Virus record (IMG/VR): IMGVR_UViG_3300030693_000012
DNA: 64,000 nt
Origin: a virus
Reading direction: 5' to 3' (one strand)
Part shown: one piece after another, positions 1-64,000 of the stretch
Layout: every line of letters starts with the position of its first letter
How positions within the stretch are numbered: the first letter of the stretch is position 1
The notes under the pieces: model-generated
What the model saw: only the letters and a program-made list of their open reading frames with translations
Databases searched by the model: none
Told to the model about the DNA's origin: nothing
Position numbers and translations under genes: made by a program

Positions 1-799
1 AAAGAGCTCGAAGACCATCCTGAAGTCCTAAAAGCGTGCTCCCCACGACACATCTGCAATTTGGCCCTTGGCCGGCATGATAAAACTGCGGCGCTCCTCC
101 TTTGCCCACGCCCGCTGCAGGTGGTTCGTTCCATCGAATAAACTTTCCCTCAAGGGCGCGGTGCTGCGATCGAACATCACTGTCTTGAACCGTGCGCCAA
201 AAATAGCCATCTGAGCCGATATGCCGGGCGCGCGTCTCCGTGAGCAGCGAGGCCGTGCGGGCTACCTCAGTCCGGGCAATCAGGCGCGCGCGGTTGACGC
301 TGACCTTCCCGGAGTCAAGGATATCGCGCATGACGTCCTCGGCTCGCCGGCCTGAAACGATGGCTTCGCGGGTGAGCTGGTGGACGCGGGCGCCAGCCTC
401 AGCCGGGAGTGAGGTGATGAGCGTGACCTGCTCGGCCTGAAGCATCTTGAGGGTGCCGCCGATGGGGGCGGATTCGATGAGGCGGTGGAGGTTGGATCCG
501 ATCGACCGGCTCATGACCGTCCAGGCGTTCTTGTCCAGCACAGCGACTCGCGCTTGCATCTTCGCGGCCACCGCCGCAGCCCAAGGGCCCAGGAGGATGG
601 AGTAGGAGTCCATGGCCTCAGTGAGCGCGGGAAGGTCGGTCACACGCCCAGCGTCGATGAAGCCCTTGATGATGACGCCAATCTGGCGACCGACGGCGGA
701 GAGCTGGGTCTGGAACTCACGCTCGACGATGCGCGACCTCGAGAACTGGAGGCGGGCATTGCGCCGCGCGAGGGCGGCTTGCTGGCGTGCGGTCGGCAT
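1..799 (-). CDS. Phage head morphogenesis protein (MuF/SPP1 gp7 family), runs off the window edge, probable intein start
   Basis: Manual translation (absent from ORF track because there is no stop in the window): ATG at 799, ...RARLIARTEVAR...YFWRTVQDSDVRSQHRALEGKFIRWNEPP...HAGQGPNCRC; directly downstream of the portal gene. Confidence 0.9.
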   Translation of the reverse strand, partial: MPTARQQAALARRNARLQFSRSRIVEREFQTQLSAVGRQIGVIIKGFIDAGRVTDLPALTEAMDSYSILLGPWAAAVAAKMQARVAVLDKNAWTVMSRSIGSNLHRLIESAPIGGTLKMLQAEQVTLITSLPAEAGARVHQLTREAIVSGRRAEDVMRDILDSGKVSVNRARLIARTEVARTASLLTETRARHIGSDGYFWRTVQDSDVRSQHRALEGKFIRWNEPPAAGVGKGGAPQFYHAGQGPNCRCVVGSTLLGLQDGLRAL

Positions 800-913
800 C
801 TAGGCCTTCGGCTTGCGGTGGATTACGATGGTGCGCTTACCCACCTTGATCGTCTCGGCTTCTCGCCGAGTACTCGCATCGGCAACTGGTTTCTTCTTGC
901 TGCATTCGCACAT
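800..913 (-). CDS. Small basic hypothetical protein (37 aa)
   Basis: Manual translation MCECSKKKPVADASTRREAETIKVGKRTIVIHRKPKA; fills the gap before MuF. Confidence 0.35.
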   Translation of the reverse strand: MCECSKKKPVADASTRREAETIKVGKRTIVIHRKPKA

Positions 914-918
914 GGCGG

Positions 919-1179
919 TCACCCCTTGAACTTGACTCCGATAACTCGATAGCTCCTGTATACCACGCCCGCGTTCTCATCCTCGACGGGCGGGTTGGCT
1001 ATGCACTCATCGCAGTCACGTTGGGGCCGCGGATTGCTCTGGCTTTTGGGGATGCGGACGAATAGCCGACCGCACCCTTCGCAGGTCTTGATCTCCCGCG
1101 ACTGGCTGGGAGCTTCCGGCGGTGGGGCGGGTGGCGCGTTGTGGAAGATGAGACGACTGCTAATGCAAGCCTTCCTCAC
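919..1179 (-). CDS. Small zinc-finger-like hypothetical protein
   Basis: CEGC...CDEC motifs; overlaps the portal stop codon. Confidence 0.5.
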   Translation of the reverse strand: MRKACISSRLIFHNAPPAPPPEAPSQSREIKTCEGCGRLFVRIPKSQSNPRPQRDCDECIANPPVEDENAGVVYRSYRVIGVKFKG

Positions 1180-2717
1180 TTCTTCGCGCCTCCTGCTACG
1201 GCCGGATTGGCCGCTGGATCGGGTTCAATCGGGTCGCCATGGTTCACCTCGGCAACCGCGACCTTCTCCGGCGTCGGCGCCAGCATCAACGCCTCTGCCT
1301 CGGCGATGTCCTCGTCGCGGATGTTCGTTCCACGCCCAGTGACCTGGGAGGACTGCTTCATCTCGCGCAGGGCGATGGGCGGCGTGTAGACTCCCGCCTC
1401 CATAAGGCTGACGACGGTCTGAGCATCTTTCGCGGCAACCTCGGACTTCTCGATCTCGTCGAGCTGCCAGAGTGGCCGGAACTTGATGCCCCAACCCTTC
1501 GGGAGCGTGATCCCCTCAGAGAGCGCGATCGCACGATACACGTTCGTCATGGGCTGCAGAAGGTGAAGCATCTGCTGCTGGAAGATCGTGTCGTAGTAGA
1601 GGCGCATGTCGGAGTCGCCAGTGGAGTTGAGGCCGGCGGGTGACTGGCCGAAGAGGCGCACCAGCGGAATCCCGAGCGCGCCGCTGATCTGCTGCCCGAA
1701 ATGGATGAGGGCTTCAGCCAGGCCAGAGAACGCGGTCGCTCCATGCTCTGTGTACTCATCCTCGCCGTCCAGGAGAGTGATGCCCTCGGAGACTTGGAAC
1801 ATCCGCATCCACTCGACGAACTTGGCGACGCCGTTCATCGACGAGCCACCTTCAGCGATGATGCCGCGGAGGCCCGGAATCTTGATCACCCGGAGATAGG
1901 CCTTATAGACGAGCTGGGCAGCGCCTAGCGTTGCCGAGTCGAAGGCAACCATCCGGTCGTAGATGCGCTCATAAACAGAAGTCGTCCACAGGTTCTCCAT
2001 GAGGCGTTGCTGGTACGGGATGTCGGTCCCTTCCATCCGGATCACTCGCGAATAGTGAACCTTTTGGAGCCTCAGAGCAGGAGCGTTCGATCCGATGGTG
2101 TAGAACTTTGGCTGGCCTAGATGCGGCCCTTCCTCGGTGACGAGATCGTTGAGGGAGGGCTCCACCATCCACCGATCCACCACCAGCAGTCCCTTGTACT
2201 GATCCTTCCCGATTGCTGTCGGATCCCACGGTGTCGAATAGTTCTGGCCCTTCACCAGATTGATCCCCAGGCCGCCGCCGTATAGCCGGCCCCACTTGAC
2301 CGCGCTGTTCACCTTGCCCCAGACGTTCAGGCGGGTTGCTGCCTCTTCCAGCTTCTCAGCCTCGGCTGGCTTCAGCTCGCCCTTGAACTCCACCCCGGCG
2401 CGCGTCATGTCGTCCGCGATAATATCCACAGCCAGGCCAGCAATAAAGTTGCCACGGTGCATCCACTCCAGCATCGTCCGGTCGCGCGTGATGGGGTTGA
2501 ACCCATAGTTCGCCGCGCTGCTGACGTTGTTGGTGCCGATCCCCGTCTGGGTCGCGAAGTTCTGAAAGCTGTCCTTTGCACCGGTTTTCGCGGTTTTCGC
2601 CCGGTCCTTGACAACTTTCTTCTCCGCCGCCTTCGCCGAGCGCGCTGCGCCAGCCACACTTACTTTACCCACAGGGTCCGCCTCACTATTGGAGCAACAA
2701 TGTGAGGACGTTACCAC
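1176..2717 (-). CDS. Portal protein (DUF1073-like); true start may be about 45 nt downstream
   Basis: 513 aa; motifs LAVDIIADDM, WGRLYGG, GALGIPLVRLFGQSPAGLNSTGDSD, FRPLWQ; lies between terminase and MuF. Confidence 0.9.
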   Translation of the reverse strand: MVTSSHCCSNSEADPVGKVSVAGAARSAKAAEKKVVKDRAKTAKTGAKDSFQNFATQTGIGTNNVSSAANYGFNPITRDRTMLEWMHRGNFIAGLAVDIIADDMTRAGVEFKGELKPAEAEKLEEAATRLNVWGKVNSAVKWGRLYGGGLGINLVKGQNYSTPWDPTAIGKDQYKGLLVVDRWMVEPSLNDLVTEEGPHLGQPKFYTIGSNAPALRLQKVHYSRVIRMEGTDIPYQQRLMENLWTTSVYERIYDRMVAFDSATLGAAQLVYKAYLRVIKIPGLRGIIAEGGSSMNGVAKFVEWMRMFQVSEGITLLDGEDEYTEHGATAFSGLAEALIHFGQQISGALGIPLVRLFGQSPAGLNSTGDSDMRLYYDTIFQQQMLHLLQPMTNVYRAIALSEGITLPKGWGIKFRPLWQLDEIEKSEVAAKDAQTVVSLMEAGVYTPPIALREMKQSSQVTGRGTNIRDEDIAEAEALMLAPTPEKVAVAEVNHGDPIEPDPAANPAVAGGAKK

Positions 2718-2815
2718 GCGAATCCAGAGAGTACACCCTACCTTTGCCCATAGGAATAGAAAAGGTCACCCGTAGGTGACCTCTCCCAGCTCTGGCAATT
2801 TCCGCCGTCCCCCTT

Positions 2816-3142
2816 TCAATGCGACCGGATTGACTCCACGTAAAACCCTGAGCGCCCATCGAGTTGCCCGTACTGGACGCGCGCGCCGCTCTCCACCTCG
2901 GCAATCTGGTAGTACCCATCCTTCACCGCCGGGCACACGAACACGAGGTCTTTGGCCTTGCGAGCTCCCTCGATCTCCCCAGGCGTGAACAGCTCCATGC
3001 CGCGCTCATTCGAGAGGACGATCTTCACCGCTCCAATGGGCAGCTTGCCACGGTAGGCATAGGTGATGGTCTGGCCGGGGTGGAAGGTGTCACCGATCCA
3101 CGGGTGCGGGATGAACAAGGCGAAGAGCAGGGCAAGGATCAT
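2816..3142 (-). CDS. Hypothetical protein with hydrophobic N-terminus (possibly exported)
   Basis: MILALLFALFIPHPW start; 108 aa. Confidence 0.55.
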   Translation of the reverse strand: MILALLFALFIPHPWIGDTFHPGQTITYAYRGKLPIGAVKIVLSNERGMELFTPGEIEGARKAKDLVFVCPAVKDGYYQIAEVESGARVQYGQLDGRSGFYVESIRSH

Positions 3143-3301
3143 TCGGTCCTCCGATCGTGATGATGTGGCGCTGATGGTCGCGGGGATAGCCAGGCGCGGG
3201 ACGGAGCGGGCGGACTGGGCTGTAGTGCAGGACTATCTGCCGGATGGCAATGTGGTCCTCGACGGTGAGCTGGCGCGGGAGCTGGATGGAGGGTCGGTCG
3301 G

Positions 3302-3787
3302 TCATTGACCCCAGCCTATCAGAACCCCGAGGATCGGCTGGTAGCCCGAGCCGCCAGAGACGGAGGACTTCAGCATGCGGATAGTGGGCATGCAGTACCA
3401 GTTCGTCTTGCGGATTTGAATGGGAGCGCCCAGGCCGGTCGTCCATGCCCAGCCGGTGTTCGTCCCGGTGAGGGAGATGCCGGCGGCTGAGGGAACGAAG
3501 ATGGGCACGCCAGCGATGGTCACGATCTTCTGGGCTACGCCGATGCCGATGTTGGTCGAGACGAGGAAGGGAGCAACGGTCTCAGGGACAGCGTCGACCA
3601 TGGTGAAGGCGTAAGTACCGGTCGCGGCCACGCGATGGGCGTACAGAGCGGAGCCAGCAAACGCGGGAGAGGCAGCAGGGCTCCAGGAGCCACCGGCCAG
3701 ATACAGGCTCGTCACCTGCGCGCGGAGCAGAACCGTGAACAGGATGCAAAAGATGAACGGAATCAATCTGGTGAGAAATTTAGCCAT
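3302..3787 (-). CDS. Exported beta-strand-rich protein (possible small outer-membrane barrel)
   Basis: Signal peptide MAKFLTRLIPFIFCILFTVLLRA|Q; alternating hydrophobic strands; ends LIGWGQ. Confidence 0.65.
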   Translation of the reverse strand: MAKFLTRLIPFIFCILFTVLLRAQVTSLYLAGGSWSPAASPAFAGSALYAHRVAATGTYAFTMVDAVPETVAPFLVSTNIGIGVAQKIVTIAGVPIFVPSAAGISLTGTNTGWAWTTGLGAPIQIRKTNWYCMPTIRMLKSSVSGGSGYQPILGVLIGWGQ

Positions 3788-3800
3788 GGATGTCGCCCAG

Positions 3801-3838
3801 AAAAATCGCTCCCCGCACCTCGCCAGAAGCAGGGGAGC
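3801..3838 (-). terminator. Putative intrinsic terminator downstream of terL
   Basis: GCTCCCC/GGGGAGC stem followed by GATTTTT on the minus strand. Confidence 0.5.
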
Positions 3839-3890
3839 AGTTGCATGTCGAATGCTGGAAACACCATACCATGGGGTCAAAATCAGGGAG

Positions 3891-5324
3891 TCACAAACCG
3901 GTTTGTCCAAGCTTCGCCCACACCGCGCTCGATCCCCGGCGCTTGATGAGGCCGTCGAGCATGTAGCGCACCGCATCCGGGACGTGGTTGTTCTTGTCGA
4001 TGATGTCTGGCAGGATCTCGCTGGTCACCCGGTCCTCCGCATACCGATACAGGCCGAACTCCTCCGCCGCGTGAGGGCAGTTCGTCTTGTGAATGTGGAT
4101 CATAATGAAGCCGCGCAGGTGAGCGATGCCGTCCTCGACCGAGCCAGACCACTTCTCGGCCGCCGTGATGTTGATGCCCTTGTTCTTGACGTAGCTGATG
4201 AGCTCTGGCCGGGCAGAGTCAGCCTTCACCGGCCACTGGCGGTAGGTCGGAACCTTCTCGAAGGCGAACTTGTGGCCGCCAGGCAGCGTGTCGCCCGGCT
4301 TCGGCGCCACCATCTCGTTGATCTCGACGCCCACTCCCCAGCTCTCCGCATCCAGCCAGAGGTGTTCGCCAGCCATGCACTCTTTCCCGCCATAGATTCC
4401 GGCGCTCTCGGTCGTCACATAGCCGCGGATCATCACCAGGGGATCGTTGCTGAAGCCCCAGTCGACGCCATGGTAGAAGCGGGGCTTGTCGGGACTGGCG
4501 AAGTTCTCCAGCACATACTTGTGGCGGAAGATGACGGCGTGAGCGTGCTGCTTGATCTTGCCGTCCCACACATGCTCGGCGCTCTCTGGGTCAGTCGCGA
4601 AGAGATGGTCCTTGGCCGCCAGCAGCTCCTTGCTGATCCAGTGGTTCTCCCGCCAGTTCAGCTCCACCCTGACGCAATCGTCGGGCGGCGCGACGTGGAA
4701 CTTCTGGTATGTGGCGTCGTCCTCATTGCAGAGGTTGTACGTGATCCAGATTTCGGAGCCAGCCTTGCGAATGGTGGGGATGAGGACTTCCCAGGTGTCC
4801 TTGCCGATCGACTCCGCCTCTTCCACCCAGCAGATATCGACGCCCTCGAAGCTCTTGATCTTGGTGCGATTGCTTTTCTGCCCCAGGTCGCCCAGCCCCA
4901 TGAATAGGAACTCGGAGCCATTCGAGGAGTAGATGTGGCCCTTGGTGACTTTGAACCACGGCTCGAGACCGAGCGACTTGATCTGGTCGTGCAGGAGCTT
5001 GTGCACCGAGTCGGCGATGGAGGTCTGGTACTCGCGGGCGCAGAGAATCCGAACCTTCTTCTGCAGGCTTAGGACGATGAGCGCGCGGGCGACGGCCCAC
5101 GACTTCATCCCACCGCGGCCGCCCTCCATCACCTTGAAGCGGTGGGGGACGAACAGGAATTCGAACTTCTCATGGAAGTGGAGCGTCCACTGGCCTTCGT
5201 TCGGGATGGCGAAGCCGCCGTAGTGGAGCAGAACGTCGGTCCGCTTCACATATCCGCCGGCACGCTGGAAGGCCCCACTGACGTCAAGCGGCTTCGGCTG
5301 CTCCTCTGGGCTATCTGGGATCAC
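3891..5324 (-). CDS. terL: Terminase large subunit (PBSX-type)
   Basis: Walker A GGRGGMKS, Walker B WVEEAE, nuclease motifs GVDWGFSND and NNHVPDAVRY. Confidence 0.95.
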   Translation of the reverse strand: MIPDSPEEQPKPLDVSGAFQRAGGYVKRTDVLLHYGGFAIPNEGQWTLHFHEKFEFLFVPHRFKVMEGGRGGMKSWAVARALIVLSLQKKVRILCAREYQTSIADSVHKLLHDQIKSLGLEPWFKVTKGHIYSSNGSEFLFMGLGDLGQKSNRTKIKSFEGVDICWVEEAESIGKDTWEVLIPTIRKAGSEIWITYNLCNEDDATYQKFHVAPPDDCVRVELNWRENHWISKELLAAKDHLFATDPESAEHVWDGKIKQHAHAVIFRHKYVLENFASPDKPRFYHGVDWGFSNDPLVMIRGYVTTESAGIYGGKECMAGEHLWLDAESWGVGVEINEMVAPKPGDTLPGGHKFAFEKVPTYRQWPVKADSARPELISYVKNKGINITAAEKWSGSVEDGIAHLRGFIMIHIHKTNCPHAAEEFGLYRYAEDRVTSEILPDIIDKNNHVPDAVRYMLDGLIKRRGSSAVWAKLGQTGL

Positions 5325-5764
5325 TTAGCCCTCACCGCTTCGAAGTGGAAGACAATCACCGTCTTCGTCTGGGTGATGAGGCCGAACCGCTCGGCAATGC
5401 GGACGGACGGATGATCCCGGCGCAGACCGTCAACCATGCGCTCAAGGCAGTCGCGCCAGACTTCCAGCGGGGTGCAGCCCTTGTTGATGTTGCAGGACCG
5501 GCACGCCGGCACGAGGTTGGCGAAGTTCTCGCGCTCAGGATGGTCGCAGCGCCCAGTCTGGATATAGCCGTAGGTGGTGCGCCCGTCTTCCAGCTCCTTC
5601 TTCTTACCCTCGCGGATGATCGGCTCGACGTGATCGGCGTGCCAGCCAGGCAGCAGTTCGCACCCGCAGTAGGCGCAGCAGCCATCGAACATCGAGAACA
5701 GGATGGCCCGCTGGCCCTTCGTCAGCTTCACTTGGTCCTCAGCAGCGCCAGGCGCGCCTTCCAC
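5321..5764 (-). CDS. HNH endonuclease adjacent to terminase
   Basis: CAYCG...HADHVEP...NLVPACRSCNINKG. Confidence 0.9.
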   Translation of the reverse strand: MEGAPGAAEDQVKLTKGQRAILFSMFDGCCAYCGCELLPGWHADHVEPIIREGKKKELEDGRTTYGYIQTGRCDHPERENFANLVPACRSCNINKGCTPLEVWRDCLERMVDGLRRDHPSVRIAERFGLITQTKTVIVFHFEAVRAK

Positions 5765-6000
5765 GTTTCCTGCCCATATCCGTGGACGCGGCCGCCGCCG
5801 ATCTCATCGAGGCAGCAGGTGTCGATATCCCAATACCGGCCGATCCCCTCATCCAGCTTCTCGATCGCTTCGAGGGCGGCCAGCTCGTCATGAAAAACGC
5901 CGATCACTGAGGTCTCAGTCACGGGCAGCGGTGGCATGTCCGTCGTCACCAGCCCGCGGCTCACTACCCAGAGCGTGATGACCGGCCAGGGGTCAGGCAT
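5728..6000 (-). CDS. Hypothetical protein
   Basis: ORF overlapping both neighbours in a contiguous operon. Confidence 0.4.
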   Translation of the reverse strand: MPDPWPVITLWVVSRGLVTTDMPPLPVTETSVIGVFHDELAALEAIEKLDEGIGRYWDIDTCCLDEIGGGRVHGYGQETWKARLALLRTK

Positions 6001-6658
6001 TATGCACCGTTGCTCCTCGCGCCCGCCGCTCCTCTACCATCTCGCGGATCATGATAGTCGGGAAATTACCGGCACAGACTTCGCAGACCGGAATCCGCTT
6101 GTCCCCGTGGGTTTCCGGCGCGAGCGTCCAGGCCTTCAAATCCAGAGCGCGATAGCAGACCTCGCAGATCGGGACGCGGTACTCGTAGGGGTCCATCGCA
6201 CGCTCGAAGCCGGCGGGAGGATGAACCACCGCCCCCAGCGCCGCCGCATGCGCCAGGGTTAGCGCCTCTAGCGTCTCCACCCTCTTCCGCAGGTCGAGGT
6301 CGAGGTCAGCCAGGCGAGAGGCGCGCATGGCTTCAGGTCCGCCCAGCGGTTTCGCCGGCTCCAACCACTCGCAGTGATGGATGAAGAGATTAGCCACCAT
6401 CACCATAGGGTTGAGGTCGCGCGGCGGCTGAGAGGCAGCGCCAAAGACAGCGCCACAGACGCACTCGATGGTTGGGCCATGGATCGAACCCCAATCCCTC
6501 ACGCGATGGTCGCCACTGAAACCAGCGGGAAACCATTCTTTACTGAACGCGCCTTTGCCGTATCCCAGCATGCTCATCGCAACCCCCACTGCCGCGCCAG
6601 CCACAGGATGTCCCATACCAGCGCGGCCATCGTCGCGAGCGACCAGAGGGCCGCCCAC
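5993..6658 (-). CDS. Hypothetical protein with Cys pairs (start uncertain)
   Basis: CVCG, CEVC and CEVC motifs. Confidence 0.45.
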   Translation of the reverse strand: MGGPLVARDDGRAGMGHPVAGAAVGVAMSMLGYGKGAFSKEWFPAGFSGDHRVRDWGSIHGPTIECVCGAVFGAASQPPRDLNPMVMVANLFIHHCEWLEPAKPLGGPEAMRASRLADLDLDLRKRVETLEALTLAHAAALGAVVHPPAGFERAMDPYEYRVPICEVCYRALDLKAWTLAPETHGDKRIPVCEVCAGNFPTIMIREMVEERRARGATVHNA

Positions 6659-6680
6659 ACGTCTTTGAATGAATACTGCT

Positions 6681-7289
6681 TCATATCACTACCGTCGCTT
6701 CCGGCCAGTCGGCCTTGAACTCGTCCACCCGGTCCTTCGGGATGTAGCCGATCGTCTCACCCAGGCGCACGCAGACCATATCGTCCGGCGCTCCTCCGAT
6801 GAATTTGATCGTGAACCTTGGCACGTCCTCGCGCTCCTGAAGCGCCAGCTCCTCCGCCGAGACGGCCCGCGCCCGCTGCTCCATCTCCATCCCCATCCGG
6901 GCCACCGCCACAGCCTGCCCCACTGGAAGCTTCTTGATCTCCTCCGCGCTCATAGACATGAACCGAGCAGCCGCGCGCGCCGTCATGTTCATCCCCTGCC
7001 GCGCCTGCCGCTCCCGCATTTCAGCCGTTCCCACCACCACGCGGTTCGTGATCTCACGAGCCATCATCCGGTCATACGCCAGGATCCGGTACTGCCAGCG
7101 GTCGCGCGCGCTGAACTTCTCCATTAGTTGCCGTGACTTGCCGCCCGGGTATTCAGGGCTAACCAACAGCTCCCCCACCTTAGCAAGCGAGCGGGTGGCC
7201 CCCATTTCGAGGTAAGCGGTGAAAGCCTCGTAGGCTTCTTGGCTCTCTCCGTCTTGGCGTTCCCACGGCTTTGCTTCCTCTGAGGACAT
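6681..7289 (-). CDS. terS: Probable terminase small subunit
   Basis: N-terminal KPWERQDGESQEAYEAFTAYLEMGATRSLAKV HTH-like motif typical of small terminases; upstream of terL. Confidence 0.65.
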   Translation of the reverse strand: MSSEEAKPWERQDGESQEAYEAFTAYLEMGATRSLAKVGELLVSPEYPGGKSRQLMEKFSARDRWQYRILAYDRMMAREITNRVVVGTAEMRERQARQGMNMTARAAARFMSMSAEEIKKLPVGQAVAVARMGMEMEQRARAVSAEELALQEREDVPRFTIKFIGGAPDDMVCVRLGETIGYIPKDRVDEFKADWPEATVVI

Positions 7290-7334
7290 GAGAGCGAGGA
7301 TGCCACAGGTGGGGGGTAGGGTGCAAGAGTTATT

Positions 7335-7348
7335 CCCTACCGGTAGGG
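7335..7348. promoter_or_regulatory. 14-bp palindrome CCCTACCGGTAGGG upstream of terS
   Basis: Perfect palindrome in the intergenic region; GTAGGGTG is also repeated at 7316 and 7343. Confidence 0.4.
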
Positions 7349-7433
7349 TGGGCGGTATCTTCTGGTGAATTTGCGGCAGGTGATGAGGCCGATTCCATAG
7401 GCGCCGGAGCTACGCGCATGTGAGGCTTGAGCT

Positions 7434-7736
7434 TCAACGGCCACCCCTCATCAACTCCTCGAAGGTGCGGGACTTCTTCTTGCGGGGATTCCAGGTGCAG
7501 GGCCAGATGATTTGCCCACCGTTACGGTCGGCATAGCGAGTGAAGACGTCGATGGTGCGCTGCTCCAGCTCTCCCAGGCGAACGGCCAAAACGGTGAAGC
7601 GCAGCCCTGCGTTCGGGTCGCGCCGCTTCACGGGCTTCACTCCCACCACAAGGTACTGGCTCTTGGGGAACTCCAGCAGGTCTCCTCGCTTTGGTGCGGT
7701 GTCTGGGCTGTGCCAGTCCATCGTGAGCCTAGCCAT
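7434..7736 (-). CDS. Hypothetical protein
   Basis: 100-aa ORF overlapping the upstream ORF end. Confidence 0.55.
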   Translation of the reverse strand: MARLTMDWHSPDTAPKRGDLLEFPKSQYLVVGVKPVKRRDPNAGLRFTVLAVRLGELEQRTIDVFTRYADRNGGQIIWPCTWNPRKKKSRTFEELMRGGR

Positions 7737-8216
7737 TGATCTCCGGATTCAGCCGCGGAACGAGCCGGGCGATGGATGGAGCTGGACGCTGGAACTCCCG
7801 CTTGGCGAGGATGCGCTCCTGCTCTTTGCGGCGGCGGAGCCGTTCAGCCAAAGCGGTGTAGACGCCATAAGCGTTCGCAGCCCGTCGATCGAGGGTGAGA
7901 TAGGTCTTCTGCGCCTTGGCGACCATCTCCTCTAGCTGAGTAGTAGTCCTCTTAGCCACGGGTGTAAGCCCTGCCCAGCTTGCGGTGACGGCGGCGAAGG
8001 CGCCAGGCGAGCACCTTCCGAGCGAGGACTTGCTTGAGTCCGACCGGCGGCGCGAGGTCAGCGACCATGGCCTCATCGCACCAGATCGATGCGGTGTCCG
8101 ATACCACCTCGAAGACGCCATCCTCGTTCGGCGGGAGCGCGATGCCCACCATACCGAAGAAGCCGGCGGCGTTCTTGTTGGGGATCGAGACGATTTGGAC
8201 GAAGCGGTCCTTCGGG

Positions 8217-8666
8217 TTAGGAGCGAGAAAGGTGTTCAAGGTGAATCCTCCGTCTTCGATTTGAGATGGGTCGCGGCCAGGCTGGGGACAGAAGATCCCG
8301 CAGTGGTGTCCGAGAGGCTGCTTGCATCGCTGGCACTTCGTTCGATAGTCGATCGCGGTCTCCGATCCGTATTGAGAGGCTTGCATCTGATTCTCCGGGC
8401 ATGCGGCATAGGGCGTAGATTGCGGCGAATTTGTCGAGCTGACTGCTCGGAATCCAGATCTGATCGGGAATTGCTTCATAGTTCGCCCACGTCCCGGTCA
8501 GCGCGGCGCTCACGTCGTACATGATCTCGGCGGGGGTCTTACTCCTCCAGAGACCGCCGGGCGTGCTCTGCGTCCAGCCGCCAGCGGGCGCGAGGAAGTG
8601 AACCGGGTTGGTGGTGGCCGCGACAGCGCCGGCTGCGAACATCTTGAGGAAACCACGACGATTCAT
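8217..8666 (-). CDS. Tat-signal protein containing a major-capsid-like segment
   Basis: MNRRGFLKMFAAGAVAA twin-arginine motif; residues 40-76 align with this phage's capsid protein. Confidence 0.65.
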   Translation of the reverse strand: MNRRGFLKMFAAGAVAATTNPVHFLAPAGGWTQSTPGGLWRSKTPAEIMYDVSAALTGTWANYEAIPDQIWIPSSQLDKFAAIYALCRMPGESDASLSIRIGDRDRLSNEVPAMQAASRTPLRDLLSPAWPRPISNRRRRIHLEHLSRS

Positions 8667-8757
8667 GGACGCCAGCCTCTCGGAGTGCGCTTCAGCGCCA
8701 GGAAGCGCGTCGTGAAGAAGCCACGATGAAACCGGCCACGAAATCGGAACTTGTCTC

Positions 8758-9180
8758 TCATGCCGCCAACCTCATCGCTATCTTGGACCTCTGCTCAGGA
8801 GTGAAACGCTGAAGGATGATTCTTACACGAAAGTCGTCGTCGCACTCCCACGGCCCACGATTTACCCCTTGGCGAGCGCCCTGCTTATCCAGCAGCTCCC
8901 CGCAAACGAGTCCCGACTGGTAGGGGCTTCCGAGGATGATGGTGAGCTGGAGCCGCGCGCGAAGCGACTGGTCGGACTCGAGGCCAACATCGCCCACCGG
9001 CTCTCTCCGGCGAATCCCATGAGCCGCCGCCAACTCGTCTAGCTGGCGGCCAGCGGCTCCCTGCCACCGCGGCTCCGCCTTGACGGCGACGCAGTGACAC
9101 GACCCTCCGCAGGTGCCGCAGAGCTCGATCAATTCCGGCTCGCTTTCTCGGCGGCCTGCACGCGACGGCACGCGGGGCAC
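8758..9180 (-). CDS. Hypothetical protein with two LDxxAxxxGxxRxxxExD repeats
   Basis: LDELAAAHGIRRRE...ESDQSLRARL and LLDKQGARQGVNRGPWECDDDFRVRI. Confidence 0.55.
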   Translation of the reverse strand: MPRVPSRAGRRESEPELIELCGTCGGSCHCVAVKAEPRWQGAAGRQLDELAAAHGIRRREPVGDVGLESDQSLRARLQLTIILGSPYQSGLVCGELLDKQGARQGVNRGPWECDDDFRVRIILQRFTPEQRSKIAMRLAA

Positions 9181-9404
9181 GGGTCAGAAGAGGTGCAGGG
9201 ACGGGGAGCGTCCAGCCTAATATCCGAGGAAGTGTCCTCCACGGTCATCTCGTCGCCGCCAGTCACCTGCACCTTGCGGCCACTCAGCTCCCCGCTTCTG
9301 GCCTTCTCCCAGACCAAAGTGATAGCCTTGGTCACTTCCTCAAGGATGTCTTCGAGGGCTTTTTCTCGATGTCGTAAATCTCCAGCGCCAACCGGCTCAT
9401 ACAC
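9129..9404 (-). CDS. Hypothetical protein
   Basis: 91-aa ORF coupled to the upstream gene. Confidence 0.45.
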   Translation of the reverse strand: MYEPVGAGDLRHREKALEDILEEVTKAITLVWEKARSGELSGRKVQVTGGDEMTVEDTSSDIRLDAPRPCTSSDPCPACRRVQAAEKASRN

Positions 9405-10107
9405 TCTCCACTCTCGGCATCTCGCCGTCCATCAAACCCTTCAGCCGAATCGCCTCTGCGCGCTTGGCCTTCAGCGCCTCCAGGTCGAGGAGATGCTGGT
9501 ACTCCCGCCCAGCCTTCGATCCCTTCAGCGGTGTGGTCGTGCTGCCGATGATCCCGCAGACGCCGCAGCGGTGCAGCTTTGACTGGTGCCGGAAGATGCC
9601 GTCGCAGATATGGGGTCTATCCGTCGCAGAAGGCGGCCCGAAGCGTCCGGCGTCACCCAGGGAATCCTTACCAATCCCACAGCGCCCGAAGAGGCAGCGG
9701 CACATAGGAGCGCCTTTGACGCGGCCCTCCTGAACTTCCTTGCGTAGCTCCAAATACTCATCGACCACCTGCACTGTCTCTTCCATTTCACTCTCCCTCC
9801 GGCGAATCCCATGCGCCAACGCCAACTCGTCCATTTCGCTAGGATTCCGGATTCCGGAATCTGCCTTGATGAACTTTCCCACCCAGTCGCCTATTCGAAC
9901 AGTGGCAATGAGGCAACCTTCGCGGGTCTCTTTCGTAACTTGAGCGTCTGGATATGCCGCTTGCAGAGCGGCAAGGATCCGTTCCTGCCTCCCTGACTTG
10001 CCATAACCACGACAGCCCCAGTGCATGCGCAAAACTCGCGGCGAGTCGAGGGGCCAAATAAGCCTCTCTGCATCGTCGCGAGTCGGTGTGTTATCAGCCA
10101 TTTGCAA
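9397..10107 (-). CDS. Hypothetical Cys-rich protein
   Basis: 236 aa; contains MDELALAHGIRRRE and several Cys pairs. Confidence 0.55.
   Translation of the reverse strand: MQMADNTPTRDDAERLIWPLDSPRVLRMHWGCRGYGKSGRQERILAALQAAYPDAQVTKETREGCLIATVRIGDWVGKFIKADSGIRNPSEMDELALAHGIRRRESEMEETVQVVDEYLELRKEVQEGRVKGAPMCRCLFGRCGIGKDSLGDAGRFGPPSATDRPHICDGIFRHQSKLHRCGVCGIIGSTTTPLKGSKAGREYQHLLDLEALKAKRAEAIRLKGLMDGEMPRVESV
9843..9861. repeat. 19-bp palindrome GATTCCGGAWTCCGGAATC, copy 1
   Basis: Exact match, inside a CDS. Confidence 0.9.
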
Positions 10108-10122
10108 AGCACCTTCAAACCT

Positions 10123-10500
10123 CTACTTGCTGCACGCCTGATTGACGACGGCAACCGCAGCGTCATAGGTGGAGAAGGGAACCGCGCGGAGGTCGCGCTT
10201 CGCTCCGAAATGCTCGTAGGCGAAAGCGTAGAAGGTGCCAACTTGGCCCTCGTCCACATAGCCGCAGCGGCCAGCCACGAAGACGATGGTCAGCTCGTTG
10301 GCCGCAAGGCGCCGGCCAGGTGCTTCGCTGAACGAAGCGCCCAGTGGAACCGGGGCCGGAGCCAACAGAGGGTCAGCAACCGGTCCGGCGAACGAGACGT
10401 TGACGGCCGTCGGGACGCCAACCTTGGATTGGGCGAATATGCCCGGTGCTACGAGGATGAAAACGATGAGGTAAAAACCGATCTTCCTGATGCTCTGCAT
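10123..10500 (-). CDS. Exported hypothetical protein
   Basis: Signal peptide MQSIRKIGFYLIVFILVAPGIFA|Q. Confidence 0.6.
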   Translation of the reverse strand: MQSIRKIGFYLIVFILVAPGIFAQSKVGVPTAVNVSFAGPVADPLLAPAPVPLGASFSEAPGRRLAANELTIVFVAGRCGYVDEGQVGTFYAFAYEHFGAKRDLRAVPFSTYDAAVAVVNQACSK

Positions 10501-10558
10501 GACGTCCTCCTGCGGACGATTTCAGTTGAGAAGAGTTAGAGGCCCGAGGGGCGGCTGG

Positions 10559-11083
10559 TTAGGCCGCCGCCTGATGCTTTGCGTTGTGACGCTTGCGGGC
10601 GTCGCGAAGGGCCTCGGCTGCGCTGGTGCCGGTCCCGATGATGAGCTTGCCGTCCTCGACGAAGCGACCCGTCTCGCTGGTCGTGACGCCAACCCGGAAG
10701 CGGCCATTCGTCGCCCAGACCACAGCCTTGTCGCCAAGGAAGCTCTGAGCCTCGGCCAGCGCCTGATCCTCGGTGACCTTGTTAGCGCGGGGGGTGACGG
10801 TCGCCTCGAAGGTCTTGCTGTCGACGGTCGCCTCATAGGCCGCGTCATCGTCCTGATCGAGCATGACCGTCTCGATCTCCAGGTTCTCGACCTGCTCATC
10901 CAGCTCCTCAGCCGTGCGGATCACTACGGCCAACTTCGCGCGGTTCGTCTTGCCCTCGGGCATTTCGAAGCGATAGCCCTTGGGGCTGGTGAACTTCTGG
11001 CCGTCAAACACGATGCCGTAACGGCGGGTAGCTGCGCCGAGCTGGAAGCTGCTGATGTCCTTGATTTTCTTGGTGATTGCCAT
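10559..11083 (-). CDS. Early hypothetical protein
   Basis: 174 aa; first gene after a promoter cassette, with RBS GAGGA. Confidence 0.75.
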   Translation of the reverse strand: MAITKKIKDISSFQLGAATRRYGIVFDGQKFTSPKGYRFEMPEGKTNRAKLAVVIRTAEELDEQVENLEIETVMLDQDDDAAYEATVDSKTFEATVTPRANKVTEDQALAEAQSFLGDKAVVWATNGRFRVGVTTSETGRFVEDGKLIIGTGTSAAEALRDARKRHNAKHQAAA

Positions 11084-11135
11084 TGTCTTGTCCTCGGTTC
11101 TCAGTTTGGATTTTTACTACTCTCTCACTGTCTAA

Positions 11136-11176
11136 ATACTACTAAACTAGACCCGAAGAGTCAACAAAAATCGACA
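11136..11176 (-). promoter_or_regulatory. Early promoter cassette (TTGACT-N17-TAGTAT)
   Basis: Shared upstream block CGATTTTTG and leader CCAAACTGAGAACCGAGGA. Confidence 0.8.
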
Positions 11177-11275
11177 CGACGTTGCTATAGGGGCTGCTCT
11201 GCGATGCGCAACGGAAGGGGACATGCTCCGGCAGTTGAGGGGCGGCGAGGGCGAGGGCGAGTAGGGCGAGGTGGA

Positions 11276-11470
11276 TCATTCTGGCTCCTTCATTTGAGAT
11301 TCTGCAGCTTGGCCGATGGCGTCGACGAAGACCCGCGCCTCGTCGGTCTTGGGGAGGACGAGGATCGTCCACGACATGAGCTGGAACGCCACGACCATCC
11401 GCAAACCATTCCAGATCCTCCGCAGGGATTCGCGGATCGGGGTCGGCGGCCGCTGATTGAGGAGGATCAC
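11276..11470 (-). CDS. Small hypothetical protein
   Basis: Overlaps the stop of the J-domain gene. Confidence 0.45.
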   Translation of the reverse strand: MILLNQRPPTPIRESLRRIWNGLRMVVAFQLMSWTILVLPKTDEARVFVDAIGQAAESQMKEPE

Positions 11471-12057
11471 AACCGCTCCCCGCGAATGGCGAGACCACGG
11501 CGTCGAGCCTCAGTTAGCTCTTGAAATTGCGCCACCGCGTCCGCCGCTTTATTCACATCTGGATGGAGGGTGCGGGCAAGTTTACGGAATGCGCCCTCGA
11601 TCTCCTCGATGCTGGCAGAAGCTGGTATATCCAGCACCTTCCACCATGCCCGCCGAGCACCAGTCTCCAACTGCATGAATCCTTTGAACGCTCGCTCCAG
11701 CATCTCCGACGCTCCCCAGCGCTCGATCCCGCGCAGAGCTTCGATCGTCTTGCCGATGGCCTGAAGGTTCTCCGCGATGGTATCGAAGCGGTCGCTGGCG
11801 AACACCACCTGCTTCTCGTTTCGCGTGAAGTAGACTGCGACGCCAGCGTCGACCGGGTCGCGATCCATCCGCATCGTGCCGTCCTGCTTCAGTGGCACAT
11901 TGCTGGATATCACCATGGCCTTGCCGCCCATACGACGAACCTCGGCTTCTACGAACTTATGAGCCTTGGAAGTGGTCGTAGAGAAGTTCGACTCTCCGGG
12001 GTTTGCAGTACGCGGCCAACCTTCCGGCCATTCCAGGGGATAGGCGCTTACGCTCAT
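11467..12057 (-). CDS. Phage J-domain (DnaJ-like) protein
   Basis: N-terminal AYPLEWPEGWPRT; C-terminal WWKVLDI...AFRKLARTLHPDV J-domain with HPD. Confidence 0.9.
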   Translation of the reverse strand: MSVSAYPLEWPEGWPRTANPGESNFSTTTSKAHKFVEAEVRRMGGKAMVISSNVPLKQDGTMRMDRDPVDAGVAVYFTRNEKQVVFASDRFDTIAENLQAIGKTIEALRGIERWGASEMLERAFKGFMQLETGARRAWWKVLDIPASASIEEIEGAFRKLARTLHPDVNKAADAVAQFQELTEARRRGLAIRGERL

Positions 12058-12438
12058 CGCGCCCCCAGCAGCATTCCGCCCTTGCGAGGCAAGAGCGAGC
12101 GCTTCACAGGGATACGAAGGCGGCATCCAGCGATGACGACATCCGCCCAGCTTCCGCGGTAGAGCGCGATGCTTTCGGCTTCGACTTCGGTGGTGGTGCG
12201 TTCGTCGATCACGACGGCGCGAGCGCGGCGGCCGCTGGCTGTCGGGCTGACGAGGGCGTGATACCGGGGAAGTGTTTCTACGATCTTGAGACGTGCCATA
12301 AAACCTCCAGCGCGGGCTGCTTCTCTTTCCTCACAAGGCCCGAAGGCTGCGGAGAACGTTGACATTTGACGCCGTTCCAGACGGTCGCACCCGCTGAAGT
12401 GGCGGGAGCGAGCGAGGCAAATCACCCGCTCCCGTGGA

Positions 12439-12999
12439 TTACTCGTCGCTGCCAGCAGCAGCTTCCTTGCCGGACTTCTTCGCAGCCTTCGCCGTCTTCT
12501 CCGCAGGAGCGTCCTGCAAATCGAGCGTGCCCTGAACCTCGTGAGCGCGAAGGAAGATCGAGCCCTTGAGGTTCTGCAGCGCCCAGCCTACGATCGCCTG
12601 CCCGACCGGCCCTTCAGCGCGGACGGTCGTCGAGAAGGTGAGGTACAGCTCCTTGACGGAGCCCTCCTGCTCGGTGGGGCGGAAGACCTGCAGCCCGGTG
12701 AGGCCACACGAGGGGAAGGTCTGATCGGGAACCGTGTGCCCGGGCGTCATGTACGCTTCGAGCGTGGCAAAGAACTCCGAGCTGACCTTGGCCTGAGTGA
12801 TGCCGTTATTGTGGTCGCCGATGACCTTAGCTGCGGACTTCACGCACTTCGGGCAGAGCTCGAGGGTTTCGGGAGTGAGCGGAACTTCAAAGTCCAGGCG
12901 AAGGCGGGTCTCACCCTCGCTGTTCTTCTTCGGGCCCCAGTTGGCGAGGGTCACTGGGATCGGTTCGGGGGAGTTTTGCAAGAAGCGTTCTTGTGCCAT
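12439..12999 (-). CDS. Hypothetical protein
   Basis: 186 aa with good RBS and plausible composition. Confidence 0.7.
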   Translation of the reverse strand: MAQERFLQNSPEPIPVTLANWGPKKNSEGETRLRLDFEVPLTPETLELCPKCVKSAAKVIGDHNNGITQAKVSSEFFATLEAYMTPGHTVPDQTFPSCGLTGLQVFRPTEQEGSVKELYLTFSTTVRAEGPVGQAIVGWALQNLKGSIFLRAHEVQGTLDLQDAPAEKTAKAAKKSGKEAAAGSDE

Positions 13000-13165
13000 C
13001 GGTGTTCCTTTTTGCCATGGGCTGCACGGCGTTTATAGCCCCGCACTCTCCACAGTCGATCACGGCGGAGCCGGTCTCCAGAAGGGCGGTTTCATTTTTC
13101 AGTGAATCGGCGCGGACGCCACAGGCTGGGCAAAACACTTACTGAAACCTCCGCGAGTACGTTTG

Positions 13166-13194
13166 ACGCTAGCAGCTAGTTAGTAGTAAGTCAA
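13166..13194 (-). promoter_or_regulatory. Putative promoter TTGACT-N17-TAGCGT
   Basis: AT-rich intergenic island containing TACTACTAA. Confidence 0.55.
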
Positions 13195-13198
13195 TCCG

Positions 13199-13573
13199 TC
13201 AGGCGCGGAAATCTTCCAGTCCGGGGAGGAAAAGTCCGGCACAACTCAAGAAGCCAGGCGGGCACTTCGGGTGGAGGCAGCAGCGATGACAAACCCAGCG
13301 CCTCGGGTCCGCCCCCCGGTCGATCTCCCAGATGGTCTCGCCCTCGAAAATGGCATCGCCGCACCTCGGGCAGTCACCCCAGAAGACCGGCTCCGGCCTG
13401 GGCGGCGGAACCCACTCCGGCTGAGGCTTGAGCGGGCACTCGTCCATGTGCTTCTGCACGCCCTTGAGGGTTTTCCACTTCGGCTCCGGCCAGAGGTTGT
13501 CGTCCGAGAGCGGCGGGTGGCAGCGGTAGCCGCAGCGATAGCGGCCCTTGGCGTCAGGACCGAGGGGTTGCAC
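13199..13573 (-). CDS. Cys/His-rich hypothetical protein
   Basis: GTG start with GGAG; CPRC and CHRC motifs. Confidence 0.55.
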   Translation of the reverse strand: MQPLGPDAKGRYRCGYRCHPPLSDDNLWPEPKWKTLKGVQKHMDECPLKPQPEWVPPPRPEPVFWGDCPRCGDAIFEGETIWEIDRGADPRRWVCHRCCLHPKCPPGFLSCAGLFLPGLEDFRA

Positions 13574-13751
13574 GCGGCCACGCTCCGACCATCCAGTACA
13601 TCTTTGACGGCTCCCACCACCACTCGCCACTGTGAACCCAGATGCCCAGCGTGAGGACAAGGGCGATGAGGTGGAAGGGCGCGGCGATGAGTGAGATGCC
13701 CACGCCGAAGATAATCCAAAGAACACGGCGGAAGAAAAGACTAGCTGTCAA
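13554..13751 (-). CDS. Small membrane protein
   Basis: Long hydrophobic segment. Confidence 0.5.
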   Translation of the reverse strand: MTASLFFRRVLWIIFGVGISLIAAPFHLIALVLTLGIWVHSGEWWWEPSKMYWMVGAWPRATPRS

Positions 13752-14266
13752 AATAGGCCTCCCTTGACCTTCGGTTTTCCGCCTTTACTCTGGCGCTTCC
13801 ACATCAACTTGGCCCCTTCCCCGCCCGTCGCCAGGCGGGAGAAGACGTCATTCTGATCCCACGGCTCTAGATTCTCCACCATGAACGCGACCAGCTTCCG
13901 GAAGCCCTTCGCGCTCATCTTCCCCTTCCTCAAATTACAAGAGGCGCACGCCGGCACGAGGTTGGTGAGCGCGGCGAGGATCTGAACGTGTAAGCCGGTC
14001 TTGCCCCAGGCGAGGGGTTCTTCATGGTCCGGCACGAGGGTCGCGACGGTGAGCAGGGCGTTGCAGTAGGAGCATTTCACCAGCCCCTCCTTCGTGCCCA
14101 GCACCCACAGCAGCCAGCCACGGAACTCGGCCAGGCTGAACGGTAGACCACCCGACTCCTTGATGCGCTTGCGGTTCGCCATGCTGCCATAGAGAACCCG
14201 TGAGCGAGCATCGAAGATCGCGTCGATCTGGGGCTTGAGGGCTGCGCTCTTGCGTCCGCGCGTCAC
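13748..14266 (-). CDS. HNH endonuclease
   Basis: CSYC...DHEEP...NLVPACASCNLRKG. Confidence 0.85.
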   Translation of the reverse strand: MTRGRKSAALKPQIDAIFDARSRVLYGSMANRKRIKESGGLPFSLAEFRGWLLWVLGTKEGLVKCSYCNALLTVATLVPDHEEPLAWGKTGLHVQILAALTNLVPACASCNLRKGKMSAKGFRKLVAFMVENLEPWDQNDVFSRLATGGEGAKLMWKRQSKGGKPKVKGGLF

Positions 14267-14409
14267 TTCTTGAACCCTCTGGCGATGGCGAACGCCTTCT
14301 GCTTCGCCAAAACGCTAGCCTGATCCTTCACGGCCTCAGCATAGTGATCCCGACAATAGCCGGTCTTGCACACTTGATGGAGGGCGACCTTGCCGCAATG
14401 ACACTTCAT
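14263..14409 (-). CDS. Small zinc-finger protein (48 aa)
   Basis: Manual translation MKCHCGKVALHQVCKTGYCRDHYAEAV...; overlaps both neighbours. Confidence 0.55.
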   Translation of the reverse strand: MKCHCGKVALHQVCKTGYCRDHYAEAVKDQASVLAKQKAFAIARGFKK

Positions 14410-15332
14410 TCTGCCCTCGCTGGCTGCTGGATCCGAAGGTCCTCGGGGAAGTTCTCGATGTCTGCGAAGCCGGTCGTCATATCGAGCTGGGAGAGCTGCT
14501 TCTGAAAGAACGGGACGTCTGCATAGGCCGCCTGATCGCGGATAAACCGGAAGAAGTGGTGCGGTGTCGGACGAATCTTACTCAAGGGGCCACTCTCTCC
14601 GCCCACCACGATCCACGAGATCGGCCCTTCGATGGGCTGGTCGTCGATCGTCAGATGAAGGAAATCGTGAATCCCGCCGCCGCAATCCTCGCACCGACCA
14701 GACTTCGCGTCGAAGCTGAATTTGTGTGGCATCCACGGCCCCAGATTCACCGCCTCAAGTAGAGGCTCCATCGACAGCCAGCGCATGTGAACCGGCCAGA
14801 GGATGATGATGGGCATGCGGAGGTCAGCGTGGCGCTGGGTTCCAATGCTCGCGCCCCAATGAACGTGCTTCATCCGCCCCACAAGCTCCCTCCGCGCCGG
14901 GGAGCTGGTCATGTACTCCAGCGCCCGCCCGACGCGCTTGGTGAGAACCTGATAGATGTGCCAATCGGCCTTCGCCATCACATACATAATCTGGTCGACC
15001 ATGTCGAAGTCCAGCTTCTCGTGGAACAAGTCGCTCATTGAATTTACAAAGATCCGCCGCGGCTTCTTCCATTTGATCGGATCGGCCAGGTGCTTCTCGA
15101 TGAAGCTAACTCGCCCAGTCCAAAGCGGCTCCCCGCCCTGAATCACCGTCAACCCTTCGTACGCCTTTCCGGGTCCGGAGAGACGCGGGTGGGACGCTAC
15201 CCTCGCTGCGTAGCAGAATTGACATAGCGGGTCCGATTCCTTTTTCCCGCCGATGGTGTCGATCATTCGACTGCAACCCCGGATCGGTCCCCATGTCGAG
15301 TCCGCCCACGTGATACCCGTTTTCGTTCCCAT
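14406..15332 (-). CDS. Phage Gp37/Gp68 (DUF5131) family protein
   Basis: MGTKTGITWADSTWGPIRGC...CYA...PRRIFVNSMSDLFHE...WIVVGGESG. Confidence 0.9.
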   Translation of the reverse strand: MGTKTGITWADSTWGPIRGCSRMIDTIGGKKESDPLCQFCYAARVASHPRLSGPGKAYEGLTVIQGGEPLWTGRVSFIEKHLADPIKWKKPRRIFVNSMSDLFHEKLDFDMVDQIMYVMAKADWHIYQVLTKRVGRALEYMTSSPARRELVGRMKHVHWGASIGTQRHADLRMPIIILWPVHMRWLSMEPLLEAVNLGPWMPHKFSFDAKSGRCEDCGGGIHDFLHLTIDDQPIEGPISWIVVGGESGPLSKIRPTPHHFFRFIRDQAAYADVPFFQKQLSQLDMTTGFADIENFPEDLRIQQPARAE

Positions 15333-15696
15333 AGAAAGCACCCTTCTTGAGCCTGAGATTGCGTGCGACGGTGTTTCGGTGGATGCCCAGCACGTCAGCC
15401 GCGGCGCTCTGGTTTCCCTTGCACGCGCGAACGGTCGCCAGGATGACCTCGCGGAGCAGAGCGTCCTTGAGAGAGCCGAAGCTGTCGGCCTTGCGGACGA
15501 GCGACATGAGGTAGGCGTCGCGCATCGACCGGCTGGGGAGGCGGAGCGCTGCATCGCGCCACGCCCTCGCCGCCGTTCCAGCCCTGCCGAGTATCACCTT
15601 GCCGTCGCGGATGACGAAGCAGCCAGCGTCCAGCTCGACGCATTGCGCCAAGTGGCGGGACTCGAGGACGAGCGCCATTGCTGCGATCGGCGTCAT
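15106..15696 (-). CDS. Fis-like helix-turn-helix protein (C-terminus overlaps the next gene)
   Basis: GNQSAAADVLGIHRNTVARNLR resembles the Fis/HTH_8 motif. Confidence 0.7.
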   Translation of the reverse strand: MTPIAAMALVLESRHLAQCVELDAGCFVIRDGKVILGRAGTAARAWRDAALRLPSRSMRDAYLMSLVRKADSFGSLKDALLREVILATVRACKGNQSAAADVLGIHRNTVARNLRLKKGAFYGNENGYHVGGLDMGTDPGLQSNDRHHRREKGIGPAMSILLRSEGSVPPASLRTRKGVRRVDGDSGRGAALDWAS

Positions 15697-15974
15697 ACGA
15701 GCTGAATCGGCTTGGTCTTGACCACCGACTCGTCATCCACCCGGCCACGCCGGAGCTCGACGATGCGGTCAGCCATCTTGGCACTCAGCTCGGCCACGAC
15801 CGCGAGAATCTGGAGCGCCTCGGAGGGGGAAACCCTGCTTCCGTCAGCGTGAACGCTGCGTGAGGCGTCGACCACGACGCCGCCACACTGCTGGAGGACG
15901 ATGGTTTCCCATAGCTTTTTTTCTGCTTCATTACGGAGGACCGGGCGAGTGAGGGATAAATCAGGGGCTTCCAT
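15693..15974 (-). CDS. Hypothetical protein
   Basis: ATG MEAPD coupled to the upstream stop. Confidence 0.5.
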   Translation of the reverse strand: MEAPDLSLTRPVLRNEAEKKLWETIVLQQCGGVVVDASRSVHADGSRVSPSEALQILAVVAELSAKMADRIVELRRGRVDDESVVKTKPIQLV

Positions 15975-15975
15975 G

Positions 15976-16302
15976 TCAGCTCTTTCTCGGAACAGCTTTC
16001 GGTTGGTGGGCATACCGGTGGCAGTCGCGGCAGCCGTAGAGTAGGTTGTCCAGAGCGTCATCGCCGCCCGCTCCGGTGGACAGAATGTGCATACCGTCGC
16101 CTTGGACCGGCGGTATCCATCGTTTGCAGATGCCCTCGCAGCGGTTGTTCGCTCTCTGGGCCAACTCCTCGCGCCGCCGATCCCAAGCCTTCTGAGTGAC
16201 GCAATACTCGCGAAACCCCCGAGGGTGGGCGGCGTCCGGAATCCTCTGAACGCCGTCCACCACGGGGTACTTCCCTACAGCCTTGCGCCGAACGACGCCC
16301 AT
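15976..16302 (-). CDS. HNH-like endonuclease
   Basis: RCEGIC...H...DDALDNLLYGCRDCH. Confidence 0.7.
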   Translation of the reverse strand: MGVVRRKAVGKYPVVDGVQRIPDAAHPRGFREYCVTQKAWDRRREELAQRANNRCEGICKRWIPPVQGDGMHILSTGAGGDDALDNLLYGCRDCHRYAHQPKAVPRKS

Positions 16303-17282
16303 TACAGGACGAGATAAGCGGCGGTGACCGTTCCCTCGCCCTCACAGGTGAGACAGGGAAGATCGACGTTATCGCTCCGCTCTCCCGACCCATGGCAAGT
16401 TGGGCATTCGATGGAGTCGGCGGGCGTCAAGATCTCCTCGTCATGGCGGGTGGCATACCCTCCGTCTTCCTCGCCGTCGATCGAACCTTCGTCATCCGGG
16501 ACCGTCCGCATGCGCTCCTTCTCTTTCGCCGCCCCGCTCCGCCCCTCGGCCTCCGAAGCTGCCAGGCTCTCCTCGTACTCCGCGCCGTAGGTGGCCTCGT
16601 ACTCTTGACACATCGACTGGAACCAACGGTCGGTGAATGGAAGCGGGTTGGGGTTCTTGCCCTCTTCCAGCGTCACATCCTCGCGGGTGACGTGAACGGC
16701 GATGGCAGCGCACCGCTGCATCATGGCGTCGGTGTCCGCATTGAACTCGTACTGGCGCCGGACGAGGACGACCGCGCCGCCGGGAACGTGCCGGCCAGCT
16801 TCCGACTCCGCCTTCGCGTGCAGCGCCGGGGCTTCCTTGAAGACTTCCTTCTTGAACTCGGCCGCCGAGAGGGTCTTGGCTTGCACGATGTGGGTCGCCG
16901 TGATGGGGATATTGGCTTTCTTCATCTGGGCCAGAGCGGTCGCGTTGCCCTGCGTCATGCCCCGGACATCCTCGCGGCTCACAGTCTCGTCCTTGACCAG
17001 CAGCTTGAAGACACGCATGGCCTCGAAGACCTGCGTCTTGCCATTGCGGTCCGGCAGCCGGGCCTTGATGTAATCCTCGAACACCGGGATACCGAGGGCG
17101 GTGTGATAGCCCTTGGTGCGGGCTTCGTCGAACATCTCACCGAGGGCTGTCCAGTCTCGGTACACGCGCTCGACGGTGGTAGTGATCCGCGCGTCGAGCT
17201 TCTGGGCCGCTTTCAGAAAGCGGACATCAATGGGGTCAGGGGTGGTTTCGACGAACTGGGCGGGCTTGGGAACGAGTTGCAT
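16302..17282 (-). CDS. Hypothetical protein with acidic region and C-terminal DnaJ-type zinc-finger repeats
   Basis: RBS GGAGG before MQLVPK; CPTCHGSG and CLTCEGEG. Confidence 0.75.
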   Translation of the reverse strand: MQLVPKPAQFVETTPDPIDVRFLKAAQKLDARITTTVERVYRDWTALGEMFDEARTKGYHTALGIPVFEDYIKARLPDRNGKTQVFEAMRVFKLLVKDETVSREDVRGMTQGNATALAQMKKANIPITATHIVQAKTLSAAEFKKEVFKEAPALHAKAESEAGRHVPGGAVVLVRRQYEFNADTDAMMQRCAAIAVHVTREDVTLEEGKNPNPLPFTDRWFQSMCQEYEATYGAEYEESLAASEAEGRSGAAKEKERMRTVPDDEGSIDGEEDGGYATRHDEEILTPADSIECPTCHGSGERSDNVDLPCLTCEGEGTVTAAYLVL

Positions 17283-17330
17283 GTGGTCCTCCGGGGTTGC
17301 GCTCCGCGAGAGCGTCTGGGTGAGACTCAA

Positions 17331-17358
17331 ATACTATCAAACTGAGTGGGGAAGTCAA
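17331..17358 (-). promoter_or_regulatory. Promoter TTGACT-N16-TAGTAT
   Basis: Same hexamers as the early promoter family. Confidence 0.65.
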
Positions 17359-17497
17359 GGCATGAGAGCGACACGCATCGCCACCAACCAATCGAGGTTC
17401 GCCACCGATCCGCCCTCCGGGAACCATGTGATCCAGTAATAACCGGACAACGGACCGCCAGGCGAACCTATCCACATTCGAGTAACCCTGCGCTTCG

Positions 17498-18271
17498 TCA
17501 CAGCTTGACCTCGATTCCGGATTCCGGAATAATCCCCTGCAGAAGCTTCTGTGCCGACGTGAGGTGACCCTTCGGCTCGCCCGCTCCCAGGCGGCGGAAG
17601 GTCTTCGCAGACTCCGAGACCTTGGCCCAACGCGCGTACTCAGCCAGGAAGTCTCGGCGGCGGAACGGGAACGCTTCGGGCGGGATGGCTTTCAGCTTTA
17701 CCCAGCCCCCCAGACGCGCTACAGAGTCCTTCAGGCGCTCCGGCACGTCCGGAACCTCCTCGACCACCTTGCAGGAGCAGACAGAGGCCACGTTGGAGCT
17801 GCCATGCGCTTTCACGACCATCCCAGACCCGGTGCAGAGCGGGCAATCAGCCAGGGGAGGATTCACGAACCGGCGAAGCTCGATGCCATCCCCGACCGGG
17901 CGACCGAACTTCTCCGCCAGTTTGACCGCCTCATCCCACGCGGCCACACCCTCGACGGACTCAGCTTCGTCGCCCATCACAAGCCCGGCTTTCTTCAGGA
18001 TGTCTCCCAACACCAGCTTCGGAGGGTACCCGTTCGAGCTGATCGACTCGCGGCGGCAGCGCGCCAGCGCCACATCGATCTGCCGGTCCTCCAGGTGGCA
18101 AAGGTCGAGCGCCATGACCTTCAGCGACTCCGGGGACAGCTCAGTCCCCATCGCCCCAGCGGTAGCCCCCAGCCGATCCACTATGGCCTTGAGTCTTTGC
18201 GGCGATTTCATCGAGCTCGTTGAGGACTTGGGCGACGGCGTTGCGGGTACGATCTCCGGGGGTCTTTCCAT
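17498..18271 (-). CDS. Probable helicase loader / replication partner protein
   Basis: Follows the initiator; helical N-terminus, CPLCTGSG...CSC zinc motif; start uncertain. Confidence 0.5.
   Translation of the reverse strand: MERPPEIVPATPSPKSSTSSMKSPQRLKAIVDRLGATAGAMGTELSPESLKVMALDLCHLEDRQIDVALARCRRESISSNGYPPKLVLGDILKKAGLVMGDEAESVEGVAAWDEAVKLAEKFGRPVGDGIELRRFVNPPLADCPLCTGSGMVVKAHGSSNVASVCSCKVVEEVPDVPERLKDSVARLGGWVKLKAIPPEAFPFRRRDFLAEYARWAKVSESAKTFRRLGAGEPKGHLTSAQKLLQGIIPESGIEVKL
17513..17531. repeat. 19-bp palindrome, copy 2 (18/19 match)
   Basis: GATTCCGGATTCCGGAATA at the 3' end of a CDS. Confidence 0.85.
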
Positions 18272-19112
18272 GTGATCCTCCTTCGGGTTCAATCTTGCTG
18301 AACTGGTTGAGCGGGGCTTTGATGTAATTCGGTAGCTTCGGAATGAAGAACTCCGGCGCCTCTCCTGCGTTGATGTTATCCGACTTGAAGCGGTTGCGGA
18401 CGCAGGTGAGCCACTGGTCCGCCGTCCACTTCGGCCGCTTCTTCAGCTCTGCCTTGAGCCGAACAAAGGCGAGGCCAACCCAGGCACAGTCGACTCCCGG
18501 ATTCGCCAACTCCCAGAGTCGGTCGATCTCGTCGATCACACTTTTCCTCAGATCATCCGGAGAGATCATCACCTCCGCCTCGAAGAGGGGAGGTGTAGTT
18601 GCTTCTGGTTTACTGTTTATTGTTTTCTTCTTCCTATTATGGGATGCGTCCTCTGGCGTACCCGGTAGTGCAGCGCTGGCATACCCCCCCCCTTCTACAA
18701 CGGGGTTAGACACTACTATTTGCTGTTTCTGGCGTACCCCCTCTTCGGAGATAGGTTCCGGCTTTTCCGCAACATCAACAACCTTCCCAGATTGTGGAAA
18801 GCGCAGCTCGCAAAGCTTATAGAGGTTCACGCCGCCGCTCAATTTTCCCGACTCAATGACGATCATTTTCGCGTCGACCAGGACCTGAATTTCACGCTGA
18901 GTCGTCCGGAGGCTGATGCCGGCGAGCTTGGACAGCTTCGCGGCGCTGATGAAGGTTGTGGGCGCGTTGTAGCAATGCCTCGCCATGACCGAGTAGACGG
19001 CGTAAGCGAACACACCGATCTTCGCGAGATGGTCGTCGATCACGACGTTGTCGATTTGGAAGAAGTCTCGGGAGCGCATATCCCGGAGAACGAGCCGGTC
19101 AGAGTGAAGCAT
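18141..19112 (-). CDS. Phage replication initiator (N-terminal winged HTH)
   Basis: FFQIDN...AFAVYSVMARH...ISAAKLSKLAGISLRTTQREIQVLVDAKMI; low-complexity linker; C-terminal domain. Confidence 0.75.
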   Translation of the reverse strand: MLHSDRLVLRDMRSRDFFQIDNVVIDDHLAKIGVFAYAVYSVMARHCYNAPTTFISAAKLSKLAGISLRTTQREIQVLVDAKMIVIESGKLSGGVNLYKLCELRFPQSGKVVDVAEKPEPISEEGVRQKQQIVVSNPVVEGGGYASAALPGTPEDASHNRKKKTINSKPEATTPPLFEAEVMISPDDLRKSVIDEIDRLWELANPGVDCAWVGLAFVRLKAELKKRPKWTADQWLTCVRNRFKSDNINAGEAPEFFIPKLPNYIKAPLNQFSKIEPEGGSHGKTPGDRTRNAVAQVLNELDEIAAKTQGHSGSAGGYRWGDGD

Positions 19113-19196
19113 GGGCGGCCCTCAATGTCTCGATATCGCTGGCGTCCAGAGCAAACCACATCTGATGGACAAACAAACCTGCCAAGGCATCGTATT

Positions 19197-19832
19197 TCAT
19201 TGCTCGATCAACTCCGGCGTGGACTGCGCTGCTTCCATATAGCGAACGGCCAGCGTAGCACAGTCCGACGCGAGGTCGGGGTAGCGGTGCTGGCGGATGG
19301 TTTGGGTGGCGACGAGCATGTAGGACCACGGGGCCATGGGGGACGCCCACGCCTCGATGAAGATGTACTCGAAGGTATCGCTGCCGGTCGCGTCGAGGGC
19401 CACGCGCCACTCGTAGCTGTCGAAGCACCGCTCGGCCAGCTCATCGCCCAGCTCGTCCCCTATGAGGCGGTAGACGCGCACGGTCTTGTCCTGCACGTTG
19501 TCGATCTCCCCGAACACAGCGAGGTCGCCATAGATCTTCCAGAACTCGCCCTTTCCCTCTAGCCGGGGCAAGGCGGCGTCGAAGTCGAGGCCGCAATAGA
19601 AATCAAACTTCCCGGAAACGATCTCGTCCACAGAGTCACCTACGCGAAGGTTGAGCAGGGCATCCTTGAACGCGACGCCGGCCTCCTCCTCCAGTGTGGG
19701 GTTCTCGCGCTTCGCCACCCGGCCGCGGATGTACTCCTCCCAGGTCTCTTCCTCGTCACCATCGCGGGTCTTGAGAACCCCGTTCCACGCTTGGAATGCC
19801 GCTAGCTCGCTGATTTTGGCCTTCACCATCAC
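19197..19832 (-). CDS. PD-(D/E)xK-like recombination protein, catalytic motif apparently degenerate
   Basis: Follows the AAA ATPase; GEID followed by VYRL where DxK is expected. Confidence 0.5.
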   Translation of the reverse strand: MMVKAKISELAAFQAWNGVLKTRDGDEEETWEEYIRGRVAKRENPTLEEEAGVAFKDALLNLRVGDSVDEIVSGKFDFYCGLDFDAALPRLEGKGEFWKIYGDLAVFGEIDNVQDKTVRVYRLIGDELGDELAERCFDSYEWRVALDATGSDTFEYIFIEAWASPMAPWSYMLVATQTIRQHRYPDLASDCATLAVRYMEAAQSTPELIEQ

Positions 19833-20719
19833 TCTCCCTCCTCGACGAACGCGCCGAGCGCGGTGTCGTACTTCAGCCCGTAGTTGCCAGCAGCCTGATT
19901 GAGAGCGTAGCGCACCTCCGTCGATTCCTTTTTCACTTCCTTGATCATCTCGTTGAACGCGTCCGTGCTGTCGAGCGCGGCGAACTTCACCTTCCAGGCG
20001 TCGGTCGCGATTCGGTTCTTGGTCATCTCCTCCGAGCTGCTGTTGATGCTGGCCTTGATGTCGCGGATGACGTCAGCGAGGAAGTTGGGTGCCTTGAGCG
20101 GCGACGGCACAGTCAGGATCTCGAAGGCGGCCGGGTTCTTGCCGAGCGAACCCTCGCGCGGGGAGAAGTCCAGCTTCCGCTCCGCGCCGTCGATGTAGAG
20201 CTTCCCCATGGCGTCGCAGACCTTGTAGATTTCAGCCTTGGATCCGCCCTGAATGTCGAGCCGTTCCTTGAGGATGTCGCCCTCCTGCTTCTCATCCATG
20301 TGGGAGATCAGCACGACGTCCTTGCCGAAGCCGCGCATCTGATCCAGCCAGGCGGTGAACCTGCTCTTGGCGATCCCCCAGCCCTTGAGGTCGAGCGAGC
20401 CGCCGTTGCCCCGCTTGGCGTTGCCCGCGATGATGTCCCGGCTGAGGGCGTCGATCGCACGACCGGCGGTGTCGACGACGAGGGTGTTGAAGTCCTCCAG
20501 GTCGTCGCGTGTCATCCTCGCGATGTCGCTCCAGTCCGCCACCTGCACGCTGGCCTTGCGATTCTTCGCGCGGTGCGCGCCCTTGTCGAAGTCGAGGAGG
20601 AGAGGCTTGTCAGCGGTGAAGCCGAGCGTGGTCTTGCCCAACCCAGGAAGGGCATAGATTCCCATGACGATCTCGTTGATGACGATGACGTCGCTGGCGG
20701 CGGTAATTCGTAATGCCAT
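19829..20719 (-). CDS. Phage AAA ATPase (AAA_24/Sak4-like annealase)
   Basis: Walker A YALPGLGKTT, LLLDFDKG, Walker B LVVDT. Confidence 0.85.
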   Translation of the reverse strand: MALRITAASDVIVINEIVMGIYALPGLGKTTLGFTADKPLLLDFDKGAHRAKNRKASVQVADWSDIARMTRDDLEDFNTLVVDTAGRAIDALSRDIIAGNAKRGNGGSLDLKGWGIAKSRFTAWLDQMRGFGKDVVLISHMDEKQEGDILKERLDIQGGSKAEIYKVCDAMGKLYIDGAERKLDFSPREGSLGKNPAAFEILTVPSPLKAPNFLADVIRDIKASINSSSEEMTKNRIATDAWKVKFAALDSTDAFNEMIKEVKKESTEVRYALNQAAGNYGLKYDTALGAFVEEGE

Positions 20720-20825
20720 GGCGTAGCTCCGTGGAAGGGTTCGCGCGGAGACGACGGGGCTTTCTAGGCTCTCTGGCGCGCCCGCGAGGCGCAAAACAAA
20801 CGGCCAACCGCGAACGGCTGACCGG

Positions 20826-21026
20826 TTACTTCTTCAGTACGAGGTTGCCCGAAATGAACTGCTCCGCCAGCCAGAGAAAGAAGGGGCTGTTTTTCATCCC
20901 TTGCTTCTTGGCGGCCTTCGCGATGCGATCGCGCTGGTCGTCATCCTTCGGATACACGTTGAAGATGGTTGGCTTGCCCTGACGTTTATCGGGGGCTTGG
21001 GCCGTCTGCGTGCTGGTGGTTTCCAT
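20826..21026 (-). CDS. Ribbon-helix-helix-like transcription regulator, probably leaderless
   Basis: IFNVYP strand followed by two helices (RDRIAKAAKK; NSPFFLWLAEQFI); ATG 6 nt after a -10 hexamer. Confidence 0.6.
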   Translation of the reverse strand: METTSTQTAQAPDKRQGKPTIFNVYPKDDDQRDRIAKAAKKQGMKNSPFFLWLAEQFISGNLVLKK

Positions 21027-21032
21027 GAGCCG

Positions 21033-21061
21033 ATACTACCTAATCAGTAGTATCCAGTCAA
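21033..21061 (-). promoter_or_regulatory. Promoter TTGACT-N17-TAGTAT overlapped by operator ATACTAC-N7-GTAGTAT
   Basis: Inverted repeat at 21033-21053. Confidence 0.75.
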
Positions 21062-21545
21062 GGCTCGGGCTGTGCAAGTTGCGGAATACGCGGTGATTAA
21101 ACTTCCGCTGAAGACCGCGCAACATCGCCACGCGCGCCTTGCCCCACTTCGACGCCGGGCGCATACGCTTCAGCATGTCCAGCTCGGCGGCCACTTCGGT
21201 TTGACTTTCTTCACCGGCTTCACTGTTGCGCTCATTTGGTCCTTTCGGTTATTCTGGTCTTGCCTCACTCGAGGCGCTCTCTGCTCTGCCGGGTGCTTTA
21301 CCGCGAGTCTTGCACCTGACCTTCGACCTCAGCTTCGGCTGGGGTCGAAGTGTTTCTGGACACGCTTCGCCCGCTCCCGACCGCTTCGTCATCAACGAGC
21401 ATATCGACGTGGGCGCTCGGGACGGGCATTCCCTCTTCCACGCTGATCCACTGCGCGTCTAGCTGCTGGATTTGGACCGGGGAGATGAGGCCCATACTGG
21501 TCGGTTCGGCCCACTCGGGCTGCCGCGCCTTGAGTCCCCGGCTGT

Positions 21546-21767
21546 CTAGCAAATGTGGTGTTCCCGCTTGATGGCGTTGATCTGGCTCCACATGCCCTCA
21601 TGGCCGCCGATCCGCTTCATCGTCGCCCAGATGTCTTCGATCATGTGCTTGGCGCAGACCGGCTCGCCGTAGATCGCGAGATCGCAGCAATCTTCAACTT
21701 CACATTCGAGGTCGGGGTCGGGGAGGCGGTGACGGGGGTAATCTGTCGGATCGAAGTTGTAGGGCAT
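21546..21767 (-). CDS. Small Cys-containing early protein
   Basis: First gene after a promoter cassette; CEVEDCC...CAKH. Confidence 0.65.
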   Translation of the reverse strand: MPYNFDPTDYPRHRLPDPDLECEVEDCCDLAIYGEPVCAKHMIEDIWATMKRIGGHEGMWSQINAIKREHHIC

Positions 21768-21807
21768 TGTGTTTCCTCGTTTCTCAGTTTGGATAACCAC
21801 TATCTAA

Positions 21808-21848
21808 ATACTACTAAACCGGTCCGCAGAGTCAACAAAAATCGACAC
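21808..21848 (-). promoter_or_regulatory. Early promoter cassette (TTGACT-N16-TAGTAT)
   Basis: Shared GTGTCGATTTTTG block and leader TAGTGGTTATCCAAACTGAGAAACGAGGA. Confidence 0.8.
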
Positions 21849-22017
21849 GCGAACCGGTTTATTTTCCGTCACTTAGGCAAACACGCCCAGATGAGAGCGA
21901 GGCAGACCAGGACGAACAACGAGGTCAACGTCACCAGCCAGAACCACTCGTGACGCTCACGCTGCGGGGAGTTGAGGTTATCGAGAAGCTTCTCCCGTTC
22001 CGACTCGTAGGTCTTTT

Positions 22018-22500
22018 TCATCGGACGGCCTCTTCCTCGACCGTAGCAGCCTCCAGGTGAAGCTGGATCCGATTCAGCTCAGTGGTTCTACGTGAGTGAA
22101 GGTTGAGGGCGTCCCAGAGGTTCCTCGGGCGCGAGTCCTCGCCTTGGCCGCGATGGGCGGTCTCCGCCGGGTAGGGCACGAAGTCACGCTCGCACTCCAG
22201 GTAGTACACCGCGTCAGCGTCGAAGGGCTCGTGAGGCCCACGGGCGCATGCGCCGATCTCGAAGACGATAGAGCCATGGCGCGGGCCGTAGCCGTACTGG
22301 CAGTCGTGCCGCTGGTCGCCAAAGCTGGCGTAGTTTTTGAACCCGATGAACCCCTTCGAGAGAGCGTCACGCGGGTCGGTCATGATCTTGATGATGGCCT
22401 CTTCAATGAGCCGCTTCCGCCGGTCAGTGTTGGGGAGGCCGCGCATGTAAAGCTGCTTGGCCCCACGCTTGGCGCGTTGGATGTCGATTGGCTTATTCAC
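22018..22500 (-). CDS. Hypothetical phage protein
   Basis: KNYASFGDQRHDCQYGYGPRHGSIVFEIG motif; GTG start. Confidence 0.65.
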   Translation of the reverse strand: MNKPIDIQRAKRGAKQLYMRGLPNTDRRKRLIEEAIIKIMTDPRDALSKGFIGFKNYASFGDQRHDCQYGYGPRHGSIVFEIGACARGPHEPFDADAVYYLECERDFVPYPAETAHRGQGEDSRPRNLWDALNLHSRRTTELNRIQLHLEAATVEEEAVR

Positions 22501-22786
22501 CGGCGCTCCCTTCGTGGTTGTCATATTCCGGGGAGTCGAAGTCGATCCCGCAGTCAGATCCGATGAGGAGCATCGAAGTGTCCGCTCCGATCGCGTCGAG
22601 CATCTTGGCGGCGAGCTCTGGATCGAAGTCGAGGGGGAACTCCAGCATCTCCCGCGCCTTGCCAGCAATCGCCGCCGGCCAGACCTCGCAACCTCTCTTG
22701 CCACGCGCCTCGTAGAGCGAGCTGCCCCAGGCGAACATCTCGCCCTTGGCAAACCGCTTGCCCTTCAGCTTCGATTTCTTTGCCAT
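22493..22786 (-). CDS. Hypothetical protein
   Basis: MAKKSKLK start with RBS GGAG. Confidence 0.55.
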   Translation of the reverse strand: MAKKSKLKGKRFAKGEMFAWGSSLYEARGKRGCEVWPAAIAGKAREMLEFPLDFDPELAAKMLDAIGADTSMLLIGSDCGIDFDSPEYDNHEGSAGE

Positions 22787-22910
22787 GATGGTTCTCCAAT
22801 GAACTTGCCGGGGATCGGCCCCGGCTCCGGTTAGAGACACGCCAGAATGAGAGCGGCGACGGCCAGGATGAGGCCGAACGCCTTCAGGGAATCGGAGAGG
22901 TGAACCCGGC

Positions 22911-23249
22911 TCATACGGTCTTCCAGAACTCCTCGAGTTGCATCGAGGCTGGTTGAACGCTGGTCGGCTTCGGGTAGAGGATTTCGCCGCGATCCGCGTG
23001 GAACACGAGCCAGTCCAGACCGTTGCAGATGCGGACCTCCGTGCCCCGGCGCAGCGCGGCCTGAACGAGCAGGAGCGCGTGACCGGCGGTGATTTCCTCG
23101 TCGGGATACTTGATGGGACGGTCAGTGCTGAACCACTTATAACCTTCGTGCATCGAGTCGAAGTCGTAGAGGTAGAGCTTGAGCATCTCGCCCTTGACCA
23201 CTGGCTCGACGCCCATGCTGTCCCCCTTGTAGCTATACGGTGTTGCCAT
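22911..23249 (-). CDS. Hypothetical protein
   Basis: MATPYSY start with RBS GGGAG. Confidence 0.55.
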   Translation of the reverse strand: MATPYSYKGDSMGVEPVVKGEMLKLYLYDFDSMHEGYKWFSTDRPIKYPDEEITAGHALLLVQAALRRGTEVRICNGLDWLVFHADRGEILYPKPTSVQPASMQLEEFWKTV

Positions 23250-23574
23250 CGCTGGCTCCCTTCGGTGTGAGATCGAACAGTTCCGTCGGCATCCATCCAG
23301 CGCCGCCGGTCGGTGAGGGTAGAACGAAGATCGACTCGCGCGGAACTCGCAAATCCGGCCTGTCGACGTGGCCCCAGATGAGGACTTTTCTTTGGTCGAG
23401 ATCGACCTCGTAAACGTCCTCAATCTGGACATGCGTGCCCATGTCGGTGATTCCGTCAGCAGTGACGATGGCTTTCAGTTTGACGCTGATGATTCGCACT
23501 ACGCGGCCTCCTCGAAAGGAACTCCGAAAGCCAGGTGCTCTGCGAACGCGGAGGTGGTAAACTCCGCGGCCCAA
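23233..23574 (-). CDS. Hypothetical protein (start uncertain)
   Basis: ORF in a contiguous minus-strand run. Confidence 0.45.
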   Translation of the reverse strand: MGRGVYHLRVRRAPGFRSSFRGGRVVRIISVKLKAIVTADGITDMGTHVQIEDVYEVDLDQRKVLIWGHVDRPDLRVPRESIFVLPSPTGGAGWMPTELFDLTPKGASDGNTV

Positions 23575-23757
23575 GAGGCCAGCCTGAAGTGGAAGAAATG
23601 CTCGATCACGCGGAAGGTGATCACGGAGACGCCGATGAAGATGACCTTGCGGGTCACGAATCGACGCCAGTGGATGCGCTTGCGGCAGGAGAACATGGGG
23701 GCGTCCCTCCGCGAGTCTCGGGCTTTCGCCCGAGTACTCGCCAGTTGGAGTTGCGTT

Positions 23758-24726
23758 CTAGTTGACGCCCGCCATTTCTAGCGCGACGTTGACGGCGCTG
23801 CGTTTCAACCGTTCGCCATCCCCGAACCAAGAGGTTGCCAGGCGAGAGTCGTCCGTGCGTCCGCGCTCATAATCGGAGAAGTAGGTCACGGCGTTGACCG
23901 CGCCCCAGAGCGTTCCGTTGGCTGTCACGAGGTCAGAGCCGGGGCTGGTGAGGCGCGCTTTGCTGAGGCTCGTCACGGTGCGCGATGGGTTCCCGCGCGA
24001 ATCCTTGACGTTATCCTCGCCCAGCAGCCCGAGCATGAACTTCTCCCAACCCGCGTCGTCGATGGCGACCTTCGAAAGAATCTCGGCCGTCTCGTTCAGC
24101 TTCTGGGTGTCCTCGATCGCGAGGCCCATGACTTCGCGGGCTTCCTGTGCGACCTCGGGCGTCCATTCGCGGGTGTGGCGGATGCCAACCTGCGACCGGC
24201 CAGAGCTGAGGGCTTGCGTCAGCGTGTTGTGGCAGACCACCCGAACTTGGGTGGGCCGTCCAACCGTCTGCATCGTCGAGTCGTGCGAGGTAGCCAGGAG
24301 CATGTAGCCCTTCAGCTCATCCACGCCGCCCAACTTCACAGACGCGCCCTTCAGCTTCGCCAGCGCCCAGACCACAGCGCCCCCGCGAAGACCGCCAACC
24401 GTTTCCAGATCCGCGTGTCCGGCTTCGCAGTATTCCCGGAAGAAGTCGATGATCTGCTCGTTCTGCACGGGATGGTAGCGGTCGGTTGCGACCTGAAAGA
24501 CCCGCTCATTGTCCGAGCGCGTCACAGCCTTGAAGACCTTCAGGGAGTTGATGTTCATGCTGCCATCGTTCCCCTGCATCGACAGGTCGCGCATCTCTAC
24601 GCGCCAGTCCAGCCCGGCCAGCTTCCGCATTTCCTCGCCCGTCGATCCAGCGGGAACGTTGACGCCCAGCCCGTGCCAGGGTTTCGCTCCGACGTAGGCG
24701 ATCATGTTGTCAGTAATTTCATGCAT
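23758..24726 (-). CDS. DUF932 / TIGR03299-like phage protein
   Basis: AYVGAKPWHGLG...AGLDWRVE...YHPVQNEQ...TQVRVVCHNTL...TLWGAVNAVT. Confidence 0.9.
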   Translation of the reverse strand: MHEITDNMIAYVGAKPWHGLGVNVPAGSTGEEMRKLAGLDWRVEMRDLSMQGNDGSMNINSLKVFKAVTRSDNERVFQVATDRYHPVQNEQIIDFFREYCEAGHADLETVGGLRGGAVVWALAKLKGASVKLGGVDELKGYMLLATSHDSTMQTVGRPTQVRVVCHNTLTQALSSGRSQVGIRHTREWTPEVAQEAREVMGLAIEDTQKLNETAEILSKVAIDDAGWEKFMLGLLGEDNVKDSRGNPSRTVTSLSKARLTSPGSDLVTANGTLWGAVNAVTYFSDYERGRTDDSRLATSWFGDGERLKRSAVNVALEMAGVN

Positions 24727-24760
24727 TTGATTTGCTCTCCATTCTTGCCCCGCGAGGGCC

Positions 24761-25291
24761 TTATGCTTCTCTAGCGAATACTCCGTGGAGACGCCTAGCT
24801 GCTTGAATATAGGCGCCATGCGCCGCCTCCGGAGTGCTGAAATATCCGAGGTGGTGAACTTTACCGGACTTCGTAATCCGTGCTACCCAAAGCTGATGCT
24901 TTCCTCCCTTCCAAGTGACTCCCTTGAACCCAGAAGAGTTCGCAGAAGTCAGACCTCGATTGCTGCAATTCTGAGACCGAGTCGCAACTCTAAGATTTTG
25001 CTTGCGGTTATCAAGCGTATCCCCGTTTCGATGATCCCGATCCATTCCCTGCGGAGCTGGAACCAGCTCGCAATGCATGTATACGACTTTCCTCTTAGGC
25101 CCAGAGGTATCAGTGCGAACCGCATAGAATTTTCCCGATTTAGCCTTGGCTGCACACCAGGCATGGAGAGAAAGGTGCTCATAATCTTCGGCGTCGACCA
25201 TCGCGACCTTGCCCTGAGTCAACCCTATCAAACAAATAGAAGCATCTTTGGGCTGCTCAACACGGGCGCGAATTGTCTTCGGTCTAGCCAA
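24761..25291 (-). CDS. HNH-AP2 homing endonuclease
   Basis: LTQGKVAMVD...MH...DHRNGDTLDNRKQNLR...SSGFKGV...HLGYF. Confidence 0.9.
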   Translation of the reverse strand: MARPKTIRARVEQPKDASICLIGLTQGKVAMVDAEDYEHLSLHAWCAAKAKSGKFYAVRTDTSGPKRKVVYMHCELVPAPQGMDRDHRNGDTLDNRKQNLRVATRSQNCSNRGLTSANSSGFKGVTWKGGKHQLWVARITKSGKVHHLGYFSTPEAAHGAYIQAARRLHGVFAREA

Positions 25292-25317
25292 TGACTCACT
25301 CCAAACTTGATAACCTA

Positions 25318-25354
25318 ATACTACTATTCCAGCCAGCGGAGTCAACAAAAATCG
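25318..25354 (-). promoter_or_regulatory. Early promoter cassette (TTGACT-N16-TAGTAT)
   Basis: Shared CGATTTTTG block upstream of -35. Confidence 0.75.
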
Positions 25355-25368
25355 CCAAGAATTGCGAT

Positions 25369-25614
25369 TTATTTTCCGGCCCGCTTCATGCGCTGCTCGA
25401 TGATGATGGCGATGGTCTGCTCCCTGCTATTCGGGTAGCTCACACCATTCCGACATGCAACGTCGAAGGTCTGGCAAATCTCCCTCGCCGCCTCTGCAGC
25501 TATTTTCGCAGTGTCAAGGATTCCGGATTCCGGAATCGCAAGCGACCGGAGAGGCGACATGCAGGTGCCATGGAGGCCGCAGCAGTTTGGGGTGAAGCAG
25601 CTCTCACACTTCAT
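25369..25614 (-). CDS. Small Cys-rich hypothetical protein
   Basis: MKCESC...CCGLHGTC; contains the 19-bp palindrome in frame (IPESGI). Confidence 0.5.
   Translation of the reverse strand: MKCESCFTPNCCGLHGTCMSPLRSLAIPESGILDTAKIAAEAAREICQTFDVACRNGVSYPNSREQTIAIIIEQRMKRAGK
25519..25537. repeat. 19-bp palindrome, copy 3
   Basis: Exact match. Confidence 0.9.
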
Positions 25615-25895
25615 CCGGTCCCCTCGTCGAAGTCGAAGCAGTCCACGAAGATGGACGACGCCATCGGCGTCTCAGGGTCATCATTGGTCTTCGTCGGGTG
25701 CGCGAGCCTCATGGTCTTCACGCCGACCACTTCCGCCCCGCAGAACGCGCATCTTATATCGTCCACGTGGGTCTCGGAGACATCGACATCCAGAATCCGA
25801 TCGGCGTTGATGGGGAAGCTGGCTCTCTGGCGCTCGCAACATATAGCCCACCCGGGAAGGGCTTCGATTGGTTTCAGCTTGGCGCGGACGATCAT
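25611..25895 (-). CDS. Hypothetical zinc-binding protein
   Basis: CCER, CAFC and C-terminal DC motifs. Confidence 0.5.
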   Translation of the reverse strand: MIVRAKLKPIEALPGWAICCERQRASFPINADRILDVDVSETHVDDIRCAFCGAEVVGVKTMRLAHPTKTNDDPETPMASSIFVDCFDFDEGTG

Positions 25896-26434
25896 AGAAC
25901 CCCCGGAGGTAGATCGGCTGGGATGATGGCTTGGGCGTTTGGGTCAATCAGCTTCGAAGCGCACATGCGCCGAACCCGCTTCGCCTCCGCGTCGCACCAT
26001 TCGTTCACTTTGGACCTCGGCGCGTCGATGCCGCTGTGCCCGCGAACGTGCTTCACGAAGACGGTGAAGCTGCGCTTGTGGGCCTCGTACATCGCCTTCC
26101 GAGCGAAGACGATGCCGACCGCGTCCTTTCGGCCCCCGTTGTTCCACGGCTCGACTTTCAGATCCGACGTCTTCGCAGAGCGGGCGCCGTGCGCCACCAG
26201 AAGCCCCAGGGCGTGCAAGCTGTCCGATTGGGCGACGATCATGCCCCGGGCGCTGGGGAGGCCGTCTATGGCCGCCAGGATGCCCGAGCAGATGCCGACA
26301 GTCTCCGCCTCGTTGATCCCAGTGCAGGGCCACTCGACGGCCGCCTGAACCTTCTCAGGCCCGTCGCAGCGCGCCCAGTACGCGAAGCCGCCGGCTCCGT
26401 CCCAGTACGATGCGTCAGCGATTACGGTGATCAT
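25892..26434 (-). CDS. Ribonuclease HI-like protein
   Basis: IADAS, NEAE, QSDS, KHVRGHSG, NEWCD: full D-E-D-D catalytic set. Confidence 0.85.
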   Translation of the reverse strand: MITVIADASYWDGAGGFAYWARCDGPEKVQAAVEWPCTGINEAETVGICSGILAAIDGLPSARGMIVAQSDSLHALGLLVAHGARSAKTSDLKVEPWNNGGRKDAVGIVFARKAMYEAHKRSFTVFVKHVRGHSGIDAPRSKVNEWCDAEAKRVRRMCASKLIDPNAQAIIPADLPPGVL

Positions 26435-26435
26435 G

Positions 26436-26765
26436 TCAGCTCCAGACGTAGAAGAGTAACGCAACCATGGCGATGGCCGCCGCAGTCCACTTTGCGATGA
26501 GGGGCCGATGGTCCGGATCGCCGGTGCAAGCGTGACGAAGGTCGTCCATCTCGGATCCGAAGAAGAGGGTTTTGCACTCGCGGCACTGCCACCCGCGCTC
26601 GACATAGACCTTGCCCTTGGGAGTCTCGATCTCGAGGGTTCCAGTCCCGGGCGCCGGCTGCACCCACCAGTACCCGTCGAAGTGACAGGATGGCTTACTG
26701 ATCGGGTCGCGGCCATTCCGGTGGTACATGCTGCATGAGTCGTATATCCCCAGGTCCTCGATCAT
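26436..26765 (-). CDS. Hypothetical protein with C-terminal TM helix
   Basis: CRECK...HAC and a hydrophobic tail. Confidence 0.5.
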   Translation of the reverse strand: MIEDLGIYDSCSMYHRNGRDPISKPSCHFDGYWWVQPAPGTGTLEIETPKGKVYVERGWQCRECKTLFFGSEMDDLRHACTGDPDHRPLIAKWTAAAIAMVALLFYVWS

Positions 26766-27052
26766 TGCGCCTCCGGGGTTGGCGTTTGCACGACGTCGAA
26801 GGTGAGGCGCACCTTGTTCTGCGCGCTGGCCGCTTGGAGGATGATGCGGATTGCCCGCGCCATGCGCCCCTCGCGCCCAATCACCCGGCCAAGCTGCGGC
26901 TGCGGAAGCCCGACCAGGAACTTGATGCCGGTCTCGGACTTCTCCACCGTGAACGTGATGTGGCTGCCCTCGTCCACCAGGAGCCCAACCGTTGCCGTCA
27001 CGAAGTCGATCGCGGTCTTCGCCGCTGCATCGGTGTACGTTTGCCCTTGCAT
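26762..27052 (-). CDS. khpA: KH-domain RNA-binding protein, KhpA/YlqC-like
   Basis: 96 aa; LGRVIGREGRMARAIRIILQAASAQNKVRLTFDV with an intact GxxG loop. Confidence 0.85.
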   Translation of the reverse strand: MQGQTYTDAAAKTAIDFVTATVGLLVDEGSHITFTVEKSETGIKFLVGLPQPQLGRVIGREGRMARAIRIILQAASAQNKVRLTFDVVQTPTPEAQ

Positions 27053-27053
27053 A

Positions 27054-27374
27054 TCAACCCTTTCTGTTGGTGTCCGGATGTAGCCAGCTCCGGACTTTCG
27101 CTGGTGTTCCCCATGCCGCTGGGGGAACGTGGTACAGGAGGAAGAGGCCCAGCCCCTTGAGGCCGAACGTTGTGAGGCCCATGCCGGATCGATTGGCCGC
27201 CTCCGCGAAGTCGTTCTCGAACGCGGCGGTGAGGAAGCTGCCCATCGGAATCCGCTGGTCGAGGTAACGAACGATGCCTTCGTGGAGGTGCCAGGGGACG
27301 AGTTGCCAGCTCTCCAGCACAGCCTCGCGGTTGCCGAGGACATTCTCAGGAGGGTCGGCTAGCAGGTTCGCCAT
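27054..27374 (-). CDS. Hypothetical phage protein
   Basis: GIVRYLDQRIPMGSFLTAAFENDFAEA...AAWG motif. Confidence 0.65.
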   Translation of the reverse strand: MANLLADPPENVLGNREAVLESWQLVPWHLHEGIVRYLDQRIPMGSFLTAAFENDFAEAANRSGMGLTTFGLKGLGLFLLYHVPPAAWGTPAKVRSWLHPDTNRKG

Positions 27375-27780
27375 TGGGTTCCTCCAATCCCATACAGGTC
27401 GCGCAGTACAGGCTCCCAGTAAACGCGACCGACTGCGAGAAACACCGCTGGCAGTTGAATTGCTCCGAGACCTTCGGCTTCGCCGTCCGGCCGTAGAGGA
27501 AGTCCACATCCACGACGTCGCCGTTCTTGAGCTCGTCGAAGTGCTTCTCGATCCAAACGTGGGCCTCGGGCATCGTGCGCGCGCCCCGGTTCCAGTCGTA
27601 CGGGTCAGAGTGAGCCTCCTGATTGTTCAGCATCATCAGGATGACTTGGCTGTCGCTGCCGCCCATGAAGCCGACGCGCATAAGCTGGTAGTTATGGGTG
27701 GGGTCGTCGTGGGACATCTTGATGGCGAGGGCTGGGATGTGCGTGCCCGCGTCGCGGATTTCAAGTGTTTTGAGGATCAT
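27346..27780 (-). CDS. Hypothetical phage protein
   Basis: LEIRDAGTHIPALAIKM...DPYDW...RTMPEAH...DGDVVDVDF. Confidence 0.7.
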   Translation of the reverse strand: MILKTLEIRDAGTHIPALAIKMSHDDPTHNYQLMRVGFMGGSDSQVILMMLNNQEAHSDPYDWNRGARTMPEAHVWIEKHFDELKNGDVVDVDFLYGRTAKPKVSEQFNCQRCFSQSVAFTGSLYCATCMGLEEPNGEPASRPS

Positions 27781-28120
27781 CGGTTCCCTTCTCCATCTCG
27801 TGCATCGCGGCGTCCTGTTGCTTCTGGAGGAGACGCCCGATCTCGATCCCCCAGAATAGGTAGGTCATTGGCAACTGCGAGACCACCGATTCCTTTGCCA
27901 GCCTCTTGAAGTCGCCGGGCTTGACCTCGTCCAGCGCCTCGCCCAACGAGAGGAGCGCGGCAATCTGGCGGGTCACCTCCATCACCAGCTTCATCGCCAG
28001 CTCGGGGTCGTCCGTGACCTCGCGCACCATCTCGAAGTAGCCATCGCCAACGTTCATCCCAAAGTCTCGGGTGAACGACTTCGACTTCTTCATCTGCTCA
28101 ATTAGAAGCTTCGCTATCAT
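27761..28120 (-). CDS. Hypothetical protein
   Basis: 119-aa ORF coupled to its neighbour. Confidence 0.55.
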   Translation of the reverse strand: MIAKLLIEQMKKSKSFTRDFGMNVGDGYFEMVREVTDDPELAMKLVMEVTRQIAALLSLGEALDEVKPGDFKRLAKESVVSQLPMTYLFWGIEIGRLLQKQQDAAMHEMEKGTDDPQNT

Positions 28121-28292
28121 GCTGCCTCTTTCGGTTTGTCGATCTCTTTGTTGAATAACCTGATGGCCGCATCGCTGGTCTCCAGGTGCCCATCGAGCTG
28201 ACCGGCGCTATAGACAATCTCCAAGTGACGCCGCAGCTCCCCGCTCTCGTCGGCGATTCCGACGAGGTATCTGTCCACAAATTCGGAGGCTT

Positions 28293-28841
28293 TCACGCTA
28301 CCCCCTTATGAGTTCGGCCAAATTTGACCGCGTGGATCGTTCCGTAGCCAACCCCGAAGAGATCGGCGATCGCTTGCAATCTTTCGCCGGCCTGAATCAT
28401 GCGGCGAATCTTAGGGATGTGATCGGCTTTCAGCTTCGTTTTTGGATGAGCCGCGCCAGTCGCATAGCGCGAGGGGCGATGACGGCGCTGGTCGGCGTTG
28501 TTGGCTCCAGAGCTGAGATACTCGAGATTCGTCGACCAGCAGCGGGCACGGTTCCCGTCTTTATGTCTGTGATTGACCTGCATATTTGGCGCCGGACGCG
28601 GTCCAAGGAAAGCTTCCGCGACAATCTGGTGAAGGAGCACCTGACGGCGGAGAACTCGCCAAGCTAGAGCGACGTTGATATAGCCGTCGGAGCGAAGAGA
28701 GCCGCGCACAAAGTCTCCTGCATGGTGACCTCGCACCGTGACCGGCCGCCTCAATCTCCCCCAGTTGCTAATCTCATATACGCCCTCAAACCTTCGGACG
28801 GGACGCCACTCCTCAACCTTTGGCTTCAGTATTCGCGACAT
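28293..28841 (-). CDS. NUMOD4-HNH homing endonuclease with C-terminal HTH
   Basis: EEWRPVRRFEGVYEISNWGR...LHQIVAEAFLG...VNH...NLEY. Confidence 0.9.
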   Translation of the reverse strand: MSRILKPKVEEWRPVRRFEGVYEISNWGRLRRPVTVRGHHAGDFVRGSLRSDGYINVALAWRVLRRQVLLHQIVAEAFLGPRPAPNMQVNHRHKDGNRARCWSTNLEYLSSGANNADQRRHRPSRYATGAAHPKTKLKADHIPKIRRMIQAGERLQAIADLFGVGYGTIHAVKFGRTHKGVA

Positions 28842-29076
28842 TGCTCCTCGCTTTCTCAAACGCCTCATCGAAGGCGGCCTTGGCTCCGGCATAACCAGCT
28901 TCTAGCCCGGTGCCTCGCCCGTCCAACCACATCCACTGGAAGTGCAGCTTCATCAACTTCCGCTGCTCTCCGTCGAGCAAAGGGAACCACTGCGCGACGT
29001 ATCGCTCAGATACCTCCGCCGCCTCTAATGCCACTGGGTCAACTACGACCGGCTTGCCCAACTCGCTTATGCTCAC
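28813..29076 (-). CDS. Hypothetical protein
   Basis: 87-aa ORF coupled to its neighbours. Confidence 0.5.
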   Translation of the reverse strand: MSISELGKPVVVDPVALEAAEVSERYVAQWFPLLDGEQRKLMKLHFQWMWLDGRGTGLEAGYAGAKAAFDEAFEKARSNVANTEAKG

Positions 29077-29426
29077 GCTGCTCCTCTCATCTGCAAGGCC
29101 TTCCGAAGAAGCGCCTCGAAATCGCTATCGTCTACATGGTGGTGGTTCACCGCGACCTGCACGGCACGCTTTGAATCTGCCTTCGAGTAGCCCAGCCCGA
29201 TCATCGCCAGGATCACATCCGCCCGCTGCGACCGGCGGGGATAGTCCGGCGGGCGCGGTGGCGGTTCCAACTCATGCCTCGGCTCGATCTTGAGCCCCAT
29301 CACCAGGTACCGCATCCGGCGCTTGAGGCTCTTGTTCTGCTGCATCGCAATGATGAGCAGGAAGAAGAAGACGAGGTTGCTTGCGATTAGCCAGGGGATC
29401 ATTTCGCACGCTCGCATTTCCGGCAC
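29073..29426 (-). CDS. Membrane-anchored protein with a RuvA C-terminal-like domain
   Basis: N-terminal TM helix; DVILAMIGLGYSKADSKRAV...FEALLRKALQ. Confidence 0.75.
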   Translation of the reverse strand: MPEMRACEMIPWLIASNLVFFFLLIIAMQQNKSLKRRMRYLVMGLKIEPRHELEPPPRPPDYPRRSQRADVILAMIGLGYSKADSKRAVQVAVNHHHVDDSDFEALLRKALQMRGAA

Positions 29427-30424
29427 TTCCGCCAGCCGCGCGAATTCACCCGACCATACTCAGCGAACGAGTGTCCTTTGCTGCAATGGGTTTTCCGAGC
29501 GTTGTGATGCTCCGACCCCTTGCGGTAGTTAGTCAGACGGCCCTTAGTCACTGCGTCAACGACGTTATCTCGCTGGCTCCCCCTGAAGAGATGATCTGGG
29601 CGGCAGCACGGCGGGTTATCGCAAGAATGGCAAACCTTCACACCTTCGGGAGCTCCGGCTTTCTTGAAGACGACCCCTTCCGCGTGCGCCTCGGTGAACC
29701 GCTGGAGGGCTGCCTCTTTGTTGGCGGTGCCAGTAAAGGTCCTGACCATGTGGAGGCCGACCGGCGTTGTGTCGCGGACGATGAATCGGGAGAGCGCCAG
29801 GCGGCGCTGGTAGCGCGGGAGGTTCTGAATCTCTATGCCGTCCATCATCAGGATGTCGAAGGCAACGTAGCTCCCTTTGACGAACTCGCCGTCGAGATGA
29901 ACCTGCTGCCCAGCCAACTCGGCCAACTCGCGGGTGGGAACCGGAATTATCTCGCCCTTGCGATTGAAGGCGTAGACCAATGTTCCATCCGCGAGGATAG
30001 AGATGCGGTGGCCGTCCAGCTTCTCCTCCAGCTCCCAGCCGTCATTGACGACATACTCGCCGGCTTGATCCGGTCCGATCGGAGCCAGCAGCTCAGGGAA
30101 GAAGGTGGGGGCGAAGCCAGGAACTGTCGGGTCGGGGATGAATGCCGCGCCGACCGGATGGCCTTGAACGCCTTCCAGCTCGTAGACGCCGCCGCAGCAG
30201 TCGCACTTTTTGCCGGTCTTCTCATCGACGAGCTTGTCGAAGATTTTCCGGGCAACTTCGTAGGTCGTAGTGGTGGGGGTTTTAGTTCCAGCCCTAAGCG
30301 GTGCGCCGATGGCCCCATATTGAAAGTCAACCGACCACAGCCCGTCATGCTCCTGAAGCTGAACGTTGTAGGATTTCTGGTGGCGATCATTCCGAAGTAC
30401 GAGCGAACAACTCAAAGGCTCCAT
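29399..30424 (-). CDS. WGR domain + ATP-dependent ligase adenylation domain fused to an HNH endonuclease C-terminal fragment
   Basis: DFQYGAIG (WGR); EEKLDGHR, LDGE, AFDIL, EGVVFKK (ligase); then VCHSCDNPPCCRPDHL...KTHCSKGH. Confidence 0.8.
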   Translation of the reverse strand: MEPLSCSLVLRNDRHQKSYNVQLQEHDGLWSVDFQYGAIGAPLRAGTKTPTTTTYEVARKIFDKLVDEKTGKKCDCCGGVYELEGVQGHPVGAAFIPDPTVPGFAPTFFPELLAPIGPDQAGEYVVNDGWELEEKLDGHRISILADGTLVYAFNRKGEIIPVPTRELAELAGQQVHLDGEFVKGSYVAFDILMMDGIEIQNLPRYQRRLALSRFIVRDTTPVGLHMVRTFTGTANKEAALQRFTEAHAEGVVFKKAGAPEGVKVCHSCDNPPCCRPDHLFRGSQRDNVVDAVTKGRLTNYRKGSEHHNARKTHCSKGHSFAEYGRVNSRGWRKCRKCERAK

Positions 30425-30469
30425 CTGTCTCTCTCCATGCTGCTCAATTTGGTTTTTCTCTACTTCCCA

Positions 30470-30510
30470 ATACTACTAAATCCACCAGCAGAGTCAACAA
30501 AAATCGACGC
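30470..30510 (-). promoter_or_regulatory. Early promoter cassette (TTGACT-N16-TAGTAT)
   Basis: Shared GTCGATTTTTG block; leader variant CCAAATTGAG. Confidence 0.8.
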
Positions 30511-30634
30511 GTTTGCAGGGTTATTTGCACGCCTCTCGAACTCCGCGCTGAGGCGGTCGAACTCAGCTTGCTCCTCTGGAACCCAGTAGGGAATCCGGCT
30601 GAGAAGATAGCCCAAGTGATCCCACAGCTCGTCG

Positions 30635-30889
30635 TCACTCATGGCCCACGACCTCGCGCTGGCCGACGATCTGGGCTTTCAGCCTCTCGTATTCACGCTT
30701 GCGCTCGGGCGTCAGGCGACCATGGAAGCGGGCGCGCGGCCCGCGCATCCAGTGGTAGCCCTTCGTCCAGACCTTTCTGTTGCGCGCGGTCGGCTTGCAG
30801 TACTCCCCTCGCTCCGCCCCGCATTGCGGGCACGCGCTGAAGCAGCAGTACAGGCGGGTGCGCTCCTCCTGAGTTAGAGGGGCTGGCAT
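30635..30889 (-). CDS. Small zinc-finger protein
   Basis: CPQCGAERGEYC...H. Confidence 0.55.
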   Translation of the reverse strand: MPAPLTQEERTRLYCCFSACPQCGAERGEYCKPTARNRKVWTKGYHWMRGPRARFHGRLTPERKREYERLKAQIVGQREVVGHE

Positions 30890-31176
30890 GGCTCGACCTC
30901 CAACCACCGCTCCCAGAGACACCACACGTCGCCGCAGGTTTCGCATTGCGGCCCGTTGCAAGGTGTGTCGCCCCACTCCGGCCAGCGCATCGAGTCTTCG
31001 CTGATGGTGTGCCCGGCGGCACGGATGAGTTTGACTGCCTCCTCCTCGGAGGGCATGAGGATTTTAGCCAAGGTAAGAGTCCTTCGTCGGGTCGAACTCC
31101 CGCGCGTAACGCCGCATACTCTCGCACCAGTATGCCTCGCCCTCAAGGAAGATCCGCGGTGGCCCGACCAGCACAT
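30874..31176 (-). CDS. Hypothetical protein (start uncertain)
   Basis: CETCG motif. Confidence 0.4.
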   Translation of the reverse strand: MCWSGHRGSSLRARHTGARVCGVTRGSSTRRRTLTLAKILMPSEEEAVKLIRAAGHTISEDSMRWPEWGDTPCNGPQCETCGDVWCLWERWLEVEPCQPL

Positions 31177-31549
31177 AGCGCCCGCGCATGCAGGAGAGTC
31201 CGTGGTAAACCCCGTTGGGGTCTTCGGTGACGCTCCTCTTCATGCCCATCCGCACCCACTTCTCCGAGAGGCTGGTTGCGGCGCCAGGCCAACGCGACTC
31301 GACCAGAAGATACGCCTCCGCTGAATCCGCATAGACCGGGTTGGGATAGAGCGCCTCACTCGACCAGCTCGTGCAAACGTAGCTGAGGCTGCGATATGTC
31401 CAGGGCTTGAACATCACATACTCGCCGCCGTACCAGCCAGCGTTTTTCAGGAACCGGAACTGCTGCGCTGTGAGGAGCGTCGGCGCGTGCGGCTGGACTG
31501 GAGGGACGATGAACAGGGATTGCGAGGCTCTAAGCGGTTTCCGTGGCAT
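31064..31549 (-). CDS. Hypothetical protein
   Basis: 161 aa, aromatic-rich, coupled to the upstream gene. Confidence 0.6.
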   Translation of the reverse strand: MPRKPLRASQSLFIVPPVQPHAPTLLTAQQFRFLKNAGWYGGEYVMFKPWTYRSLSYVCTSWSSEALYPNPVYADSAEAYLLVESRWPGAATSLSEKWVRMGMKRSVTEDPNGVYHGLSCMRGRYVLVGPPRIFLEGEAYWCESMRRYAREFDPTKDSYLG

Positions 31550-32366
31550 TCTGCTCCTCCCGCCATCTCAGCATCCCGGCGGGCGTCCAGTTTAGGAACA
31601 CGCCCCGGTTGAACTTGAAGACTCCATCCTCGATGCCGTGGATTATCGCCCACGCCTCCGCCCCTTTATCGTCGAGGTTGGCGTTGATGGGGACGGATTT
31701 CTGGCCCTCGTAGTTGTTCTCGTGCGGCTGCGAGAAGGCAGCCCAACCCGTCCTCAACGGCGGCTCCAGCACGCCCATTTCTGCGAGCAGCCGGCGGCCG
31801 TCCGAAACGCTCATCTCCGGAACCTTATTGTCGGAGTAGGTGAGCTTGAGGGCCAGCGCGCTAAGGATGGCCTTGCCTGTGGTGAATTGCCGGGTGTTTA
31901 GCAGCGAGCGCCAATGCCCGGCGGTCATGAGATCGATAGCGTGATGCCACTGGCCGTTCGTCGTCTCGAAGCTGAAATCGCCCTCCTCGTCATAGACCGG
32001 CTCCGTCCCGGCTGCCTCACACACGCGCTTCACCAGAGGATGGTCAACCAATAGAGGGTGGCTGATGTAGACGTTGCCCGGGCCTCCCTCCCTGCGCCGG
32101 TAGTGCATCGGGAATTGGAAGAGACGCGAGGGCAACCGCCAGGGGAGGGCGAAGTCCTTGTTCGACCCCCAGCCGTCTCCCAGATCCCCGTAGTAATCGT
32201 CCTCGTCGCGGAGGTAGCCCAGCTCCACCAGCTTCTTGCCGAGGGGATCGCGCCGAGCTTCCCGCTCGATCGCTTTCTGCTCCTCCTCCGCCTTGTCCTC
32301 GGCGGCGGTCTGCTGGTCGAATAGGCCGCCAAGAAAGACGGCTCGGGATGCTGCACTAGGTTTCAC
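31530..32366 (-). CDS. Hypothetical protein
   Basis: 278 aa; LPSRLFQFP...WHHAIDL motifs. Confidence 0.7.
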   Translation of the reverse strand: MKPSAASRAVFLGGLFDQQTAAEDKAEEEQKAIEREARRDPLGKKLVELGYLRDEDDYYGDLGDGWGSNKDFALPWRLPSRLFQFPMHYRRREGGPGNVYISHPLLVDHPLVKRVCEAAGTEPVYDEEGDFSFETTNGQWHHAIDLMTAGHWRSLLNTRQFTTGKAILSALALKLTYSDNKVPEMSVSDGRRLLAEMGVLEPPLRTGWAAFSQPHENNYEGQKSVPINANLDDKGAEAWAIIHGIEDGVFKFNRGVFLNWTPAGMLRWREEQNATETA

Positions 32367-32670
32367 TGGACACCTCCGCTTCTGCTCTGGCCGCGATGGA
32401 CTTGGCCGTTTGATACCAGTCGAAACTCAGGTCTCGAAGCTGCTCGTTCGCCGTGCGAATCTCCTCCATCACCGACTCGATACCGTACATCTCGGATTCG
32501 ATCCGGCTCCGCAACTCCGCGATGTCGTCGATCGCGTATCGCCCGGTGGAACTACACAGCTTCTCGATCGTCTTGACGCGGCCCAGCACATTGTCGATGA
32601 GGGGACAAGTGATCGGCGGGGGCTTGCGCTCCTGCTTCATGAGGTTTACTTCGTCGAGGAGGTCGCCCAT
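32356..32670 (-). CDS. Coiled-coil hypothetical protein
   Basis: TCPLID...MEEIRTANEQLR. Confidence 0.65.
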   Translation of the reverse strand: MGDLLDEVNLMKQERKPPPITCPLIDNVLGRVKTIEKLCSSTGRYAIDDIAELRSRIESEMYGIESVMEEIRTANEQLRDLSFDWYQTAKSIAARAEAEVSSET

Positions 32671-32807
32671 CACTCCGCTGGCTCAAGGGGGCCGGGGCAA
32701 TCGACGGCGCAAAGTTGAAATTCCAAGCAAGCTCCGCAATGAGGGCATACTTCGCCGCCGCAGCTTTTGCACGTCTGGATGTCGGGGGATTCCAATAATT
32801 CGGCCAT
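32670..32807 (-). CDS. Cys-rich miniprotein (45 aa)
   Basis: Manual translation MAELLESPDIQTCKSCGGEVCPHCGACLEFQLCAVDCPGPLEPAE; conserved leader RBS; TGATG coupling to the next gene. Confidence 0.65.
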   Translation of the reverse strand: MAELLESPDIQTCKSCGGEVCPHCGACLEFQLCAVDCPGPLEPAE

Positions 32808-32831
32808 TTGATCCTCGTTTCTCAGTTGGAT

Positions 32832-32934
32832 ACGCTGCCAGTGGAGGGGATCGAACCCTCACGCCGAACCCTGAAAGGCCCGACCGACGCTCTCTGTCAC
32901 TGGCGGCGGTTGATCGGGTTTCAGCCCGTCAACC
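32832..32934 (-). ncRNA. tRNA-like structured RNA with kissing-loop complement
   Basis: 7-bp acceptor-like stem GCCAGTG/CACTGGC, T-arm GAGGG-TTCGATC-CCCTC, no D stem; upstream hairpin loop CTGAAA is complementary to the TTTCAG loop. Confidence 0.6.
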
Positions 32935-32943
32935 ACTAAACCA

Positions 32944-32984
32944 ATACTACTATTTCAGGCAGCAGTGTCAACAAAAATCGACAC
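32944..32984 (-). promoter_or_regulatory. Early promoter cassette (TTGACA-N16-TAGTAT)
   Basis: Shared GTGTCGATTTTTG block. Confidence 0.8.
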
Positions 32985-33008
32985 GAATCGCCAGCTATTA
33001 CGCGGTGT

Positions 33009-33464
33009 TTAGAACATCGCTTTCTGAAGCGGCTCGGTGTCGTAGCCGTACTCCTGCACCCCGAATTGGAAGTTACGGCAAGCGGTGAAGGATCGATCCA
33101 GGCCCTTCCATCCCAGCGGGAGCGGGTCAATCATGATCCGCTTGGCGTCGTGGATCGTGAACCGAACGCCGTTGAAAGCGTCGACCCGGGCGACCGAGCC
33201 AGGATCATACTTGACGACCAGGTGGAGGTTGTTCTTCCACTCCCGCGCCACCCCGCAGATATAAAAGAACTCCCCGCGCATCCGGATCGGGTACTGGCCG
33301 TCGACGATGGTTCGGCAGATCGTCCGCTCCCAGGCTCCCCGCAAACAGTTCGCGCAGTGATTCGCGCAGTTGAACCCCGTAACGTGCTTCGCCCACAAAT
33401 ATGAAAACTCCGCAGCCTTCCCGCTGCTAATTGGAGCGCCTTCGATTTCAACACAAATTTCCAT
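33009..33464 (-). CDS. Hypothetical protein, probably leaderless
   Basis: ATG 6 nt after TAGTAT; HCANCL motif. Confidence 0.65.
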   Translation of the reverse strand: MEICVEIEGAPISSGKAAEFSYLWAKHVTGFNCANHCANCLRGAWERTICRTIVDGQYPIRMRGEFFYICGVAREWKNNLHLVVKYDPGSVARVDAFNGVRFTIHDAKRIMIDPLPLGWKGLDRSFTACRNFQFGVQEYGYDTEPLQKAMF

Positions 33465-33470
33465 ATCCAA

Positions 33471-33499
33471 ATACTACTATTTCAGTAGTGTCGGGTCAA
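33471..33499 (-). promoter_or_regulatory. Promoter TTGACC-N17-TAGTAT with operator ATACTAC-N7-GTAGTGT
   Basis: Inverted repeat matching that of the RHH gene promoter. Confidence 0.7.
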
Positions 33500-34035
33500 A
33501 CTTTATTTCCGCTATGCGCGAACTCCCCATACTCCTCAATGGCCGCTTTCATGTAGACTTCGTGGGCTATCTCGGCGGTCGCATGACCACCAAGATAGAC
33601 CCTCCTTCCGCCGCGCGTCATCGATGTAACGTATTGCTGACCAGGGGTGCGATAGGGGCAGAATTGCACGCCTTTGAAACCCGTTCTATTTGAGCTCCGA
33701 CGATTCGCCTGATTCAGGCGAAAGGTAGCAGGCCGGAGATTCGCCTTACGATTATCTAAGGTACTGCGGTTGTGATGATCGCGGCACTCTCCTTCGATTT
33801 CGCCCATGATCTCCTCGTGAAGCGAGACGTGAATTTGGCGGCCGTTCACGCGACGCATCCGCATCGCATAATAAGACCGGGTGTGAGGATGCCACCGCGC
33901 ACTCCATGAGCAATACTCAACCCGCGGCGCGTCCTCGGCGTCGATGCATGAAAATTGTCCCTTACTCAATTTGATGTAGGCGATGGATGGTCCGACTACA
34001 CGAATCGCGTCCCGCCTGATAGGCTTAGCTGGCAC
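33496..34035 (-). CDS. HNH-AP2 homing endonuclease
   Basis: IKLSKGQFSCID...LHEEIMG...DHHNRSTLDNRKANLR...TGFKGV...YLGGH. Confidence 0.9.
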   Translation of the reverse strand: MPAKPIRRDAIRVVGPSIAYIKLSKGQFSCIDAEDAPRVEYCSWSARWHPHTRSYYAMRMRRVNGRQIHVSLHEEIMGEIEGECRDHHNRSTLDNRKANLRPATFRLNQANRRSSNRTGFKGVQFCPYRTPGQQYVTSMTRGGRRVYLGGHATAEIAHEVYMKAAIEEYGEFAHSGNKV

Positions 34036-34097
34036 GGTGATCCCTCACGATCTCTATGCGGGTAGAGCCTGTCCGGGCTCCCCGCAACGTGCCCCAA

Positions 34098-34250
34098 TTA
34101 TAACGCGATTGCTTTTCTCCAGGCTTCGACCATCATCGGCCCCTTACCCACTGATTCACCGTCGGGCCACGGCAGAGAAAATTCACGCGTTCCTTCGGGA
34201 TTCCGCGCGTAGGGGATGACCGACGCGATATCTGCTTGGATGACCTTCAT
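34098..34250 (-). pseudogene. Possible truncated ParB-like/methylase N-terminal remnant (50 aa)
   Basis: Manual translation MKVIQADIASVIPYARNP... resembles the start of ParB-N domains, then diverges. Confidence 0.35.
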
Positions 34251-34286
34251 AGTGCGTTCAGCATACACGCGAAGAAGGTGGAGGGC

Positions 34287-34317
34287 AAAGAGAAACCCAC
34301 CCCGAAAGGTGGGCTTC
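34287..34317 (-). terminator. Intrinsic terminator ending the late/lysis operon
   Basis: AAGCCCACC-TTTCGG-GGTGGGTTT followed by CTCTTT. Confidence 0.75.
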
Positions 34318-34402
34318 GCTTATGCGACGTCGAACGGATGCCGTAAGTAAGGTGCGTGGCGGGGACGCCTCCCCGTGCGTTCCACGACTCCGCCGCAATC
34401 CT

Positions 34403-34909
34403 TTAGGCCGTCGGAGCTGGTGCTGGGTCCGGCGCGGGTTCGCCTACCGCCGGCTGGTTCGCCGCATCGACGGAAGCCTGAATCGCAGTCGCCGCGGTCG
34501 AGACGGCCGCTCCAAGTGTCCCGACCTCATTGATCGCCTTGGTGACGCTGGCGATGGTCGTCGGATCCTTGACGTTCGCATCCGTGAGGATCGTGCCGAG
34601 GTTGGTCTGGATAGCCGCGAAGGCGCTGGCAGCCGTCGGAGTTGCTCCGAAGTCCGCTACGGTGGCACTCACGGCCGTCAGGTCGCGCTGCGCTTGCGCT
34701 GCTACCGTTCCGACCACGCTAGCCGCAGCGGTATTGCCAGCCGCGCCAAGCCCGATCTGGAGGCACAGGCCGATGTACTTGATGGAGGTGTCCACAACGC
34801 TTGTGATTTCCGGGGCTTTACCTTCGACCTCCAGAAGTGTCTTCTGAATCCAGGCGGCGGTGCTGTGTTCTGCGAGTTCAAGCTTCAATTCGATGGTTGC
34901 TAGTGACAT
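34403..34909 (-). CDS. Ala/Thr-rich helical protein at the end of the lysis cassette (spanin-like?)
   Basis: RBS GAGGAG; Pro-rich tail; position after the lysis genes. Confidence 0.55.
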   Translation of the reverse strand: MSLATIELKLELAEHSTAAWIQKTLLEVEGKAPEITSVVDTSIKYIGLCLQIGLGAAGNTAAASVVGTVAAQAQRDLTAVSATVADFGATPTAASAFAAIQTNLGTILTDANVKDPTTIASVTKAINEVGTLGAAVSTAATAIQASVDAANQPAVGEPAPDPAPAPTA

Positions 34910-34940
34910 GGTGTTCTCCTCTACCGCGAGCGGTGGCTCG

Positions 34941-34969
34941 ACTATACCGATTCCGGATTCCGGAATCAA
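34941..34969 (-). promoter_or_regulatory. Promoter TTGATT-N17-TATAGT overlapped by the 19-bp palindrome
   Basis: Hexamer spacing read directly. Confidence 0.55.
34949..34967. repeat. 19-bp palindrome, copy 4
   Basis: Exact match, intergenic. Confidence 0.9.
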
Positions 34970-34976
34970 GACCCAA

Positions 34977-35705
34977 CTAGAACGGGCAGCTATGCGTCGC
35001 CAGGCACGCGATATTCACAGCGAGATTCCCATAATTCATAGCCTTGCGCCACCACGGTTGAGGCGCGGTCGCTCGGTCCATGTCCTTGCGGAGATCGGTG
35101 GCGATGCCCGTGACCTGCACTCCAGTCAGCGCCAACTGCTCAGAGGAGTCCGCGCTCCCCTTTAGGAACCGGGCCACGTCCTTGGACGTCACGAGGTCGT
35201 CGAAGTCCTTCACAGACTTCGCCAGGGCGACGCTATTGGCGTTGACGCTGGTATCCACGTCGAGGAAGGTTTTATTCGCGCTCGCGAGGAGAGGGCCTTC
35301 CCCGGCAGTGAAAGTATTGATCGCCATGGTCGCCGCGTCGCCAGTCCCGGCGATGGAGGCCGTCACCCGGTTGAAGCCAGAGAGCGAAGTGTGAACGTCT
35401 GAGAAGAGGTCGGGGAGGGTCTTCTTGAGCATGAACTGCTCTTGCTTCACCAGGTCGCCAGCATCGGCCAAATCCTGCCCCGCGAGCGATAGCGTGCCGC
35501 AGTGGTTGGCCTTGTCCGCAGAGGTCTTCCCGCTGCCCGCGCAAGGCGCGATGAGCTTCGCCGCCACCGCATTGAATCCGGCGGCCGTCGGCTTGAGGTC
35601 GGGGATCTTGTGGCCGGTCGTGACGAGGAACCACACGACGGCTACGCCAACGACGGGGACGGTGCCAAGCGCGATGATCTGGAAGATGAACTTGAGCCGA
35701 TTCAC
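34977..35705 (-). CDS. Membrane-anchored helical protein (i-spanin-like)
   Basis: N-terminal TM helix, long helical periplasmic region, C-terminal Cys; follows the endolysin. Confidence 0.55.
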   Translation of the reverse strand: MNRLKFIFQIIALGTVPVVGVAVVWFLVTTGHKIPDLKPTAAGFNAVAAKLIAPCAGSGKTSADKANHCGTLSLAGQDLADAGDLVKQEQFMLKKTLPDLFSDVHTSLSGFNRVTASIAGTGDAATMAINTFTAGEGPLLASANKTFLDVDTSVNANSVALAKSVKDFDDLVTSKDVARFLKGSADSSEQLALTGVQVTGIATDLRKDMDRATAPQPWWRKAMNYGNLAVNIACLATHSCPF

Positions 35706-36151
35706 TACAGCTCCATCAGAAAGATGTGGTGCCCAATCTGCACCGTCTCATGCACGACGGCCGGATTCCAGGTCTCGGGGAACTTCACTACTTGACCGGT
35801 CATAAGCGTGAACGTCGCGTTGCTCACGATGCCAGCGGGGTTCCAGTAGAGCGTTGCGCCCTCGGTCACATCCACCGTCTCGCCGTCGATGACCTGCCGC
35901 GCGATGGTCTGGGCCAGCGCGAAGCTCGGGTCAGTCGGGCTGGGCTGGAGGTGATACTCCGGATCTGAAGGGACGCTCATCGACGTGAACTGCCAGGCCC
36001 GGTAAACCTCATGCGAGAAGGTCGTGTCGTGCTTCACGGTCCGGTTTCGGATGACGCAAGCCACCGCCGTCATGCCCGCCGCACCCTCGCCGCGCGCTTC
36101 TTTCCAGAGGCAGAGGGCGGTGTCGGAGTAGTCGCTCGGGGTCGGGATCAA
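35705..36151 (-). CDS. Endolysin, SleB/CwlJ-like cell wall hydrolase (Hydrolase_2)
   Basis: CLWKEARGE...AVACVIRNR...QFTS...GATLYWNP...IGHHIF. Confidence 0.9.
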   Translation of the reverse strand: MIPTPSDYSDTALCLWKEARGEGAAGMTAVACVIRNRTVKHDTTFSHEVYRAWQFTSMSVPSDPEYHLQPSPTDPSFALAQTIARQVIDGETVDVTEGATLYWNPAGIVSNATFTLMTGQVVKFPETWNPAVVHETVQIGHHIFLMEL

Positions 36152-36540
36152 TTACCGCCTCGCTTCTTCTGGACGAAATATCCAGCCACCGAGGTCGCCA
36201 CCTGCAGGATCGTGAGAAGTATCGCCAGCCCGCGGATGTCGCCGTTGAACTCTGCGATAGCCAGGGCGTTCGCCCGGCTCGTCGACTCCAGCGCGTCCAT
36301 CCTTTTGATGTCCTCGGTGTGGATGGTCTCGATGTCCTTCACGAGATTGTCGATGCGGGTATCTTCGACAGCGGACTTGATTTCGAGGCCATAGACCGCA
36401 GCCGAATTGGCCGAGCTTTGGGGACTCTGCGCGGCGGCAGGGGGATGGCGCCCATCGAAGATGACGAACAGGCAGACCACGATGAAGGCCATCTTGCACA
36501 GCAGCACCACGCGACCCGTCCGATTCACGAAATCCCCCAT
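36148..36540 (-). CDS. Membrane protein with coiled coil (lysis-associated)
   Basis: Hydrophobic N- and C-terminal segments; adjacent to the endolysin. Confidence 0.55.
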   Translation of the reverse strand: MGDFVNRTGRVVLLCKMAFIVVCLFVIFDGRHPPAAAQSPQSSANSAAVYGLEIKSAVEDTRIDNLVKDIETIHTEDIKRMDALESTSRANALAIAEFNGDIRGLAILLTILQVATSVAGYFVQKKRGGN

Positions 36541-36558
36541 AGTTGCCTCACGCTGAAG

Positions 36559-36924
36559 TTACCCATCGCTCTTTGCAGAAGTCTCCGCTGAGGCCGGAGT
36601 CGACGACGCGTCGATGGGAGTCTTACTTTGCAGCTGGGCCGAAAGCTGATGCATTACATTCTGAGAGTTGGCGGAGACGCCAGTCAGCGTCCCGAGCATG
36701 AGGGTAAGGACCGCCAGGATGCCAGCGCCGGCCGGGTGGGTTTTGTCGGTGATGTAGACGTACGTCATCGCCGCAGTAACCGACAGGAACCCCAAAGAGC
36801 AGACGGCGAAGGTCGCAAGGAATACGAACCGGGTCGTCGACGGGCCACCCTCGAAGGGCAGCTCCTTCAGTATCCCCCATACCGATAATGTCTTGACACG
36901 CGCGTCGAGCTCTTCGTCTGCCAT
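36559..36924 (-). CDS. Putative holin (2 TM)
   Basis: Two TM helices; upstream of the endolysin. Confidence 0.6.
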   Translation of the reverse strand: MADEELDARVKTLSVWGILKELPFEGGPSTTRFVFLATFAVCSLGFLSVTAAMTYVYITDKTHPAGAGILAVLTLMLGTLTGVSANSQNVMHQLSAQLQSKTPIDASSTPASAETSAKSDG

Positions 36925-36954
36925 ACGTTCATTCTAGAGGCGGGCGCAAGAGGG

Positions 36955-39864
36955 TCAGAAGCTGACGTGCCCACCGGCATTCGCGCCGAAGTGAACGCCC
37001 TGCGGAGCGGGAGTGCCGAGGGTGATATTCCCTGTCCCGGTCGCCGCGAAGGTCAGCACCCCGGCGGTGTCCGAGGTGGCGCTAGAGGGCGCGCCAGTCC
37101 CCGCGACTGTGTAGACGGTGTTGGGCGTGAGATCGGAGACATACTGCGTCGTCGCCCCCGAGGCTGGGTAGGTCACCCCGGTAAAGGTAGCTGGCCACGC
37201 ACGCATGAAGCAAACCATCGACGCGCCAACCTTGCCGCAATCGAAGTTCTGGCCTCCGGTAGACTGCACCAGCGTCGTCGAGCTCTGCGTCAGGCTTGAT
37301 GTTCCCCATTCCATCACAGATAGAAACTTGGAGTTGGTAGCTACCGACGACGGGTTCACTTCGAGCGACGTATACGGCTCCCAATCAGCAGCCTGATCTG
37401 AGCTTCCAGACGTCAATCCAGCATTGGTAATGGTCGCCCCGGACGGCAGTAGGCTGGTGAAATATGCCTTCTGCGAACTGGACCGAGTGAGCCAGCTTGC
37501 CACGCTTCCAGAGATGGTCGGGTTTCCCGTCGTCATCAGATAAAGCTGCTTCGTCCAAGTGTTCGTGGTCGAGTCGCCACGGTCGTAATAGACAACCTGA
37601 TTCGATCCGCGCAGATAGATCAGCGACCGGGACGCGGTGATGCCAGAAGATAAATAGCCGAAGCCTCCATAAGTCGATCCATTGTAGGCATTGGATTGAT
37701 CGATGATTGCAGCCACATAGGTTGGCAGCTCGCTGTGCAGCAGTGTGATAAGTCCTTGCTGATAGGAGTGCCAGAACTGGCCTCCGTACTGCGCGGCATA
37801 CCCTTGCTCGCAACTATTCGCAACTGTGCAACTGGTTTGCGTTGGATTGTTCTGGAGGGCCACCAGGTTCTGCTGCGGAGCTGTCGTCATCTGATCGTTG
37901 TAGTCATTGAATTCAGCGCGGCCCTTGGTGATGTACTCGCCGTCAGAGTAAATATCGAACCGCCCATCGAACTCATGCTCATGGTCGATGGCCGTATTGG
38001 GCGCGTAGTAAGAAAACAGCGTTCCGCCCGATGTCCAGTTATTGCGCACCACGATGTGCTGGTTTCCAGCGTCGTACAGGTCGGTGGGCAGGGAAGGCCG
38101 TGGATCGGCTGGCAGACTGGCAAGCGGATCGGTAGCGGGTTGGGTGATAAACAAATCAGGAAGTACATCTTGTGCGTAGGTATTCGTTGTTTCGTTATTC
38201 CAGCCTGCGTAAAAGCAAGCCGAAGGGCATCCGTAGGATGTTCCAAGTGGGCCGCCAAAAGCGGTATTCAGTATTGTCCACAGCATTGCCGAATCGCCCT
38301 CAGTCCTCCCTATATAAGAGTTTCCCAACATTGTGGCCGATTGCGTGACAAAGTTGGATGGATATTTGTAGTAAGTAAGCTCGTCCCCCGTATTCAAGAA
38401 GTTAGTCGATCCCTGTATAACGGCTCCGCCTGCCGTGGTGAGGATGGGGCCAGTCAAAGATGCAAGATCGGTGATGTAGCGCAAGTCCCAGTAACTCGAC
38501 GAGGCAAGGCTCATCTGCGGCCCATAGGCAATCGGATCGAGATAGCCAGCCGTGTATGCGGCGTCGAGCGCCCACTTCAGCTTAGAAATTGATCCTCCAT
38601 AGCTGTTGCCCTCACTTGGCTCTCCGCCACGTCCAAGACCAAAGCAAGGAGTTTTCGTTCCCAGCGGTGCCCATGTGCTGTCGCAACTTGGCACGGTCGA
38701 AAGGTTCGCGTAAGCGGTCTGGTATGCCTGCCACGTCACGTTCGGGTCTTCCATGTCGGCCCAGTCTTTGTACATCATGCCTCCCGTGAAATACGTCCAG
38801 TAGGCATGTAGGGAACCAGCCGTCCCATCGGGACAGACCTGATAACGCGTGGCTGAACAGGTGTTCGTCAGCGGGGGATCGTCTGTCGTGTTGTCATTGA
38901 ATGTCAGGGCGTCGGCCACCAGATAAAGCATCTTGCTCTGGGTGTAGTTGTTTCCCATCGCCCGCTGATTTGTATAGTCAAACTCGTTCCCCGTATCGAA
39001 CTGCGAGGAACTGTTGTAGTTACCGATCACCGCAAGCGTTCCATTGCCGCTGTTGGTGACAGTAAACTTTGCAAAGGCCGCCAGAAATTCCCGCGCCTGG
39101 ATCAAGTCTGTTGAGTTTAGATATCCCCCCGCCATCAGCCAATCTGGAGTGAGCGTAAATGCTTTCGCACTGTCCGACCAGTGGTTTCCTCCATAGGCGC
39201 TCGGGTTCGCGATGAACTGATCCATCATGTAAGTAAAAATGTCGCGTCCCGCGCAACCCCATTGGTAACTAGGATCAGAAGGATCAATCATCGACATAAA
39301 GGCAAAGAGATTGGCGTCCCCTTCTTTGTAGCTTTGCGACTGGTCCGAGGAGGGGCCGCTTCCACCCACGCAGGCCGATCCATTCCATGTGCTGAAAGTC
39401 CAAATGCCAGAGTCTGTCGTGTACAAGTTGACGGCCGCGGTACGCAGCGCCTGGTAAAGCGTGTTGCCACTCGTCGCCTTAGCTCGCAAACCGGGCAACA
39501 TCGCCGCCGTTACCAGCAGCCGCGGGTGGCTCGTCGCCGGAGTTGGAGACCCCGTGAACGTTACGGTCGAGGTTGCCGTAACCGAGCCGACGTTGGTGGT
39601 AGCAGTCAGGGTGTCGGTCTCAGCAGTTGTGTCGTAGAGCGCGATGGTACAAGGCTCGTTCACTACGCAAGGATTGGTGCCAACCAGCGTCCCGGTCCCG
39701 CTCGTGATCGACCAGGTGACGGTCTTGTTGTTCACACCCTGCACGACGGCTGTGACGGTCTGATAAGTGCCGATGGGGGCGATGGCGACGGTGGGATACA
39801 CCGAAAGCGTCTGCGCCCATACATGGGCCGAGCACAGCAGTGCGAAGGTAAGTAGGCGTCTCAT
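36955..39864 (-). CDS. Exported Ig-like + heparinase II/III-type polysaccharide lyase-like protein
   Basis: Signal MRRLLTFALLCSAHVWA|Q; Ig-like VNNKTVTWS; HPRLL; DHEHEFDGRFDIY motif. Confidence 0.7.
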   Translation of the reverse strand: MRRLLTFALLCSAHVWAQTLSVYPTVAIAPIGTYQTVTAVVQGVNNKTVTWSITSGTGTLVGTNPCVVNEPCTIALYDTTAETDTLTATTNVGSVTATSTVTFTGSPTPATSHPRLLVTAAMLPGLRAKATSGNTLYQALRTAAVNLYTTDSGIWTFSTWNGSACVGGSGPSSDQSQSYKEGDANLFAFMSMIDPSDPSYQWGCAGRDIFTYMMDQFIANPSAYGGNHWSDSAKAFTLTPDWLMAGGYLNSTDLIQAREFLAAFAKFTVTNSGNGTLAVIGNYNSSSQFDTGNEFDYTNQRAMGNNYTQSKMLYLVADALTFNDNTTDDPPLTNTCSATRYQVCPDGTAGSLHAYWTYFTGGMMYKDWADMEDPNVTWQAYQTAYANLSTVPSCDSTWAPLGTKTPCFGLGRGGEPSEGNSYGGSISKLKWALDAAYTAGYLDPIAYGPQMSLASSSYWDLRYITDLASLTGPILTTAGGAVIQGSTNFLNTGDELTYYKYPSNFVTQSATMLGNSYIGRTEGDSAMLWTILNTAFGGPLGTSYGCPSACFYAGWNNETTNTYAQDVLPDLFITQPATDPLASLPADPRPSLPTDLYDAGNQHIVVRNNWTSGGTLFSYYAPNTAIDHEHEFDGRFDIYSDGEYITKGRAEFNDYNDQMTTAPQQNLVALQNNPTQTSCTVANSCEQGYAAQYGGQFWHSYQQGLITLLHSELPTYVAAIIDQSNAYNGSTYGGFGYLSSGITASRSLIYLRGSNQVVYYDRGDSTTNTWTKQLYLMTTGNPTISGSVASWLTRSSSQKAYFTSLLPSGATITNAGLTSGSSDQAADWEPYTSLEVNPSSVATNSKFLSVMEWGTSSLTQSSTTLVQSTGGQNFDCGKVGASMVCFMRAWPATFTGVTYPASGATTQYVSDLTPNTVYTVAGTGAPSSATSDTAGVLTFAATGTGNITLGTPAPQGVHFGANAGGHVSF

Positions 39865-42167
39865 TAGAATGACCAGTGACAACCGGATGTAGAACCGAGT
39901 GCGTTAGGCACGTCTGTTATTGCAAAATCTCCAGCGGTCGCCGTTGCTGGAATCACCAAGCCGGTGGTCGAGTGGTCCGTACCGTTGATCGGCTGCGTCG
40001 AGTTGAAATTCTTCAACGTGATCACTTGGCTGGTTTGATTGTTGATCGTGTAGACGGCCCCCGACTGACCGACGCATGAGGGAAGAGTCAAAGTTTCCCC
40101 GGCGGAAGCCTGCGTAAGTTCAATGTAGCCATCCGACGCGAGCATTTGATATGCGGTGGTGGTCACCGGAGCATTGGTGACAGTCATAGTTAGCCCAACG
40201 TTTTCACCGGAAAAAGCGGTGTATGTTTGTGCTCCCGAAGGCAAGGTGCTTTGACCGGTGAGATAATACAGCGGCGTGCCGCCCCCAAGTCCCGGACCCG
40301 TTGCAGTCACCCATACCACAGGAAACTCACCGGCAACCGCATTCAGTGGTGCCGTGAATCCAACACCCGCAACAAAGGTCTGATTGCCGGATGTCGCAGT
40401 AGGTGTCACGGTGAATGAAGAACCCGGAACGATTGTAAATGTTGGTGCTGTTCCGGTCGCATACGCGAGAGTGATTGGAGTGGTTGTTGGCGCTGCATTG
40501 AATCCCAAGGTGATTGAACTTAGTGGCCCTGAGATAAGTGGAGAGGGAACCACAATCGCCCAGTTCGCTGGCATATTATTGTTGTACGAACCTGGTATTG
40601 ACCCGGCGGTGCCAACAGCACCCGCCACCGTTTGGACAATGGCGTTCGGATTGCTCTTGTTATACCCGAAGTAATATTCCATCGAGTTCCACGCATCGGC
40701 CTGCATGAGCAAATAGCCAGCATTTTGCAGATGGACGAAATCAGACTGATAATAAGTCCCGTTGGTGTTACACGATGAACATCCGAGATAGGGGTCGGCT
40801 GCGAAGTCGAGGATTCCTGCTGCTCCCCACGCCTTCCAGTTTTGCCGAATAAGGTTGTCCAGAGCGATTTGATTTGCGTTCCATGTCAAACCGTTGGGCG
40901 GAGCCGGTGAGCTGCCTCGACTTATCATCGTACCCACGAAAACCTTGCACCCGGCTTGCGTGAGTAGCTGAATTTGATTTGCTAAATACCCCGCTACATT
41001 CGCCGCGGTGGCTGTCGAATAATTAGAAAAATTATTTGTTCCATCGAAGACTGTTGCTATCTGTGGGCCTTGATTGGAGGAACAGTTAGGGGCGGCGCTA
41101 CCGGCGTTTGTGGACATGATGTAGTCAGCCGTTTTCCCCGCATTGCCGAGGTTTGTTACAAGCCCAAATGTAGGAACAGGCGCAGGTGGTTGATTCACCC
41201 AACAATCACCCGGAACAGTACCGTAAAGGCAGTAAGTGAGCGAGTCCCCATAGGCATACCAATTAGGCCCTATGGAGTTCCATTGGACGCCTATACTCCC
41301 TGCTCCTCTCGCCTGAATATCAGAACTTGAGGCTGCATATTCCTGAGCAACTTGAGCCGCCGTCAGTTCTGTAGACCATCCAATAAATTCGTACTCAGTG
41401 ACAATTGACGCTGAATTTAGGCCGCACGATTGGCATGCTCCTAATATCCAGTTCCCCGACAGTTGAGTTCCCGCGCTATACCCGCGATTGGTGTACGGCG
41501 TCACTTCCACTCCGTCAAAATAAAAGTGATCGTAGTCACTGCCGCTGGTTCCAAAAGTAACGATGACAACGTGGTTGCCCGAAGACAGGTTCACGGGGGA
41601 AGTGGTCGTATCAGCACCGTACTTCCACAGTGCCAGGCCGGGCGTAGTAGACCAATTGTTGCCTCCAACCGAGCTGATCCACGCACTCAAGAATATCCAG
41701 GGGCCGTTGTTTGTGGCTCCGCTAGTGCTGGGTGTCAAAACTGCCGCTTCGGCTCCACTACCGGACGAACCCGTTATAGGGATGTTGATTACAAACTCGA
41801 AAGTCCGCAGATTGTTGACGGAGGTTGGAAGAGGCGCACATCTAGCGTTGTCGGGAAAGAACAACCCAACTAGGGTGGACTGTGGGGCATTCGCACCTGT
41901 GCATAGAGTGGCGTTATTTCCGTTACCGCTAGAATCCGTTATGGTCGTGCCACTGATGAATTGAGGAAGCATGTTCAGAAAAATCTCGGCGCCTGAGATA
42001 TGCTGCGATGTGTTCGCGATCAAGCACGTTGATTCTGACAGGCAAGGGTTGCTGTTGATCGTCGTAGTGGTAGATACGTGCGCCGTCTGCCCATTGATCG
42101 TTGATTGACCGAGTGCGGGTAACGCGAATACCAGAGGCAGCGCGAGAATAAAATTACGGAGTGACAT
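39864..42167 (-). CDS. Exported LamG/lectin-like + SGNH esterase protein
   Basis: Signal MSLRNFILALPLVFALPALG|Q; DSSGNGNNAT LamG-type start; SGNH blocks GDSLT, GNAG, DGTNN, DFVH. Confidence 0.75.
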   Translation of the reverse strand: MSLRNFILALPLVFALPALGQSTINGQTAHVSTTTTINSNPCLSESTCLIANTSQHISGAEIFLNMLPQFISGTTITDSSGNGNNATLCTGANAPQSTLVGLFFPDNARCAPLPTSVNNLRTFEFVINIPITGSSGSGAEAAVLTPSTSGATNNGPWIFLSAWISSVGGNNWSTTPGLALWKYGADTTTSPVNLSSGNHVVIVTFGTSGSDYDHFYFDGVEVTPYTNRGYSAGTQLSGNWILGACQSCGLNSASIVTEYEFIGWSTELTAAQVAQEYAASSSDIQARGAGSIGVQWNSIGPNWYAYGDSLTYCLYGTVPGDCWVNQPPAPVPTFGLVTNLGNAGKTADYIMSTNAGSAAPNCSSNQGPQIATVFDGTNNFSNYSTATAANVAGYLANQIQLLTQAGCKVFVGTMISRGSSPAPPNGLTWNANQIALDNLIRQNWKAWGAAGILDFAADPYLGCSSCNTNGTYYQSDFVHLQNAGYLLMQADAWNSMEYYFGYNKSNPNAIVQTVAGAVGTAGSIPGSYNNNMPANWAIVVPSPLISGPLSSITLGFNAAPTTTPITLAYATGTAPTFTIVPGSSFTVTPTATSGNQTFVAGVGFTAPLNAVAGEFPVVWVTATGPGLGGGTPLYYLTGQSTLPSGAQTYTAFSGENVGLTMTVTNAPVTTTAYQMLASDGYIELTQASAGETLTLPSCVGQSGAVYTINNQTSQVITLKNFNSTQPINGTDHSTTGLVIPATATAGDFAITDVPNALGSTSGCHWSF

Positions 42168-44265
42168 TGATAGCTCCTAGACTTTCTGATTCGAGAGTGG
42201 TTCCGTTGAATGAATCAAATGCCTGCAGTGCACATGTATTAGCGGGCATCGTGCCGATCCCGGTCATTCCCCCATTCACACCTGAGGGCCACGTCCAAGA
42301 GTATGGACCCCCACTGGTAGGCTGACATACACGGAAGACTATGTGTTGACTTAAGGCAATGCCTGTGATCGTGGGTGTGGTGTTGCCGCTCAAGGTGATG
42401 GTCTGAAGACAATTGGTGGCTGTGATGACGGGAGTTGTCCCGCTTAGAGTTGTGACGGTTGGGCATCCTCCGCCGCCAGTCCCGTTCGCGGCGAGCGTGA
42501 TGGTGCCGTCGGCAGCGATCGTGATGTTCGCATTCGTATAAGACCCCGGCGTCACCGCCGTCGAGGCGATGTTCGCATGGGGCAAGAGGCCGGTCACGTC
42601 GGCGCTCGCGAGATTGACAGCCGAGAACGTCATCTGCGCAACCGCACTCGAGAGCGCGCTGACATGAGCGATTCCGGCAGCGGAGACGGTGAGGGGGAAC
42701 TGGATGCCGTAGGCCGTCATAGACGAGCCGCTGGGTCCGAGGAGGTTGACGTTCCCGGCGAAGAGGGTTGGGAGCGAGGTTCCAGGCGCAAGGCCGATCG
42801 GAGCGGCGACGCCCGCGGTTCCGGTAGTTGCTACCGAACTCGGCGCGATGGCCTGCCCTGCGATGGCCGCAACGACGTTCGTCGCATTGACTGGGGTCGT
42901 GACCGAGATCGCGCCCGTGGAGTTGGTGATCGTGGTTCCGTCTGGCTTCACACCGCCCAGCGTGCTGGAGGTCGCGGCAGGAAGGGTATAGGTAGAGGCG
43001 TTGGCAAGGACGAAAGCGTCCGTGGCGAGCTTGGTCGAGTTGTCGCCGGTGGTCTGCGTGACGGCGGAGATGCCGTTCGGGAGCGCCGGGGTGCCGCTCA
43101 AATTGGCCGCTGTGCCGCTGGTGTTCGCTGCGATCGACGCCGGAATATCCCCAGAAACGAGAGCGCGGACGCCAACCGCACCAGAAGATCCGTTGGGAGT
43201 GGCAACCACCTCGTTCGCCGGACCCGAATAGCTGGATCCAGCCCCTCCGCCTTTGGGCCAGCACCAGACATTGGTGTATGCGGTTGCGCCATCTAGGTAG
43301 CAGGTGATCAGCAGCTCGGCCCCCGAAGTTGTGGGCATGGCGGGAGGCGAGCCGACAGGAAGGCCGTTCGACAGCCAATAGACGCCAGGAGCTGTGAAAG
43401 ACCCGCTAAAGGGCGTGGTACTCGACTGGATGAGCTTGAACGTGATCTCGGCGGTGCCGGTGCCAACGGGCGGCTCAATGATGGTCAGAGCGCACGAGTC
43501 GCCATCCGTCAACGTGAGGCTCTGATTATTCCCGTTCAAAGGGTCGATCGTCGCGGAGGTAGTGCAGGTCCCCTCGCTGACCTCGCCGGCCGCGAAGAGA
43601 GGGCCAGTGAACTGGTCAAAGGTCGGATGGAATATGAGGCCAGGCCCCGTGAAGTCGCCGACGCTGCACTTCGGGTCGGTGTTATAGCCAATCTCAGCCG
43701 CAAACTGGGCATATCCCAACGACGCGAAACAGATCGGTATCCCACCCCCTACTTGGTACTGGTAGAGAGACAGATAGGGCACACCACCGGAGCTGTTGCC
43801 GAGTTCAATCCCGAGCGTTCCCGGAAGGACGCCGAAGCCGGAGGTCTGGACGTAATATCCTCCGAGGTCTTGGGCTGACACATAGCCAGTAGGATCGACT
43901 TCGATGCCGCCCGGCTGAATATAGCCAATCTGACCCGTCGAGTTCACGACGGTGGCTTCCCGCCCCGGAGAGTCGACAAGATTGATATTGAACGGCCCAG
44001 TCAAGAGATTGTGGGTGTCCGTGATGGCGAACGTGCCGACGTAGGGCCCATCGATGCCAGCGACGGTGACGCCATCCGGAAGGTAAATCTGGCAGTTCGT
44101 CAGAGGACTGAGGGTGCAGTCACCCGCCGCAGAGAAATCGACGACCGCCATGCCATTTGTGGAATCGGTGGTCGATGGCACATAGAGATGGCCGCCCACC
44201 TTGGACTGCGCCGAGGCGATGATCGAGGACAGAAGGATAACGGCCAGGGAGAGGTTTTTTAGCAT
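42154..44265 (-). CDS. Tail-fibre-like protein with a signal peptide
   Basis: Signal MLKNLSLAVILLSSIIASA|Q; fibre motifs YTLPAATSSTLGGVK and GDNSTKLATDAFV; C-terminal TITLSGN...YSWTWPSG module. Confidence 0.7.
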   Translation of the reverse strand: MLKNLSLAVILLSSIIASAQSKVGGHLYVPSTTDSTNGMAVVDFSAAGDCTLSPLTNCQIYLPDGVTVAGIDGPYVGTFAITDTHNLLTGPFNINLVDSPGREATVVNSTGQIGYIQPGGIEVDPTGYVSAQDLGGYYVQTSGFGVLPGTLGIELGNSSGGVPYLSLYQYQVGGGIPICFASLGYAQFAAEIGYNTDPKCSVGDFTGPGLIFHPTFDQFTGPLFAAGEVSEGTCTTSATIDPLNGNNQSLTLTDGDSCALTIIEPPVGTGTAEITFKLIQSSTTPFSGSFTAPGVYWLSNGLPVGSPPAMPTTSGAELLITCYLDGATAYTNVWCWPKGGGAGSSYSGPANEVVATPNGSSGAVGVRALVSGDIPASIAANTSGTAANLSGTPALPNGISAVTQTTGDNSTKLATDAFVLANASTYTLPAATSSTLGGVKPDGTTITNSTGAISVTTPVNATNVVAAIAGQAIAPSSVATTGTAGVAAPIGLAPGTSLPTLFAGNVNLLGPSGSSMTAYGIQFPLTVSAAGIAHVSALSSAVAQMTFSAVNLASADVTGLLPHANIASTAVTPGSYTNANITIAADGTITLAANGTGGGGCPTVTTLSGTTPVITATNCLQTITLSGNTTPTITGIALSQHIVFRVCQPTSGGPYSWTWPSGVNGGMTGIGTMPANTCALQAFDSFNGTTLESESLGAINVTP

Positions 44266-45299
44266 GAGGAGGCTCCGAGCGTGAACGGGACACTAAGGCT
44301 GTTGATGCTCATGTACATCCAGACGGTCACGTTCGAACCGTACGCGTTGGTCATCGTCACCGAGACCGGCGCATGCATCGGGAAGCCGAAGCCGCCCGAG
44401 CTGAAGGAGCAGGAATTACTCAGCGCGACCACGTAGATGTACTGGTCTGAAGGGTTGAGAGGTCCCCAGCTCGTTTGAGCCCCGAGACCCGCGCTTGGAA
44501 GTGTGCCGGTGGCTCCGACCAGAACGGCGCTGGTTCCAGAAGCGGTCAGCCCGGTCGCTCCGGCCGTTCCGACTCCAGCAAACTCGCGGACGGCGAAGGA
44601 TCGTCCCTGTGTGGCGCCGGCGGTCTGGGCTGGGGCCGTCGATGTCGTGGTGGCGCTCCAGGTGGTGTTTGCCGAGTAGACGTAAGGGAAGACCGCCGAA
44701 GTGAAAGGCGTCGTCAGCGTCACATTGTGCGTGCCGTCGGAGACGGTACCGCTGGCCGGTGTGCCGTTGCTGTAGCTCAGGGTGCAGGTGTTCGGATTGG
44801 TCGAGTTGTTGCCAGCCTCGAAGGGGCCGCCCGCCGCGGTGCAGGACATGCTCACCGCGAAGGGCGATCCGATAGCCGAAATGCATCCGTCGGTGATGGT
44901 GGCAACCTGACCAGAGAGGCTGAGGGTGACCGTTGGCCCCGTGCAACCGGACCCGCTGCCCGCAGACCCGAGAGCCAGCCAACTCGACGAGCTTCCGGGG
45001 GTGATGCCGGTGTTGTTCGCGATCGTGCTGAGGTAGGTGCCCCCAGAGTAGGTGACGATGTTGTCGAGCTGGTAGTTGATCCCGGACGACCACGCGCCCT
45101 GATAGGGATTCAGCAGCGCCCATAGGGTGTTGTCGATCTTGGTCATCGAGCCGTTGTAGCAGACGCCCCAGGCCGTGACGCCATTCGGCGGAAGACAGAA
45201 GCTGAAGTGCGGGGTCTGGGGGAACCCACCTTGGGCGCGGGCAGACGCCGCTCCGAAGAAGAAGGCGGCCATCGCCAAGACCAGTTTGAGCTTGCGCAT
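44259..45299 (-). CDS. Exported protein with a CBM5/12-like carbohydrate-binding repeat
   Basis: Signal MRKLKLVLAMAAFFFGAASARA|Q; YQGAWSSGINYQLDNIVTYSGGTY...PGSSSSW. Confidence 0.7.
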   Translation of the reverse strand: MRKLKLVLAMAAFFFGAASARAQGGFPQTPHFSFCLPPNGVTAWGVCYNGSMTKIDNTLWALLNPYQGAWSSGINYQLDNIVTYSGGTYLSTIANNTGITPGSSSSWLALGSAGSGSGCTGPTVTLSLSGQVATITDGCISAIGSPFAVSMSCTAAGGPFEAGNNSTNPNTCTLSYSNGTPASGTVSDGTHNVTLTTPFTSAVFPYVYSANTTWSATTTSTAPAQTAGATQGRSFAVREFAGVGTAGATGLTASGTSAVLVGATGTLPSAGLGAQTSWGPLNPSDQYIYVVALSNSCSFSSGGFGFPMHAPVSVTMTNAYGSNVTVWMYMSINSLSVPFTLGASSC

Positions 45300-45412
45300 T
45301 ACTTCCTCCCGAATAACCTCATGATGTGCTTCCGCAGGAAGAACCCGGCGGTTGCGAGAGCAGCGCCCAGAGACTGCAAAGCCAGAAAGCCAGAACCCGG
45401 ATCGACATACAT
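45299..45412 (-). CDS. 37-aa single-TM YxDPG miniprotein
   Basis: Manual translation MYVDPGSGFLALQSLGAALATAGFFLRKHIMRLFGRK; TAATG overlaps on both sides. Confidence 0.75.
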   Translation of the reverse strand: MYVDPGSGFLALQSLGAALATAGFFLRKHIMRLFGRK

Positions 45413-46041
45413 TAGTAGGTGGCCCTCCAGTGAATGGGGATCGCGTTCAAGCTGCCCGCGCCGCTGCCTCCGATATTGGTGGCAGCACGAATCACCGCCG
45501 TGGCGCCGGTCGTGCTAGTGCCGAGGTGGTAAACCGTCACCGCATCCTCGTTCGTCCCATCCGGATAGGTGCCCAGGCTGAGCGTGAGGACAGGGTTTCC
45601 GGGGAAAGTAGCAGGGAACGTGATGGCCTGCGTCGCCAGCGTTCCGCCGCCCACCGCGCCGGAGGTCACGGTGCCGTAGGCCTCATACAGAAAGCCGCCG
45701 GCTCCATCCGGGCTCTTGATGAAGGTTCCGTTCCCGTTTCGCGTGGTGACTATCGGCACGGCGGCCTTCGCAGCAGCAGCAACCGCAGCAGCGAATAGGG
45801 CGGTGAGGGCCGAGACATTGCCGTCATCGAGGACATCGACGTTCCCGTTTTCGACCGAAATCCAAGGAGCCAGCATCGCCATAGCCATCGTCGCTTGGCG
45901 CCAGCACTTATTCGCGCTGGAGGAAGCCGCAACGCCAGCCACGAACCCGGTCGGGAGGTAGCTTGAGGCCAAAAAGGTCGCTTGGCTGTCTACGTTCGCT
46001 CCGCCACCGCCCGCCACTTGCTGATAATCAATCGTTGCCAC
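45412..46041 (-). CDS. Short baseplate-proximal tail fibre protein
   Basis: SAANKCWRQATM motif of baseplate-attached fibres; C-terminal ITFPATF domain; only 209 aa. Confidence 0.75.
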   Translation of the reverse strand: MATIDYQQVAGGGGANVDSQATFLASSYLPTGFVAGVAASSSANKCWRQATMAMAMLAPWISVENGNVDVLDDGNVSALTALFAAAVAAAAKAAVPIVTTRNGNGTFIKSPDGAGGFLYEAYGTVTSGAVGGGTLATQAITFPATFPGNPVLTLSLGTYPDGTNEDAVTVYHLGTSTTGATAVIRAATNIGGSGAGSLNAIPIHWRATY

Positions 46042-46057
46042 TCAAGCCTCCTTGAAC

Positions 46058-46720
46058 CTATACCGCTGGTGGTGCCCACTTGCCAGAATCCCAACCGGCT
46101 ACGACCGGTGTCTCCAGATCAAAGCCGAAGATCGGGGGGCCGGTGATGAAGTAATAGCCCGTGATGCCGACGCCCGCGGACTTCAGCGAGAGCTGCCCGC
46201 CGAGCAAGAGCGCCGTTTGAACTGCCGTCAGGGGAGGACCAATGACGTAAATCGTAATCGTCATGTTCTGGTTGTCCTGAATAAGCAGAGTGTACCCGAG
46301 GGGTGCAAATGCGAACTCCAGCACAGCCGCCGTGCTGCCCGCCTTCCCGGTCCAGTAATTGACTGCGATTCGCGCCCTCAGCACCAGGCGATAGTCGTCG
46401 TCATCGAGCAGGTACATGACGTCGCCGGTTTCATCGGGGCCCAGCCAGTTGCCTTGATCCCAGCCGAGGCCGACGGTGTCGAACGAGAAGAAGACGCCCG
46501 TCAGAGGTATCGCCAACTCGCGGGAAATCCCAATCCAGAGCCCCACCGCATCGAGCTGCGAGCCGACCGCCAGGTCGAGGTCGTACTTGAGGAACATCTC
46601 GGCGTAGAGGTTCTGCAGGTCCACATACGGCTGGCAAGCCTCCGCTACCATCTGCCGGAATAGCGGCTGGTTTGCATGCTCAGAGGTGATGCGCGCGAGG
46701 TATTGGTCGACCGTCACCAT
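46058..46720 (-). CDS. Baseplate wedge protein (DUF2612-like)
   Basis: DLDLAVGSQLDAVGLWIGISR...LDDDDYRLVLRARI. Confidence 0.85.
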   Translation of the reverse strand: MVTVDQYLARITSEHANQPLFRQMVAEACQPYVDLQNLYAEMFLKYDLDLAVGSQLDAVGLWIGISRELAIPLTGVFFSFDTVGLGWDQGNWLGPDETGDVMYLLDDDDYRLVLRARIAVNYWTGKAGSTAAVLEFAFAPLGYTLLIQDNQNMTITIYVIGPPLTAVQTALLLGGQLSLKSAGVGITGYYFITGPPIFGFDLETPVVAGWDSGKWAPPAV

Positions 46721-47907
46721 TAGGTCACGACCGAAACGTTCGCGAGAAGCCCGACGGCGGCCGCGTTGAATGCGATCGAGATGTCCGCCGAGGAACCGGG
46801 CGACGGGGCAGTCCCGATATACAGGGAGGTGATGACGAAGGTCTGCTGCTGAGGCGTGCCGGGGAGACCGGCCTCCGCGACGAGCCAGGCGTCATAGACG
46901 TCCTCGCCGATCGCAAGCTCGTTGATGAAGTTGACGATGGCAGCCTGAATAAGCGGCTCCGTCGAACCCACCCAGCCGGGCAGGACAGTAACGTTGACGA
47001 TGGCATAAATCTCGACCTGCGCCAGCTCGAAGAAGTTGATGGTGATGGGCAGCCCAGACGGGTCAGCAATCGTCTCTGAAGTCGTGCCGTAGGTTCCACA
47101 CCCTTGGTCCTTCTCGAGAAGAATAGCGGTGGCGATGGCCGTGGCGTCGCCACCCTGCACGACGGCGCAGATCGAATGGCTGGGGATGCCGTTGCTGTCC
47201 GTGGTGGCGCTGTCGTTCTCGTACACCAAGGAGCGAACCACGCCGGGGATGTCAGCCACCGCGCCCATGATCGCGCCGATGGAGGTCTGCGATGGGATGG
47301 CCGTCGAGATAGTCTGGCGCTGGCGGACGGCCCCATCGGTTTCGGTGGAGGATCCGATATCGGAAGCAGCCGGATTCGTGATCGTGTCCCACCCGAGCTG
47401 CGGGGTGTAGATGGTAGTGATCGTGTTCGGCGGGGCGACAATGGCTCCGACGGCGGCGCATGTCACGGTCACGGGTATGGTTCCGGACGACGGAATCAGC
47501 ACGGACGCGGGCAGGTTCCAAAGATTCGGCGGGGTCGCAGTGTCCTGCGCTTGGCCGTTGACGATGGTGAAGCCAGGCGCGCCCACAACATTGCAGATGG
47601 CGGTGCTGTTGGTTCCAGCTTCGCGGGCCATGCCGTTTATCTTGATGGCGGTGTCGAGCTGGACGCCCACGGCCGTCTGAGGGCTGTAGGCATTGAAGGC
47701 GGCGACGGCGGCGACGTTCGAATCGTAGATCGCTTGAGCTTCGATCGCCAGGAGCTGATAGTCCTGCGTGCCGGTGGCGAGATACACGTCATCACCCCAA
47801 ATGCTCTGATAGGTCGCGATCTTCGAGTTGATGATGTCCTGAAGAGCGGGGATCGTGATGCCGGTGGGTGTGATGGTGGGACCGAGGGTCGCCAGTGGGT
47901 AGGTCAT
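46720..47907 (-). CDS. Baseplate J-like protein
   Basis: ETDGAVRQR...IPGVVRSLVYEND...PSHSICAVVQGG. Confidence 0.9.
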   Translation of the reverse strand: MTYPLATLGPTITPTGITIPALQDIINSKIATYQSIWGDDVYLATGTQDYQLLAIEAQAIYDSNVAAVAAFNAYSPQTAVGVQLDTAIKINGMAREAGTNSTAICNVVGAPGFTIVNGQAQDTATPPNLWNLPASVLIPSSGTIPVTVTCAAVGAIVAPPNTITTIYTPQLGWDTITNPAASDIGSSTETDGAVRQRQTISTAIPSQTSIGAIMGAVADIPGVVRSLVYENDSATTDSNGIPSHSICAVVQGGDATAIATAILLEKDQGCGTYGTTSETIADPSGLPITINFFELAQVEIYAIVNVTVLPGWVGSTEPLIQAAIVNFINELAIGEDVYDAWLVAEAGLPGTPQQQTFVITSLYIGTAPSPGSSADISIAFNAAAVGLLANVSVVT

Positions 47908-48287
47908 TGGGCCCCCGTTGGGAGTGAGGTGACGATGCTGGTGACGCCGTAGATCGTATTGACCTCCGCGGCGATGACGAGGGTGCGGGTGGTCTTATTC
48001 AGGCTGCTCGTGTAGGCGACGATCCCGTTGACGGGAGTCACGCCTTCCACGCTGAGGATGACGCCCTGAATAAGCTGATCGTATAGGCCTTGGGTTCCAT
48101 AGCCCAGCACCTCGGAGAACCATGGGACGCCCTGCGTGGTGTCGAGGAACCACTCCCCCAAAAGCAGCTTTAGCGTGGTCATGATCGCCTGCCCGACCGC
48201 CGCCGGGCTGTCGACCAGGTAATTCTGACCATTGACCCCGAAGGTAAAATCTCCGGTCGCTGATTGGGCACGGTAGCGCATAGTCAC
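47904..48287 (-). CDS. Baseplate wedge/sheath initiator (gp25/W-like)
   Basis: LKLLLGEWFLDTTQGVPW. Confidence 0.8.
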   Translation of the reverse strand: MTMRYRAQSATGDFTFGVNGQNYLVDSPAAVGQAIMTTLKLLLGEWFLDTTQGVPWFSEVLGYGTQGLYDQLIQGVILSVEGVTPVNGIVAYTSSLNKTTRTLVIAAEVNTIYGVTSIVTSLPTGAQ

Positions 48288-48310
48288 ATCCTAGCTTGCC
48301 CTGCAAGCCG

Positions 48311-48889
48311 CTATGGGGTATGGCCGTTGAGGGTGCCGGTGATGAGCACGTTTCCGGTGATGGTGAGTAGGCCCGAGCTGGGGAGAACGATGTCAACCAC
48401 CCCGACAGGTCCGATCCCGATATATGTTGTGCCATCGTCGCTCCTCATCTGGACTTGGGTGGTGCTGACCGCCGTGAGCAGGTTTACTTGGCTGCGCGGT
48501 CCGACGAAGAGGAAGCCGTCATCCCAGGAGAAAATCCGGAACTCGATCGGGTCTTGGAGACCGCCGGCGCGCCACCAAAGATCGATCGCGCGCGAGGAGA
48601 AGACGCAAATGCCCTCATCGCCGGGCGCGATGGGGTAGGTCGTAGTGAAGCCACCGCCAGACTGGAAGAGGACCGGCACGTTCACCAGGAGCCGAGGCTG
48701 CACCATCATGTACGTCCCGTCCGGCAGGGGGACGCGAACGCGGATGTTGGGCTGGCAGGTAGCCGTCATCTTGATGGGGTCGAACGTCACCACGTCCACC
48801 GGGCAGCAGGTTTGGAGGGCGAGCAGTTCCGCCCGGATCATGGCTTTGATGCTGGCTTCGAGGTCGTTTGCGCGTTCTAGCTGGCTCAT
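48311..48889 (-). CDS. Baseplate spike (Gp138-N/gpV-like)
   Basis: VNVPVLF...GDEGICVFSSRAID...DDGF. Confidence 0.85.
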   Translation of the reverse strand: MSQLERANDLEASIKAMIRAELLALQTCCPVDVVTFDPIKMTATCQPNIRVRVPLPDGTYMMVQPRLLVNVPVLFQSGGGFTTTYPIAPGDEGICVFSSRAIDLWWRAGGLQDPIEFRIFSWDDGFLFVGPRSQVNLLTAVSTTQVQMRSDDGTTYIGIGPVGVVDIVLPSSGLLTITGNVLITGTLNGHTP

Positions 48890-49860
48890 TGCGGACTCAC
48901 CTGCTGTCCCGCCGGGGCGGAAGGGTTGATCGAGAGGGCGGTGATGTCGGTGTACCACTCCTGCCCGCGGCTATCGCCCGAATGCTCTGCGACGGCCACG
49001 CGGTAGAGATTGGATCCGGATTGGACCTGCGCGACATTCGTGAAGGAGTTTTGGGTGTTGGGGAGCAGAATGATCCCGGAGCCGGCCGGACTCGTCCCCT
49101 TCGCCGCGAGAGTCTGGGTGATGAGGTCGGGAGCGAGCTGGATGGCCGTTCCGATCTTGACAGCGCCGTTCATCAGGCAGCGGCACTCCACTCCGTCGAT
49201 CGTGAACTCGGGGATTCCGATGAGGCCAGTCGAAGGGCTGAGGACGACTGCGGTGCCAGGCAGATACCCGGTGGTGCTGACGAACTTCAGAACGCCGTTC
49301 TCGACGTACCAGTGGCTGCCAGCGGCGTTCGCTGTAGCCGCCACCTGATCGAGATACACCCGCGCCAGGCCGAACAGCACCTTGCCCCTCGGAAACGCGC
49401 CGCCGAAGCTCTGCAGATCGAGAGCGGACTTGTCTACGGTCACGCCCATCGCATCCGCGCATGCCGAGACGACCTGCTGCGGCGTGGCGCCGGCCTCGAG
49501 CGTCTGGTTGACGTTGCCGTAGTTGAAGCCGAAGTCGTTGTCCCCGGCAGTGATCTCCAAAAAGCGGTCGGTGCCGCTCTCCTTCCCCTTCTTGAAGTAC
49601 TTGATGTCTCCGCTGAAAATCTGATTGAGGCCCGTTCCGACGTAGCCCACCTGCAGCTTGATCGAGGTGTACTGCTGAACCACCTTGTTCACGGTCTGGG
49701 GGCTGAGGTTGTAGATGCGGACGATGAGGGTGTTCGGCGTCGAAACCTCCGACTGCTTCACCTCGAAGCGGAAGCGCAGGGCGCTAAGGTCCGTCGTCTC
49801 CACTTGATTACCCACAAGCAGCGAGGCGATGCGGCCGAATTGGACTCCGGTCTGGCTCAT
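48886..49860 (-). CDS. Baseplate hub protein
   Basis: LRFRFEV...IYNLSP...QVGY...IFSGDI...LIGIPE. Confidence 0.85.
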   Translation of the reverse strand: MSQTGVQFGRIASLLVGNQVETTDLSALRFRFEVKQSEVSTPNTLIVRIYNLSPQTVNKVVQQYTSIKLQVGYVGTGLNQIFSGDIKYFKKGKESGTDRFLEITAGDNDFGFNYGNVNQTLEAGATPQQVVSACADAMGVTVDKSALDLQSFGGAFPRGKVLFGLARVYLDQVAATANAAGSHWYVENGVLKFVSTTGYLPGTAVVLSPSTGLIGIPEFTIDGVECRCLMNGAVKIGTAIQLAPDLITQTLAAKGTSPAGSGIILLPNTQNSFTNVAQVQSGSNLYRVAVAEHSGDSRGQEWYTDITALSINPSAPAGQQVSPQ

Positions 49861-50174
49861 TGGGTGAAGGGGATGAAGTAGAGGTTCACGGACTGGCCGA
49901 GATTCTCGAAGGTGGGAGCCACCAGGGGATCGGCGCCGCCCGATTGGAGGAAGAGCGATCCGCCAATGCCGAGGTAGCCGAGCTGGCCGAGAAGGTCGAC
50001 GCCTGTGACCATATTGAGCCCGCCGACAATGGTGTTCGCGCTCGTGTCGAGAATGTCCAGCACCCAGCACTGGGCAGCCTTGCTCCAGTAGATGTTGAGC
50101 TGGTAGGTGGTTGCGCCCAACTGCACAGAGAGCAGTTGCGGCAGGGCCAGGAGCGGGATCTCGTAGAAGTTCAT
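49857..50174 (-). CDS. Baseplate plug-like protein
   Basis: WVLDILD...GVDLLGQLGYLGIGG; position in the baseplate module. Confidence 0.75.
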   Translation of the reverse strand: MNFYEIPLLALPQLLSVQLGATTYQLNIYWSKAAQCWVLDILDTSANTIVGGLNMVTGVDLLGQLGYLGIGGSLFLQSGGADPLVAPTFENLGQSVNLYFIPFTQ

Positions 50175-50923
50175 GGGGTCACCTCGGACTCTGGGAAGGG
50201 GAACCGTTCGGCGGCTGACTTCGTGAGGTCGTTCTGGAATGACGGGACGCTGGGCGGGGACGCCGGGGACGCCTGCACGGTGCCCACCTGCGTCGTGCCG
50301 AGGCCGGATTGCGGGTCCGCCACGTTCGCGGGATTGACCGAGGTGAGCTGGATCGTGGTCGTCGACACCAGATTGACATTCAGGCAGACGATCCGGACGA
50401 TGAGCGAGTTCTCGGTGTTCGCGTCGGTCGTGGTGGCAATCGACTCGATGAGCATGTTCTGGTAGACCCGCTTGCCGGTGTAGATGGCGAAGGGGACGTG
50501 CGACGCTTTGAGGTCGAGGAGCTGCTGGTAGACCGCTTGGATGAAGTGCGGGTTCGCGAAGCTGCTTGGCGTCGTGTCGGTGACCTGCGCGCCCCCGCCG
50601 CTCGTGGTCGCATCCGCGTCCGGCTGGGAGAGATTTGCTGCCAAGAGGCTAATCGTCGCGGTGTTGAATTTCCCTACGTTCTGCGGGCTGCCAGAACTCC
50701 ACCCATAGGTGAGGGTGACCTCGTTCGGCTCGTCGATGATGTTATCCGAGATTGTGGATCCGGACTCCACTGGCATACGGGTAATGGAAGACCGGTCTAC
50801 GTGCGCCTCCTCGATGACACAATCGGCCGTCAGCGAGCCAAGAGCGCGCCGGGGGTCGAGAGACACCTTCTGGGCCGGAGGCGGGGTGCTGAAGATGCTT
50901 TGCGGTGTGGTCGTTAGGCTCAT
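50171..50923 (-). CDS. Dit-like tail tube initiator/baseplate protein
   Basis: ITRMPVESGSTISD...YTGKRVYQNMLIESI. Confidence 0.8.
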   Translation of the reverse strand: MSLTTTPQSIFSTPPPAQKVSLDPRRALGSLTADCVIEEAHVDRSSITRMPVESGSTISDNIIDEPNEVTLTYGWSSGSPQNVGKFNTATISLLAANLSQPDADATTSGGGAQVTDTTPSSFANPHFIQAVYQQLLDLKASHVPFAIYTGKRVYQNMLIESIATTTDANTENSLIVRIVCLNVNLVSTTTIQLTSVNPANVADPQSGLGTTQVGTVQASPASPPSVPSFQNDLTKSAAERFPFPESEVTP

Positions 50924-52578
50924 TATCCGGGTGCCCCTGCCGCGTTCCGCGCGAGGTCAGCGTTGACGTGCTTCTGAGTACGCATGACGGAGCGCCCAGT
51001 TGCTTCGGGGTCCGAGCCGCCGGTGACGTGGATGTCGGTCTTCTGGTTGATCGAGACGCCGCGCGCCATCTTTTCATCGCCCAGGCGACGGTTCAGGAGC
51101 GTGGTGCTGATGGCGTCCGAGCCGCCGGGGTGGAATCCCCCCTTGCCATCGTGGTATCCACCGTATAGCTCGAACGCTCGGGCAGCTCCGTCCAAGTCCC
51201 CAGCACGAAGCTTCCGTAGCAATATGTGGGCACCGGCCAGGTTGCCCGAGTTGAACTGGTAATCCGTGAGGGCATCGCGCCATCCCTGAGAGAGATTCAG
51301 ACCCTTCGTGAGCTTGGAAACTACACCACCCGCCGCAGCCAGGTCGCTCTGGAACAATGCGTTTGCCTGCTCCGTCGTCAGGCTGCCGAAATGCTCCCCC
51401 GGCTTGAGCTTGTGGCCGTAGCCAATCGAAGCAGCGCCGCCCTCTAGAGAGCCGTACAACCGATGACGAAGCCCTTCCTTACTCTTCAGCCAGGAGACGA
51501 AACCCATGGCGGCCGTTCCTTCAGCTTGCCAGCCAGCCTTGCTCGTAGCCGCATGGAACACGCTCGCGACGCTGTGGGCCTCCCCGAACTTCTGCATCTT
51601 GTCCAGCGCGCCCGACTTCTTCAGCACCCAGGCGATGCCAAGGGCCGCCAGTACGCCCACGACGATGGGGACGACGAAGGGAATGACCGCCGCGCCGCCA
51701 GCGCCGCCCTCCGCCAGCTCGCCAGCGGCCGCTCCGCCGCGCAGTCCGATCGAGGTGCCGATCTTTCGCAGTCCCCAGCCCGTGACCTTCTTCGCCGCCC
51801 ACCCGCCGCCCAACAGTCCAGCCAGGCCACCGAAGGCAGTGAGGTTCGGATGAGTCGTCATCACCCCCGCCACCACCGTCATCCCGCGCACCAGCTTGTC
51901 GACCAGAGGAAGGAACTTCGAGCCGATGATCTCCTTCAGAATGTCGACGTCATCTTCGAGGGTGTTGAGGTTGCGCTCGAACTCCACCGCCCGCTTGGCG
52001 TCGTCGTCCGGGTTCAGCCCGGCTTTCCGCATCCGGGCCTCGTGGGCCTTCTGCGCTTTGTCGTACTCGGGGAGGTTGTTGAGGACTTGGTTGGTGGTGT
52101 CCGAATCGAGGCCGAACTGCCCGGCTATCTGGAGGGCCATGTACCGCGGCATCTTGGCGATGCGGTGATAAAGGGCGCTCTGGGTGCGGGACGTATCCTG
52201 CCCCGGCTTGATGCCCAGACCGCCCAAGAGACCGTTCAGCCCGGGATTCGACCGGATTGCCCGCGCCATGTTCTGAAGGCCAGCCGCAGCCGCATCCCCG
52301 CTCACGCCGACCGCCCGCGCGGCGAACTCCACCGTCTGCAGGTTCCGGACGCTGGTGTTCATTTGCTGGCTGGCGTAGGCCATCTTAGAGAAGTTGTCAG
52401 CCATGCCGACGACGTACTTATCGACGGCGATGGAGACCAGCGCCACGCCCTCAGCGAAGCCGGCCAGCACCTTCTCGGTCTTCGCGATCGCCGTTTCCAC
52501 GCGACGGAGCTGATTGTCGTCGACGTTGAAGCCGAGCTTGATCAGGTACTCTCGCAGAACGTTGGAGTTACTTGCCAT
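50923..52578 (-). CDS. Tape measure protein with a C-terminal lysozyme-like domain
   Basis: LREYLIKLGF start; helical body; EGLR...SIGYGH...DALTDYQFNSG. Confidence 0.85.
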   Translation of the reverse strand: MASNSNVLREYLIKLGFNVDDNQLRRVETAIAKTEKVLAGFAEGVALVSIAVDKYVVGMADNFSKMAYASQQMNTSVRNLQTVEFAARAVGVSGDAAAAGLQNMARAIRSNPGLNGLLGGLGIKPGQDTSRTQSALYHRIAKMPRYMALQIAGQFGLDSDTTNQVLNNLPEYDKAQKAHEARMRKAGLNPDDDAKRAVEFERNLNTLEDDVDILKEIIGSKFLPLVDKLVRGMTVVAGVMTTHPNLTAFGGLAGLLGGGWAAKKVTGWGLRKIGTSIGLRGGAAAGELAEGGAGGAAVIPFVVPIVVGVLAALGIAWVLKKSGALDKMQKFGEAHSVASVFHAATSKAGWQAEGTAAMGFVSWLKSKEGLRHRLYGSLEGGAASIGYGHKLKPGEHFGSLTTEQANALFQSDLAAAGGVVSKLTKGLNLSQGWRDALTDYQFNSGNLAGAHILLRKLRAGDLDGAARAFELYGGYHDGKGGFHPGGSDAISTTLLNRRLGDEKMARGVSINQKTDIHVTGGSDPEATGRSVMRTQKHVNADLARNAAGAPG

Positions 52579-52804
52579 TTAGACTCCTCGGCATCAGCCG
52601 GTCTTGATTCTCAGAGCGCACGTCGAGCGCGTCGTTCATGCGAGCAATATCTTCAAGTGTAAGCGTGCCGTCTAGCAGGGACTCGTAGCGACACATCCCC
52701 TCCATCACGGGCCTCAGAAGGAAGTCGGTGCCGTCTCGAAGGTGAGCTAGTTTGACGCTGGAGCCGCCGCCCTTTAGACCTTCGGCAGCTCTGTAGGAAA
52801 AAAA
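52568..52804 (-). CDS. Tail assembly chaperone, -1 frameshift extension (G-T type)
   Basis: Slippery T TTT TTT at 52798-52804; the -1 frame is open to 52568 (DFLLRPVMEGMCRYESLLDGTLTLEDIARMNDAL). Confidence 0.75.
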   Translation of the reverse strand, partial: FFSYRAAEGLKGGGSSVKLAHLRDGTDFLLRPVMEGMCRYESLLDGTLTLEDIARMNDALDVRSENQDRLMPRSLNGK

Positions 52805-53217
52805 CCGCCAAGGTTCTCCGTGAGGACGTTGAAAGTGAGCTGCAGCGTCGTCGGGAGATCGAGGTCCTGAATCATGGTGACGCCGTTCGTCCGGATCCTC
52901 GCCGGCCCGGTAGGCTGCACCACCCAGGCGACCTCAAGGCAGCGGTTGATCACGTACTCCGCGTCCTCGTCCTTCATCTCGTAGAGGGCTTCCGCTAGCT
53001 GGGGGAGCGACCGGATGAGCTTCTTCGCGGTTTCCTCCTCTGCTGTGGCAATCTCCTCAGCGGGTGCGTCCGGCTCTGGCTCTTTGCCACCGGTGAACAG
53101 TGGCAGGAGCGAGAGGAGCGAAGGACCAAGGCGACGGAGGACGTGCAACTGGGTAAACGTGGAAAGGCGGCCAATCTTATAGGCCGCCTTCCCGATGGTG
53201 ATGTCTGTGAGTTCCAT
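52774..53217 (-). CDS. Tail assembly chaperone
   Basis: Between tube and tape measure; ends ENLGGFF. Confidence 0.8.
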   Translation of the reverse strand: MELTDITIGKAAYKIGRLSTFTQLHVLRRLGPSLLSLLPLFTGGKEPEPDAPAEEIATAEEETAKKLIRSLPQLAEALYEMKDEDAEYVINRCLEVAWVVQPTGPARIRTNGVTMIQDLDLPTTLQLTFNVLTENLGGFFPTELPKV

Positions 53218-53248
53218 GCCCCCAGTATCGAGGGGGTGTCAAGCTGGA

Positions 53249-53716
53249 TTACCCAACCGAAATGATTGCCCCACCCATGGTCAGGGTTGCGCGAATCGCA
53301 TAGAACTCCCATTCGATGATGTTGGCGTCCTTCGCCCACAGGTTTGAGGGCTGCTTACCGAACGCCACACCAGAGGCGGTCATTGCGTCGCCGGTGACTG
53401 GATTCGACAGGGCCAGGGTGTTCTGACCCCAGAGAAGCGAAGAGGACGATTGCACCGCGAGTGCCTGCTGGAGCGCGGCATTCGTGGGGCTGGCCTTGAG
53501 GAAGCGCGCCATGATGCGAGCCGCCCGGTTCTGGATGAGGGAGTGCATGCCAGAGCCGTCCGCGCCGATGGTCATGCGCGTCCGCTCGTCGAGAGCTTCG
53601 AAGCTGATGCCCTCTTCCGCAGAGCCGGATCCGGTGCCGAGGACGATCGAGCAGGACGGCCCAAGGAGAAGCCCCTGCACATCTGCGAAAGAATAAGCTG
53701 CGAAAATCGGTTCCAC
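53249..53716 (-). CDS. Tail tube protein (DUF3277-like)
   Basis: YSFADVQ...MTIGADGSGMHS; follows the sheath gene. Confidence 0.85.
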   Translation of the reverse strand: MEPIFAAYSFADVQGLLLGPSCSIVLGTGSGSAEEGISFEALDERTRMTIGADGSGMHSLIQNRAARIMARFLKASPTNAALQQALAVQSSSSLLWGQNTLALSNPVTGDAMTASGVAFGKQPSNLWAKDANIIEWEFYAIRATLTMGGAIISVG

Positions 53717-53728
53717 GGGACTCTCCTT

Positions 53729-55246
53729 TTACGGCTGCAGCGTTACCAGCACGCTGGTGGTGTTGACTGCGCCAGCGCAATTACCTGCGATCTGGATGGG
53801 GACTCCGACGCGGGCTGCACGCGGAACCTGAGACTGGCTGGCAATCGGCGGCCCATAGATGTAGTAGCCATCCTCCATGTAGGGCTCGCCACCCACGGTG
53901 TTCGGCTGAAGCGTGCCGAAGGGAGCGCCGTACCAGTAGCCAGGCGCGAGGAAGCCGTTGGCGACGAATTGCTGGCAGACCTGCGCGTAATTCGTGATGA
54001 ACTTGTGGGTGCCCGCGTCGTCCTGAGCAACCTTCGTCCCGGCGGTGGCGGCGGTGTAGAGGGTATTGAAGCCCGCAGCCTGAAGCGAGACGGCGAACAC
54101 GTCGGCGCCGATCACTGTGTCCACGAAGTTGTTCGTGACGCAGGTCGTACCGGGGAAGAAGATCGGAACGCCGTTGTCGATCTGCGCGTAGACGTTGCAG
54201 TTCTTCGACTGAAGGATCGCGAGCTGACCGGACGTGATGTTCTCGGCCACGAGGGTCGGCATCGTCTGGTAGGCCAGCGAGATCATCGTATTGGTGCCCG
54301 AATAGTTGAGGTACAGGATGCGCGCGAGGGCGGAGATCACCCCGCAAGAGTTGGTCGAGGAGTAGCTGACCATGCTCTTGTTGCAGGAGGTCTTCGACAT
54401 CGTGTACGCGAGGTCGGTGGTGGAGCTCGACAGAAGGCACGCCGGCTCCTGCGACGTCGCCCCATAGAAGTGCTTCCGAGTCGAACCGCTCTGGATGAAG
54501 CCTTGGACTGCGAGGTGGTCCGCATCTGCGGTGATGGCCGGGTTGGCGAACGCATACCACTGGCCGCCGAAGTTGGCGTCCATGCGGGTGGCGTTCTGGA
54601 GCGCCGTCTCGGCCGCAAGCCCAGCCGATGTGTACGCTCCGGGGAAGGAAGCCGCCAGGCCGAGCAGGGAGCTGATGTCCGTCTCGCCGCCGCCGGTCGG
54701 GGTTGTCGCGAAGCTGACCGCGCTGGCTGCGCCCGTCGTTTCGCTCGTCAGCTCGAAGCGGGAATACACCTGATTCCAGACCACCGTTGCAACTCCAGCG
54801 AGCGCCGTGGCGATGAGCGCCGCGATGCCCGGCAGCGTGACAGCGCCGGTGAAGTTGATACCCGTGTGCTGCGTGACCGCGCCGCCGTTGACGGCCAGCC
54901 CAAAGGCTCCGTTGGCGATGCCGGTGAAGTTCGAAAGAGCTTGCTGCGTGATGGAGAGGCCGCCGCCCAGGAGCTTCCCAGCCGTCGCGGATTCAGCCCA
55001 GCTCCCAATGAGGAGGCGGGGAGGAGTGGGAACCTGCGCGAAGTGGAGGAGGGCCGCCTGATACTCTAGGCCGCCGGTGCCCCAGTCACCAGCCACCGCC
55101 GCCGAGCTGGTATAGGTGCGGTAGCCCTGCGTCTGGTCGATCAGGGCGGTCGCGGTCACTACGAGGAGGTCGCTGGTGTCTTGACCCTGCCCGGCAGTCT
55201 GGGCCAGCGAGATCTGTACGTCGATTAGAGTGCTCTCGTCGATCAT
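53729..55246 (-). CDS. Tail sheath protein (DUF3383-like)
   Basis: 505 aa; KVAQDDAG...FVANGFLAPG...RAARVGVPI. Confidence 0.9.
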   Translation of the reverse strand: MIDESTLIDVQISLAQTAGQGQDTSDLLVVTATALIDQTQGYRTYTSSAAVAGDWGTGGLEYQAALLHFAQVPTPPRLLIGSWAESATAGKLLGGGLSITQQALSNFTGIANGAFGLAVNGGAVTQHTGINFTGAVTLPGIAALIATALAGVATVVWNQVYSRFELTSETTGAASAVSFATTPTGGGETDISSLLGLAASFPGAYTSAGLAAETALQNATRMDANFGGQWYAFANPAITADADHLAVQGFIQSGSTRKHFYGATSQEPACLLSSSTTDLAYTMSKTSCNKSMVSYSSTNSCGVISALARILYLNYSGTNTMISLAYQTMPTLVAENITSGQLAILQSKNCNVYAQIDNGVPIFFPGTTCVTNNFVDTVIGADVFAVSLQAAGFNTLYTAATAGTKVAQDDAGTHKFITNYAQVCQQFVANGFLAPGYWYGAPFGTLQPNTVGGEPYMEDGYYIYGPPIASQSQVPRAARVGVPIQIAGNCAGAVNTTSVLVTLQP

Positions 55247-55923
55247 GAATCCTCCTCGGTGCTACTCGTGATGGTCAGAACGTTGGTTACGGGCGGGGTG
55301 ATGACGGTGAGCTCCGCCGATGCCAGGTCGAGTACCCGATACCGTAAGCATATCGCGCGACGCAAGTGCATCCGGAAGTCCAACCTGCGAACCCATACCT
55401 GCTTGATCAGCTCCGACATCGGCTGAGGATCATCGACCGAAACGTAGCGGATGGAAGACTTTCCGAGCGCCTCCAGGTTCTGAGGAACCCGCACGTTGTT
55501 CCAGATCGAGGAGGCGGCCGTCTCGCAGAGCGGGCCGTAGATCGTGATGTCGACGCTGAACAGCTCGTTCGAATAGATGAAGTCGAACGCCGGTGCTGTG
55601 GTCTCGCCATTCCCGCCGAACTCGCTGGTGCCGAAGGGCTGGACTCCAAAGCCTCCGTCGCTGGCCTTGTCGCGAACGTGGTGCCTGAAGGCGTCCCAGT
55701 CCCGATTGCGGTTCTTCACCCAGAACGCCAGCCAGGTCGTGCTGGTGTCCGGCTGCTCCGGGATGGGGTTCTGGTACTTCGGGCGGACGAGCGTGTCGTC
55801 GAGGCCGGTCAGCCCCACGAAGAAGGGTTGGAGGACGTCTGCCAGGGCGTCATCGTCGAGGGGCGTCTCCTCCGAGAGAAGGTAGCCGCCGGTGCTGCTG
55901 TCGTTGATGGGGTTAGTAGCCAT
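55243..55923 (-). CDS. Neck/tail terminator protein
   Basis: NDSSTGGYL...LVRPKYQ...RRLDF; position in the neck module. Confidence 0.75.
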   Translation of the reverse strand: MATNPINDSSTGGYLLSEETPLDDDALADVLQPFFVGLTGLDDTLVRPKYQNPIPEQPDTSTTWLAFWVKNRNRDWDAFRHHVRDKASDGGFGVQPFGTSEFGGNGETTAPAFDFIYSNELFSVDITIYGPLCETAASSIWNNVRVPQNLEALGKSSIRYVSVDDPQPMSELIKQVWVRRLDFRMHLRRAICLRYRVLDLASAELTVITPPVTNVLTITSSTEEDS

Positions 55924-56317
55924 TCTTGCGCTCCAGCGGCAGATCCGCGACCTTCTGAGATGTGGCGGTGGCCTGAGTCCAGCCTTCGCCGAAGACGAGG
56001 TAATCCTCCACATCCGTCACCTGCAGCTCGAGTCCCCGCCACAGAACCACGTCCGCGATGATCCCGTTGGCTTGCTTGCGGAGAGCGCACTTGGCGATGA
56101 CGGTGTAGGTGCTGGTGGCGGTCACGGCGTCTTCCGTCTGGCTCTGCCCGTTCTTCCCCCCGGCGGCGCACACAACCCCGCGGACGCCCTTGAGGGTGAC
56201 GGAGGTGGACTTCGACCGGCCGCCAGGCGACATGACGAGCGTAGCGCGCACGACGTCGAAGGTGCTGGAGAGCATCGGGCTGTTGCCGACGACGGCGATG
56301 GGGTTCAATCCCGGCAC
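55913..56317 (-). CDS. Head-tail adaptor protein
   Basis: ADVVLWRG...DYLVFGEG; position in the neck module. Confidence 0.7.
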   Translation of the reverse strand: MPGLNPIAVVGNSPMLSSTFDVVRATLVMSPGGRSKSTSVTLKGVRGVVCAAGGKNGQSQTEDAVTATSTYTVIAKCALRKQANGIIADVVLWRGLELQVTDVEDYLVFGEGWTQATATSQKVADLPLERKNGY

Positions 56318-56829
56318 TAGCTACCTGCCCTTCGGTTGCGCTTGACGTAGTTGGTGGCGTTCAAAAGCTGGCCGGTGTCGATGTAGCGGTTGGTCCGGGT
56401 TACGCCCCGGCGCTGGCGGGCGGCGATGGTGGAATCAGCCAGGGGCTTCCATGGCCCAGCGATGATCTTGTCCTTGATGCCGATGACCCCGGCCATGCCG
56501 GCGGCATCAAGGGCGGCTTCGAACCGCTCCTTATTGCCATCGAGGACAGCGGTGGCTCCAGCCTTCAGCGCGGCGATAATCTCCACCTTCTTCTCCTCAA
56601 CACCGTCCTCCATGAAATTTCCGGGCGGAATGCCCTGTGCCGGAGACCCCTTATCTTGGATTGCTGCGAGCTGGGCGTTCGTGAGCCCATCCTCGTCGTC
56701 ACGGTCAGTCGTACTCTCCGGATAGCCAACCAACACCTCCCGATCTCCGAGCGCCTTCAGCGCGGCCATGAAGTTCGGCAGCGTGTTTGTGTGAAGGACG
56801 ACATGCGCGTGGATCGAGGGATTAGCCAT
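56317..56829 (-). CDS. Neck protein (HK97 gp10-like)
   Basis: VLVGYPE...PLADSTIAAR...IDTGQL. Confidence 0.8.
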   Translation of the reverse strand: MANPSIHAHVVLHTNTLPNFMAALKALGDREVLVGYPESTTDRDDEDGLTNAQLAAIQDKGSPAQGIPPGNFMEDGVEEKKVEIIAALKAGATAVLDGNKERFEAALDAAGMAGVIGIKDKIIAGPWKPLADSTIAARQRRGVTRTNRYIDTGQLLNATNYVKRNRRAGS

Positions 56830-57304
56830 TCCGCCAGCCCGGTCCGATCCCGACGATGCCGTTCAGAACGAACAGGCCACCACCGCCGTAGCCCTCGCCG
56901 TAGAAGCTGCCCGTGAACTGTATTGGGCCAGCGCCAAAGAAGGAGATCAAGCGCGCCAGGCGGATCCCATAGATGGTGAGGTTCCAGTGCGAGGCTCCAG
57001 CAACGGTCGCGGACGGGACGTCGTAGCTGACGGAGGTGGCCGCGCCAGATTCGCCGCTCACCACGCCGCGCGCCAGGCCGGGAAGGTCGCCGCCTCCCGC
57101 AGAGTAGGCCTCAAGAACGATGTTGTGGGCAACGTAGAGATCGATCGCGATCTTCCACTGATCTCCCCAGCGGCATTGATTGAGCATGCTGGTGGCGATA
57201 TTGATCCAGAACTGGATCTGATCGTCCGGCCATGTTGCGGTGCTTGCGAAGACAGGGAAGTCCTCGCGAAAAGACCCGATGGTCACTGGCGGCGTTGTGG
57301 ACAT
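56822..57304 (-). CDS. Head-tail connector (DUF4054-like)
   Basis: FREDFPVF...LYVAH...SVSYD...WNLTIYG. Confidence 0.85.
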   Translation of the reverse strand: MSTTPPVTIGSFREDFPVFASTATWPDDQIQFWINIATSMLNQCRWGDQWKIAIDLYVAHNIVLEAYSAGGGDLPGLARGVVSGESGAATSVSYDVPSATVAGASHWNLTIYGIRLARLISFFGAGPIQFTGSFYGEGYGGGGLFVLNGIVGIGPGWRNG

Positions 57305-57317
57305 CGGGCCTCCTCGG

Positions 57318-57989
57318 CTACTTGGCTACAGGTGCGGTCTTGGCAGCTTCGCCAGGCTGGGTTTCGGCTGCGGGGATGACGGGCGGGATTGCGGGAATCG
57401 GCGCGCCCGCGATCTTCACCCCATTCAGCGCGAGGTACGGGTGGGTCGAGAGGGCGACTGGAACCTGATGCTCACCCGCAGGGAAGTCGATCGACCGCGT
57501 GTAGTCAACCGTGAGCAGCACGCGCTTGGGGAAGATCATCTTCACTGTGTCGCCGGCGTCAAGCACCGGAGTATCGGGAACCTCAGCAGCCGTCGACTTT
57601 CCGACAGTCGCGGGGTCGATGGCATTCTCGGCGTTGAAGTCCGCGGCTACCAGGCGCAGAGCAGCCTGAAGGTTGCCGTAGGCGACGTTGAGGACTTCCT
57701 CCGGCTCTCCGGGCTTGTAATCGACGTAGGCCGCGTTGGCGAGGTCTACCGCACCCTGCAACCCTGCCTTGGACTTCTCGGGGATGTCGGTGCCCTTGAG
57801 CTGCTTCTCGACCGACGTGATGAGCAGTTCGAGCTGCGCTTTGGCTTGGCCGGGCTGAGGACCGGCGGAAGGTGACGGGATCAACGGCTGGTCGATCTGA
57901 CCATGATCCGTCACCACGGGCTTCGATCCAGTTGCGACCGGAGCAGGGGCATTGGGAAGTTGTGCGACGATTACAGGGGTATTGGACAT
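57318..57989 (-). CDS. Virion-associated hypothetical protein
   Basis: 223 aa; first gene of the neck module; Pro/Ala-rich. Confidence 0.65.
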   Translation of the reverse strand: MSNTPVIVAQLPNAPAPVATGSKPVVTDHGQIDQPLIPSPSAGPQPGQAKAQLELLITSVEKQLKGTDIPEKSKAGLQGAVDLANAAYVDYKPGEPEEVLNVAYGNLQAALRLVAADFNAENAIDPATVGKSTAAEVPDTPVLDAGDTVKMIFPKRVLLTVDYTRSIDFPAGEHQVPVALSTHPYLALNGVKIAGAPIPAIPPVIPAAETQPGEAAKTAPVAK

Positions 57990-58053
57990 GCGGACATCCT
58001 CTCACGAAAGGCAGCGCATAAAGCGTCATCTCTCGCAAGAATACCAGCCGAGG

Positions 58054-58821
58054 TCAAGCCTTAGCCTCCCTGACGCGCCGCGCAACCTGACCCGCCTTCA
58101 TCTTCAATCGTGTCTCTTCTGATACCGCATGCCCCTTTAGCGCGGCCGACACTTTCGCGCGCGACTCGGCGGATTTATTACGAAGAGTCAACGATGCCAC
58201 AATCTTCGCTTTCGTATCTGGGGATAGGACGTGACCCACCTTCACATGATGACGCCCTTCCGCGACCCGCCGTAAAGCTGCCTCCTTCATCTTCTGCCTC
58301 GTCTCGGGGCTCTTCGGTTTGCCCTTGTTTAGATTGCCATAAGTATTCCCTTTTAGCCGGTCGGACATCCCAGCAGGAACGCGGCCTCTGATCTTTGCAC
58401 CAATCTTCGCTTTCGTCTCTTCGGAGTGCGGGATTCCGGCGCGGCGCGCGTTGCCAACAAGCCCGGCGCTGATTTTAGCCGAAATTCTATCGCGCAACTC
58501 TTGGGTCATATCCCGCTGGCCGTCGCCGCCTGCCGTTTGATTTACGAGAGGGCCAAGAGGTTCTCGACCAATCTCCGCAATCGTTCTGATCTCTAGAGCC
58601 ACGGCCTCATCCCTCGTTAGGCCTTCAGCCAGCTTTACCTTGGGAATCGACACGCCGCTTTCCAGCATCCCGCGAATGATTCGGCTCCGGTGGCTATCGC
58701 GCTCCTTGCTTTTGCAAGACCGCTCGTGATCGAGCCAGCGATTGCCCTTGCCAAACCCGACATAGAAAGGCGTGCCGTCTTCACGACTCAAGATATAGAC
58801 ATAGTAGATGTTTGCGGACAT
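58054..58821 (-). CDS. GIY-YIG-type homing endonuclease with NUMOD3 repeats
   Basis: YYVYIL...PFYVGFG...R; repeats HSEETKAKIG, KSPETRQKM, VSEETRLKM. Confidence 0.85.
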   Translation of the reverse strand: MSANIYYVYILSREDGTPFYVGFGKGNRWLDHERSCKSKERDSHRSRIIRGMLESGVSIPKVKLAEGLTRDEAVALEIRTIAEIGREPLGPLVNQTAGGDGQRDMTQELRDRISAKISAGLVGNARRAGIPHSEETKAKIGAKIRGRVPAGMSDRLKGNTYGNLNKGKPKSPETRQKMKEAALRRVAEGRHHVKVGHVLSPDTKAKIVASLTLRNKSAESRAKVSAALKGHAVSEETRLKMKAGQVARRVREAKA

Positions 58822-58851
58822 AAAAATGGAGCCTCCTAAGGAGACTCCATT
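58822..58851 (-). terminator. Hairpin/terminator after the capsid gene that also sequesters the endonuclease RBS
   Basis: ATGGAGTCTCC-TTA-GGAGGCTCCAT-TTTT then ATG. Confidence 0.7.
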
Positions 58852-58878
58852 CTAACAGATTTCTATTATAACTAACCA

Positions 58879-59949
58879 CTACAACCCATCAAAGTAGCCG
58901 ACCGTTTCTGGGTAAGGCATCTCGACAACGCCGAGCTTGCAGTAGTAGGTCGTGAGGTGATAAAGCCCACGATACTCGACCGGGGTGCGCTGCAGCATGG
59001 TCTTGGGGAAGCGCACGAACCGCTTGTCCTTGGTGTAGACCGTTGCGCGGTCCACAGTTCCGGTCGTGCCGATCGTGCCGCCCACACCTGCGCCAACTGC
59101 CCACTTGGTGGAGCGGATGGAGAGCCGTCCCTTGCCGTCCGCGGTGAGGAGGTTGTTCTCCTCGATATACCGCTTGATCGACATAAGGCCAGAAGCCGTC
59201 GCCACCTTCGCCGTCGCGATGTAGCCGTACTGCGCGGGCGGGATGAGGATGTCGGTCGGGATGACTGCCCAGGCGGAAGCGGCCCAAACGGTCGTCAGCA
59301 TGAAATTGAAGTCGTTCAGGATCTCGTCGGGGGACTTGCTCGCCCAGGTGGTGCCACCCTGCGCGCCCTGCGGGAGATTCGTGACCGTGGAGACCTTGCT
59401 GTTGTTCAACAGGCCGGTATAGCCGAAGCCGGTGTCGCCGATGTAGACCTGCTCATCGGTGTCCATCTCGTGTTTGCGGCTCATCGCCTCGAACTTCTGC
59501 TGGTCGATCGGACGACCGATCTTGGCAGACGCTTCGATCTCGGGGATCGTATAGCCCAGCTCGTTGGCCCAGAGGGTCAGCGGGTTGGCGATCTTCGCGA
59601 TGTCCAGCGAGACGCCGGCAATCTGGTTGGCGTTCTTGCCAGCCCAGCTCTTGCCGTTGCCGATACCCTGTCCTGCACCGAGGCCGCCGTTCGAGAAGAA
59701 CGTCGAGAGGGTGTAGGAGCTGGCGTCGTCCGCAATCGACACGTCCTCACGGGTGTCGATGTCGCGCGACCACTTGATATCGATGAGGGGCATGTTCAGC
59801 GTCATGTCGAGACGCTCCAGCTCTCCGAGGAAGAACGCGCCGGTGGAGTCCACGTAACGGCCGTCATGCGTCTGGGTCTTCTGGCCCAGCGGCTTGCCGA
59901 GTGCGTTGCCGTTGCTGTCGATTGTGCGCTGGCTGTCGAAGGTGAGCAT
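58879..59949 (-). CDS. Major capsid protein (DUF2184-like)
   Basis: 356 aa; FFLGELERLD, QVYIGD...GLLN, WASKSPDEILND, YPETVGYFDG. Confidence 0.9.
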   Translation of the reverse strand: MLTFDSQRTIDSNGNALGKPLGQKTQTHDGRYVDSTGAFFLGELERLDMTLNMPLIDIKWSRDIDTREDVSIADDASSYTLSTFFSNGGLGAGQGIGNGKSWAGKNANQIAGVSLDIAKIANPLTLWANELGYTIPEIEASAKIGRPIDQQKFEAMSRKHEMDTDEQVYIGDTGFGYTGLLNNSKVSTVTNLPQGAQGGTTWASKSPDEILNDFNFMLTTVWAASAWAVIPTDILIPPAQYGYIATAKVATASGLMSIKRYIEENNLLTADGKGRLSIRSTKWAVGAGVGGTIGTTGTVDRATVYTKDKRFVRFPKTMLQRTPVEYRGLYHLTTYYCKLGVVEMPYPETVGYFDGL

Positions 59950-60037
59950 TGCTTATTCTCCCGGAATCAATCTGGTGATGCATACCGGGGTGCCGCCCCG
60001 GCTCGGGTTAGAACGAAAGGTTGGTCGAGACCGCGCC

Positions 60038-60619
60038 TTAGATGTTGTAGGCGATCTCACCTACGCCGGTGGAATCAACGCCACCCTGATAGGTCGTAGT
60101 TGCGGGAAGTGCGAAGCCAGAACCGCCAGGGTTCGCCACTTCGAATCCCCCCTGTACGTGCGGGGCGGAAGAGGCGGCGGTCCAGATATACACGGTGCCA
60201 CCCTTGACGGGCGTTCCGTTGATCTGGGCCATGATGTAGCCCGAGCGAAGGATGTTGGCAGCGCCGATGTCGATTCCGCCGGCTACGCCGAGGGCGACGT
60301 TCAGGCTTCCCGACCACTGCTGGAAGGGGTAGGTCCGGACGGTGATGCCGTAGATCGTGACGTCGCCTACAGTCAGGGGACGTACGCCCTGCGAGGTGGC
60401 GTCGATGATGACCGGCTGCCCGAAGACCGTCGGAGGATTCGCCGCGTCAATGAGCGTCGGCTCGATGGTGGGAGTGGGGTTGATCCGAGAGATCGTTCCC
60501 GGAACGCCAGCGCCCACGCGGTAGGTGATCGCGATGTCGCGAACCTTGTGACGCCCGAGGCGCTTGCCAGCAACGGGCTTTGTGCGGAAGGCTGCGAGAA
60601 TCGAATCGAGGAAGGTCAT
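60038..60619 (-). CDS. Head decoration/cement protein
   Basis: GVPGTISR...YGITVRTYP...LRSGYIMAQ; between protease and capsid. Confidence 0.8.
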   Translation of the reverse strand: MTFLDSILAAFRTKPVAGKRLGRHKVRDIAITYRVGAGVPGTISRINPTPTIEPTLIDAANPPTVFGQPVIIDATSQGVRPLTVGDVTIYGITVRTYPFQQWSGSLNVALGVAGGIDIGAANILRSGYIMAQINGTPVKGGTVYIWTAASSAPHVQGGFEVANPGGSGFALPATTTYQGGVDSTGVGEIAYNI

Positions 60620-60682
60620 TGGAGAGTCCCTTTCGGTGCAAAGTCAGTGCTACGGTGCTGCGGTGAACTTCAGAGGCCCGAG

Positions 60683-62098
60683 CTAATTGCTCTCTTTCGC
60701 CCAGAAAGCGGCGGCCTTGGCATTGAACTCGGCGGGCGTGGTGGCCGGAGCGTTCAAGTCGAGAACTTTGGTCTTGCCATCATTCGTGCCACGATTGGCT
60801 TCGGAATGCTTGGCGGCATCGTTCACCAGGCGCATCGTCGCGCCCACGCCGTTGAACAGGTTCCGAACCTCGCCACAGCTCAGGCCAGTGATCGAGTCCG
60901 CGGTGAAGACCTTGGAGCCAGCATGCTCGGCGACGATGACTGCACCCGCCGGGGTCATAGCTGCGATCCCCAGAGCCTTGCGGCGGAACTGGCAGATCTG
61001 ATCCAGAGTCTTCTTGGGAGAGAGAGCGGCGTCGAGGGTCGGCTTCTTGATGCCAGGCGCGATGATCTCGGCGGTCGCGATGACCTCTTGGAAGCTGTCG
61101 ACGAAGTGAGCGGAATCGCGGGCCTTGCGTGCGTCCTTGGTGCCGGTCTCCTTCTCCAGCTCCTCCTCCTCCGCATCCGTGACATCCTCGTCGCGGTGCT
61201 TCTTGTCGCGGGCCTCTTCCTTCTCTTCCAGATCCTTCACGCGCTTGTCGAAGGCTGCGAACTTGGCATCGTAGGCTTCGAATTTGGCGTCGAACGCGGC
61301 TGCATCTTCGGTGCCGCCCAGGTGGACATGAACGTCGCCACCCTCACCCTCGGCTGCATCCTCGACCTTCTCAAGCTCCGCATCGAGAGCCTTTTCCAAC
61401 TCCTTCTCGTTCTCGGCGTCCTTGACGGGATCGCCGGTGGAGACGCGGGAGTCGCGGTAGCGCCGGATGATGCCAGCCTTGAGCGACTTGCGGACGGAAT
61501 CGAATGTGAGAGTCTTCGTCTTTGCCACGGTGTTTCCTCCAAAGCCCTTTCGGGCGTGATCCCTAACCGCACACTGGGGGCCGCAGCGCCCAGCTTCTAC
61601 AACTGCTACGTGGTTTCCCACGATCTCGATCTGGTTACCTCGGCCGATGTCCGTCTCTTCATACTCGGCGTCGTAACCACAACTCACTTCGACCTTGCCA
61701 GCCAGAATCAGGTCGATCATCTCTTGGTCCGTGATGAGCAGGTCAGCGATGAGGAGGTGGTCCTCGATGCCTTCCCCGCGTCGCGGGTCCAACACAGTCC
61801 CCTTGGCAAGCAGCGCCCAGGTTTCCGGTGTTACATCCTCCATGGGGTGGTCGTTTACGACCGGTTTCCCGTGGAAGCTCGCTATCGTGTCCGGGTGGAA
61901 AACGTCTTTCGCATCCCGGCTAACCCAAGCGATCCCGTCTGGCCCAACTTCTACTGGCGACTCGCCGGGGCCATAGAGCTGAACCCCAGTCCGTGCAATC
62001 GGTACATTACGGCAGAGAAGGAACCCTTCGGGCGTCTTCTCCTGATTTGGCCCCAGCTTCTCGACTGTGTAGAAGCGAGACTTTGCATCGCGTGACAT
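60683..62098 (-). CDS. Prohead protease/scaffold (DUF2213-like)
   Basis: TPEGFLLCRNVPIARTG...HP...EVSCGY...GNHVAVVEAGRCG; acidic scaffold-like tail. Confidence 0.9.
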   Translation of the reverse strand: MSRDAKSRFYTVEKLGPNQEKTPEGFLLCRNVPIARTGVQLYGPGESPVEVGPDGIAWVSRDAKDVFHPDTIASFHGKPVVNDHPMEDVTPETWALLAKGTVLDPRRGEGIEDHLLIADLLITDQEMIDLILAGKVEVSCGYDAEYEETDIGRGNQIEIVGNHVAVVEAGRCGPQCAVRDHARKGFGGNTVAKTKTLTFDSVRKSLKAGIIRRYRDSRVSTGDPVKDAENEKELEKALDAELEKVEDAAEGEGGDVHVHLGGTEDAAAFDAKFEAYDAKFAAFDKRVKDLEEKEEARDKKHRDEDVTDAEEEELEKETGTKDARKARDSAHFVDSFQEVIATAEIIAPGIKKPTLDAALSPKKTLDQICQFRRKALGIAAMTPAGAVIVAEHAGSKVFTADSITGLSCGEVRNLFNGVGATMRLVNDAAKHSEANRGTNDGKTKVLDLNAPATTPAEFNAKAAAFWAKESN

Positions 62099-62107
62099 GG
62101 CAGCTCC

Positions 62108-62572
62108 TTACAGGAGCGCCTTGTTGGGCGAACCTACGATGCGAAACAGAACGTTTGTCGCGGTGAATGTACCGCTGGTCACGATTCGAATCTTCACAAG
62201 GTTCGCGACGTTCGCAATGTAGATCCCATTGACAGTCGCGGTCTCAGTGACGGCGGTGGTGCCGGGTACGGCGATGGCCGCCTGAAGGATCGGGAAGAAG
62301 TTCACTCCGTCGTTGGATCCCTGCACTGCCCAGGTGGCGGTCGTGAGGGCGGTGCCCACCACGCTGATCGAGATTCCGGACTGGCCGAAGGTCGTAAAGG
62401 CTCCGCTGGTCTGCGAGGTCGCAGTCGCGGTGAAGGTGCCAATCAGGACGTTCGGGCTTACGGTCTGCGTCGCGTTCGGCAGATAGGTCGTCTGGGCCAG
62501 AGCTGGGGAAGCGCCAGAGAGCGCGATGGCGATGGCTGCGATGGCGGAGAGAACGATGCTTTTGATCTTCAC
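62108..62572 (-). CDS. Exported beta-sandwich protein in the head module
   Basis: Signal MKIKSIVLSAIAAIAIALSGASPALA|Q; WAVQGSNDGVNF motif; RBS GGAG. Confidence 0.75.
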   Translation of the reverse strand: MKIKSIVLSAIAAIAIALSGASPALAQTTYLPNATQTVSPNVLIGTFTATATSQTSGAFTTFGQSGISISVVGTALTTATWAVQGSNDGVNFFPILQAAIAVPGTTAVTETATVNGIYIANVANLVKIRIVTSGTFTATNVLFRIVGSPNKALL

Positions 62573-62635
62573 TTGGTTGCTCCTGTGTACGGCTGATGTC
62601 CCTGAAAGGTTTATATCCCGGGTGTCAACCCCCAA

Positions 62636-62654
62636 GATTCCGGAATCCGGAATC
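62636..62654. repeat. 19-bp palindrome, copy 5
   Basis: Exact match (central A), intergenic. Confidence 0.9.
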
Positions 62655-62954
62655 CTAGGCGGCGTTGGCAAATTGAACGAGGAAGCTTAGGACGTAGACG
62701 ATGAGGACGCTGTTGACATTCAGCGGCGGCAAGATACTGGGCAATGTGACGGTAACGACGGTTCCTGCGACGGTCGCCTCGACGCCAGCGATGGGAGCGC
62801 CGCCCGATCCAGCCAGGGTCACGCTCTGCAGCCCAGCGATCTGGGAACCTTTACAGTCAACATTCGCCGGCTGGGTCGAGAGGTCGAAGACCAGCGCGGT
62901 CGAAGTGCCGTCGGATGTGAAGCTGAGGGAGACTGGCAGAACGAGAGTGTTCAT
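62655..62954 (-). CDS. Beta-rich hypothetical protein, probably leaderless
   Basis: ATG 6 nt after TACCAT. Confidence 0.6.
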   Translation of the reverse strand: MNTLVLPVSLSFTSDGTSTALVFDLSTQPANVDCKGSQIAGLQSVTLAGSGGAPIAGVEATVAGTVVTVTLPSILPPLNVNSVLIVYVLSFLVQFANAA

Positions 62955-62983
62955 GAGCCAATGGTAGGGCTGGCGTCAAGAGG

Positions 62984-63313
62984 CTAGAGCGAGGTGTCGG
63001 GGGTGTCCCTCTCGGCTCGCTGATAAGCGCAGCCCAGGAGGCGCATTTCTTTGGCGTCGGAGAGAAGTTCATCCACCGTGAAGTACTCCTGCCCGATCCG
63101 ATGATTCGCGCGCTCAACGCACATCCGCAGGGCTTCCATGGCGATGTCGATGTGTGGGATGCGGGCGGGGCGGGGAAAGCGAACGATACGTCGCGGGGTC
63201 AGACAGGCGGGGCAATAGGTCGCGCCGCCGGGGTATAGCTGACCGCACACTCTCGACCAGAAGCGGAGGAATGGAATCCGAGCTGGGCAGTAGGCGGCCG
63301 GTGTCCGAGGCAT
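62984..63313 (-). CDS. Small zinc-ribbon hypothetical protein
   Basis: YCPA, VCG, YCPAC motifs. Confidence 0.45.
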   Translation of the reverse strand: MPRTPAAYCPARIPFLRFWSRVCGQLYPGGATYCPACLTPRRIVRFPRPARIPHIDIAMEALRMCVERANHRIGQEYFTVDELLSDAKEMRLLGCAYQRAERDTPDTSL

Positions 63314-63322
63314 GATGGCATC

Positions 63323-63640
63323 CTACACCCGGGCCGAACCCGCGATGATGAGGAAGGTGGCAACCGCGTCAGCCTGCAGCGCATAGTCCACCTCCAGGTG
63401 CGCCTTCACCGAGTACATTCCCGGAGCCAGGCCGGTCGTGTCGATCGAGAACCGGCGCTTACTCCAGCGCGAAGCCATCACCGGACCGCTGCTACTGGCG
63501 AGGAACATGCGCGCCCTCGCATGCCATGGGACGTTGCGGGGAAAGAGCTTGATGCGGATGATCTCGCCAGCGCGGACGTAGCTGGGCGGGATCACACAGA
63601 TTCCAAGGGTAAGCGGTTTTCTCATTCTCCCTCCAACCAC
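63323..63640 (-). CDS. Hypothetical protein
   Basis: 105-aa ORF coupled to the upstream gene. Confidence 0.5.
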   Translation of the reverse strand: MVGGRMRKPLTLGICVIPPSYVRAGEIIRIKLFPRNVPWHARARMFLASSSGPVMASRWSKRRFSIDTTGLAPGMYSVKAHLEVDYALQADAVATFLIIAGSARV

Positions 63641-63993
63641 AGCCAGAGCACCTTACCGTCGGCACTGCGCTTCTCTTTCACCGTACGACCCTCCAGCCTC
63701 GCTCGCTTGCGGATGTGCACGAGAGTGATGGTGGCATGCGCGCGGTCGCGGTTCAACACTTCCTCGACCTCATCCTCACCAAGAGCGATGAGCGCCTTCC
63801 AGATCTCCCCGAGGCGGCCAGAGGACTTCTTGACAGCGGCGGCCTCCGGCGGGATGTCGCTGAACTTGATGGTGCGGGATTGCAGCTTGTCGAGGTTGCG
63901 GGGGTTCGGGACGATTCGAATCGAATCTACTTGGACGTCGCGAACTGTGTACCCAACGCTGACGCCCGAGCTTCCGTCGAGAACGGCCGCCAT
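63622..63993 (-). CDS. Hypothetical protein (start may lie outside the window)
   Basis: 123-aa ORF at the window edge. Confidence 0.55.
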   Translation of the reverse strand: MAAVLDGSSGVSVGYTVRDVQVDSIRIVPNPRNLDKLQSRTIKFSDIPPEAAAVKKSSGRLGEIWKALIALGEDEVEEVLNRDRAHATITLVHIRKRARLEGRTVKEKRSADGKVLWLWLEGE

Positions 63994-64000
63994 CTGCTCT

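Follow-up and report, generated by a model that had tools for sequence, protein, structure and literature searches.

Does a short open reading frame of a soil phage join an export signal to a piece of the phage's own shell protein and, if so, what could such a protein do? The question is raised by the ORF at 8217-8666 of a 64,000-nt viral DNA (IMG/VR record IMGVR_UViG_3300030693_000012; this whole stretch is referred to here as the window), for which the original prediction was a chimeric gene with a twin-arginine (Tat) signal followed by a copy of part of the resident major capsid protein. The window belongs to an uncultured soil phage, an E217/Pam3-like myophage, with hits to Terminase_3, Phage_portal_3, the scaffold-like DUF2213, Phage_cement, the sheath family DUF3383 and E217_GP41, and no integrase was detected among the window ORFs scanned. 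The ORF, called here the leader gene, has small orphan genes for neighbors and precedes the small terminase gene by about 1 kb (Table 1), and no sigma-70 promoter or intrinsic terminator was found around it. Some other genes of this phage are unusual in their own right. A GIY-YIG/NUMOD3 homing-endonuclease-like gene (58054-58821, minus strand; NUMOD3 3e-13, LEM-3_GIY-YIG 1e-5) lies directly downstream of the major capsid gene. The product of 29399-30424 (minus strand) resembles ATP-dependent DNA/RNA ligases; its N-terminus is WGR-like and a weak match to HNH_3 follows right after the ligase domain, an unusual combination. In the tail/baseplate region, a 767-aa product (39864-42167, minus strand) gives a sub-threshold match to GDSL lipases/acylhydrolases (E 1e-6) and may be a tail fiber with a deacetylase or esterase domain.

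Table 1. Coordinates, in the window, of the leader gene, its parts and the genes with which it is compared.
Feature	Position	Strand	Basis or remark
Leader gene ORF	8217..8666	-	149 aa
Shine-Dalgarno-like GAGAGG	8676..8681	-	9 nt 5' of ATG, read from sequence
Tat-type leader, residues 1-31	8574..8666	-	TIGR01409, dN/dS
Capsid-like piece, residues 36-81 (W..KTP.EI..D....L...W ... P..I.IP..Q)	8424..8561	-	BLASTP, PF09950, hhalign
Module LD..(4)..R.PGESD..L.IRI, residues 76-105	8352..8441	-	module profile
Run-on tail, codons 106-149 and stop, over the next gene	8217..8351	-	codon-position substitutions
Upstream neighbor, 140 aa, leaderless, LD...ESD..LR.R module twice	8758..9180	-	hmmsearch
Downstream overlapping gene, 144 aa, Cys/His motifs CxxC...HHCxxxC	7952..8386	-	own ATG, GGAG 6 nt upstream
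Small terminase	6681..7289		
Major capsid protein, 356 aa, PF09950 (HK97 fold), Pam3 gp7-like	58879..59949	-	PF09950 1.2e-68, phrog_264 2.5e-69
Capsid segment homologous to the mini-protein, capsid residues 198-243	59221..59358	-	hhalign

Since the window has a G+C content of 61% and many spurious ORFs, coding of the leader gene was tested directly. In a GC3 frame plot the leader frame appears coding from 8666 to about 8400, with a switch near 8390 to the +1 frame, and the frame that takes over after about 8400 is that of ORF 7952..8479. Substitutions were counted by codon position, and dN/dS was computed by the Nei-Gojobori method, between the leader gene of the window and a relative of 76% identity, L001, recovered from a peat metagenome. 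Codons 1-105 differ at 36 third positions and at 14 and 12 of the other positions, whereas all 16 changes in codons 106-149 fall on positions 1 and 2 of the leader frame. The dN/dS ratio is 0.17 over codons 1-105, with values of 0.04 in the leader segment, 0.24 in the capsid-like piece and 0.07 in codons 82-105. Over the tail codons 106-149 the leader frame has a dS of 0 and a dN of 0.24, and the +1 frame a dN of 0 and a dS of 1.7; the stop of the leader ORF lies at another position in L001. The identical protein was found on more than 17 metagenome contigs and the 76% relative on 14, and GAGG or GGAG is also present 8-10 nt 5' of the relatives in L001 and in a further contig, L006. The ORF is a genuine gene as far as codons 1-105 (8352..8666), which are under purifying selection and specify a product of about 105 aa (the mini-protein), and its original extent has to be shortened accordingly, because codons 106-149 are an unconstrained run-on that evolves freely across the next gene.

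This next gene, downstream of and overlapping the leader gene, has a product without Pfam or PHROG match. Its first ~30 codons are constrained, the protein being identical in the window and L001 despite a dS of 1.7, and it starts at different codons in the two lineages, preceded by GGAG in both. An Rz/Rz1-type spanin pair was considered for the overlapping genes and rejected: the +1-frame product starts MQASQYG, without signal or lipobox, and the overlap is absent from other family members.

The N-terminus had been taken for a canonical twin-arginine signal, which is borne out by NCBIfam model TIGR01409, passed at 20.4 bits, the curated cut-off lying at 16.7; the Pfam TAT_signal model (PF10518) gives an E-value of 0.003 and 18.1 bits, below its gathering score of 22.7. 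The protein begins MNRRGFLK, in which N-R-R-G-F-L-K is set against the Tat consensus S/T/N-R-R-x-F-L-K, and the leader comprises an MN n-region, the RRxFLK motif, an h-region of Ala, Gly and Thr and then P-V-H-F-L-A-P-A-G-G-W. With the signals described by TIGR01409 and PF10518 it has in common N/D-R-R-x-F-L-K/R at residues 2-8 and a weakly hydrophobic, Ala/Gly-rich h-region; as in Tat signals, a basic residue often follows the leader in family members. The Tat signal of E. coli CueO, which begins MQRRDFLK, is likewise short. Across 53 relatives, conservation reaches at least 90% at R3, R4, F6, G30 and W31, and the median uncharged run is 22 residues long. The family departs from ordinary Tat signals at the end of the leader, where the conservation of P-x-[HY]-F-[LF]-A-P-x-G-G-W goes far beyond that of a usual Tat c-region and a consistent A-x-A site is lacking. 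A candidate signal-peptidase site, x-G-G↓W, has Gly at position -1 in 53 of 53 members; at position -3 a small or aliphatic residue is present in only 36 of the 53, and Pro, Arg or Lys in 16. The leader could be an uncleaved anchor, and one relative weakly resembles the PetC Rieske anchor (E 0.011). In contrast to usual Tat substrates, the cargo is a 70-aa mosaic of virion-protein pieces and no cofactor enzyme. From these sequence features, the mini-protein is probably targeted to the Tat pathway.

Behind the leader, residues 40-76 (8439..8549) had been aligned by eye with residues 202-240 of the capsid protein (59230..59346); these coordinates are exact and the similarity is significant. BLASTP aligns mini-protein residues 37-81 with capsid residues 199-245 (19/47 identical, E 2e-6), and the Smith-Waterman score of 78 was reached by none of 5000 shuffles (30.8 +/- 5.0; Gumbel p 3e-6). 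Residues 1-105 match Pfam PF09950 with an E-value of 3.8e-6 and 26.9 bits (gathering score 26.8), the match covering only profile positions 102-147 of 251, and hhalign aligns the family profile with the capsid profile over 44 columns at a probability of 98.4% and an E-value of 1e-14. Judged by these sequence and profile comparisons, mini-protein residues 36-81 are homologous to capsid residues 198-243. Homology does not extend past the 44 columns: greedy hhalign aligns P-T-Y-F-L-A-P with capsid V-Y-I-G-D, and the ESD..LR module with capsid S-I-K-R-Y-I, both at a posterior of zero. A frameshifted capsid pseudogene was also rejected, as tblastn of the other frames around the ORF matches the 47-residue stretch only.

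The nearest solved relative of the resident capsid is Pam3 gp7, 8HDT (PMC9942802; match to 8hdt_A at 7e-18). In an AF2 model of the resident capsid, helix 150-169 (the spine helix) is followed by helix 207-224, strand 233-236 and helix 238-246, with a pLDDT of 82-86 over the homologous part. On this model the homologous segment, made up of helix 207-224, the strand and the beginning of the helix after it, is read as the start of the A-domain, a name which we take from textbook HK97 topology rather than from a superposition. The piece keeps the most conserved residues of the capsid family, and two conserved positions of its helix, Y50 and S53, deviate from the family consensus. Hence a Tat-type leader is indeed joined to a capsid-homologous segment, although not to a recent copy: at 40% identity to the resident capsid the piece is, by sequence divergence, old, and by eye it looks closer to other PF09950 capsids. 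Compared with PF09950 capsids such as Pam3 gp7 and its E217-like relatives, the mini-protein keeps the helix-strand unit of capsid residues 198-243, that is, 44 of about 250 profile columns, without the N-arm, E-loop, P-domain or A-domain sheet. Its own AF2 model (mean pLDDT 69) has a leader helix, a disordered linker and three short helices at 45-61 (pLDDT 81-86), 74-87 and 94-103, so that a complete HK97 fold is absent; Foldseek of this model against the PDB gave no match, and the ESM Atlas only sub-threshold leads. The mini-protein is no capsid protein and cannot form a shell, nor can a 44-residue piece fold as an A-domain.

The remainder of the constrained product, residues 76-105, is a third module, LD...R.PGESD..L.IRI, which recurs in about ten family members. 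It matches no structural protein of the window. It may resemble a motif of baseplate-J proteins, a lead for which the Baseplate_J match is non-significant and confined to one member (E 0.28). Within the window, hmmsearch with the module profile finds a single product, that of the leaderless upstream neighbor (8758..9180), at an E-value of 7.6e-10. This gene and a further leaderless gene upstream (9397-10107, minus strand) both have short modules in common with the leader gene, and between the two the motif LD.LA..HGIRRRE is 80% identical over 15 aa. In L001 the stop of the upstream gene overlaps the ATG of the leader gene in an ATGA coupling (4253-4256), and in the window about 90 extra non-coding bases (8667-8757) separate the two. 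The shared modules suggest that the upstream genes and the leader gene form a small cluster of module-exchanging mosaic genes.

To look for the fusion elsewhere, 1.8 billion representatives were searched exhaustively with a profile at E <= 1e-3. The search returned 58 hits, about 53 of which are metagenomic proteins of 80-170 aa that share the N-terminus; the family comprises more than 50 clusters and carries no annotation. Its leader, MNRRxFL[KR] followed by an h-region and P-x-[HY]-F-[LF]-A-P-x-G-G-W, is contained in the first ~40 residues, P-x-x-G-W occurs in 53 of the 58 members, and the median position of the Trp is 31. PF09950 is matched independently by 21 of 53 relatives, TIGR01409 by 26 and Pfam TAT_signal by 20, and the capsid family phrog_264 by 16; beyond these, the members fall under no family of Pfam, PHROG or NCBIfam. 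About half of them carry a cargo without recognizable source, and a subgroup marked by SDVIxNP has no homology to the capsid. In L006 the leader has been kept, with many synonymous changes, before an entirely different cargo. The same fusion is therefore found in more than 50 relatives, so that the ORF is neither unique nor unconserved, as had to be asked of the original prediction. Sequence comparison indicates that the fusion is of old standing and widespread as the design of a family, and we are highly confident of the architecture and of the family membership of the leader gene.

Searches by tblastn with three members (P0001, P0052 and P0015) in 50,697 cultured-phage records, among them E217-, Magia- and ZHS-like relatives with a capsid of this family, returned true capsids only and no family member; pattern-based scans of IMG/VR and of GTDB species genomes, which reach close relatives only, so that their silence counts for little, gave no relatives, and a metagenome scan gave one further short locus. 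No neighbor gene is conserved, and genome positions vary, members being found among early/nucleotide-metabolism genes, beside an Acb2/Tad1-like gene or between head genes. In one contig (L016, 9060-10309, plus strand) three Tat-type leader genes lie within 1.3 kb, each with a different cargo: one divergent, one with TYSFKDV and an LD...ETD..LR.RI module, and one with the capsid helix. The absence of a conserved neighbor, the variable positions and these three leader genes give the family an accessory character. In L006 (193-1472, plus strand), the member P0004, with a terminase-like cargo, ends an operon with an HD-domain gene and an Acb2/Tad1-hairpin gene, the latter resembling anti-CBASS/anti-Thoeris sponges, and the operon converges on the terminase gene; this arrangement hints at an anti-defense neighborhood.

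The cargoes of a few members were compared with the virion proteins of the phages that carry them. Like the window, the 65-kb contig of member P0045 encodes a PF09950 capsid, and the P0045 cargo matches this capsid of its own phage (BLASTP 4e-4, shuffle p 5e-4). Member P0063, with the same leader, lies between the terminase and a P22-type portal; here the cargo (residues 42-94) matches residues 3-60, the N-arm, of the phage's own P22-type coat protein, which belongs to another capsid family than PF09950 (BLASTP 6e-8, phmmer 1e-7, shuffle p 6e-8). P0004, P0036 and P0007 share a cargo type that is similar to the first motif of the nuclease domain in the L006 large terminase, which is encoded beside P0004 (P0036 BLASTP 3.7e-5; hhalign profile 4.4e-4; shuffle p 8.5e-5 and 1e-3), moderate evidence at the sequence level for a terminase-derived cargo. 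A subgroup of the capsid-type members ends in F-x-x-Q-L-E-x-L-D...P-L, which aligns to the capsid N-arm, residues 35-57 (hhalign E 1.6e-4), a piece that stands out of capsid order. The Gly/Asn-rich linker of some members gives, against capsid G-x-G-N-G-K-S-W, a non-significant profile E-value of 0.066 and weak secondary phmmer matches. Sequence matches thus show the cargo following the morphogenesis proteins of the resident phage, namely a PF09950 capsid, a P22-type coat and, less securely, a terminase, on three or four contigs and with a bias towards proteins conserved enough to be recognized.

A conserved leader whose cargo is drawn from the phage's particular capsid family, with the most conserved residues kept, is what leads us to consider the piece a mimic. 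The leader would direct the mini-protein to TatBC, the receptor in the inner membrane, where it would be exported or anchored in a Rieske-like manner, and the capsid-like piece, by imitating a conserved motif of the capsid, would titrate, block or mislocalize whatever recognizes that motif. The target could be the assembly partners of co-infecting related phages, in which case the mini-protein would interfere with assembly, or a host factor that senses the capsid protein, for which it would be a decoy. The decoy and dominant-negative roles first proposed gain some indirect support from the finding that in unrelated phages this leader is joined to parts of the resident coat protein or terminase. 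Phage proteins that block assembly are an established class, as exemplified by Tab (PMC10884400) and Tai (PMC11364771). Several points speak against the mimic. Capsid protein, terminase and the capsid sensors known so far reside in the cytoplasm, and a mimic that really reached the periplasm would be cut off from them; with such targets it must act before or instead of translocation. The piece has only 44 residues, with the deviations at Y50 and S53, the cargo of about half the family is without recognizable source, and the terminase match is moderate. We accordingly favor a membrane- or Tat-targeted mimic as a tentative reading of the sequences, held with somewhat less than even confidence.

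The most serious competitor, though in our view rather unlikely, is an exported or inner-membrane-anchored envelope effector, active in superinfection exclusion or envelope modification, in which the Tat leader would have its ordinary role, the mature 70-aa helical domain would act in the periplasm and the capsid helix would be recycled material without any link to the capsid. Phages commonly encode small exclusion proteins of the membrane or periplasm. A Tat signal above a curated threshold, a small size, an accessory position without conserved partner and the small helical domain suggested by AF2 all fit such a role, as does a variable cargo behind a conserved leader, which is expected for secreted proteins under diversifying pressure. 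What it leaves unexplained is the match to a P22-type coat and the probable match to a terminase in unrelated phages, as well as the retention of the capsid's most conserved residues.

The mimic can also be framed more broadly, as a portable, near-invariant Tat-type leader cassette that several unrelated lineages of tailed phages have fused to signature pieces of their own capsid or terminase, and whose products would be membrane- or Tat-directed decoys. Such decoys would capture a factor that recognizes capsid or terminase, which would be sequestered at the membrane or removed from the cytoplasm by Tat "hitch-hiking". Capsid and terminase are proteins acted on by bacterial pattern-recognition defenses, rival phages and satellites. 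In this general form, extended from sequence comparison to several lineages, we consider the reading unlikely.

A role in the phage's own head assembly, in which the leader would tether the protein to the membrane or TatBC and the piece would dock on capsid or scaffold, thereby localizing or timing procapsid assembly, could account for pieces derived from the resident capsid type and for members placed between Mu F-like and scaffold genes (P0045) or between terminase and portal (P0063). We regard it as improbable, as the cultured-phage records, same-capsid-family relatives included, hold no member, which argues against an essential assembly factor, and both the variable position and the several copies in some phages count against it. 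Still more remote is a programmed +1 frameshift near 8352-8390 that would fuse leader and capsid piece to the Cys/His domain of the downstream gene: selection does leave the leader frame for the +1 frame with no stop in between, but the downstream frame has its own start and GGAG in both lineages, at different codons, the zero frame contains neither a stop nor a known shifty site, and other members end normally at 80-130 aa without this neighbor. Least credible of all is a functionless decaying chimeric remnant or chance ORF, for which the 44 unconstrained codons running into the next gene and the many spurious ORFs of a GC-rich genome could be cited, given the strong purifying selection on codons 1-105 and the more than 50 diverged relatives that keep both leader and piece.

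If the design is what it seems, phages have time and again assembled tiny genes out of signature fragments of their own virion-building proteins, under a common export-type address label, which would reveal an unrecognized layer of phage biology, be it capsid and terminase mimicry in counter-defense and phage competition or a link between host Tat and virion assembly; the decoys of the broader reading would amount to a new class of counter-defense or inter-phage weapon. The family is also a clear example of how fragments of essential genes give rise to new genes. For annotation, such ORFs are at present "hypothetical" or carry a weak capsid hit, which could mislead automated capsid calling. 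The parts, a Tat signal and an HK97-fold capsid, are known. Their combination, in which one conserved export-type leader is joined serially to fragments of morphogenesis proteins from the phage itself, was found neither in Pfam, PHROGs or NCBIfam nor in the papers searched on phage Tat signals and HK97-fold fragments.

Among characterized systems, Tab of Pseudomonas phage JBD26 (PMC10884400) and the Tai systems (PMC11364771) target tail assembly. As small accessory phage or prophage proteins acting on the structural proteins of other phages, they work as the mimic would, a functional analogy only, since they are not built from fragments of their targets and are not reported to carry a Tat leader. 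In the case of the Gol region of T4 gp23 and the Lit protease of prophage e14, a short internal capsid stretch can by itself be the ligand of a host defense. Gol is thus a precedent for a short capsid stretch as ligand, although it lies within the full-length capsid protein rather than in a separate gene, has no export leader and belongs to another capsid family than PF09950. The family 4 "A-domain" encapsulins are truncated HK97-fold proteins encoded beside enzymes in archaeal and Bacteroidota genomes. They too are stand-alone, A-domain-derived proteins of the HK97 fold, but they keep a whole, foldable A-domain, whereas the mini-protein keeps one helix-strand unit behind an export-type leader, in phages.

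Follow-up and report, generated by a model that had tools for sequence, protein, structure and literature searches.

A dispersed palindrome shared by uncultured peat myoviruses, a possible recognition site for a dimeric protein

A short palindrome, TTCCGG-WWW-CCGGAA, characterises a family of uncultured peat myoviruses. Approximately 50 copies of this common unit were identified in 10 phage sequences; the 6-bp arms are invariant, and the centre contains only A or T. We tentatively interpret the palindrome as a 15-bp duplex DNA recognition site for a putative symmetric (dimeric) sequence-specific protein, a reading whose probability we place somewhat short of even. A binding site for a dimeric regulator, as proposed in the initial annotation, is still the leading reading.

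The window, which denotes the whole 64.0-kb stretch of DNA that was analysed, is part of a genome of approximately 66.3 kb, the ends of which are bridged by an IMG/VR contig. All window genes are carried by the minus strand. The 15-bp core, TTCCGGAWTCCGGAA, is exact at all five window sites, where it is extended outwards to the 19-mer GATTCCGGA-W-TCCGGAATC (Table 1). The five copies lie where they had been reported, four of them exact (9843, 25519, 34949 and 62636) and one (17513) with a mismatch in the outer part. The 19-bp palindrome with a 9-1-9 layout is real in the window, but the unit conserved in the family is the shorter TTCCGG-WWW-CCGGAA. Dinucleotide shuffles of the window contained a mean of 0.06 copies versus the 5 observed, and none of 100 shuffles reached 5. 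An assembly artefact, a concern raised at the outset, is unlikely because near-identical DNA is found in contigs from 24 different peat-metagenome runs, and 12 of these runs are possible sources.

Table 1. Palindrome copies, promoters and hairpins in the window.
Feature	Position	Strand	Context
Palindrome copy 1	9843..9861	.	GATTCCGGA-T-TCCGGAATC on + strand; 8 nt upstream of likely ATG at 9834
Palindrome copy 2	17513..17531	.	18/19, 15-bp core exact; last codons of DUF6475 gene 17498-18292 (-)
Palindrome copy 3	25519..25537	.	Inside 81-codon ORF 25369-25614 (-), read IPESGI
Palindrome copy 4	34949..34967	.	9 nt past stop of gene 34977-35705 (-)
Palindrome copy 5, centre flipped	62636..62654	.	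Directly after TAG stop of gene 62655-62954 (-)
Degenerate match, 76%	47477..47497	.	Baseplate-wedge gene; G001 has a perfect in-gene copy at the same position
Promoter TTGACT-N16-TAGTAT	17331..17358	-	~155 nt downstream of copy 2
Promoter cassette TTGACT-N16-TAGTAT	25318..25345	-	~175 nt downstream of copy 3
Sigma70-type promoter TTGATT-N17-TATAGT with copy 4	34941..34969	-	Upstream of gene 34403-34909 (-)
TTGACA-N7-TATAAA after copy 5	62610..62628	-	Spacing unlike sigma70 promoter
Ordinary hairpin, 7-bp stem, 3-nt loop, core GCTTGC-AGG-GCAAGC	48293..48309	-	Baseplate junction
Ordinary hairpin CCGGGG-CGGCA-CCCCGG	59984..60002	-	Upstream of major capsid gene

Conservation of the palindrome is all-or-none. 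When up to two mismatches are allowed, the window yields no additional core copies, and the counts at 0, 1 and 2 mismatches are 5/0/0 in the window, 18/2/1 in G001 (a complete 65-kb relative with ~50% protein identity to the window) and 6/1/0 in G005. Exact cores are also present in the relatives G006 (5), G009 (3), G003 (2), L140 (3), L141 (2), L143 (3) and L144 (3). One-mismatch sites number at most two per genome, and degenerate sites are nearly absent. Lone half-sites are present at the expected frequency, and no other repeated palindrome was found in these genomes. No cores were found in more distant relatives. Among other viral contigs, single copies fit chance, and every multi-copy contig is a relative. 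Protein identity within the motif-bearing family falls to 40-60%, and phages sharing the motif have very different accessory gene content. The cultured-phage collection contains no close relative, the best match being a Burkholderia myovirus with 42% sheath identity.

The central triplets are AAT/ATT, TAA/TTA or AAA/TTT, occur in both orientations relative to transcription, and belong to a class (AWT, TWA or AAA/TTT) that is fixed per lineage. AAA and TTT centres are both found on the sense strand, and the central base is flipped between orthologous G005 and G006 sites, as expected of a two-fold symmetric duplex site. On the sense strand, A is in excess in the centre (31:9 with close duplicates removed, P=0.0014), a bias not expected of a site read solely as duplex.

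The positions of copies change from one relative to another. The sites at 34949 and 62636 keep their positions in G001. The latter copy is located upstream of a signal-peptide gene and the head protease gene; in G005 and G006, a copy immediately precedes the head protease gene. The spacings reported for the first four window copies (7670, 8006 and 9430 bp) are correct, but a regular spacing is not supported, as the relatives have irregular spacing. Likewise, the structural block of the window is devoid of copies between 34968 and 62635, but many copies are present in the head and tail genes of relatives.

Most copies are placed at gene boundaries. A gene end or start adjoins 32 of the 50 copies, and the remainder (about a third) are within coding sequence. 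For 22/50 copies, a stop codon is found no more than 40 nt upstream (P=7e-11); 14/50 begin 1-4 nt past a stop codon (P=6e-18), and a Shine-Dalgarno sequence (SD) plus start codon is found within 70 nt downstream of 22/50. In-gene copies arose by point mutations that locally replaced existing codons, with no insertion (for instance, IPSSG to IPESG or DKMQKF to LSGFRK). The first of these changes is seen at the baseplate-wedge position, which reads IPSSG in the window and IPESG in G001. In tape-measure and baseplate genes, the creation of perfect copies has altered the encoded amino acids. Since codons are replaced in place, selection creates sites wherever the coding sequence allows, which supports the earlier suggestion that it acts on the nucleic acid and not on the protein. 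That suggestion had cited two reading frames within coding sequences. IPESGI holds at 17513, in a real gene, and at 25519, but DSGIRN at 9843 is doubtful because of the likely start codon and the non-coding GC3 of the region upstream of this copy, which is probably intergenic. The copy at 17513 falls within a 9-residue C-terminal extension of the DUF6475 protein that is absent from orthologues.

The copy at 34949 covers the last part of the -35 hexamer and fills the spacer of the TTGATT-N17-TATAGT promoter, which was confirmed on the minus strand and drives a gene encoding an Ala/Pro-rich protein of 168 residues. The repressor-like position assigned to this copy, and with it a role as repressor operator, is reasonable because G001 carries TTGCTT-N17-TATAGT at 401 with the palindrome in identical register. 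The genes downstream of the promoter-spacer copy show no detectable similarity between the two phages. The dyad overlaps the core promoter at these two sites and not at the other 48 copies. A canonical promoter lies within 70 nt of only 1/50 family copies, and the phrase "at promoters" therefore misdescribes the family. The activator-like position suggested for the copy at 62636 was not borne out, as TATAAA is just 7 nt past TTGACA and no canonical promoter follows. A TTGACA hexamer also occurs 1 nt past the 19-mer of copy 3 on the minus strand, and TTGAC(A/G) recurs past the palindrome in three relatives. The promoter downstream of copy 2 is one of a separate set of near-identical promoters.

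If the palindrome is a duplex site, two protein subunits would contact the TTCCGG half-sites, with centres 9 bp apart, across a bendable A/T triplet. A dimeric binding protein has also been inferred for the repeats of Cluster O mycobacteriophages (Corndog and relatives; PMC4351075). Bound at the 34949 promoter, the protein would shut off initiation. At the other copies, in minimal gaps between co-directional genes, it would act on something besides initiation, perhaps by stopping or stalling transcribing RNA polymerase at the borders of modules, or by marking and organising the genome. Roles of this kind have likewise been proposed for the Cluster O repeats.

No conserved DNA-binding candidate was found among the phage proteins. 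The RHH and Fis-like proteins named initially as possible readers are not supported, the Fis-type HTH protein being confined to the window phage. The best-conserved non-structural protein, a J-domain protein, has homologues in phages that do not carry the motif. Neither an integrase nor an immunity repressor was found (Pfam or PHROGs, nearly all ORFs of at least 80 aa), which makes a lysogeny-type silencing role unlikely. The KorB operators (OB) of plasmid RK2 are perfectly conserved palindromes, about a dozen on ~60 kb, some of which are at promoters and others distant or in genes, and their conservation is all-or-none. The phage palindrome resembles KorB-OB and ParB-parS sites in being perfectly conserved, all-or-none, and present both at and away from promoters. 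These systems, however, require a ParB-family reader, and none was found in the window phage. A ParB_N-like protein of G001 is sub-threshold (21.1 bits versus a cut-off of 26.3) and has no homologue in the window or in G005; the earlier suggestion of a partition site thus finds no support.

A further observation that counts against a duplex site is the presence, at three junctions in relatives, of ordinary RNA hairpins or terminators exactly where others have the palindrome. Because of these ordinary hairpins and the A-rich sense-strand centre, the main rival is a standardised RNA stem-loop (stem of 6-9 bp, A/U loop of 3 nt) that would punctuate the polycistronic mRNA between cistrons; we regard it as possible but rather unlikely. 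Such stem-loops may protect upstream RNA from 3' exonucleases, serve as processing sites or provide a factor-dependent stop, and their reader may be an RNA-binding protein or nuclease specific for the stem. All genes are co-directional, and every copy is therefore transcribed. Predicted hairpin free energies range from -9.5 to -24.9 kcal/mol, intrinsic terminators are scarce in the window, and the clustering of copies just past stop codons and ahead of SD and start codons suits an intercistronic signal. The scaffold-to-capsid junction holds the palindrome in six relatives and differing ordinary hairpins in the window, L140, G001 and G009. Downstream of the capsid gene, terminator-like hairpins are present in most relatives shown, and the palindrome in L143. 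The baseplate junction is occupied by the palindrome in G005 and G006 and, in the window, by a short ordinary hairpin whose loop is 3 nt long. The A-rich loop has a parallel in Corndog, where the bias is in the same direction (14:6; PMC4351075). Structure alone, however, cannot explain why the stems are invariant in some 50 copies while neighbouring ordinary hairpins vary freely. The stems are not intrinsic terminators, since no U-tract follows them: T-runs are absent after the five window copies and those of relatives, and a terminator scan calls none. AAA and UUU loops are both found, and orthologous loops flip. Perfect in-gene copies with an amino-acid cost are hard to justify as intercistronic signals, and the promoter-spacer copy is in exact register with the -35 and -10 elements. 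No Rfam family matches, and the KH-domain protein of the window phage has no blastp match in G001 or G005.

An improbable alternative is a linker for recombination, or a tiny mobile palindrome, at gene boundaries; it would serve as a crossover point or be copied, so that related phages exchange gene cassettes, and its identity would be kept by copying. Two small-gene indels between the closely related G005 and G006 abut the upstream edge of a palindrome copy, with homology resuming 3 and 9 nt away, and one insert lies between a decayed and an intact copy; the all-or-none spectrum and the greatly different accessory genes are also consistent with copying and exchange. Nevertheless, in-gene copies are substitutions and not insertions, flanks have neither a shared target duplication nor a conserved target, 3/5 shared G005/G006 sites are inside continuous homology, and a second copy is absent from the second indel. 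Pfam scans revealed no transposase-like protein, and few if any rearrangements involve the Cluster O repeats (PMC4351075). Still less probable is a reading as by-product or imitation of a repeat of the host, in which the phage copies would be host-derived or would serve a host factor that reads heptamer arrays. Intergenic heptamer repeats of the GGGNATC type are known in Xanthomonas and Nostoc (PMC4692102). The window 19-mer is, letter for letter, the junction of two inverted GGAATCC-type arrays, (GATTCCG)n/(CGGAATC)n, which are very abundant in some soil Acidobacteriota, and the phage is from peat. The exact 19-mer occurs in 52 bacterial genome stretches versus ~4 expected by our own estimate. 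Single MAGs hold 14 (Acidobacteriota), 14 (Opitutaceae), 8 (Planctomycetota) and 4 (Isosphaeraceae) core sites, with the 19-mer at gene 3' ends, and three Acidobacteriota MAGs contain 276 to 383 runs of at least three GGAATCN units. Arrays and phage element are both found just past stop codons between co-directional genes. The exact 19-mer thus also occurs in Acidobacteriota and other MAGs, where it arises as a by-product of (GGAATCN)n heptamer arrays: MAG matches are always embedded in longer tandem arrays of variable length, restricted to bacterial MAGs, whereas the phage element is a single fixed unit, isolated among unique flanks. In related phages only TTCCGG...CCGGAA is retained; their centres are TWA or AAA, and their outer bases misfit the heptamer. 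Sites with TWA or AAA centres are absent from the MAG checked, and a search of 401 Acidobacteriota genomes did not find the capsid protein. Finally, a methylation-sensing or restriction site, recognised through the three GAWTC words (CcrM/HinfI type) or through the pairs of TCCGGA/CCGG sites, is very improbable. The window 19-mer does hold three GAWTC words, at the 7-bp period noted initially, and two TCCGGA words. The relatives largely refute this reading, however, because the TWA and AAA centre classes have no GANTC and the outer GA/TC is not kept in G001. In every genome tested, GANTC, CCGG and TCCGGA are about as frequent as expected, and no methyltransferase was found in Pfam scans.

Regarded as a duplex site for a dimeric protein, the palindrome has counterparts among mycobacteriophages. 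The stoperators of Cluster A mycobacteriophages (L5 gp71 sites) were reportedly described by Brown et al. in 1997. Like the peat-phage palindrome, they are many near-identical sites in short intergenic gaps throughout the genome, with one extra site overlapping the -35 of an early promoter; their bound protein acts on elongating polymerase (PMC9283540), as may that of the peat phages. In contrast, stoperators are asymmetric, are oriented with transcription and bind a monomeric immunity repressor of temperate phages, while the peat-phage site is perfectly symmetric outside its centre, has that centre in both orientations and has no repressor or integrase to accompany it.

The closest known case is the 17-bp dyad repeat of Cluster O, 5'-TGTTCGG-NNN-CCGAACA (PMC4351075), a likeness of kind and not of descent. 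Both elements have inverted arms 3 bp apart (7 bp there, 6-9 bp here) that are invariant in all copies, and very few degenerate sites. Both have a variable centre, mostly AAA/TTT, with no strict orientation and a mild sense-strand A excess. Both are dispersed genome-wide, with many copies intergenic or near gene starts, about a third in genes and few near promoters, in phages with strong SigA/sigma70-type promoters and no integrase known or detected. They differ in arm sequence, lineage (a Mycobacterium siphovirus versus a contractile-tailed peat phage) and copy number (more than 30 versus 5-18). In the peat phages, moreover, the centre is A/T-restricted with a lineage-specific class, and one copy is an integral part of a promoter spacer. 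The Cluster O repeat is known from five near-identical genomes, whereas the peat-phage family extends to 40-60% protein identity. A dispersed palindrome of the Cluster O kind is now seen, with a different sequence, in an uncultured peat-phage family.

All five copies of the 19-mer GATTCCGGAWTCCGGAATC reported in the initial annotation are present in the window, and the 15-bp core, TTCCGGAWTCCGGAA, is exact in each of them. In dinucleotide-preserving shuffles of the window, the 19-mer is matched on average 0.06 times, and five matches were reached in 0 of 100 shuffles. No further core copies are found in the window at up to two mismatches, and the sequences flanking the copies are unrelated, directly up to the edges of the element. 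As judged by GC3 periodicity, essentially all genes lie on the minus strand; they include the head protease, major capsid, sheath, tape measure and baseplate genes of a contractile-tailed phage. The two ends of the window (1-2261 and 60022-64000; L009/L030) recur identically in an 8.6-kb IMG/VR contig, which bridges them via 2334 extra bases. Therefore, the genome is circular or circularly permuted, spans about 66.3 kb and is read from one strand throughout. The 2.3 kb missing from the window carry no extra core copies.

Near-identical DNA occurs in contigs from 24 peat-metagenome runs, 12 of which are possibly the source itself, which makes an assembly artefact unlikely. Over positions 17000-36999, contigs from four peat runs are nearly invariant; none of about 40 variable places falls within the three palindromes of this interval, where about 0.1 would be expected, too few for their absence to be informative. 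Megablast of a cultured-phage collection revealed no close relative. The best cultured match is a Burkholderia phage with 42% sheath identity. No Rfam family matches the window, no RNA dataset is listed as matching a 10-kb stretch of it, and one metatranscriptome run contains a 0.05 share of the sampled words of the capsid gene. In the literature, the element was not found as a biological element, and sequence matches corresponded to primers.

Scanning IMG/VR for the motif identified uncultured relatives with 57-76% capsid identity, which carry several copies each at mostly different positions (see table). The closest by capsid is L140 (76%). Because the relatives vary in the centre and in the outer bases, never in the arms, the conserved unit is TTCCGG-WWW-CCGGAA, with invariant arms and an A/T-only centre, the class of which is constant in each lineage. 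For instance, the second subclade features TTCCGG-TWA-CCGGAA or TTCCGG-AAA-CCGGAA, extended to ATTTTCCGG...CCGGAAAAT. Sites with 0, 1 and 2 mismatches number 5/0/0 in the window, 18/2/1 in G001 and 6/1/0 in G005, an all-or-none spectrum. No other repeated palindrome occurs in these genomes. Every multi-copy viral contig is a relative, and single copies in about 100 unrelated viral contigs are consistent with chance. The element is absent from more distant relatives, among them a 47%-GC subclade whose capsids are no less similar, as well as the cultured Burkholderia phage; BgManors32, the closest cultured relative, has 0 copies.

Palindrome copies, promoter cassettes and the insert adjoining a palindrome in the window and in uncultured relatives from IMG/VR
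Feature	Sequence	Position	Strand	Remarks
Copy 1	window	9843		most likely 8 nt upstream of a start codon
Copy 2	window	17513		one outer mismatch; in a 9-residue C-terminal extension missing from orthologues
Copy 3	window	25519		within an 81-codon ORF
Copy 4	window	34949		clearly intergenic
Copy 5	window	62636		clearly intergenic
Copies	G001			complete, 64.8 kb; 18 exact cores
Copies	G009			3 copies
Copies	G003			2 copies
Copies	G005			second subclade; complete, 59.4 kb; 6 copies
Copies	G006			second subclade; 5 copies
Copies	L141			second subclade; 2 copies
Copies	L140, L143, L144			AAA/TTT centres
Promoter cassette	window	11136-11164	minus	
Promoter cassette	window	17331-17358	minus	
Promoter cassette	window	21033-21061	minus	
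Promoter cassette	window	21808-21835	minus	
Promoter cassette	window	25318-25345	minus	
Promoter cassette	window	30470-30497	minus	
Promoter cassette	window	32944-32971	minus	
Promoter cassette	window	33471-33499	minus	
430-nt insert	G006 (reverse complement)	25986-26510 (region with the insert)		
Same region, short form	G005	12569-12666		L141 also has the short form

The position relative to genes was classified for 50 copies, drawn from ten phage sequences. Of these, 22 have a substantial ORF whose stop codon lies at most 40 nt upstream (background 9%, P=7e-11), and in 14 of the 50 that stop codon ends just 1-4 nt ahead of the core (background 0.8%, P=6e-18). A Shine-Dalgarno sequence and a start codon follow within 70 nt in 22 copies, and in many gaps the entire intergenic region consists of the element and a ribosome-binding site. 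About a third of the copies of the family are located in genes. Protein alignments revealed IPESG in the G001 baseplate wedge versus IPSSG in the window and IPSNG in G005, and LSGFRK in the G001 tape measure versus DKMQKF in both the window and G005. Since these copies replace aligned residues and insert none, they were made in place by substitution, sometimes at the expense of amino-acid changes; the wedge gene of the window retains a 76% match at the site of the G001 copy. Two further features of the initial annotation, a spacing of 8-9 kb and a structural block free of copies, do not extend to the relatives, in which the spacing is absent and the structural blocks hold many copies. Near copy 1, a 39-nt direct repeat (9001-9039 and 9793-9831, 90% identical) encodes DELA(A/L)AHGIRRRE in a pair of adjacent small genes; one of these begins directly after the palindrome.

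About ten strong sigma70-type promoters (TTGACT-N16/17-TAGTAT) are found in the 11-34 kb region of the window and almost none in the structural block; intrinsic terminators are few. The tabulated cassettes are near-identical, each featuring an A/T-rich upstream element, the promoter and a conserved leader; they head early and middle modules and form a family separate from the palindrome. As initially annotated, the copy at 34949 is embedded in a promoter, TTGATT-N17-TATAGT (34941-34969), in which it fills the spacer and the end of the -35 hexamer. Its G001 counterpart, TTGCTT-N17-TATAGT, has identical register and genome position, just after the counterpart of gene 34977-35705. A protein bound to the 34949 copy would exclude polymerase. 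The genes downstream of this promoter have no detectable similarity between the window and G001; the products of window 34403-34909 (-) and G001 3-350 (-), which it drives, are both Ala-rich proteins with Pro-rich tails. Copies of the 34949 type are the exception, as a canonical promoter lies within 70 nt of only 1 of 50 copies. The copy at 62636, previously placed about 30 nt upstream of a TATAAA hexamer, is followed by TTGACA-N7-TATAAA, the geometry of which is not that of sigma70; a TTGAC(A/G) hexamer recurs after the element in three relatives. A different palindrome, TGGGAA-N3-TTCCCA, occurs in phages sharing only the J-domain protein (L227:14393, 15125; L228:14070, 17799; L229:14071), and the overlap of one copy with a TTGGGA...TAGTAT promoter-like element makes it look like an analogous operator of other sequence.

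The best explanation of the element, tentatively held at just under an even chance, is a docking site on duplex DNA for a putative dimeric protein, which would occupy an operator at one early promoter and act at module boundaries elsewhere. The observation made in the initial annotation is upheld by these data, and its interpretation as a dimeric-regulator, partition or methylation-sensing site in part. The main rival, a standardised RNA stem-loop recognised by a stem-specific factor, is somewhat unlikely. The element is predicted to form a stem of 7-13 bp capped by a three-base loop (-9.5 to -24.9 kcal/mol), and at three gene junctions the palindrome of some relatives is exchanged for ordinary hairpins in others. 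Upstream of the capsid gene, six relatives carry the palindrome, and the window, L140, G001 and G009 carry ordinary hairpins with differing stems; downstream of it, terminator-like hairpins occur in most relatives shown and the palindrome in L143; at a baseplate junction, the palindrome is present in G005 and G006, its counterpart in the window being a short ordinary hairpin whose loop spans 3 nt. Moreover, the sense-strand centre is A-rich (31:9 after removal of close duplicates, P=0.0014), and the centre of the Corndog repeat is biased in the same direction (14:6). No U-tract follows the element. A purely structural role is, however, at odds with the stems, which never vary in the element but vary freely in neighbouring ordinary hairpins, with the presence of both AAA and UUU loops, with a central base that flips between orthologous sites of G005 and G006, and with copies built within structural genes. 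In the ordinary capsid-leader hairpin (window 59984-60002), the stem differs in each of the window, L140, G001 and G009, and the loop starts with CGG in all; this constancy despite differing stems points to an RNA structure conserved in the capsid leader.

A recombination linker or micro-mobile element is improbable. Between G005 and G006 (about 87% identity), two small-gene indels each abut the upstream edge of a palindrome, with homology returning 3 and 9 nt from the site, and one insert, of 430 nt and with its own terminator, has a decayed copy, ATTTTCCCCGGTAACCAAAAAAC, on one side and an intact copy on the other. This evidence is suggestive but thin, as the remaining shared sites sit in continuous homology and in-gene copies are not insertions. 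Mimicry of a host repeat is more improbable still, although the exact 19-mer occurs in 52 bacterial-genome stretches, with several per single MAG in Acidobacteriota, Opitutaceae and Planctomycetota. Within these MAGs, every occurrence marks the point where inverted runs of GGAATCN heptamers meet, at gene 3' ends. Phage copies are isolated single units, and in related phages only TTCCGG...CCGGAA is retained, the centres and outer bases failing to fit the heptamer; therefore, the bacterial matches are best read as an array by-product and as a different element. The capsid protein of the window has no match in 401 Acidobacteriota genomes. The arrays are members of a known but still unexplained class, the bacterial heptamer repeats (PMC4692102); three Acidobacteriota MAGs carry 276 to 383 runs of at least three GGAATCN each, many as inverted pairs 100-150 bp apart or as hairpins at gene 3' ends, and related arrays occur in Planctomycetota and Opitutaceae MAGs (bacterial MAG loci L174-L225; G010, G015, G016). 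Methylation sensing is hardly credible: the GAWTC units on which it was based are not conserved in relatives, and GANTC, CCGG, TCCGGA and single half-sites all occur at expected frequency, with no word depleted, and thus leave no restriction or methylation signature.

If the reader of the element is a protein, it could belong to the few conserved phage proteins lacking a functional annotation or be a host factor. Candidates conserved across the window, G001 and G005 are the O-like initiator (18141-19112), DUF6475 (17498-18292), a 342-aa protein (16302-17330), TerS (6681-7289), an HNH protein (13748-14266), a J-domain protein and a 186-aa protein. Pfam and PHROGs scans covering nearly all ORFs detected no integrase, repressor, ParB or methyltransferase; they identified an O-like replication initiator, TerS, RNase H, a ligase, an AAA_24 ATPase, DUF5131, DUF932, a KH protein, about seven HNH-type nuclease domains and a Fis-type HTH protein. 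The latter (15106-15696, minus strand) was rejected as reader, having no homologue in G001 or G005, as was a ParB_N-like protein of G001 with none in the window or G005. Phages without the motif also encode homologues of the best-conserved non-structural protein, the J-domain protein (11467-12126). The 186-aa protein resembles uncharacterised phage proteins in structure and is weakly similar to clusters bearing DUF669 and FtsK-gamma; an SSB-like role is a guess. Searches with the 342-aa candidate gave nothing informative, a tblastx screen of small shared ORFs yielded only noise, and an apparent plus-strand gene (25698-26348) is the antisense of the RNase H gene. The HTH gene continues without a stop for about 230 nt into the DUF5131 gene (14406-15554, minus strand, start at about 15332), and coding-like GC3 changes frame where it enters; the junction could represent an extended overlap, a frameshift or an error in the sequence. 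HNH-type domains are encoded by six genes (5321-5764, 13748-14266, 15976-16302, 24761-25348, 28293-28892 and 29399-30424), one with an AP2 domain, one with NUMOD4 and one with the domain within an ATP-dependent ligase, an unusually high homing-type nuclease load for a 66-kb phage.

Among known systems, the closest is a 17-bp repeat of Cluster O mycobacteriophages, TGTTCGG-NNN-CCGAACA, in which the 7-bp arms are invariant and the 3 bp at the centre mostly read AAA/TTT (PMC4351075). Its more than 30 copies are dispersed, about a third in genes and few near promoters, in phages that are not temperate; its function is unexplained, and a dimeric DNA-binding protein acting on something besides initiation was inferred (PMC4351075). 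We found no later paper explaining it. Although the two share no common sequence or phage ancestry, the peat-phage element matches every architectural feature and is a further case of this known but unexplained kind of repeat. The element lacks at least one defining feature of each of four other kinds of site: stoperators, KorB operators, intrinsic terminators and heptamer repeats. It is doubtful that the 6-3-6 palindromes and the Cluster O 7-3-7 repeats represent a convergent, undescribed system of fixed stem-loop punctuation between, and sometimes within, lytic-phage genes, read sequence-specifically at the RNA or single-strand level. By analogy, the reader of such a system may be a dedicated endoribonuclease, much as Cas6 reads CRISPR repeats, and identical stem-loop marks could also serve as crossover points for gene-cassette exchange.

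Dispersed, perfectly conserved palindromes are emerging in several unrelated phage groups, and the lytic-phage cases are without a known reader or function. The peat-phage family adds arms that stay constant while the centre co-varies with lineage, direct evidence for the in-place creation of new copies within genes, and junctions where palindrome and ordinary hairpins interchange. Lineage-specific centre classes, combined with many uncultured genomes, provide a handle for finding the reader by covariation. Its identification would reveal how one-strand, promoter-poor phage genomes are regulated or organised, and would provide a compact, portable protein-DNA (or protein-RNA) recognition pair.

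Follow-up and report, generated by a model that had tools for sequence, protein, structure and literature searches.

What is a partly tRNA-shaped piece of sequence doing between a strong promoter and the first gene of a phage operon, and can it be a tRNA at all? This question is raised by an insert in the leader of one of five near-identical promoter/leader cassettes in an uncultured phage. In short, the feature is real and moderately unusual, and it is a variation on the known theme of phage tRNA-like genes. Below, we describe its surroundings, its anatomy, and its resemblance to tRNA, and we weigh the functions that it might fulfill.

The phage and the copies of the element

The phage is myovirus-like, with a GC content of about 61%, and originates from peat metagenomes, where it is present in at least 24 runs. 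The window (the whole stretch of 64,000 nt that was analyzed) is part of a 66.5-kb contig. Its large open reading frames (ORFs) all lie on the minus strand, and its structural genes encode a portal, a terminase, a major capsid protein, a sheath, and a tape-measure/lysozyme protein. As no integrase family was found among the approximately 45 ORFs scanned in Pfam, the phage is probably lytic. Neither the INPHARED phage collection nor IMG/VR, as searched, contained a match to it.

Every copy of the locus that we examined carries the element. A 360-nt region around it is 100% identical in all contigs that have the flanking genes at an identity of at least 90%. The same holds for the contigs behind the members of the 90%-identity cluster, which are 100% identical across the element, apart from one unrelated member (L013). 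The element is likewise invariant in the contigs of every peat run examined, at a depth of up to 45x, and in the contigs of eight peat runs neither sequence variants nor insert-less joints were found. This identity among copies is silent on constraint, since the overall divergence of the strains is merely 0.1–0.5%.

Farther away, the flanking genes have relatives that stand without the element. The upstream 153-aa gene has relatives only at 35–53% protein identity, and their loci have no such intergenic element; it is also absent from the next relatives of the downstream 278-aa gene (36–39% identity). Pattern scans of IMG/VR and of genome and metagenome collections, in which we used the T arm plus acceptor, the promoter cassette, the loop architecture, the arm, and the hairpin as patterns, returned no copy, but just unrelated AT-rich phages or genuine tRNA-Thr/Met genes. 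With blastn against phages and plasmids, nothing was found beyond short matches to tRNA arms. In its default mode, ARAGORN detected no other tRNA or tmRNA genes in 64 of the phage’s 66.5 kb.

The promoter/leader cassette and its insert

On the minus strand, the locus reads in the order promoter, hairpin, GCC linker, 69-nt tRNA-like unit, GCGT, leader tail, and the ATG of a 45-aa ORF (Table 1). The promoter is of the sigma-70 type (TTGACA-16-TAGTAT, 32971–32944) and matches the consensus at 10 of 12 positions in a promoter scan. An 18-mer block, upstream of and including the -35 element, occurs in five minus-strand copies (0.03 expected), and the leader-tail motif occurs in three (0.02 expected). 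From the position of the -10 element, transcription is predicted to start at about 32937–32936, and no terminator was found.

The hairpin and the tRNA-like unit are present in only one of the five cassettes. Their 99 nt are an insertion relative to the sister cassette at 21.8 kb, in which TAGTGGTT runs straight into ATCCAAACTGAG. The flanks common to both leaders are TAGTGGTT and ATCCAA(A)CTGAGAAACGAGGA (ATCCAA(A)CTGAG), and the boundary is ambiguous by one T. An initial annotation of this DNA had noted both the strong promoter just upstream and the 99 nt seated exactly at a junction of the sister leader, and we find both to be correct. The five near-identical cassettes thus offer a built-in comparison with and without the insert.

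Table 1. Coordinates of the leader cassette, the insert with its parts, and the first genes of the operon (window positions)
Feature	Position	Strand	Basis or remarks
Promoter cassette	32944..32984	-	upstream block GTGTCGATTTTTGTTGAC; -35 TTGACA 32971-32966; 16-nt spacer; -10 TAGTAT 32949-32944
Sister promoter/leader cassette without insert	21774..21848	-	alignment and motif counts
99-nt insert relative to the 21.8-kb sister leader	32832..32930	-	direct comparison
5' hairpin, 10 bp, one bulged A, 6-nt loop CUGAAA (32924-32919)	32908..32934	-	sequence and folds
GCC linker	32905..32907	-	predicted RNase P site 32905/32904, placed from acceptor G+1
69-nt tRNA-like element	32836..32904	-	sequence, Rfam, ARAGORN -ps, motif test
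Acceptor stem GCCAGTG/CACTGGC	5' strand 32904-32898, 3' strand 32843-32837	-	7 Watson-Crick pairs
Non-tRNA D-replacement	32897-32885	-	
8-bp arm (3 G-U), 6-nt loop UUUCAG 32876-32871	32884-32863	-	
GU linker	between 8-bp arm and T arm	-	
T arm GAGGG-TTCGATC-CCCTC	32860-32844	-	abuts acceptor 3' strand
Discriminator A	32836	-	no CCA, GCG instead
Leader tail ATCCAACTGAGAAACGAGGATCAA with Shine-Dalgarno GAGGA	32808..32831	-	conserved motif
45-aa Cys-rich (CxxC...CxxC) miniprotein gene, first of operon	32670..32807	-	ORF list, translation
104/105-aa gene	32356-32673	-	ORF list
278-aa gene	31530-32366	-	ORF list

The repeated cassettes presumably recall the PeSL-type mobile promoter/stem-loop cassettes of T4-like phages. 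Both are near-identical early promoter/leader cassettes that stand ahead of separate gene modules. The cassettes described here are, however, not homologous to PeSLs, and a hairpin plus tRNA-like insert marks just the one of them.

Another sister leader, at 11.1 kb, has the sequence CAGTGAGAGAG (11120–11130, minus strand) between the -10 element and the shared tail. It is similar to the 5′ portion of the tRNA-like unit (CAGTGACAGAGAG) and may be the footprint of a related insertion or deletion, or may have arisen by chance (rough p 0.01–0.05).

Anatomy of the insert

The 27-nt hairpin, GGTTGA-CGGG-[CTGAAA]-CCCG-A-TCAACC, starts 2–3 nt past the predicted transcription start. It forms in both the minimum free energy (MFE) and the centroid folds of 121-nt and 168-nt transcripts. 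We take its loop, with low confidence, to resemble lambda boxB (CUGAAAAAG).

For the isolated 69-nt unit, the tRNA-like three-way fold (-30.1 kcal/mol) lies 1.6 kcal/mol from a rod-like MFE structure (-31.7 kcal/mol). The latter competes because the 5′ strand of the 8-bp arm can pair with either copy of AGGGTTCG, which occurs twice in the unit (32872–32865 and 32860–32853, 12 nt apart from start to start). Pair probabilities in the isolated unit are above 0.95 for the acceptor stem and only about 0.13 for the T arm. In the 168-nt transcript, the acceptor stem is missing from the MFE structure, whose z-score is only -0.96.

The hairpin, the acceptor stem followed by A, the T arm, the long arm with its TTTCAG loop, and the lack of CCA had all been described in the initial annotation, and each part was found again at the same place. 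The annotation had furthermore proposed an unpaired ACAGAGA in place of a D arm. That sequence is indeed present, but it is not strictly unpaired: a vestigial D stem of 2–3 bp can be drawn by ARAGORN with the -ps option, although this brings no added stability (-23.2 versus -23.6 kcal/mol).

Resemblance to tRNA

Two parts of the unit are those of a tRNA, namely the 7-bp acceptor stem with its discriminator and the T arm, which has G53-C61 and a TTCRANN loop and abuts the acceptor. We searched for this combination with a motif test (a 5-bp Watson-Crick T stem with G53-C61, a TTCRANN loop, and an abutting 7-nt strand that finds its perfect complement 25–60 nt upstream). Within the window, only this site passed the test, and nothing did across 300 Markov shuffles, in which T arms alone occurred at 0.08 per shuffle.

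The other parts depart from tRNA. In the D arm/elbow, position 8 is an A, the loop AGCGTCG has no GG, and U8, A14, G18, G19, and A21 are all absent. A tRNA would further have a 5-bp anticodon stem and a 7-nt loop (with U33 and a purine at 37), whereas the unit has the 6-nt loop UUUCAG on an 8-bp stem and a two-base “anticodon” (tc). It is not a tmRNA either, as there is no ARAGORN tmRNA call and no Rfam tmRNA match, and pair 3-70 is C-G instead of G3-U70.

The standard search tools agree with the earlier statement that this is no ordinary tRNA. ARAGORN gives no match by default, and the best Rfam match on a 211-nt stretch is tRNA (RF00005), with 19.2 bits versus a gathering threshold of 29. 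The alignment is confined to the acceptor and T arm and skips the other two arms (D and anticodon), the D region appearing as a local gap. The second match is mascRNA (RF01684), with 17.8 bits versus a gathering threshold of 42.5, and no Rfam family reaches its gathering threshold. Infernal alone is not decisive, since the tRNA match is missing from the list of a whole-window, all-family Rfam search at E ≤ 10. Yet the perfect acceptor and T arm, the non-tRNA D region, the 6-nt loop, and the sub-threshold scores together mean that the unit is tRNA-derived without being an ordinary tRNA. Judged from its sequence, the unit has a real acceptor-T minihelix of the tRNA type, and its remainder is no tRNA.

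Might the unit nonetheless be a working, if unusual, decoding tRNA that reads Glu (UUC) or opal (UCA) in spite of its minimal D arm and an anticodon loop of 6 nt? With the -ps option, ARAGORN does draw a cloverleaf, labeled “tRNA-?(Glu|SeC)(tc)”, in which the D stem is vestigial, the anticodon stem has 5 bp, and the loop has 6 nt. In addition, 35 nt of the middle region, from the anticodon arm to the T arm, are 86% identical to the tRNA-Glu(UUC) of Pectobacterium phage POP15. This match, the only one for the middle region, is marginal, however (E = 0.08, picked from 50,697 phage records), and ARAGORN -ps has a background of 0.33 false hits per shuffled window. Its further call in the window, a 91-nt “tRNA-Gln(ctg)” (47646–47736, plus strand) that lies opposite the coding strand of a structural gene, is, given that background, almost certainly a false positive. 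The shortened loop, the absent elbow nucleotides, and the Rfam score speak against decoding as well, and so does the use of TGA as a stop, for example in the 45-aa gene. We consider a decoding tRNA very unlikely.

Origin of the ends and the middle

The ends of the unit can be traced further than its middle. A metagenome scan for the same acceptor stem and T loop around any middle of 30–48 nt yielded 35 loci, all but one of which (34/35) are ordinary tRNA-Thr(CGU/UGU) or tRNA-Met(CAU) genes. Genes for tRNA-Thr(UGU) (L059 and L051) match the unit at every position of its 7-nt 5′ acceptor strand and of the 22 nt that lead up to the discriminator, L059 being from a Verrucomicrobiota MAG in the genome collection; the discriminator itself is unlike that of tRNA-Thr genes. 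No host can be inferred from this match, because the acceptor is found in just 2 of 401 sampled Verrucomicrobiota genomes. The middle 37 nt align collinearly to tRNA-Thr genes no better than shuffles do (p about 0.6). An 11-mer, CGTCGGTCGGG, is common to the unit and the variable/T-stem region of L059, but off-register (5/5000 shuffles). By these comparisons, the ends of the element are those of a tRNA, most nearly tRNA-Thr, and enclose a core that is rearranged or not of tRNA type.

Identity to the 3′ 22 nt of a tRNA gene before the discriminator is reminiscent of an attP-type tRNA fragment, and the clean 99-nt insertion relative to the sister cassette could be the work of a small mobile (MITE-like) element, all the more so in a phage with several homing-endonuclease genes. 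A small mobile RNA element had in fact been among the initial suggestions. An attP site, however, would be expected to have an adjacent integrase and identity to the 3′ end of a host tRNA only. Here, no integrase was found among the ORFs scanned in Pfam, the discriminator differs from that of tRNA-Thr genes, and the 5′ acceptor strand, which attP does not need, is present. Of the marks of a MITE-like element (multiple copies, terminal inverted repeats, target-site duplication, and polymorphism), none is seen: the insert occurs as a single copy in the window, with no terminal repeats or target duplication, the collections contain no further copies, and the eight runs show no insert-less variant. 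The mobile-element suggestion is not supported by these results, and either of these origins seems highly improbable to us.

A degenerate tRNA-Thr-like gene was also encountered elsewhere. The phage-like metagenome contig L022 (JACXTT010006373.1) has an array of 21 tRNA genes, and at its head (the 4327–4500 region) lies a 67-nt non-canonical tRNA-Thr(UGU)-like gene that has the same acceptor stem and a mini D arm of 4 bp/3 nt and is uncalled by ARAGORN. The stretch that comes next resembles the acceptor piece of a two-piece alpha-tmRNA (12.7 bits).

The insert could then be an inert relic, that is, a former tRNA-Thr-like phage tRNA gene whose D/anticodon region was scrambled by deletion, duplication, or recombination and which has no selected function, even if RNase P perhaps still cuts it. 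Such a history would fit an element that lies below the threshold of every tRNA detector, shares an off-register 11-mer with a tRNA-Thr(UGU) gene, and contains a AGGGTTCG repeat that hints at internal rearrangement. The head of the L022 array provides a comparably degenerate example in another phage-like contig, and constraint is not evident at the low divergence of the strains. On the other hand, a lone decaying tRNA exactly inside a cassette, in a phage with no other tRNA genes in 64 of 66.5 kb, needs a special history. Moreover, the minihelix is intact at 31 of 31 positions (12 stem pairs plus the T loop), beside a middle of 37 nt that is unrecognizable. This asymmetry is hard to obtain by uniform neutral decay and is our main argument for selection over decay, although one rearrangement inside a tRNA that had worked until recently could also leave an intact minihelix with a foreign middle. 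We regard the relic as the main rival of the reading preferred below, a serious one though less likely than not. Even a mere relic would document promoter/leader cassettes as hot spots of insertion and recombination in an unexplored lineage of peat phages.

Complementarity of the two loops

The loops of the hairpin (CTGAAA) and of the long arm (TTTCAG) are exact reverse complements. The initial annotation had read this as a perfect 6-bp kissing loop; the complementarity is real but not statistically compelling, as the window contains five complementary pairs of 6-nt loops versus about 1.35 expected (4-bp, G-U-tolerant stems within 120 nt of each other). If a CC bulge is allowed, hairpin and arm can pair over 13 bp (-18 to -23 kcal/mol). 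As a partner of the arm, the hairpin reaches -18.2 kcal/mol versus a window mean of -13.3 (sd 3.3), which puts it only about 1.5 sd ahead of an average 30-nt site, and many sites in the window of this GC-rich genome out-score it. The top site for the arm (22868–22886, minus strand; -27.9 kcal/mol) pairs over 17 bp, with four G-U pairs and one bulge, where a small hydrophobic ORF begins. Its score is no outlier in the distribution, and a unique antisense target of the arm was not found in the window. Given the number of complementary pairs and the rank of the hairpin as a partner, the kiss alone is weak evidence, and we treat it as a hypothesis of low probability.

Loop pairing would nevertheless be the heart of a riboregulator that acts in cis or in trans through CUGAAA-UUUCAG, with the arm also directed against a CUGAGA in the leader, and that gates either the processing of the transcript or the translation of the 45-aa gene. 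C4 of phages P1/P7 and CI of phage P4 are precedents. These are small structured leader RNAs in which an acceptor-like terminal stem is a substrate of RNase P and in which the loops are complementary to up- and downstream sites on the same transcript. The element is similarly embedded in a leader downstream of an early promoter, and its two loops are complementary within the transcript, exactly over 6 nt and in extended form over 13 bp. The CUGAGA is part of the leader tail and lies beside the Shine-Dalgarno sequence in three leaders; its possible pairing with the UUUCAG loop has five Watson-Crick pairs and one G-U pair and is not statistically supported. Unlike C4 and CI, however, the element has a true tRNA T arm, gives no Rfam match to these RNAs at E ≤ 10 (211-nt stretch), and pairs with its target over only those 6 nt (up to 13 bp with the bulge), which is not above the background of the window. 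Geometry also seems unfavorable, in that the hairpin of an L-shaped fold would hang on a 3-nt tether at the acceptor end, a long way from the anticodon-type loop. On balance, we think regulation by a kiss improbable.

Proposed processing and function

Our preferred reading, to which we give about an even chance, is that the insert joins an upstream hairpin to a tRNA-like element that derives from a tRNA but does not decode. The insert would supply the ~100 nt with which the transcript of an early operon begins, and RNase P/RNase Z would excise the element from it. Transcription from the strong promoter would begin 2–3 nt before the hairpin, and the acceptor-T minihelix would fold during transcription. 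Host RNase P would then cleave at 32905|32904, and RNase Z, or RNase E together with exonucleases, would cleave after A32836. The expected products are a hairpin with a 5′-triphosphate, a stable tRNA-shaped RNA of ~69 nt that could receive CCA, and an mRNA with a 5′-monophosphate, whose leader would hardly differ from the uninterrupted leaders of the sister cassettes.

In a tRNA, what RNase P, RNase Z, and the CCA-adding enzyme read is the acceptor-T minihelix. This is what makes a “processed tRNA mimic” a fair working model. Since the element, with its 6-nt loop and without a D-arm/elbow core, cannot decode, its role would have to be that of a processing signal, a decoy, or both. More precisely, it may have been selected as a signal for processing or stability of the operon, as a tRNA look-alike that acts as a decoy for tRNA-directed host factors, or as a combination of the two. 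That RNase P also processes phage RNAs other than tRNA is exemplified by M3 RNA and the C4 antisense RNA (review PMC11143913). The reading is further favored by the promoter directly upstream, the lack of a terminator, the Shine-Dalgarno sequence and 45-aa ORF that follow, and a three-way fold close to the MFE of the isolated unit. It is weakened by the acceptor stem missing from the fold of the 168-nt transcript, by the low pair probability of the T arm, and by the whole-window Rfam search.

How does the element then compare with the RNAs that it resembles? With phage tRNA genes or pseudogenes co-transcribed with mRNAs (RF00005), it shares the 7-bp acceptor stem, the canonical T arm, the discriminator, an upstream promoter, downstream protein genes, and ends identical to those of tRNA-Thr. 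In contrast to them, it is devoid of the D arm/elbow nucleotides and of CCA, has a 6-nt loop on an 8-bp arm, and stays below threshold in Infernal and in default ARAGORN. RNAs of the mascRNA/MALAT1 type are a eukaryotic family, whose members RNase P and RNase Z release from longer transcripts. In them, too, a minihelix of acceptor and T arm is joined to a D/anticodon part that is non-canonical, but given their eukaryotic nature and a score far under the gathering threshold, this likeness is an analogy only. By analogy, the element would work most like the leader-embedded, RNase P-processed phage RNAs (C4 and CI) and like mascRNA-type excision, while it is a member of none of these groups, as their Rfam models gave no match.

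A more elaborate possibility, which we deem unlikely, is a self-masking tRNA mimic. In the precursor, the hairpin loop would display a GAA/UGA “codon” followed by an A, much like a T-box specifier, and would kiss the anticodon-type loop. The RNase P cut would part the two loops and free a CCA-tailed, D-armless tRNA look-alike. In trans, this RNA could act on the CUGAGA of the sister leaders, thus coordinating the five cassettes, or serve as a decoy for host defenses that target tRNA. If true, this would represent a new class of phage leader-embedded riboregulator, parallel to C4 and CI but built from a tRNA.

The simpler reading of a processed, non-decoding element is of interest in its own right. 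If it is processed as proposed, the tRNA-maturation machinery of the host would reshape the 5′ end of an mRNA and yield a small RNA in one step. Phage tRNA genes are reportedly being reinterpreted as counter-defense, with the proposal that variants of the anticodon loop evade host tRNA nucleases. An element reduced to the acceptor-T minihelix and placed in a strong early leader would make a natural tRNA mimic of the minimal kind.

The downstream operon and the early region

The 45-aa miniprotein gene, which follows directly upon the leader tail, is also called in the peat contigs L009 and L011. The 45-, 105-, 278-, 161-, and 153-aa proteins have no family match in Pfam, PHROGs, PADLOC, or NCBIfam, and among the proteins downstream of the insert there is no match to a defense or nuclease family. 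The 278-aa protein belongs to a small unannotated family with the invariant motifs HPxxVxxV, HAxDLxxxGHWR, and GIEDG; its AlphaFold model is poor (pLDDT 65), and Foldseek gave no PDB match for it. A likeness to RegA-type translation repressors, which surfaced among the searches for operon functions (Atlas feature score 0.85), lies within the range of chance and was rejected.

Selfish elements abound in the early region. One ORF (29399–30424, minus strand) encodes an ATP-dependent DNA/RNA ligase-like protein in which a WGR and a ligase adenylation domain are joined to a C-terminal HNH_3 homing-endonuclease domain. Genes for HNH-type homing endonucleases, one with NUMOD4 plus HNH_3 and one with a weak HNH match, are located at 28293–28892 and 13748–14266 on the minus strand. 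Further Pfam matches of the early region, also on the minus strand, are a KhpA-type KH-domain protein, a RuvA C-terminal-domain protein, and a DnaJ J-domain protein (26762–27052, 29073–29426, and 11467–12126).
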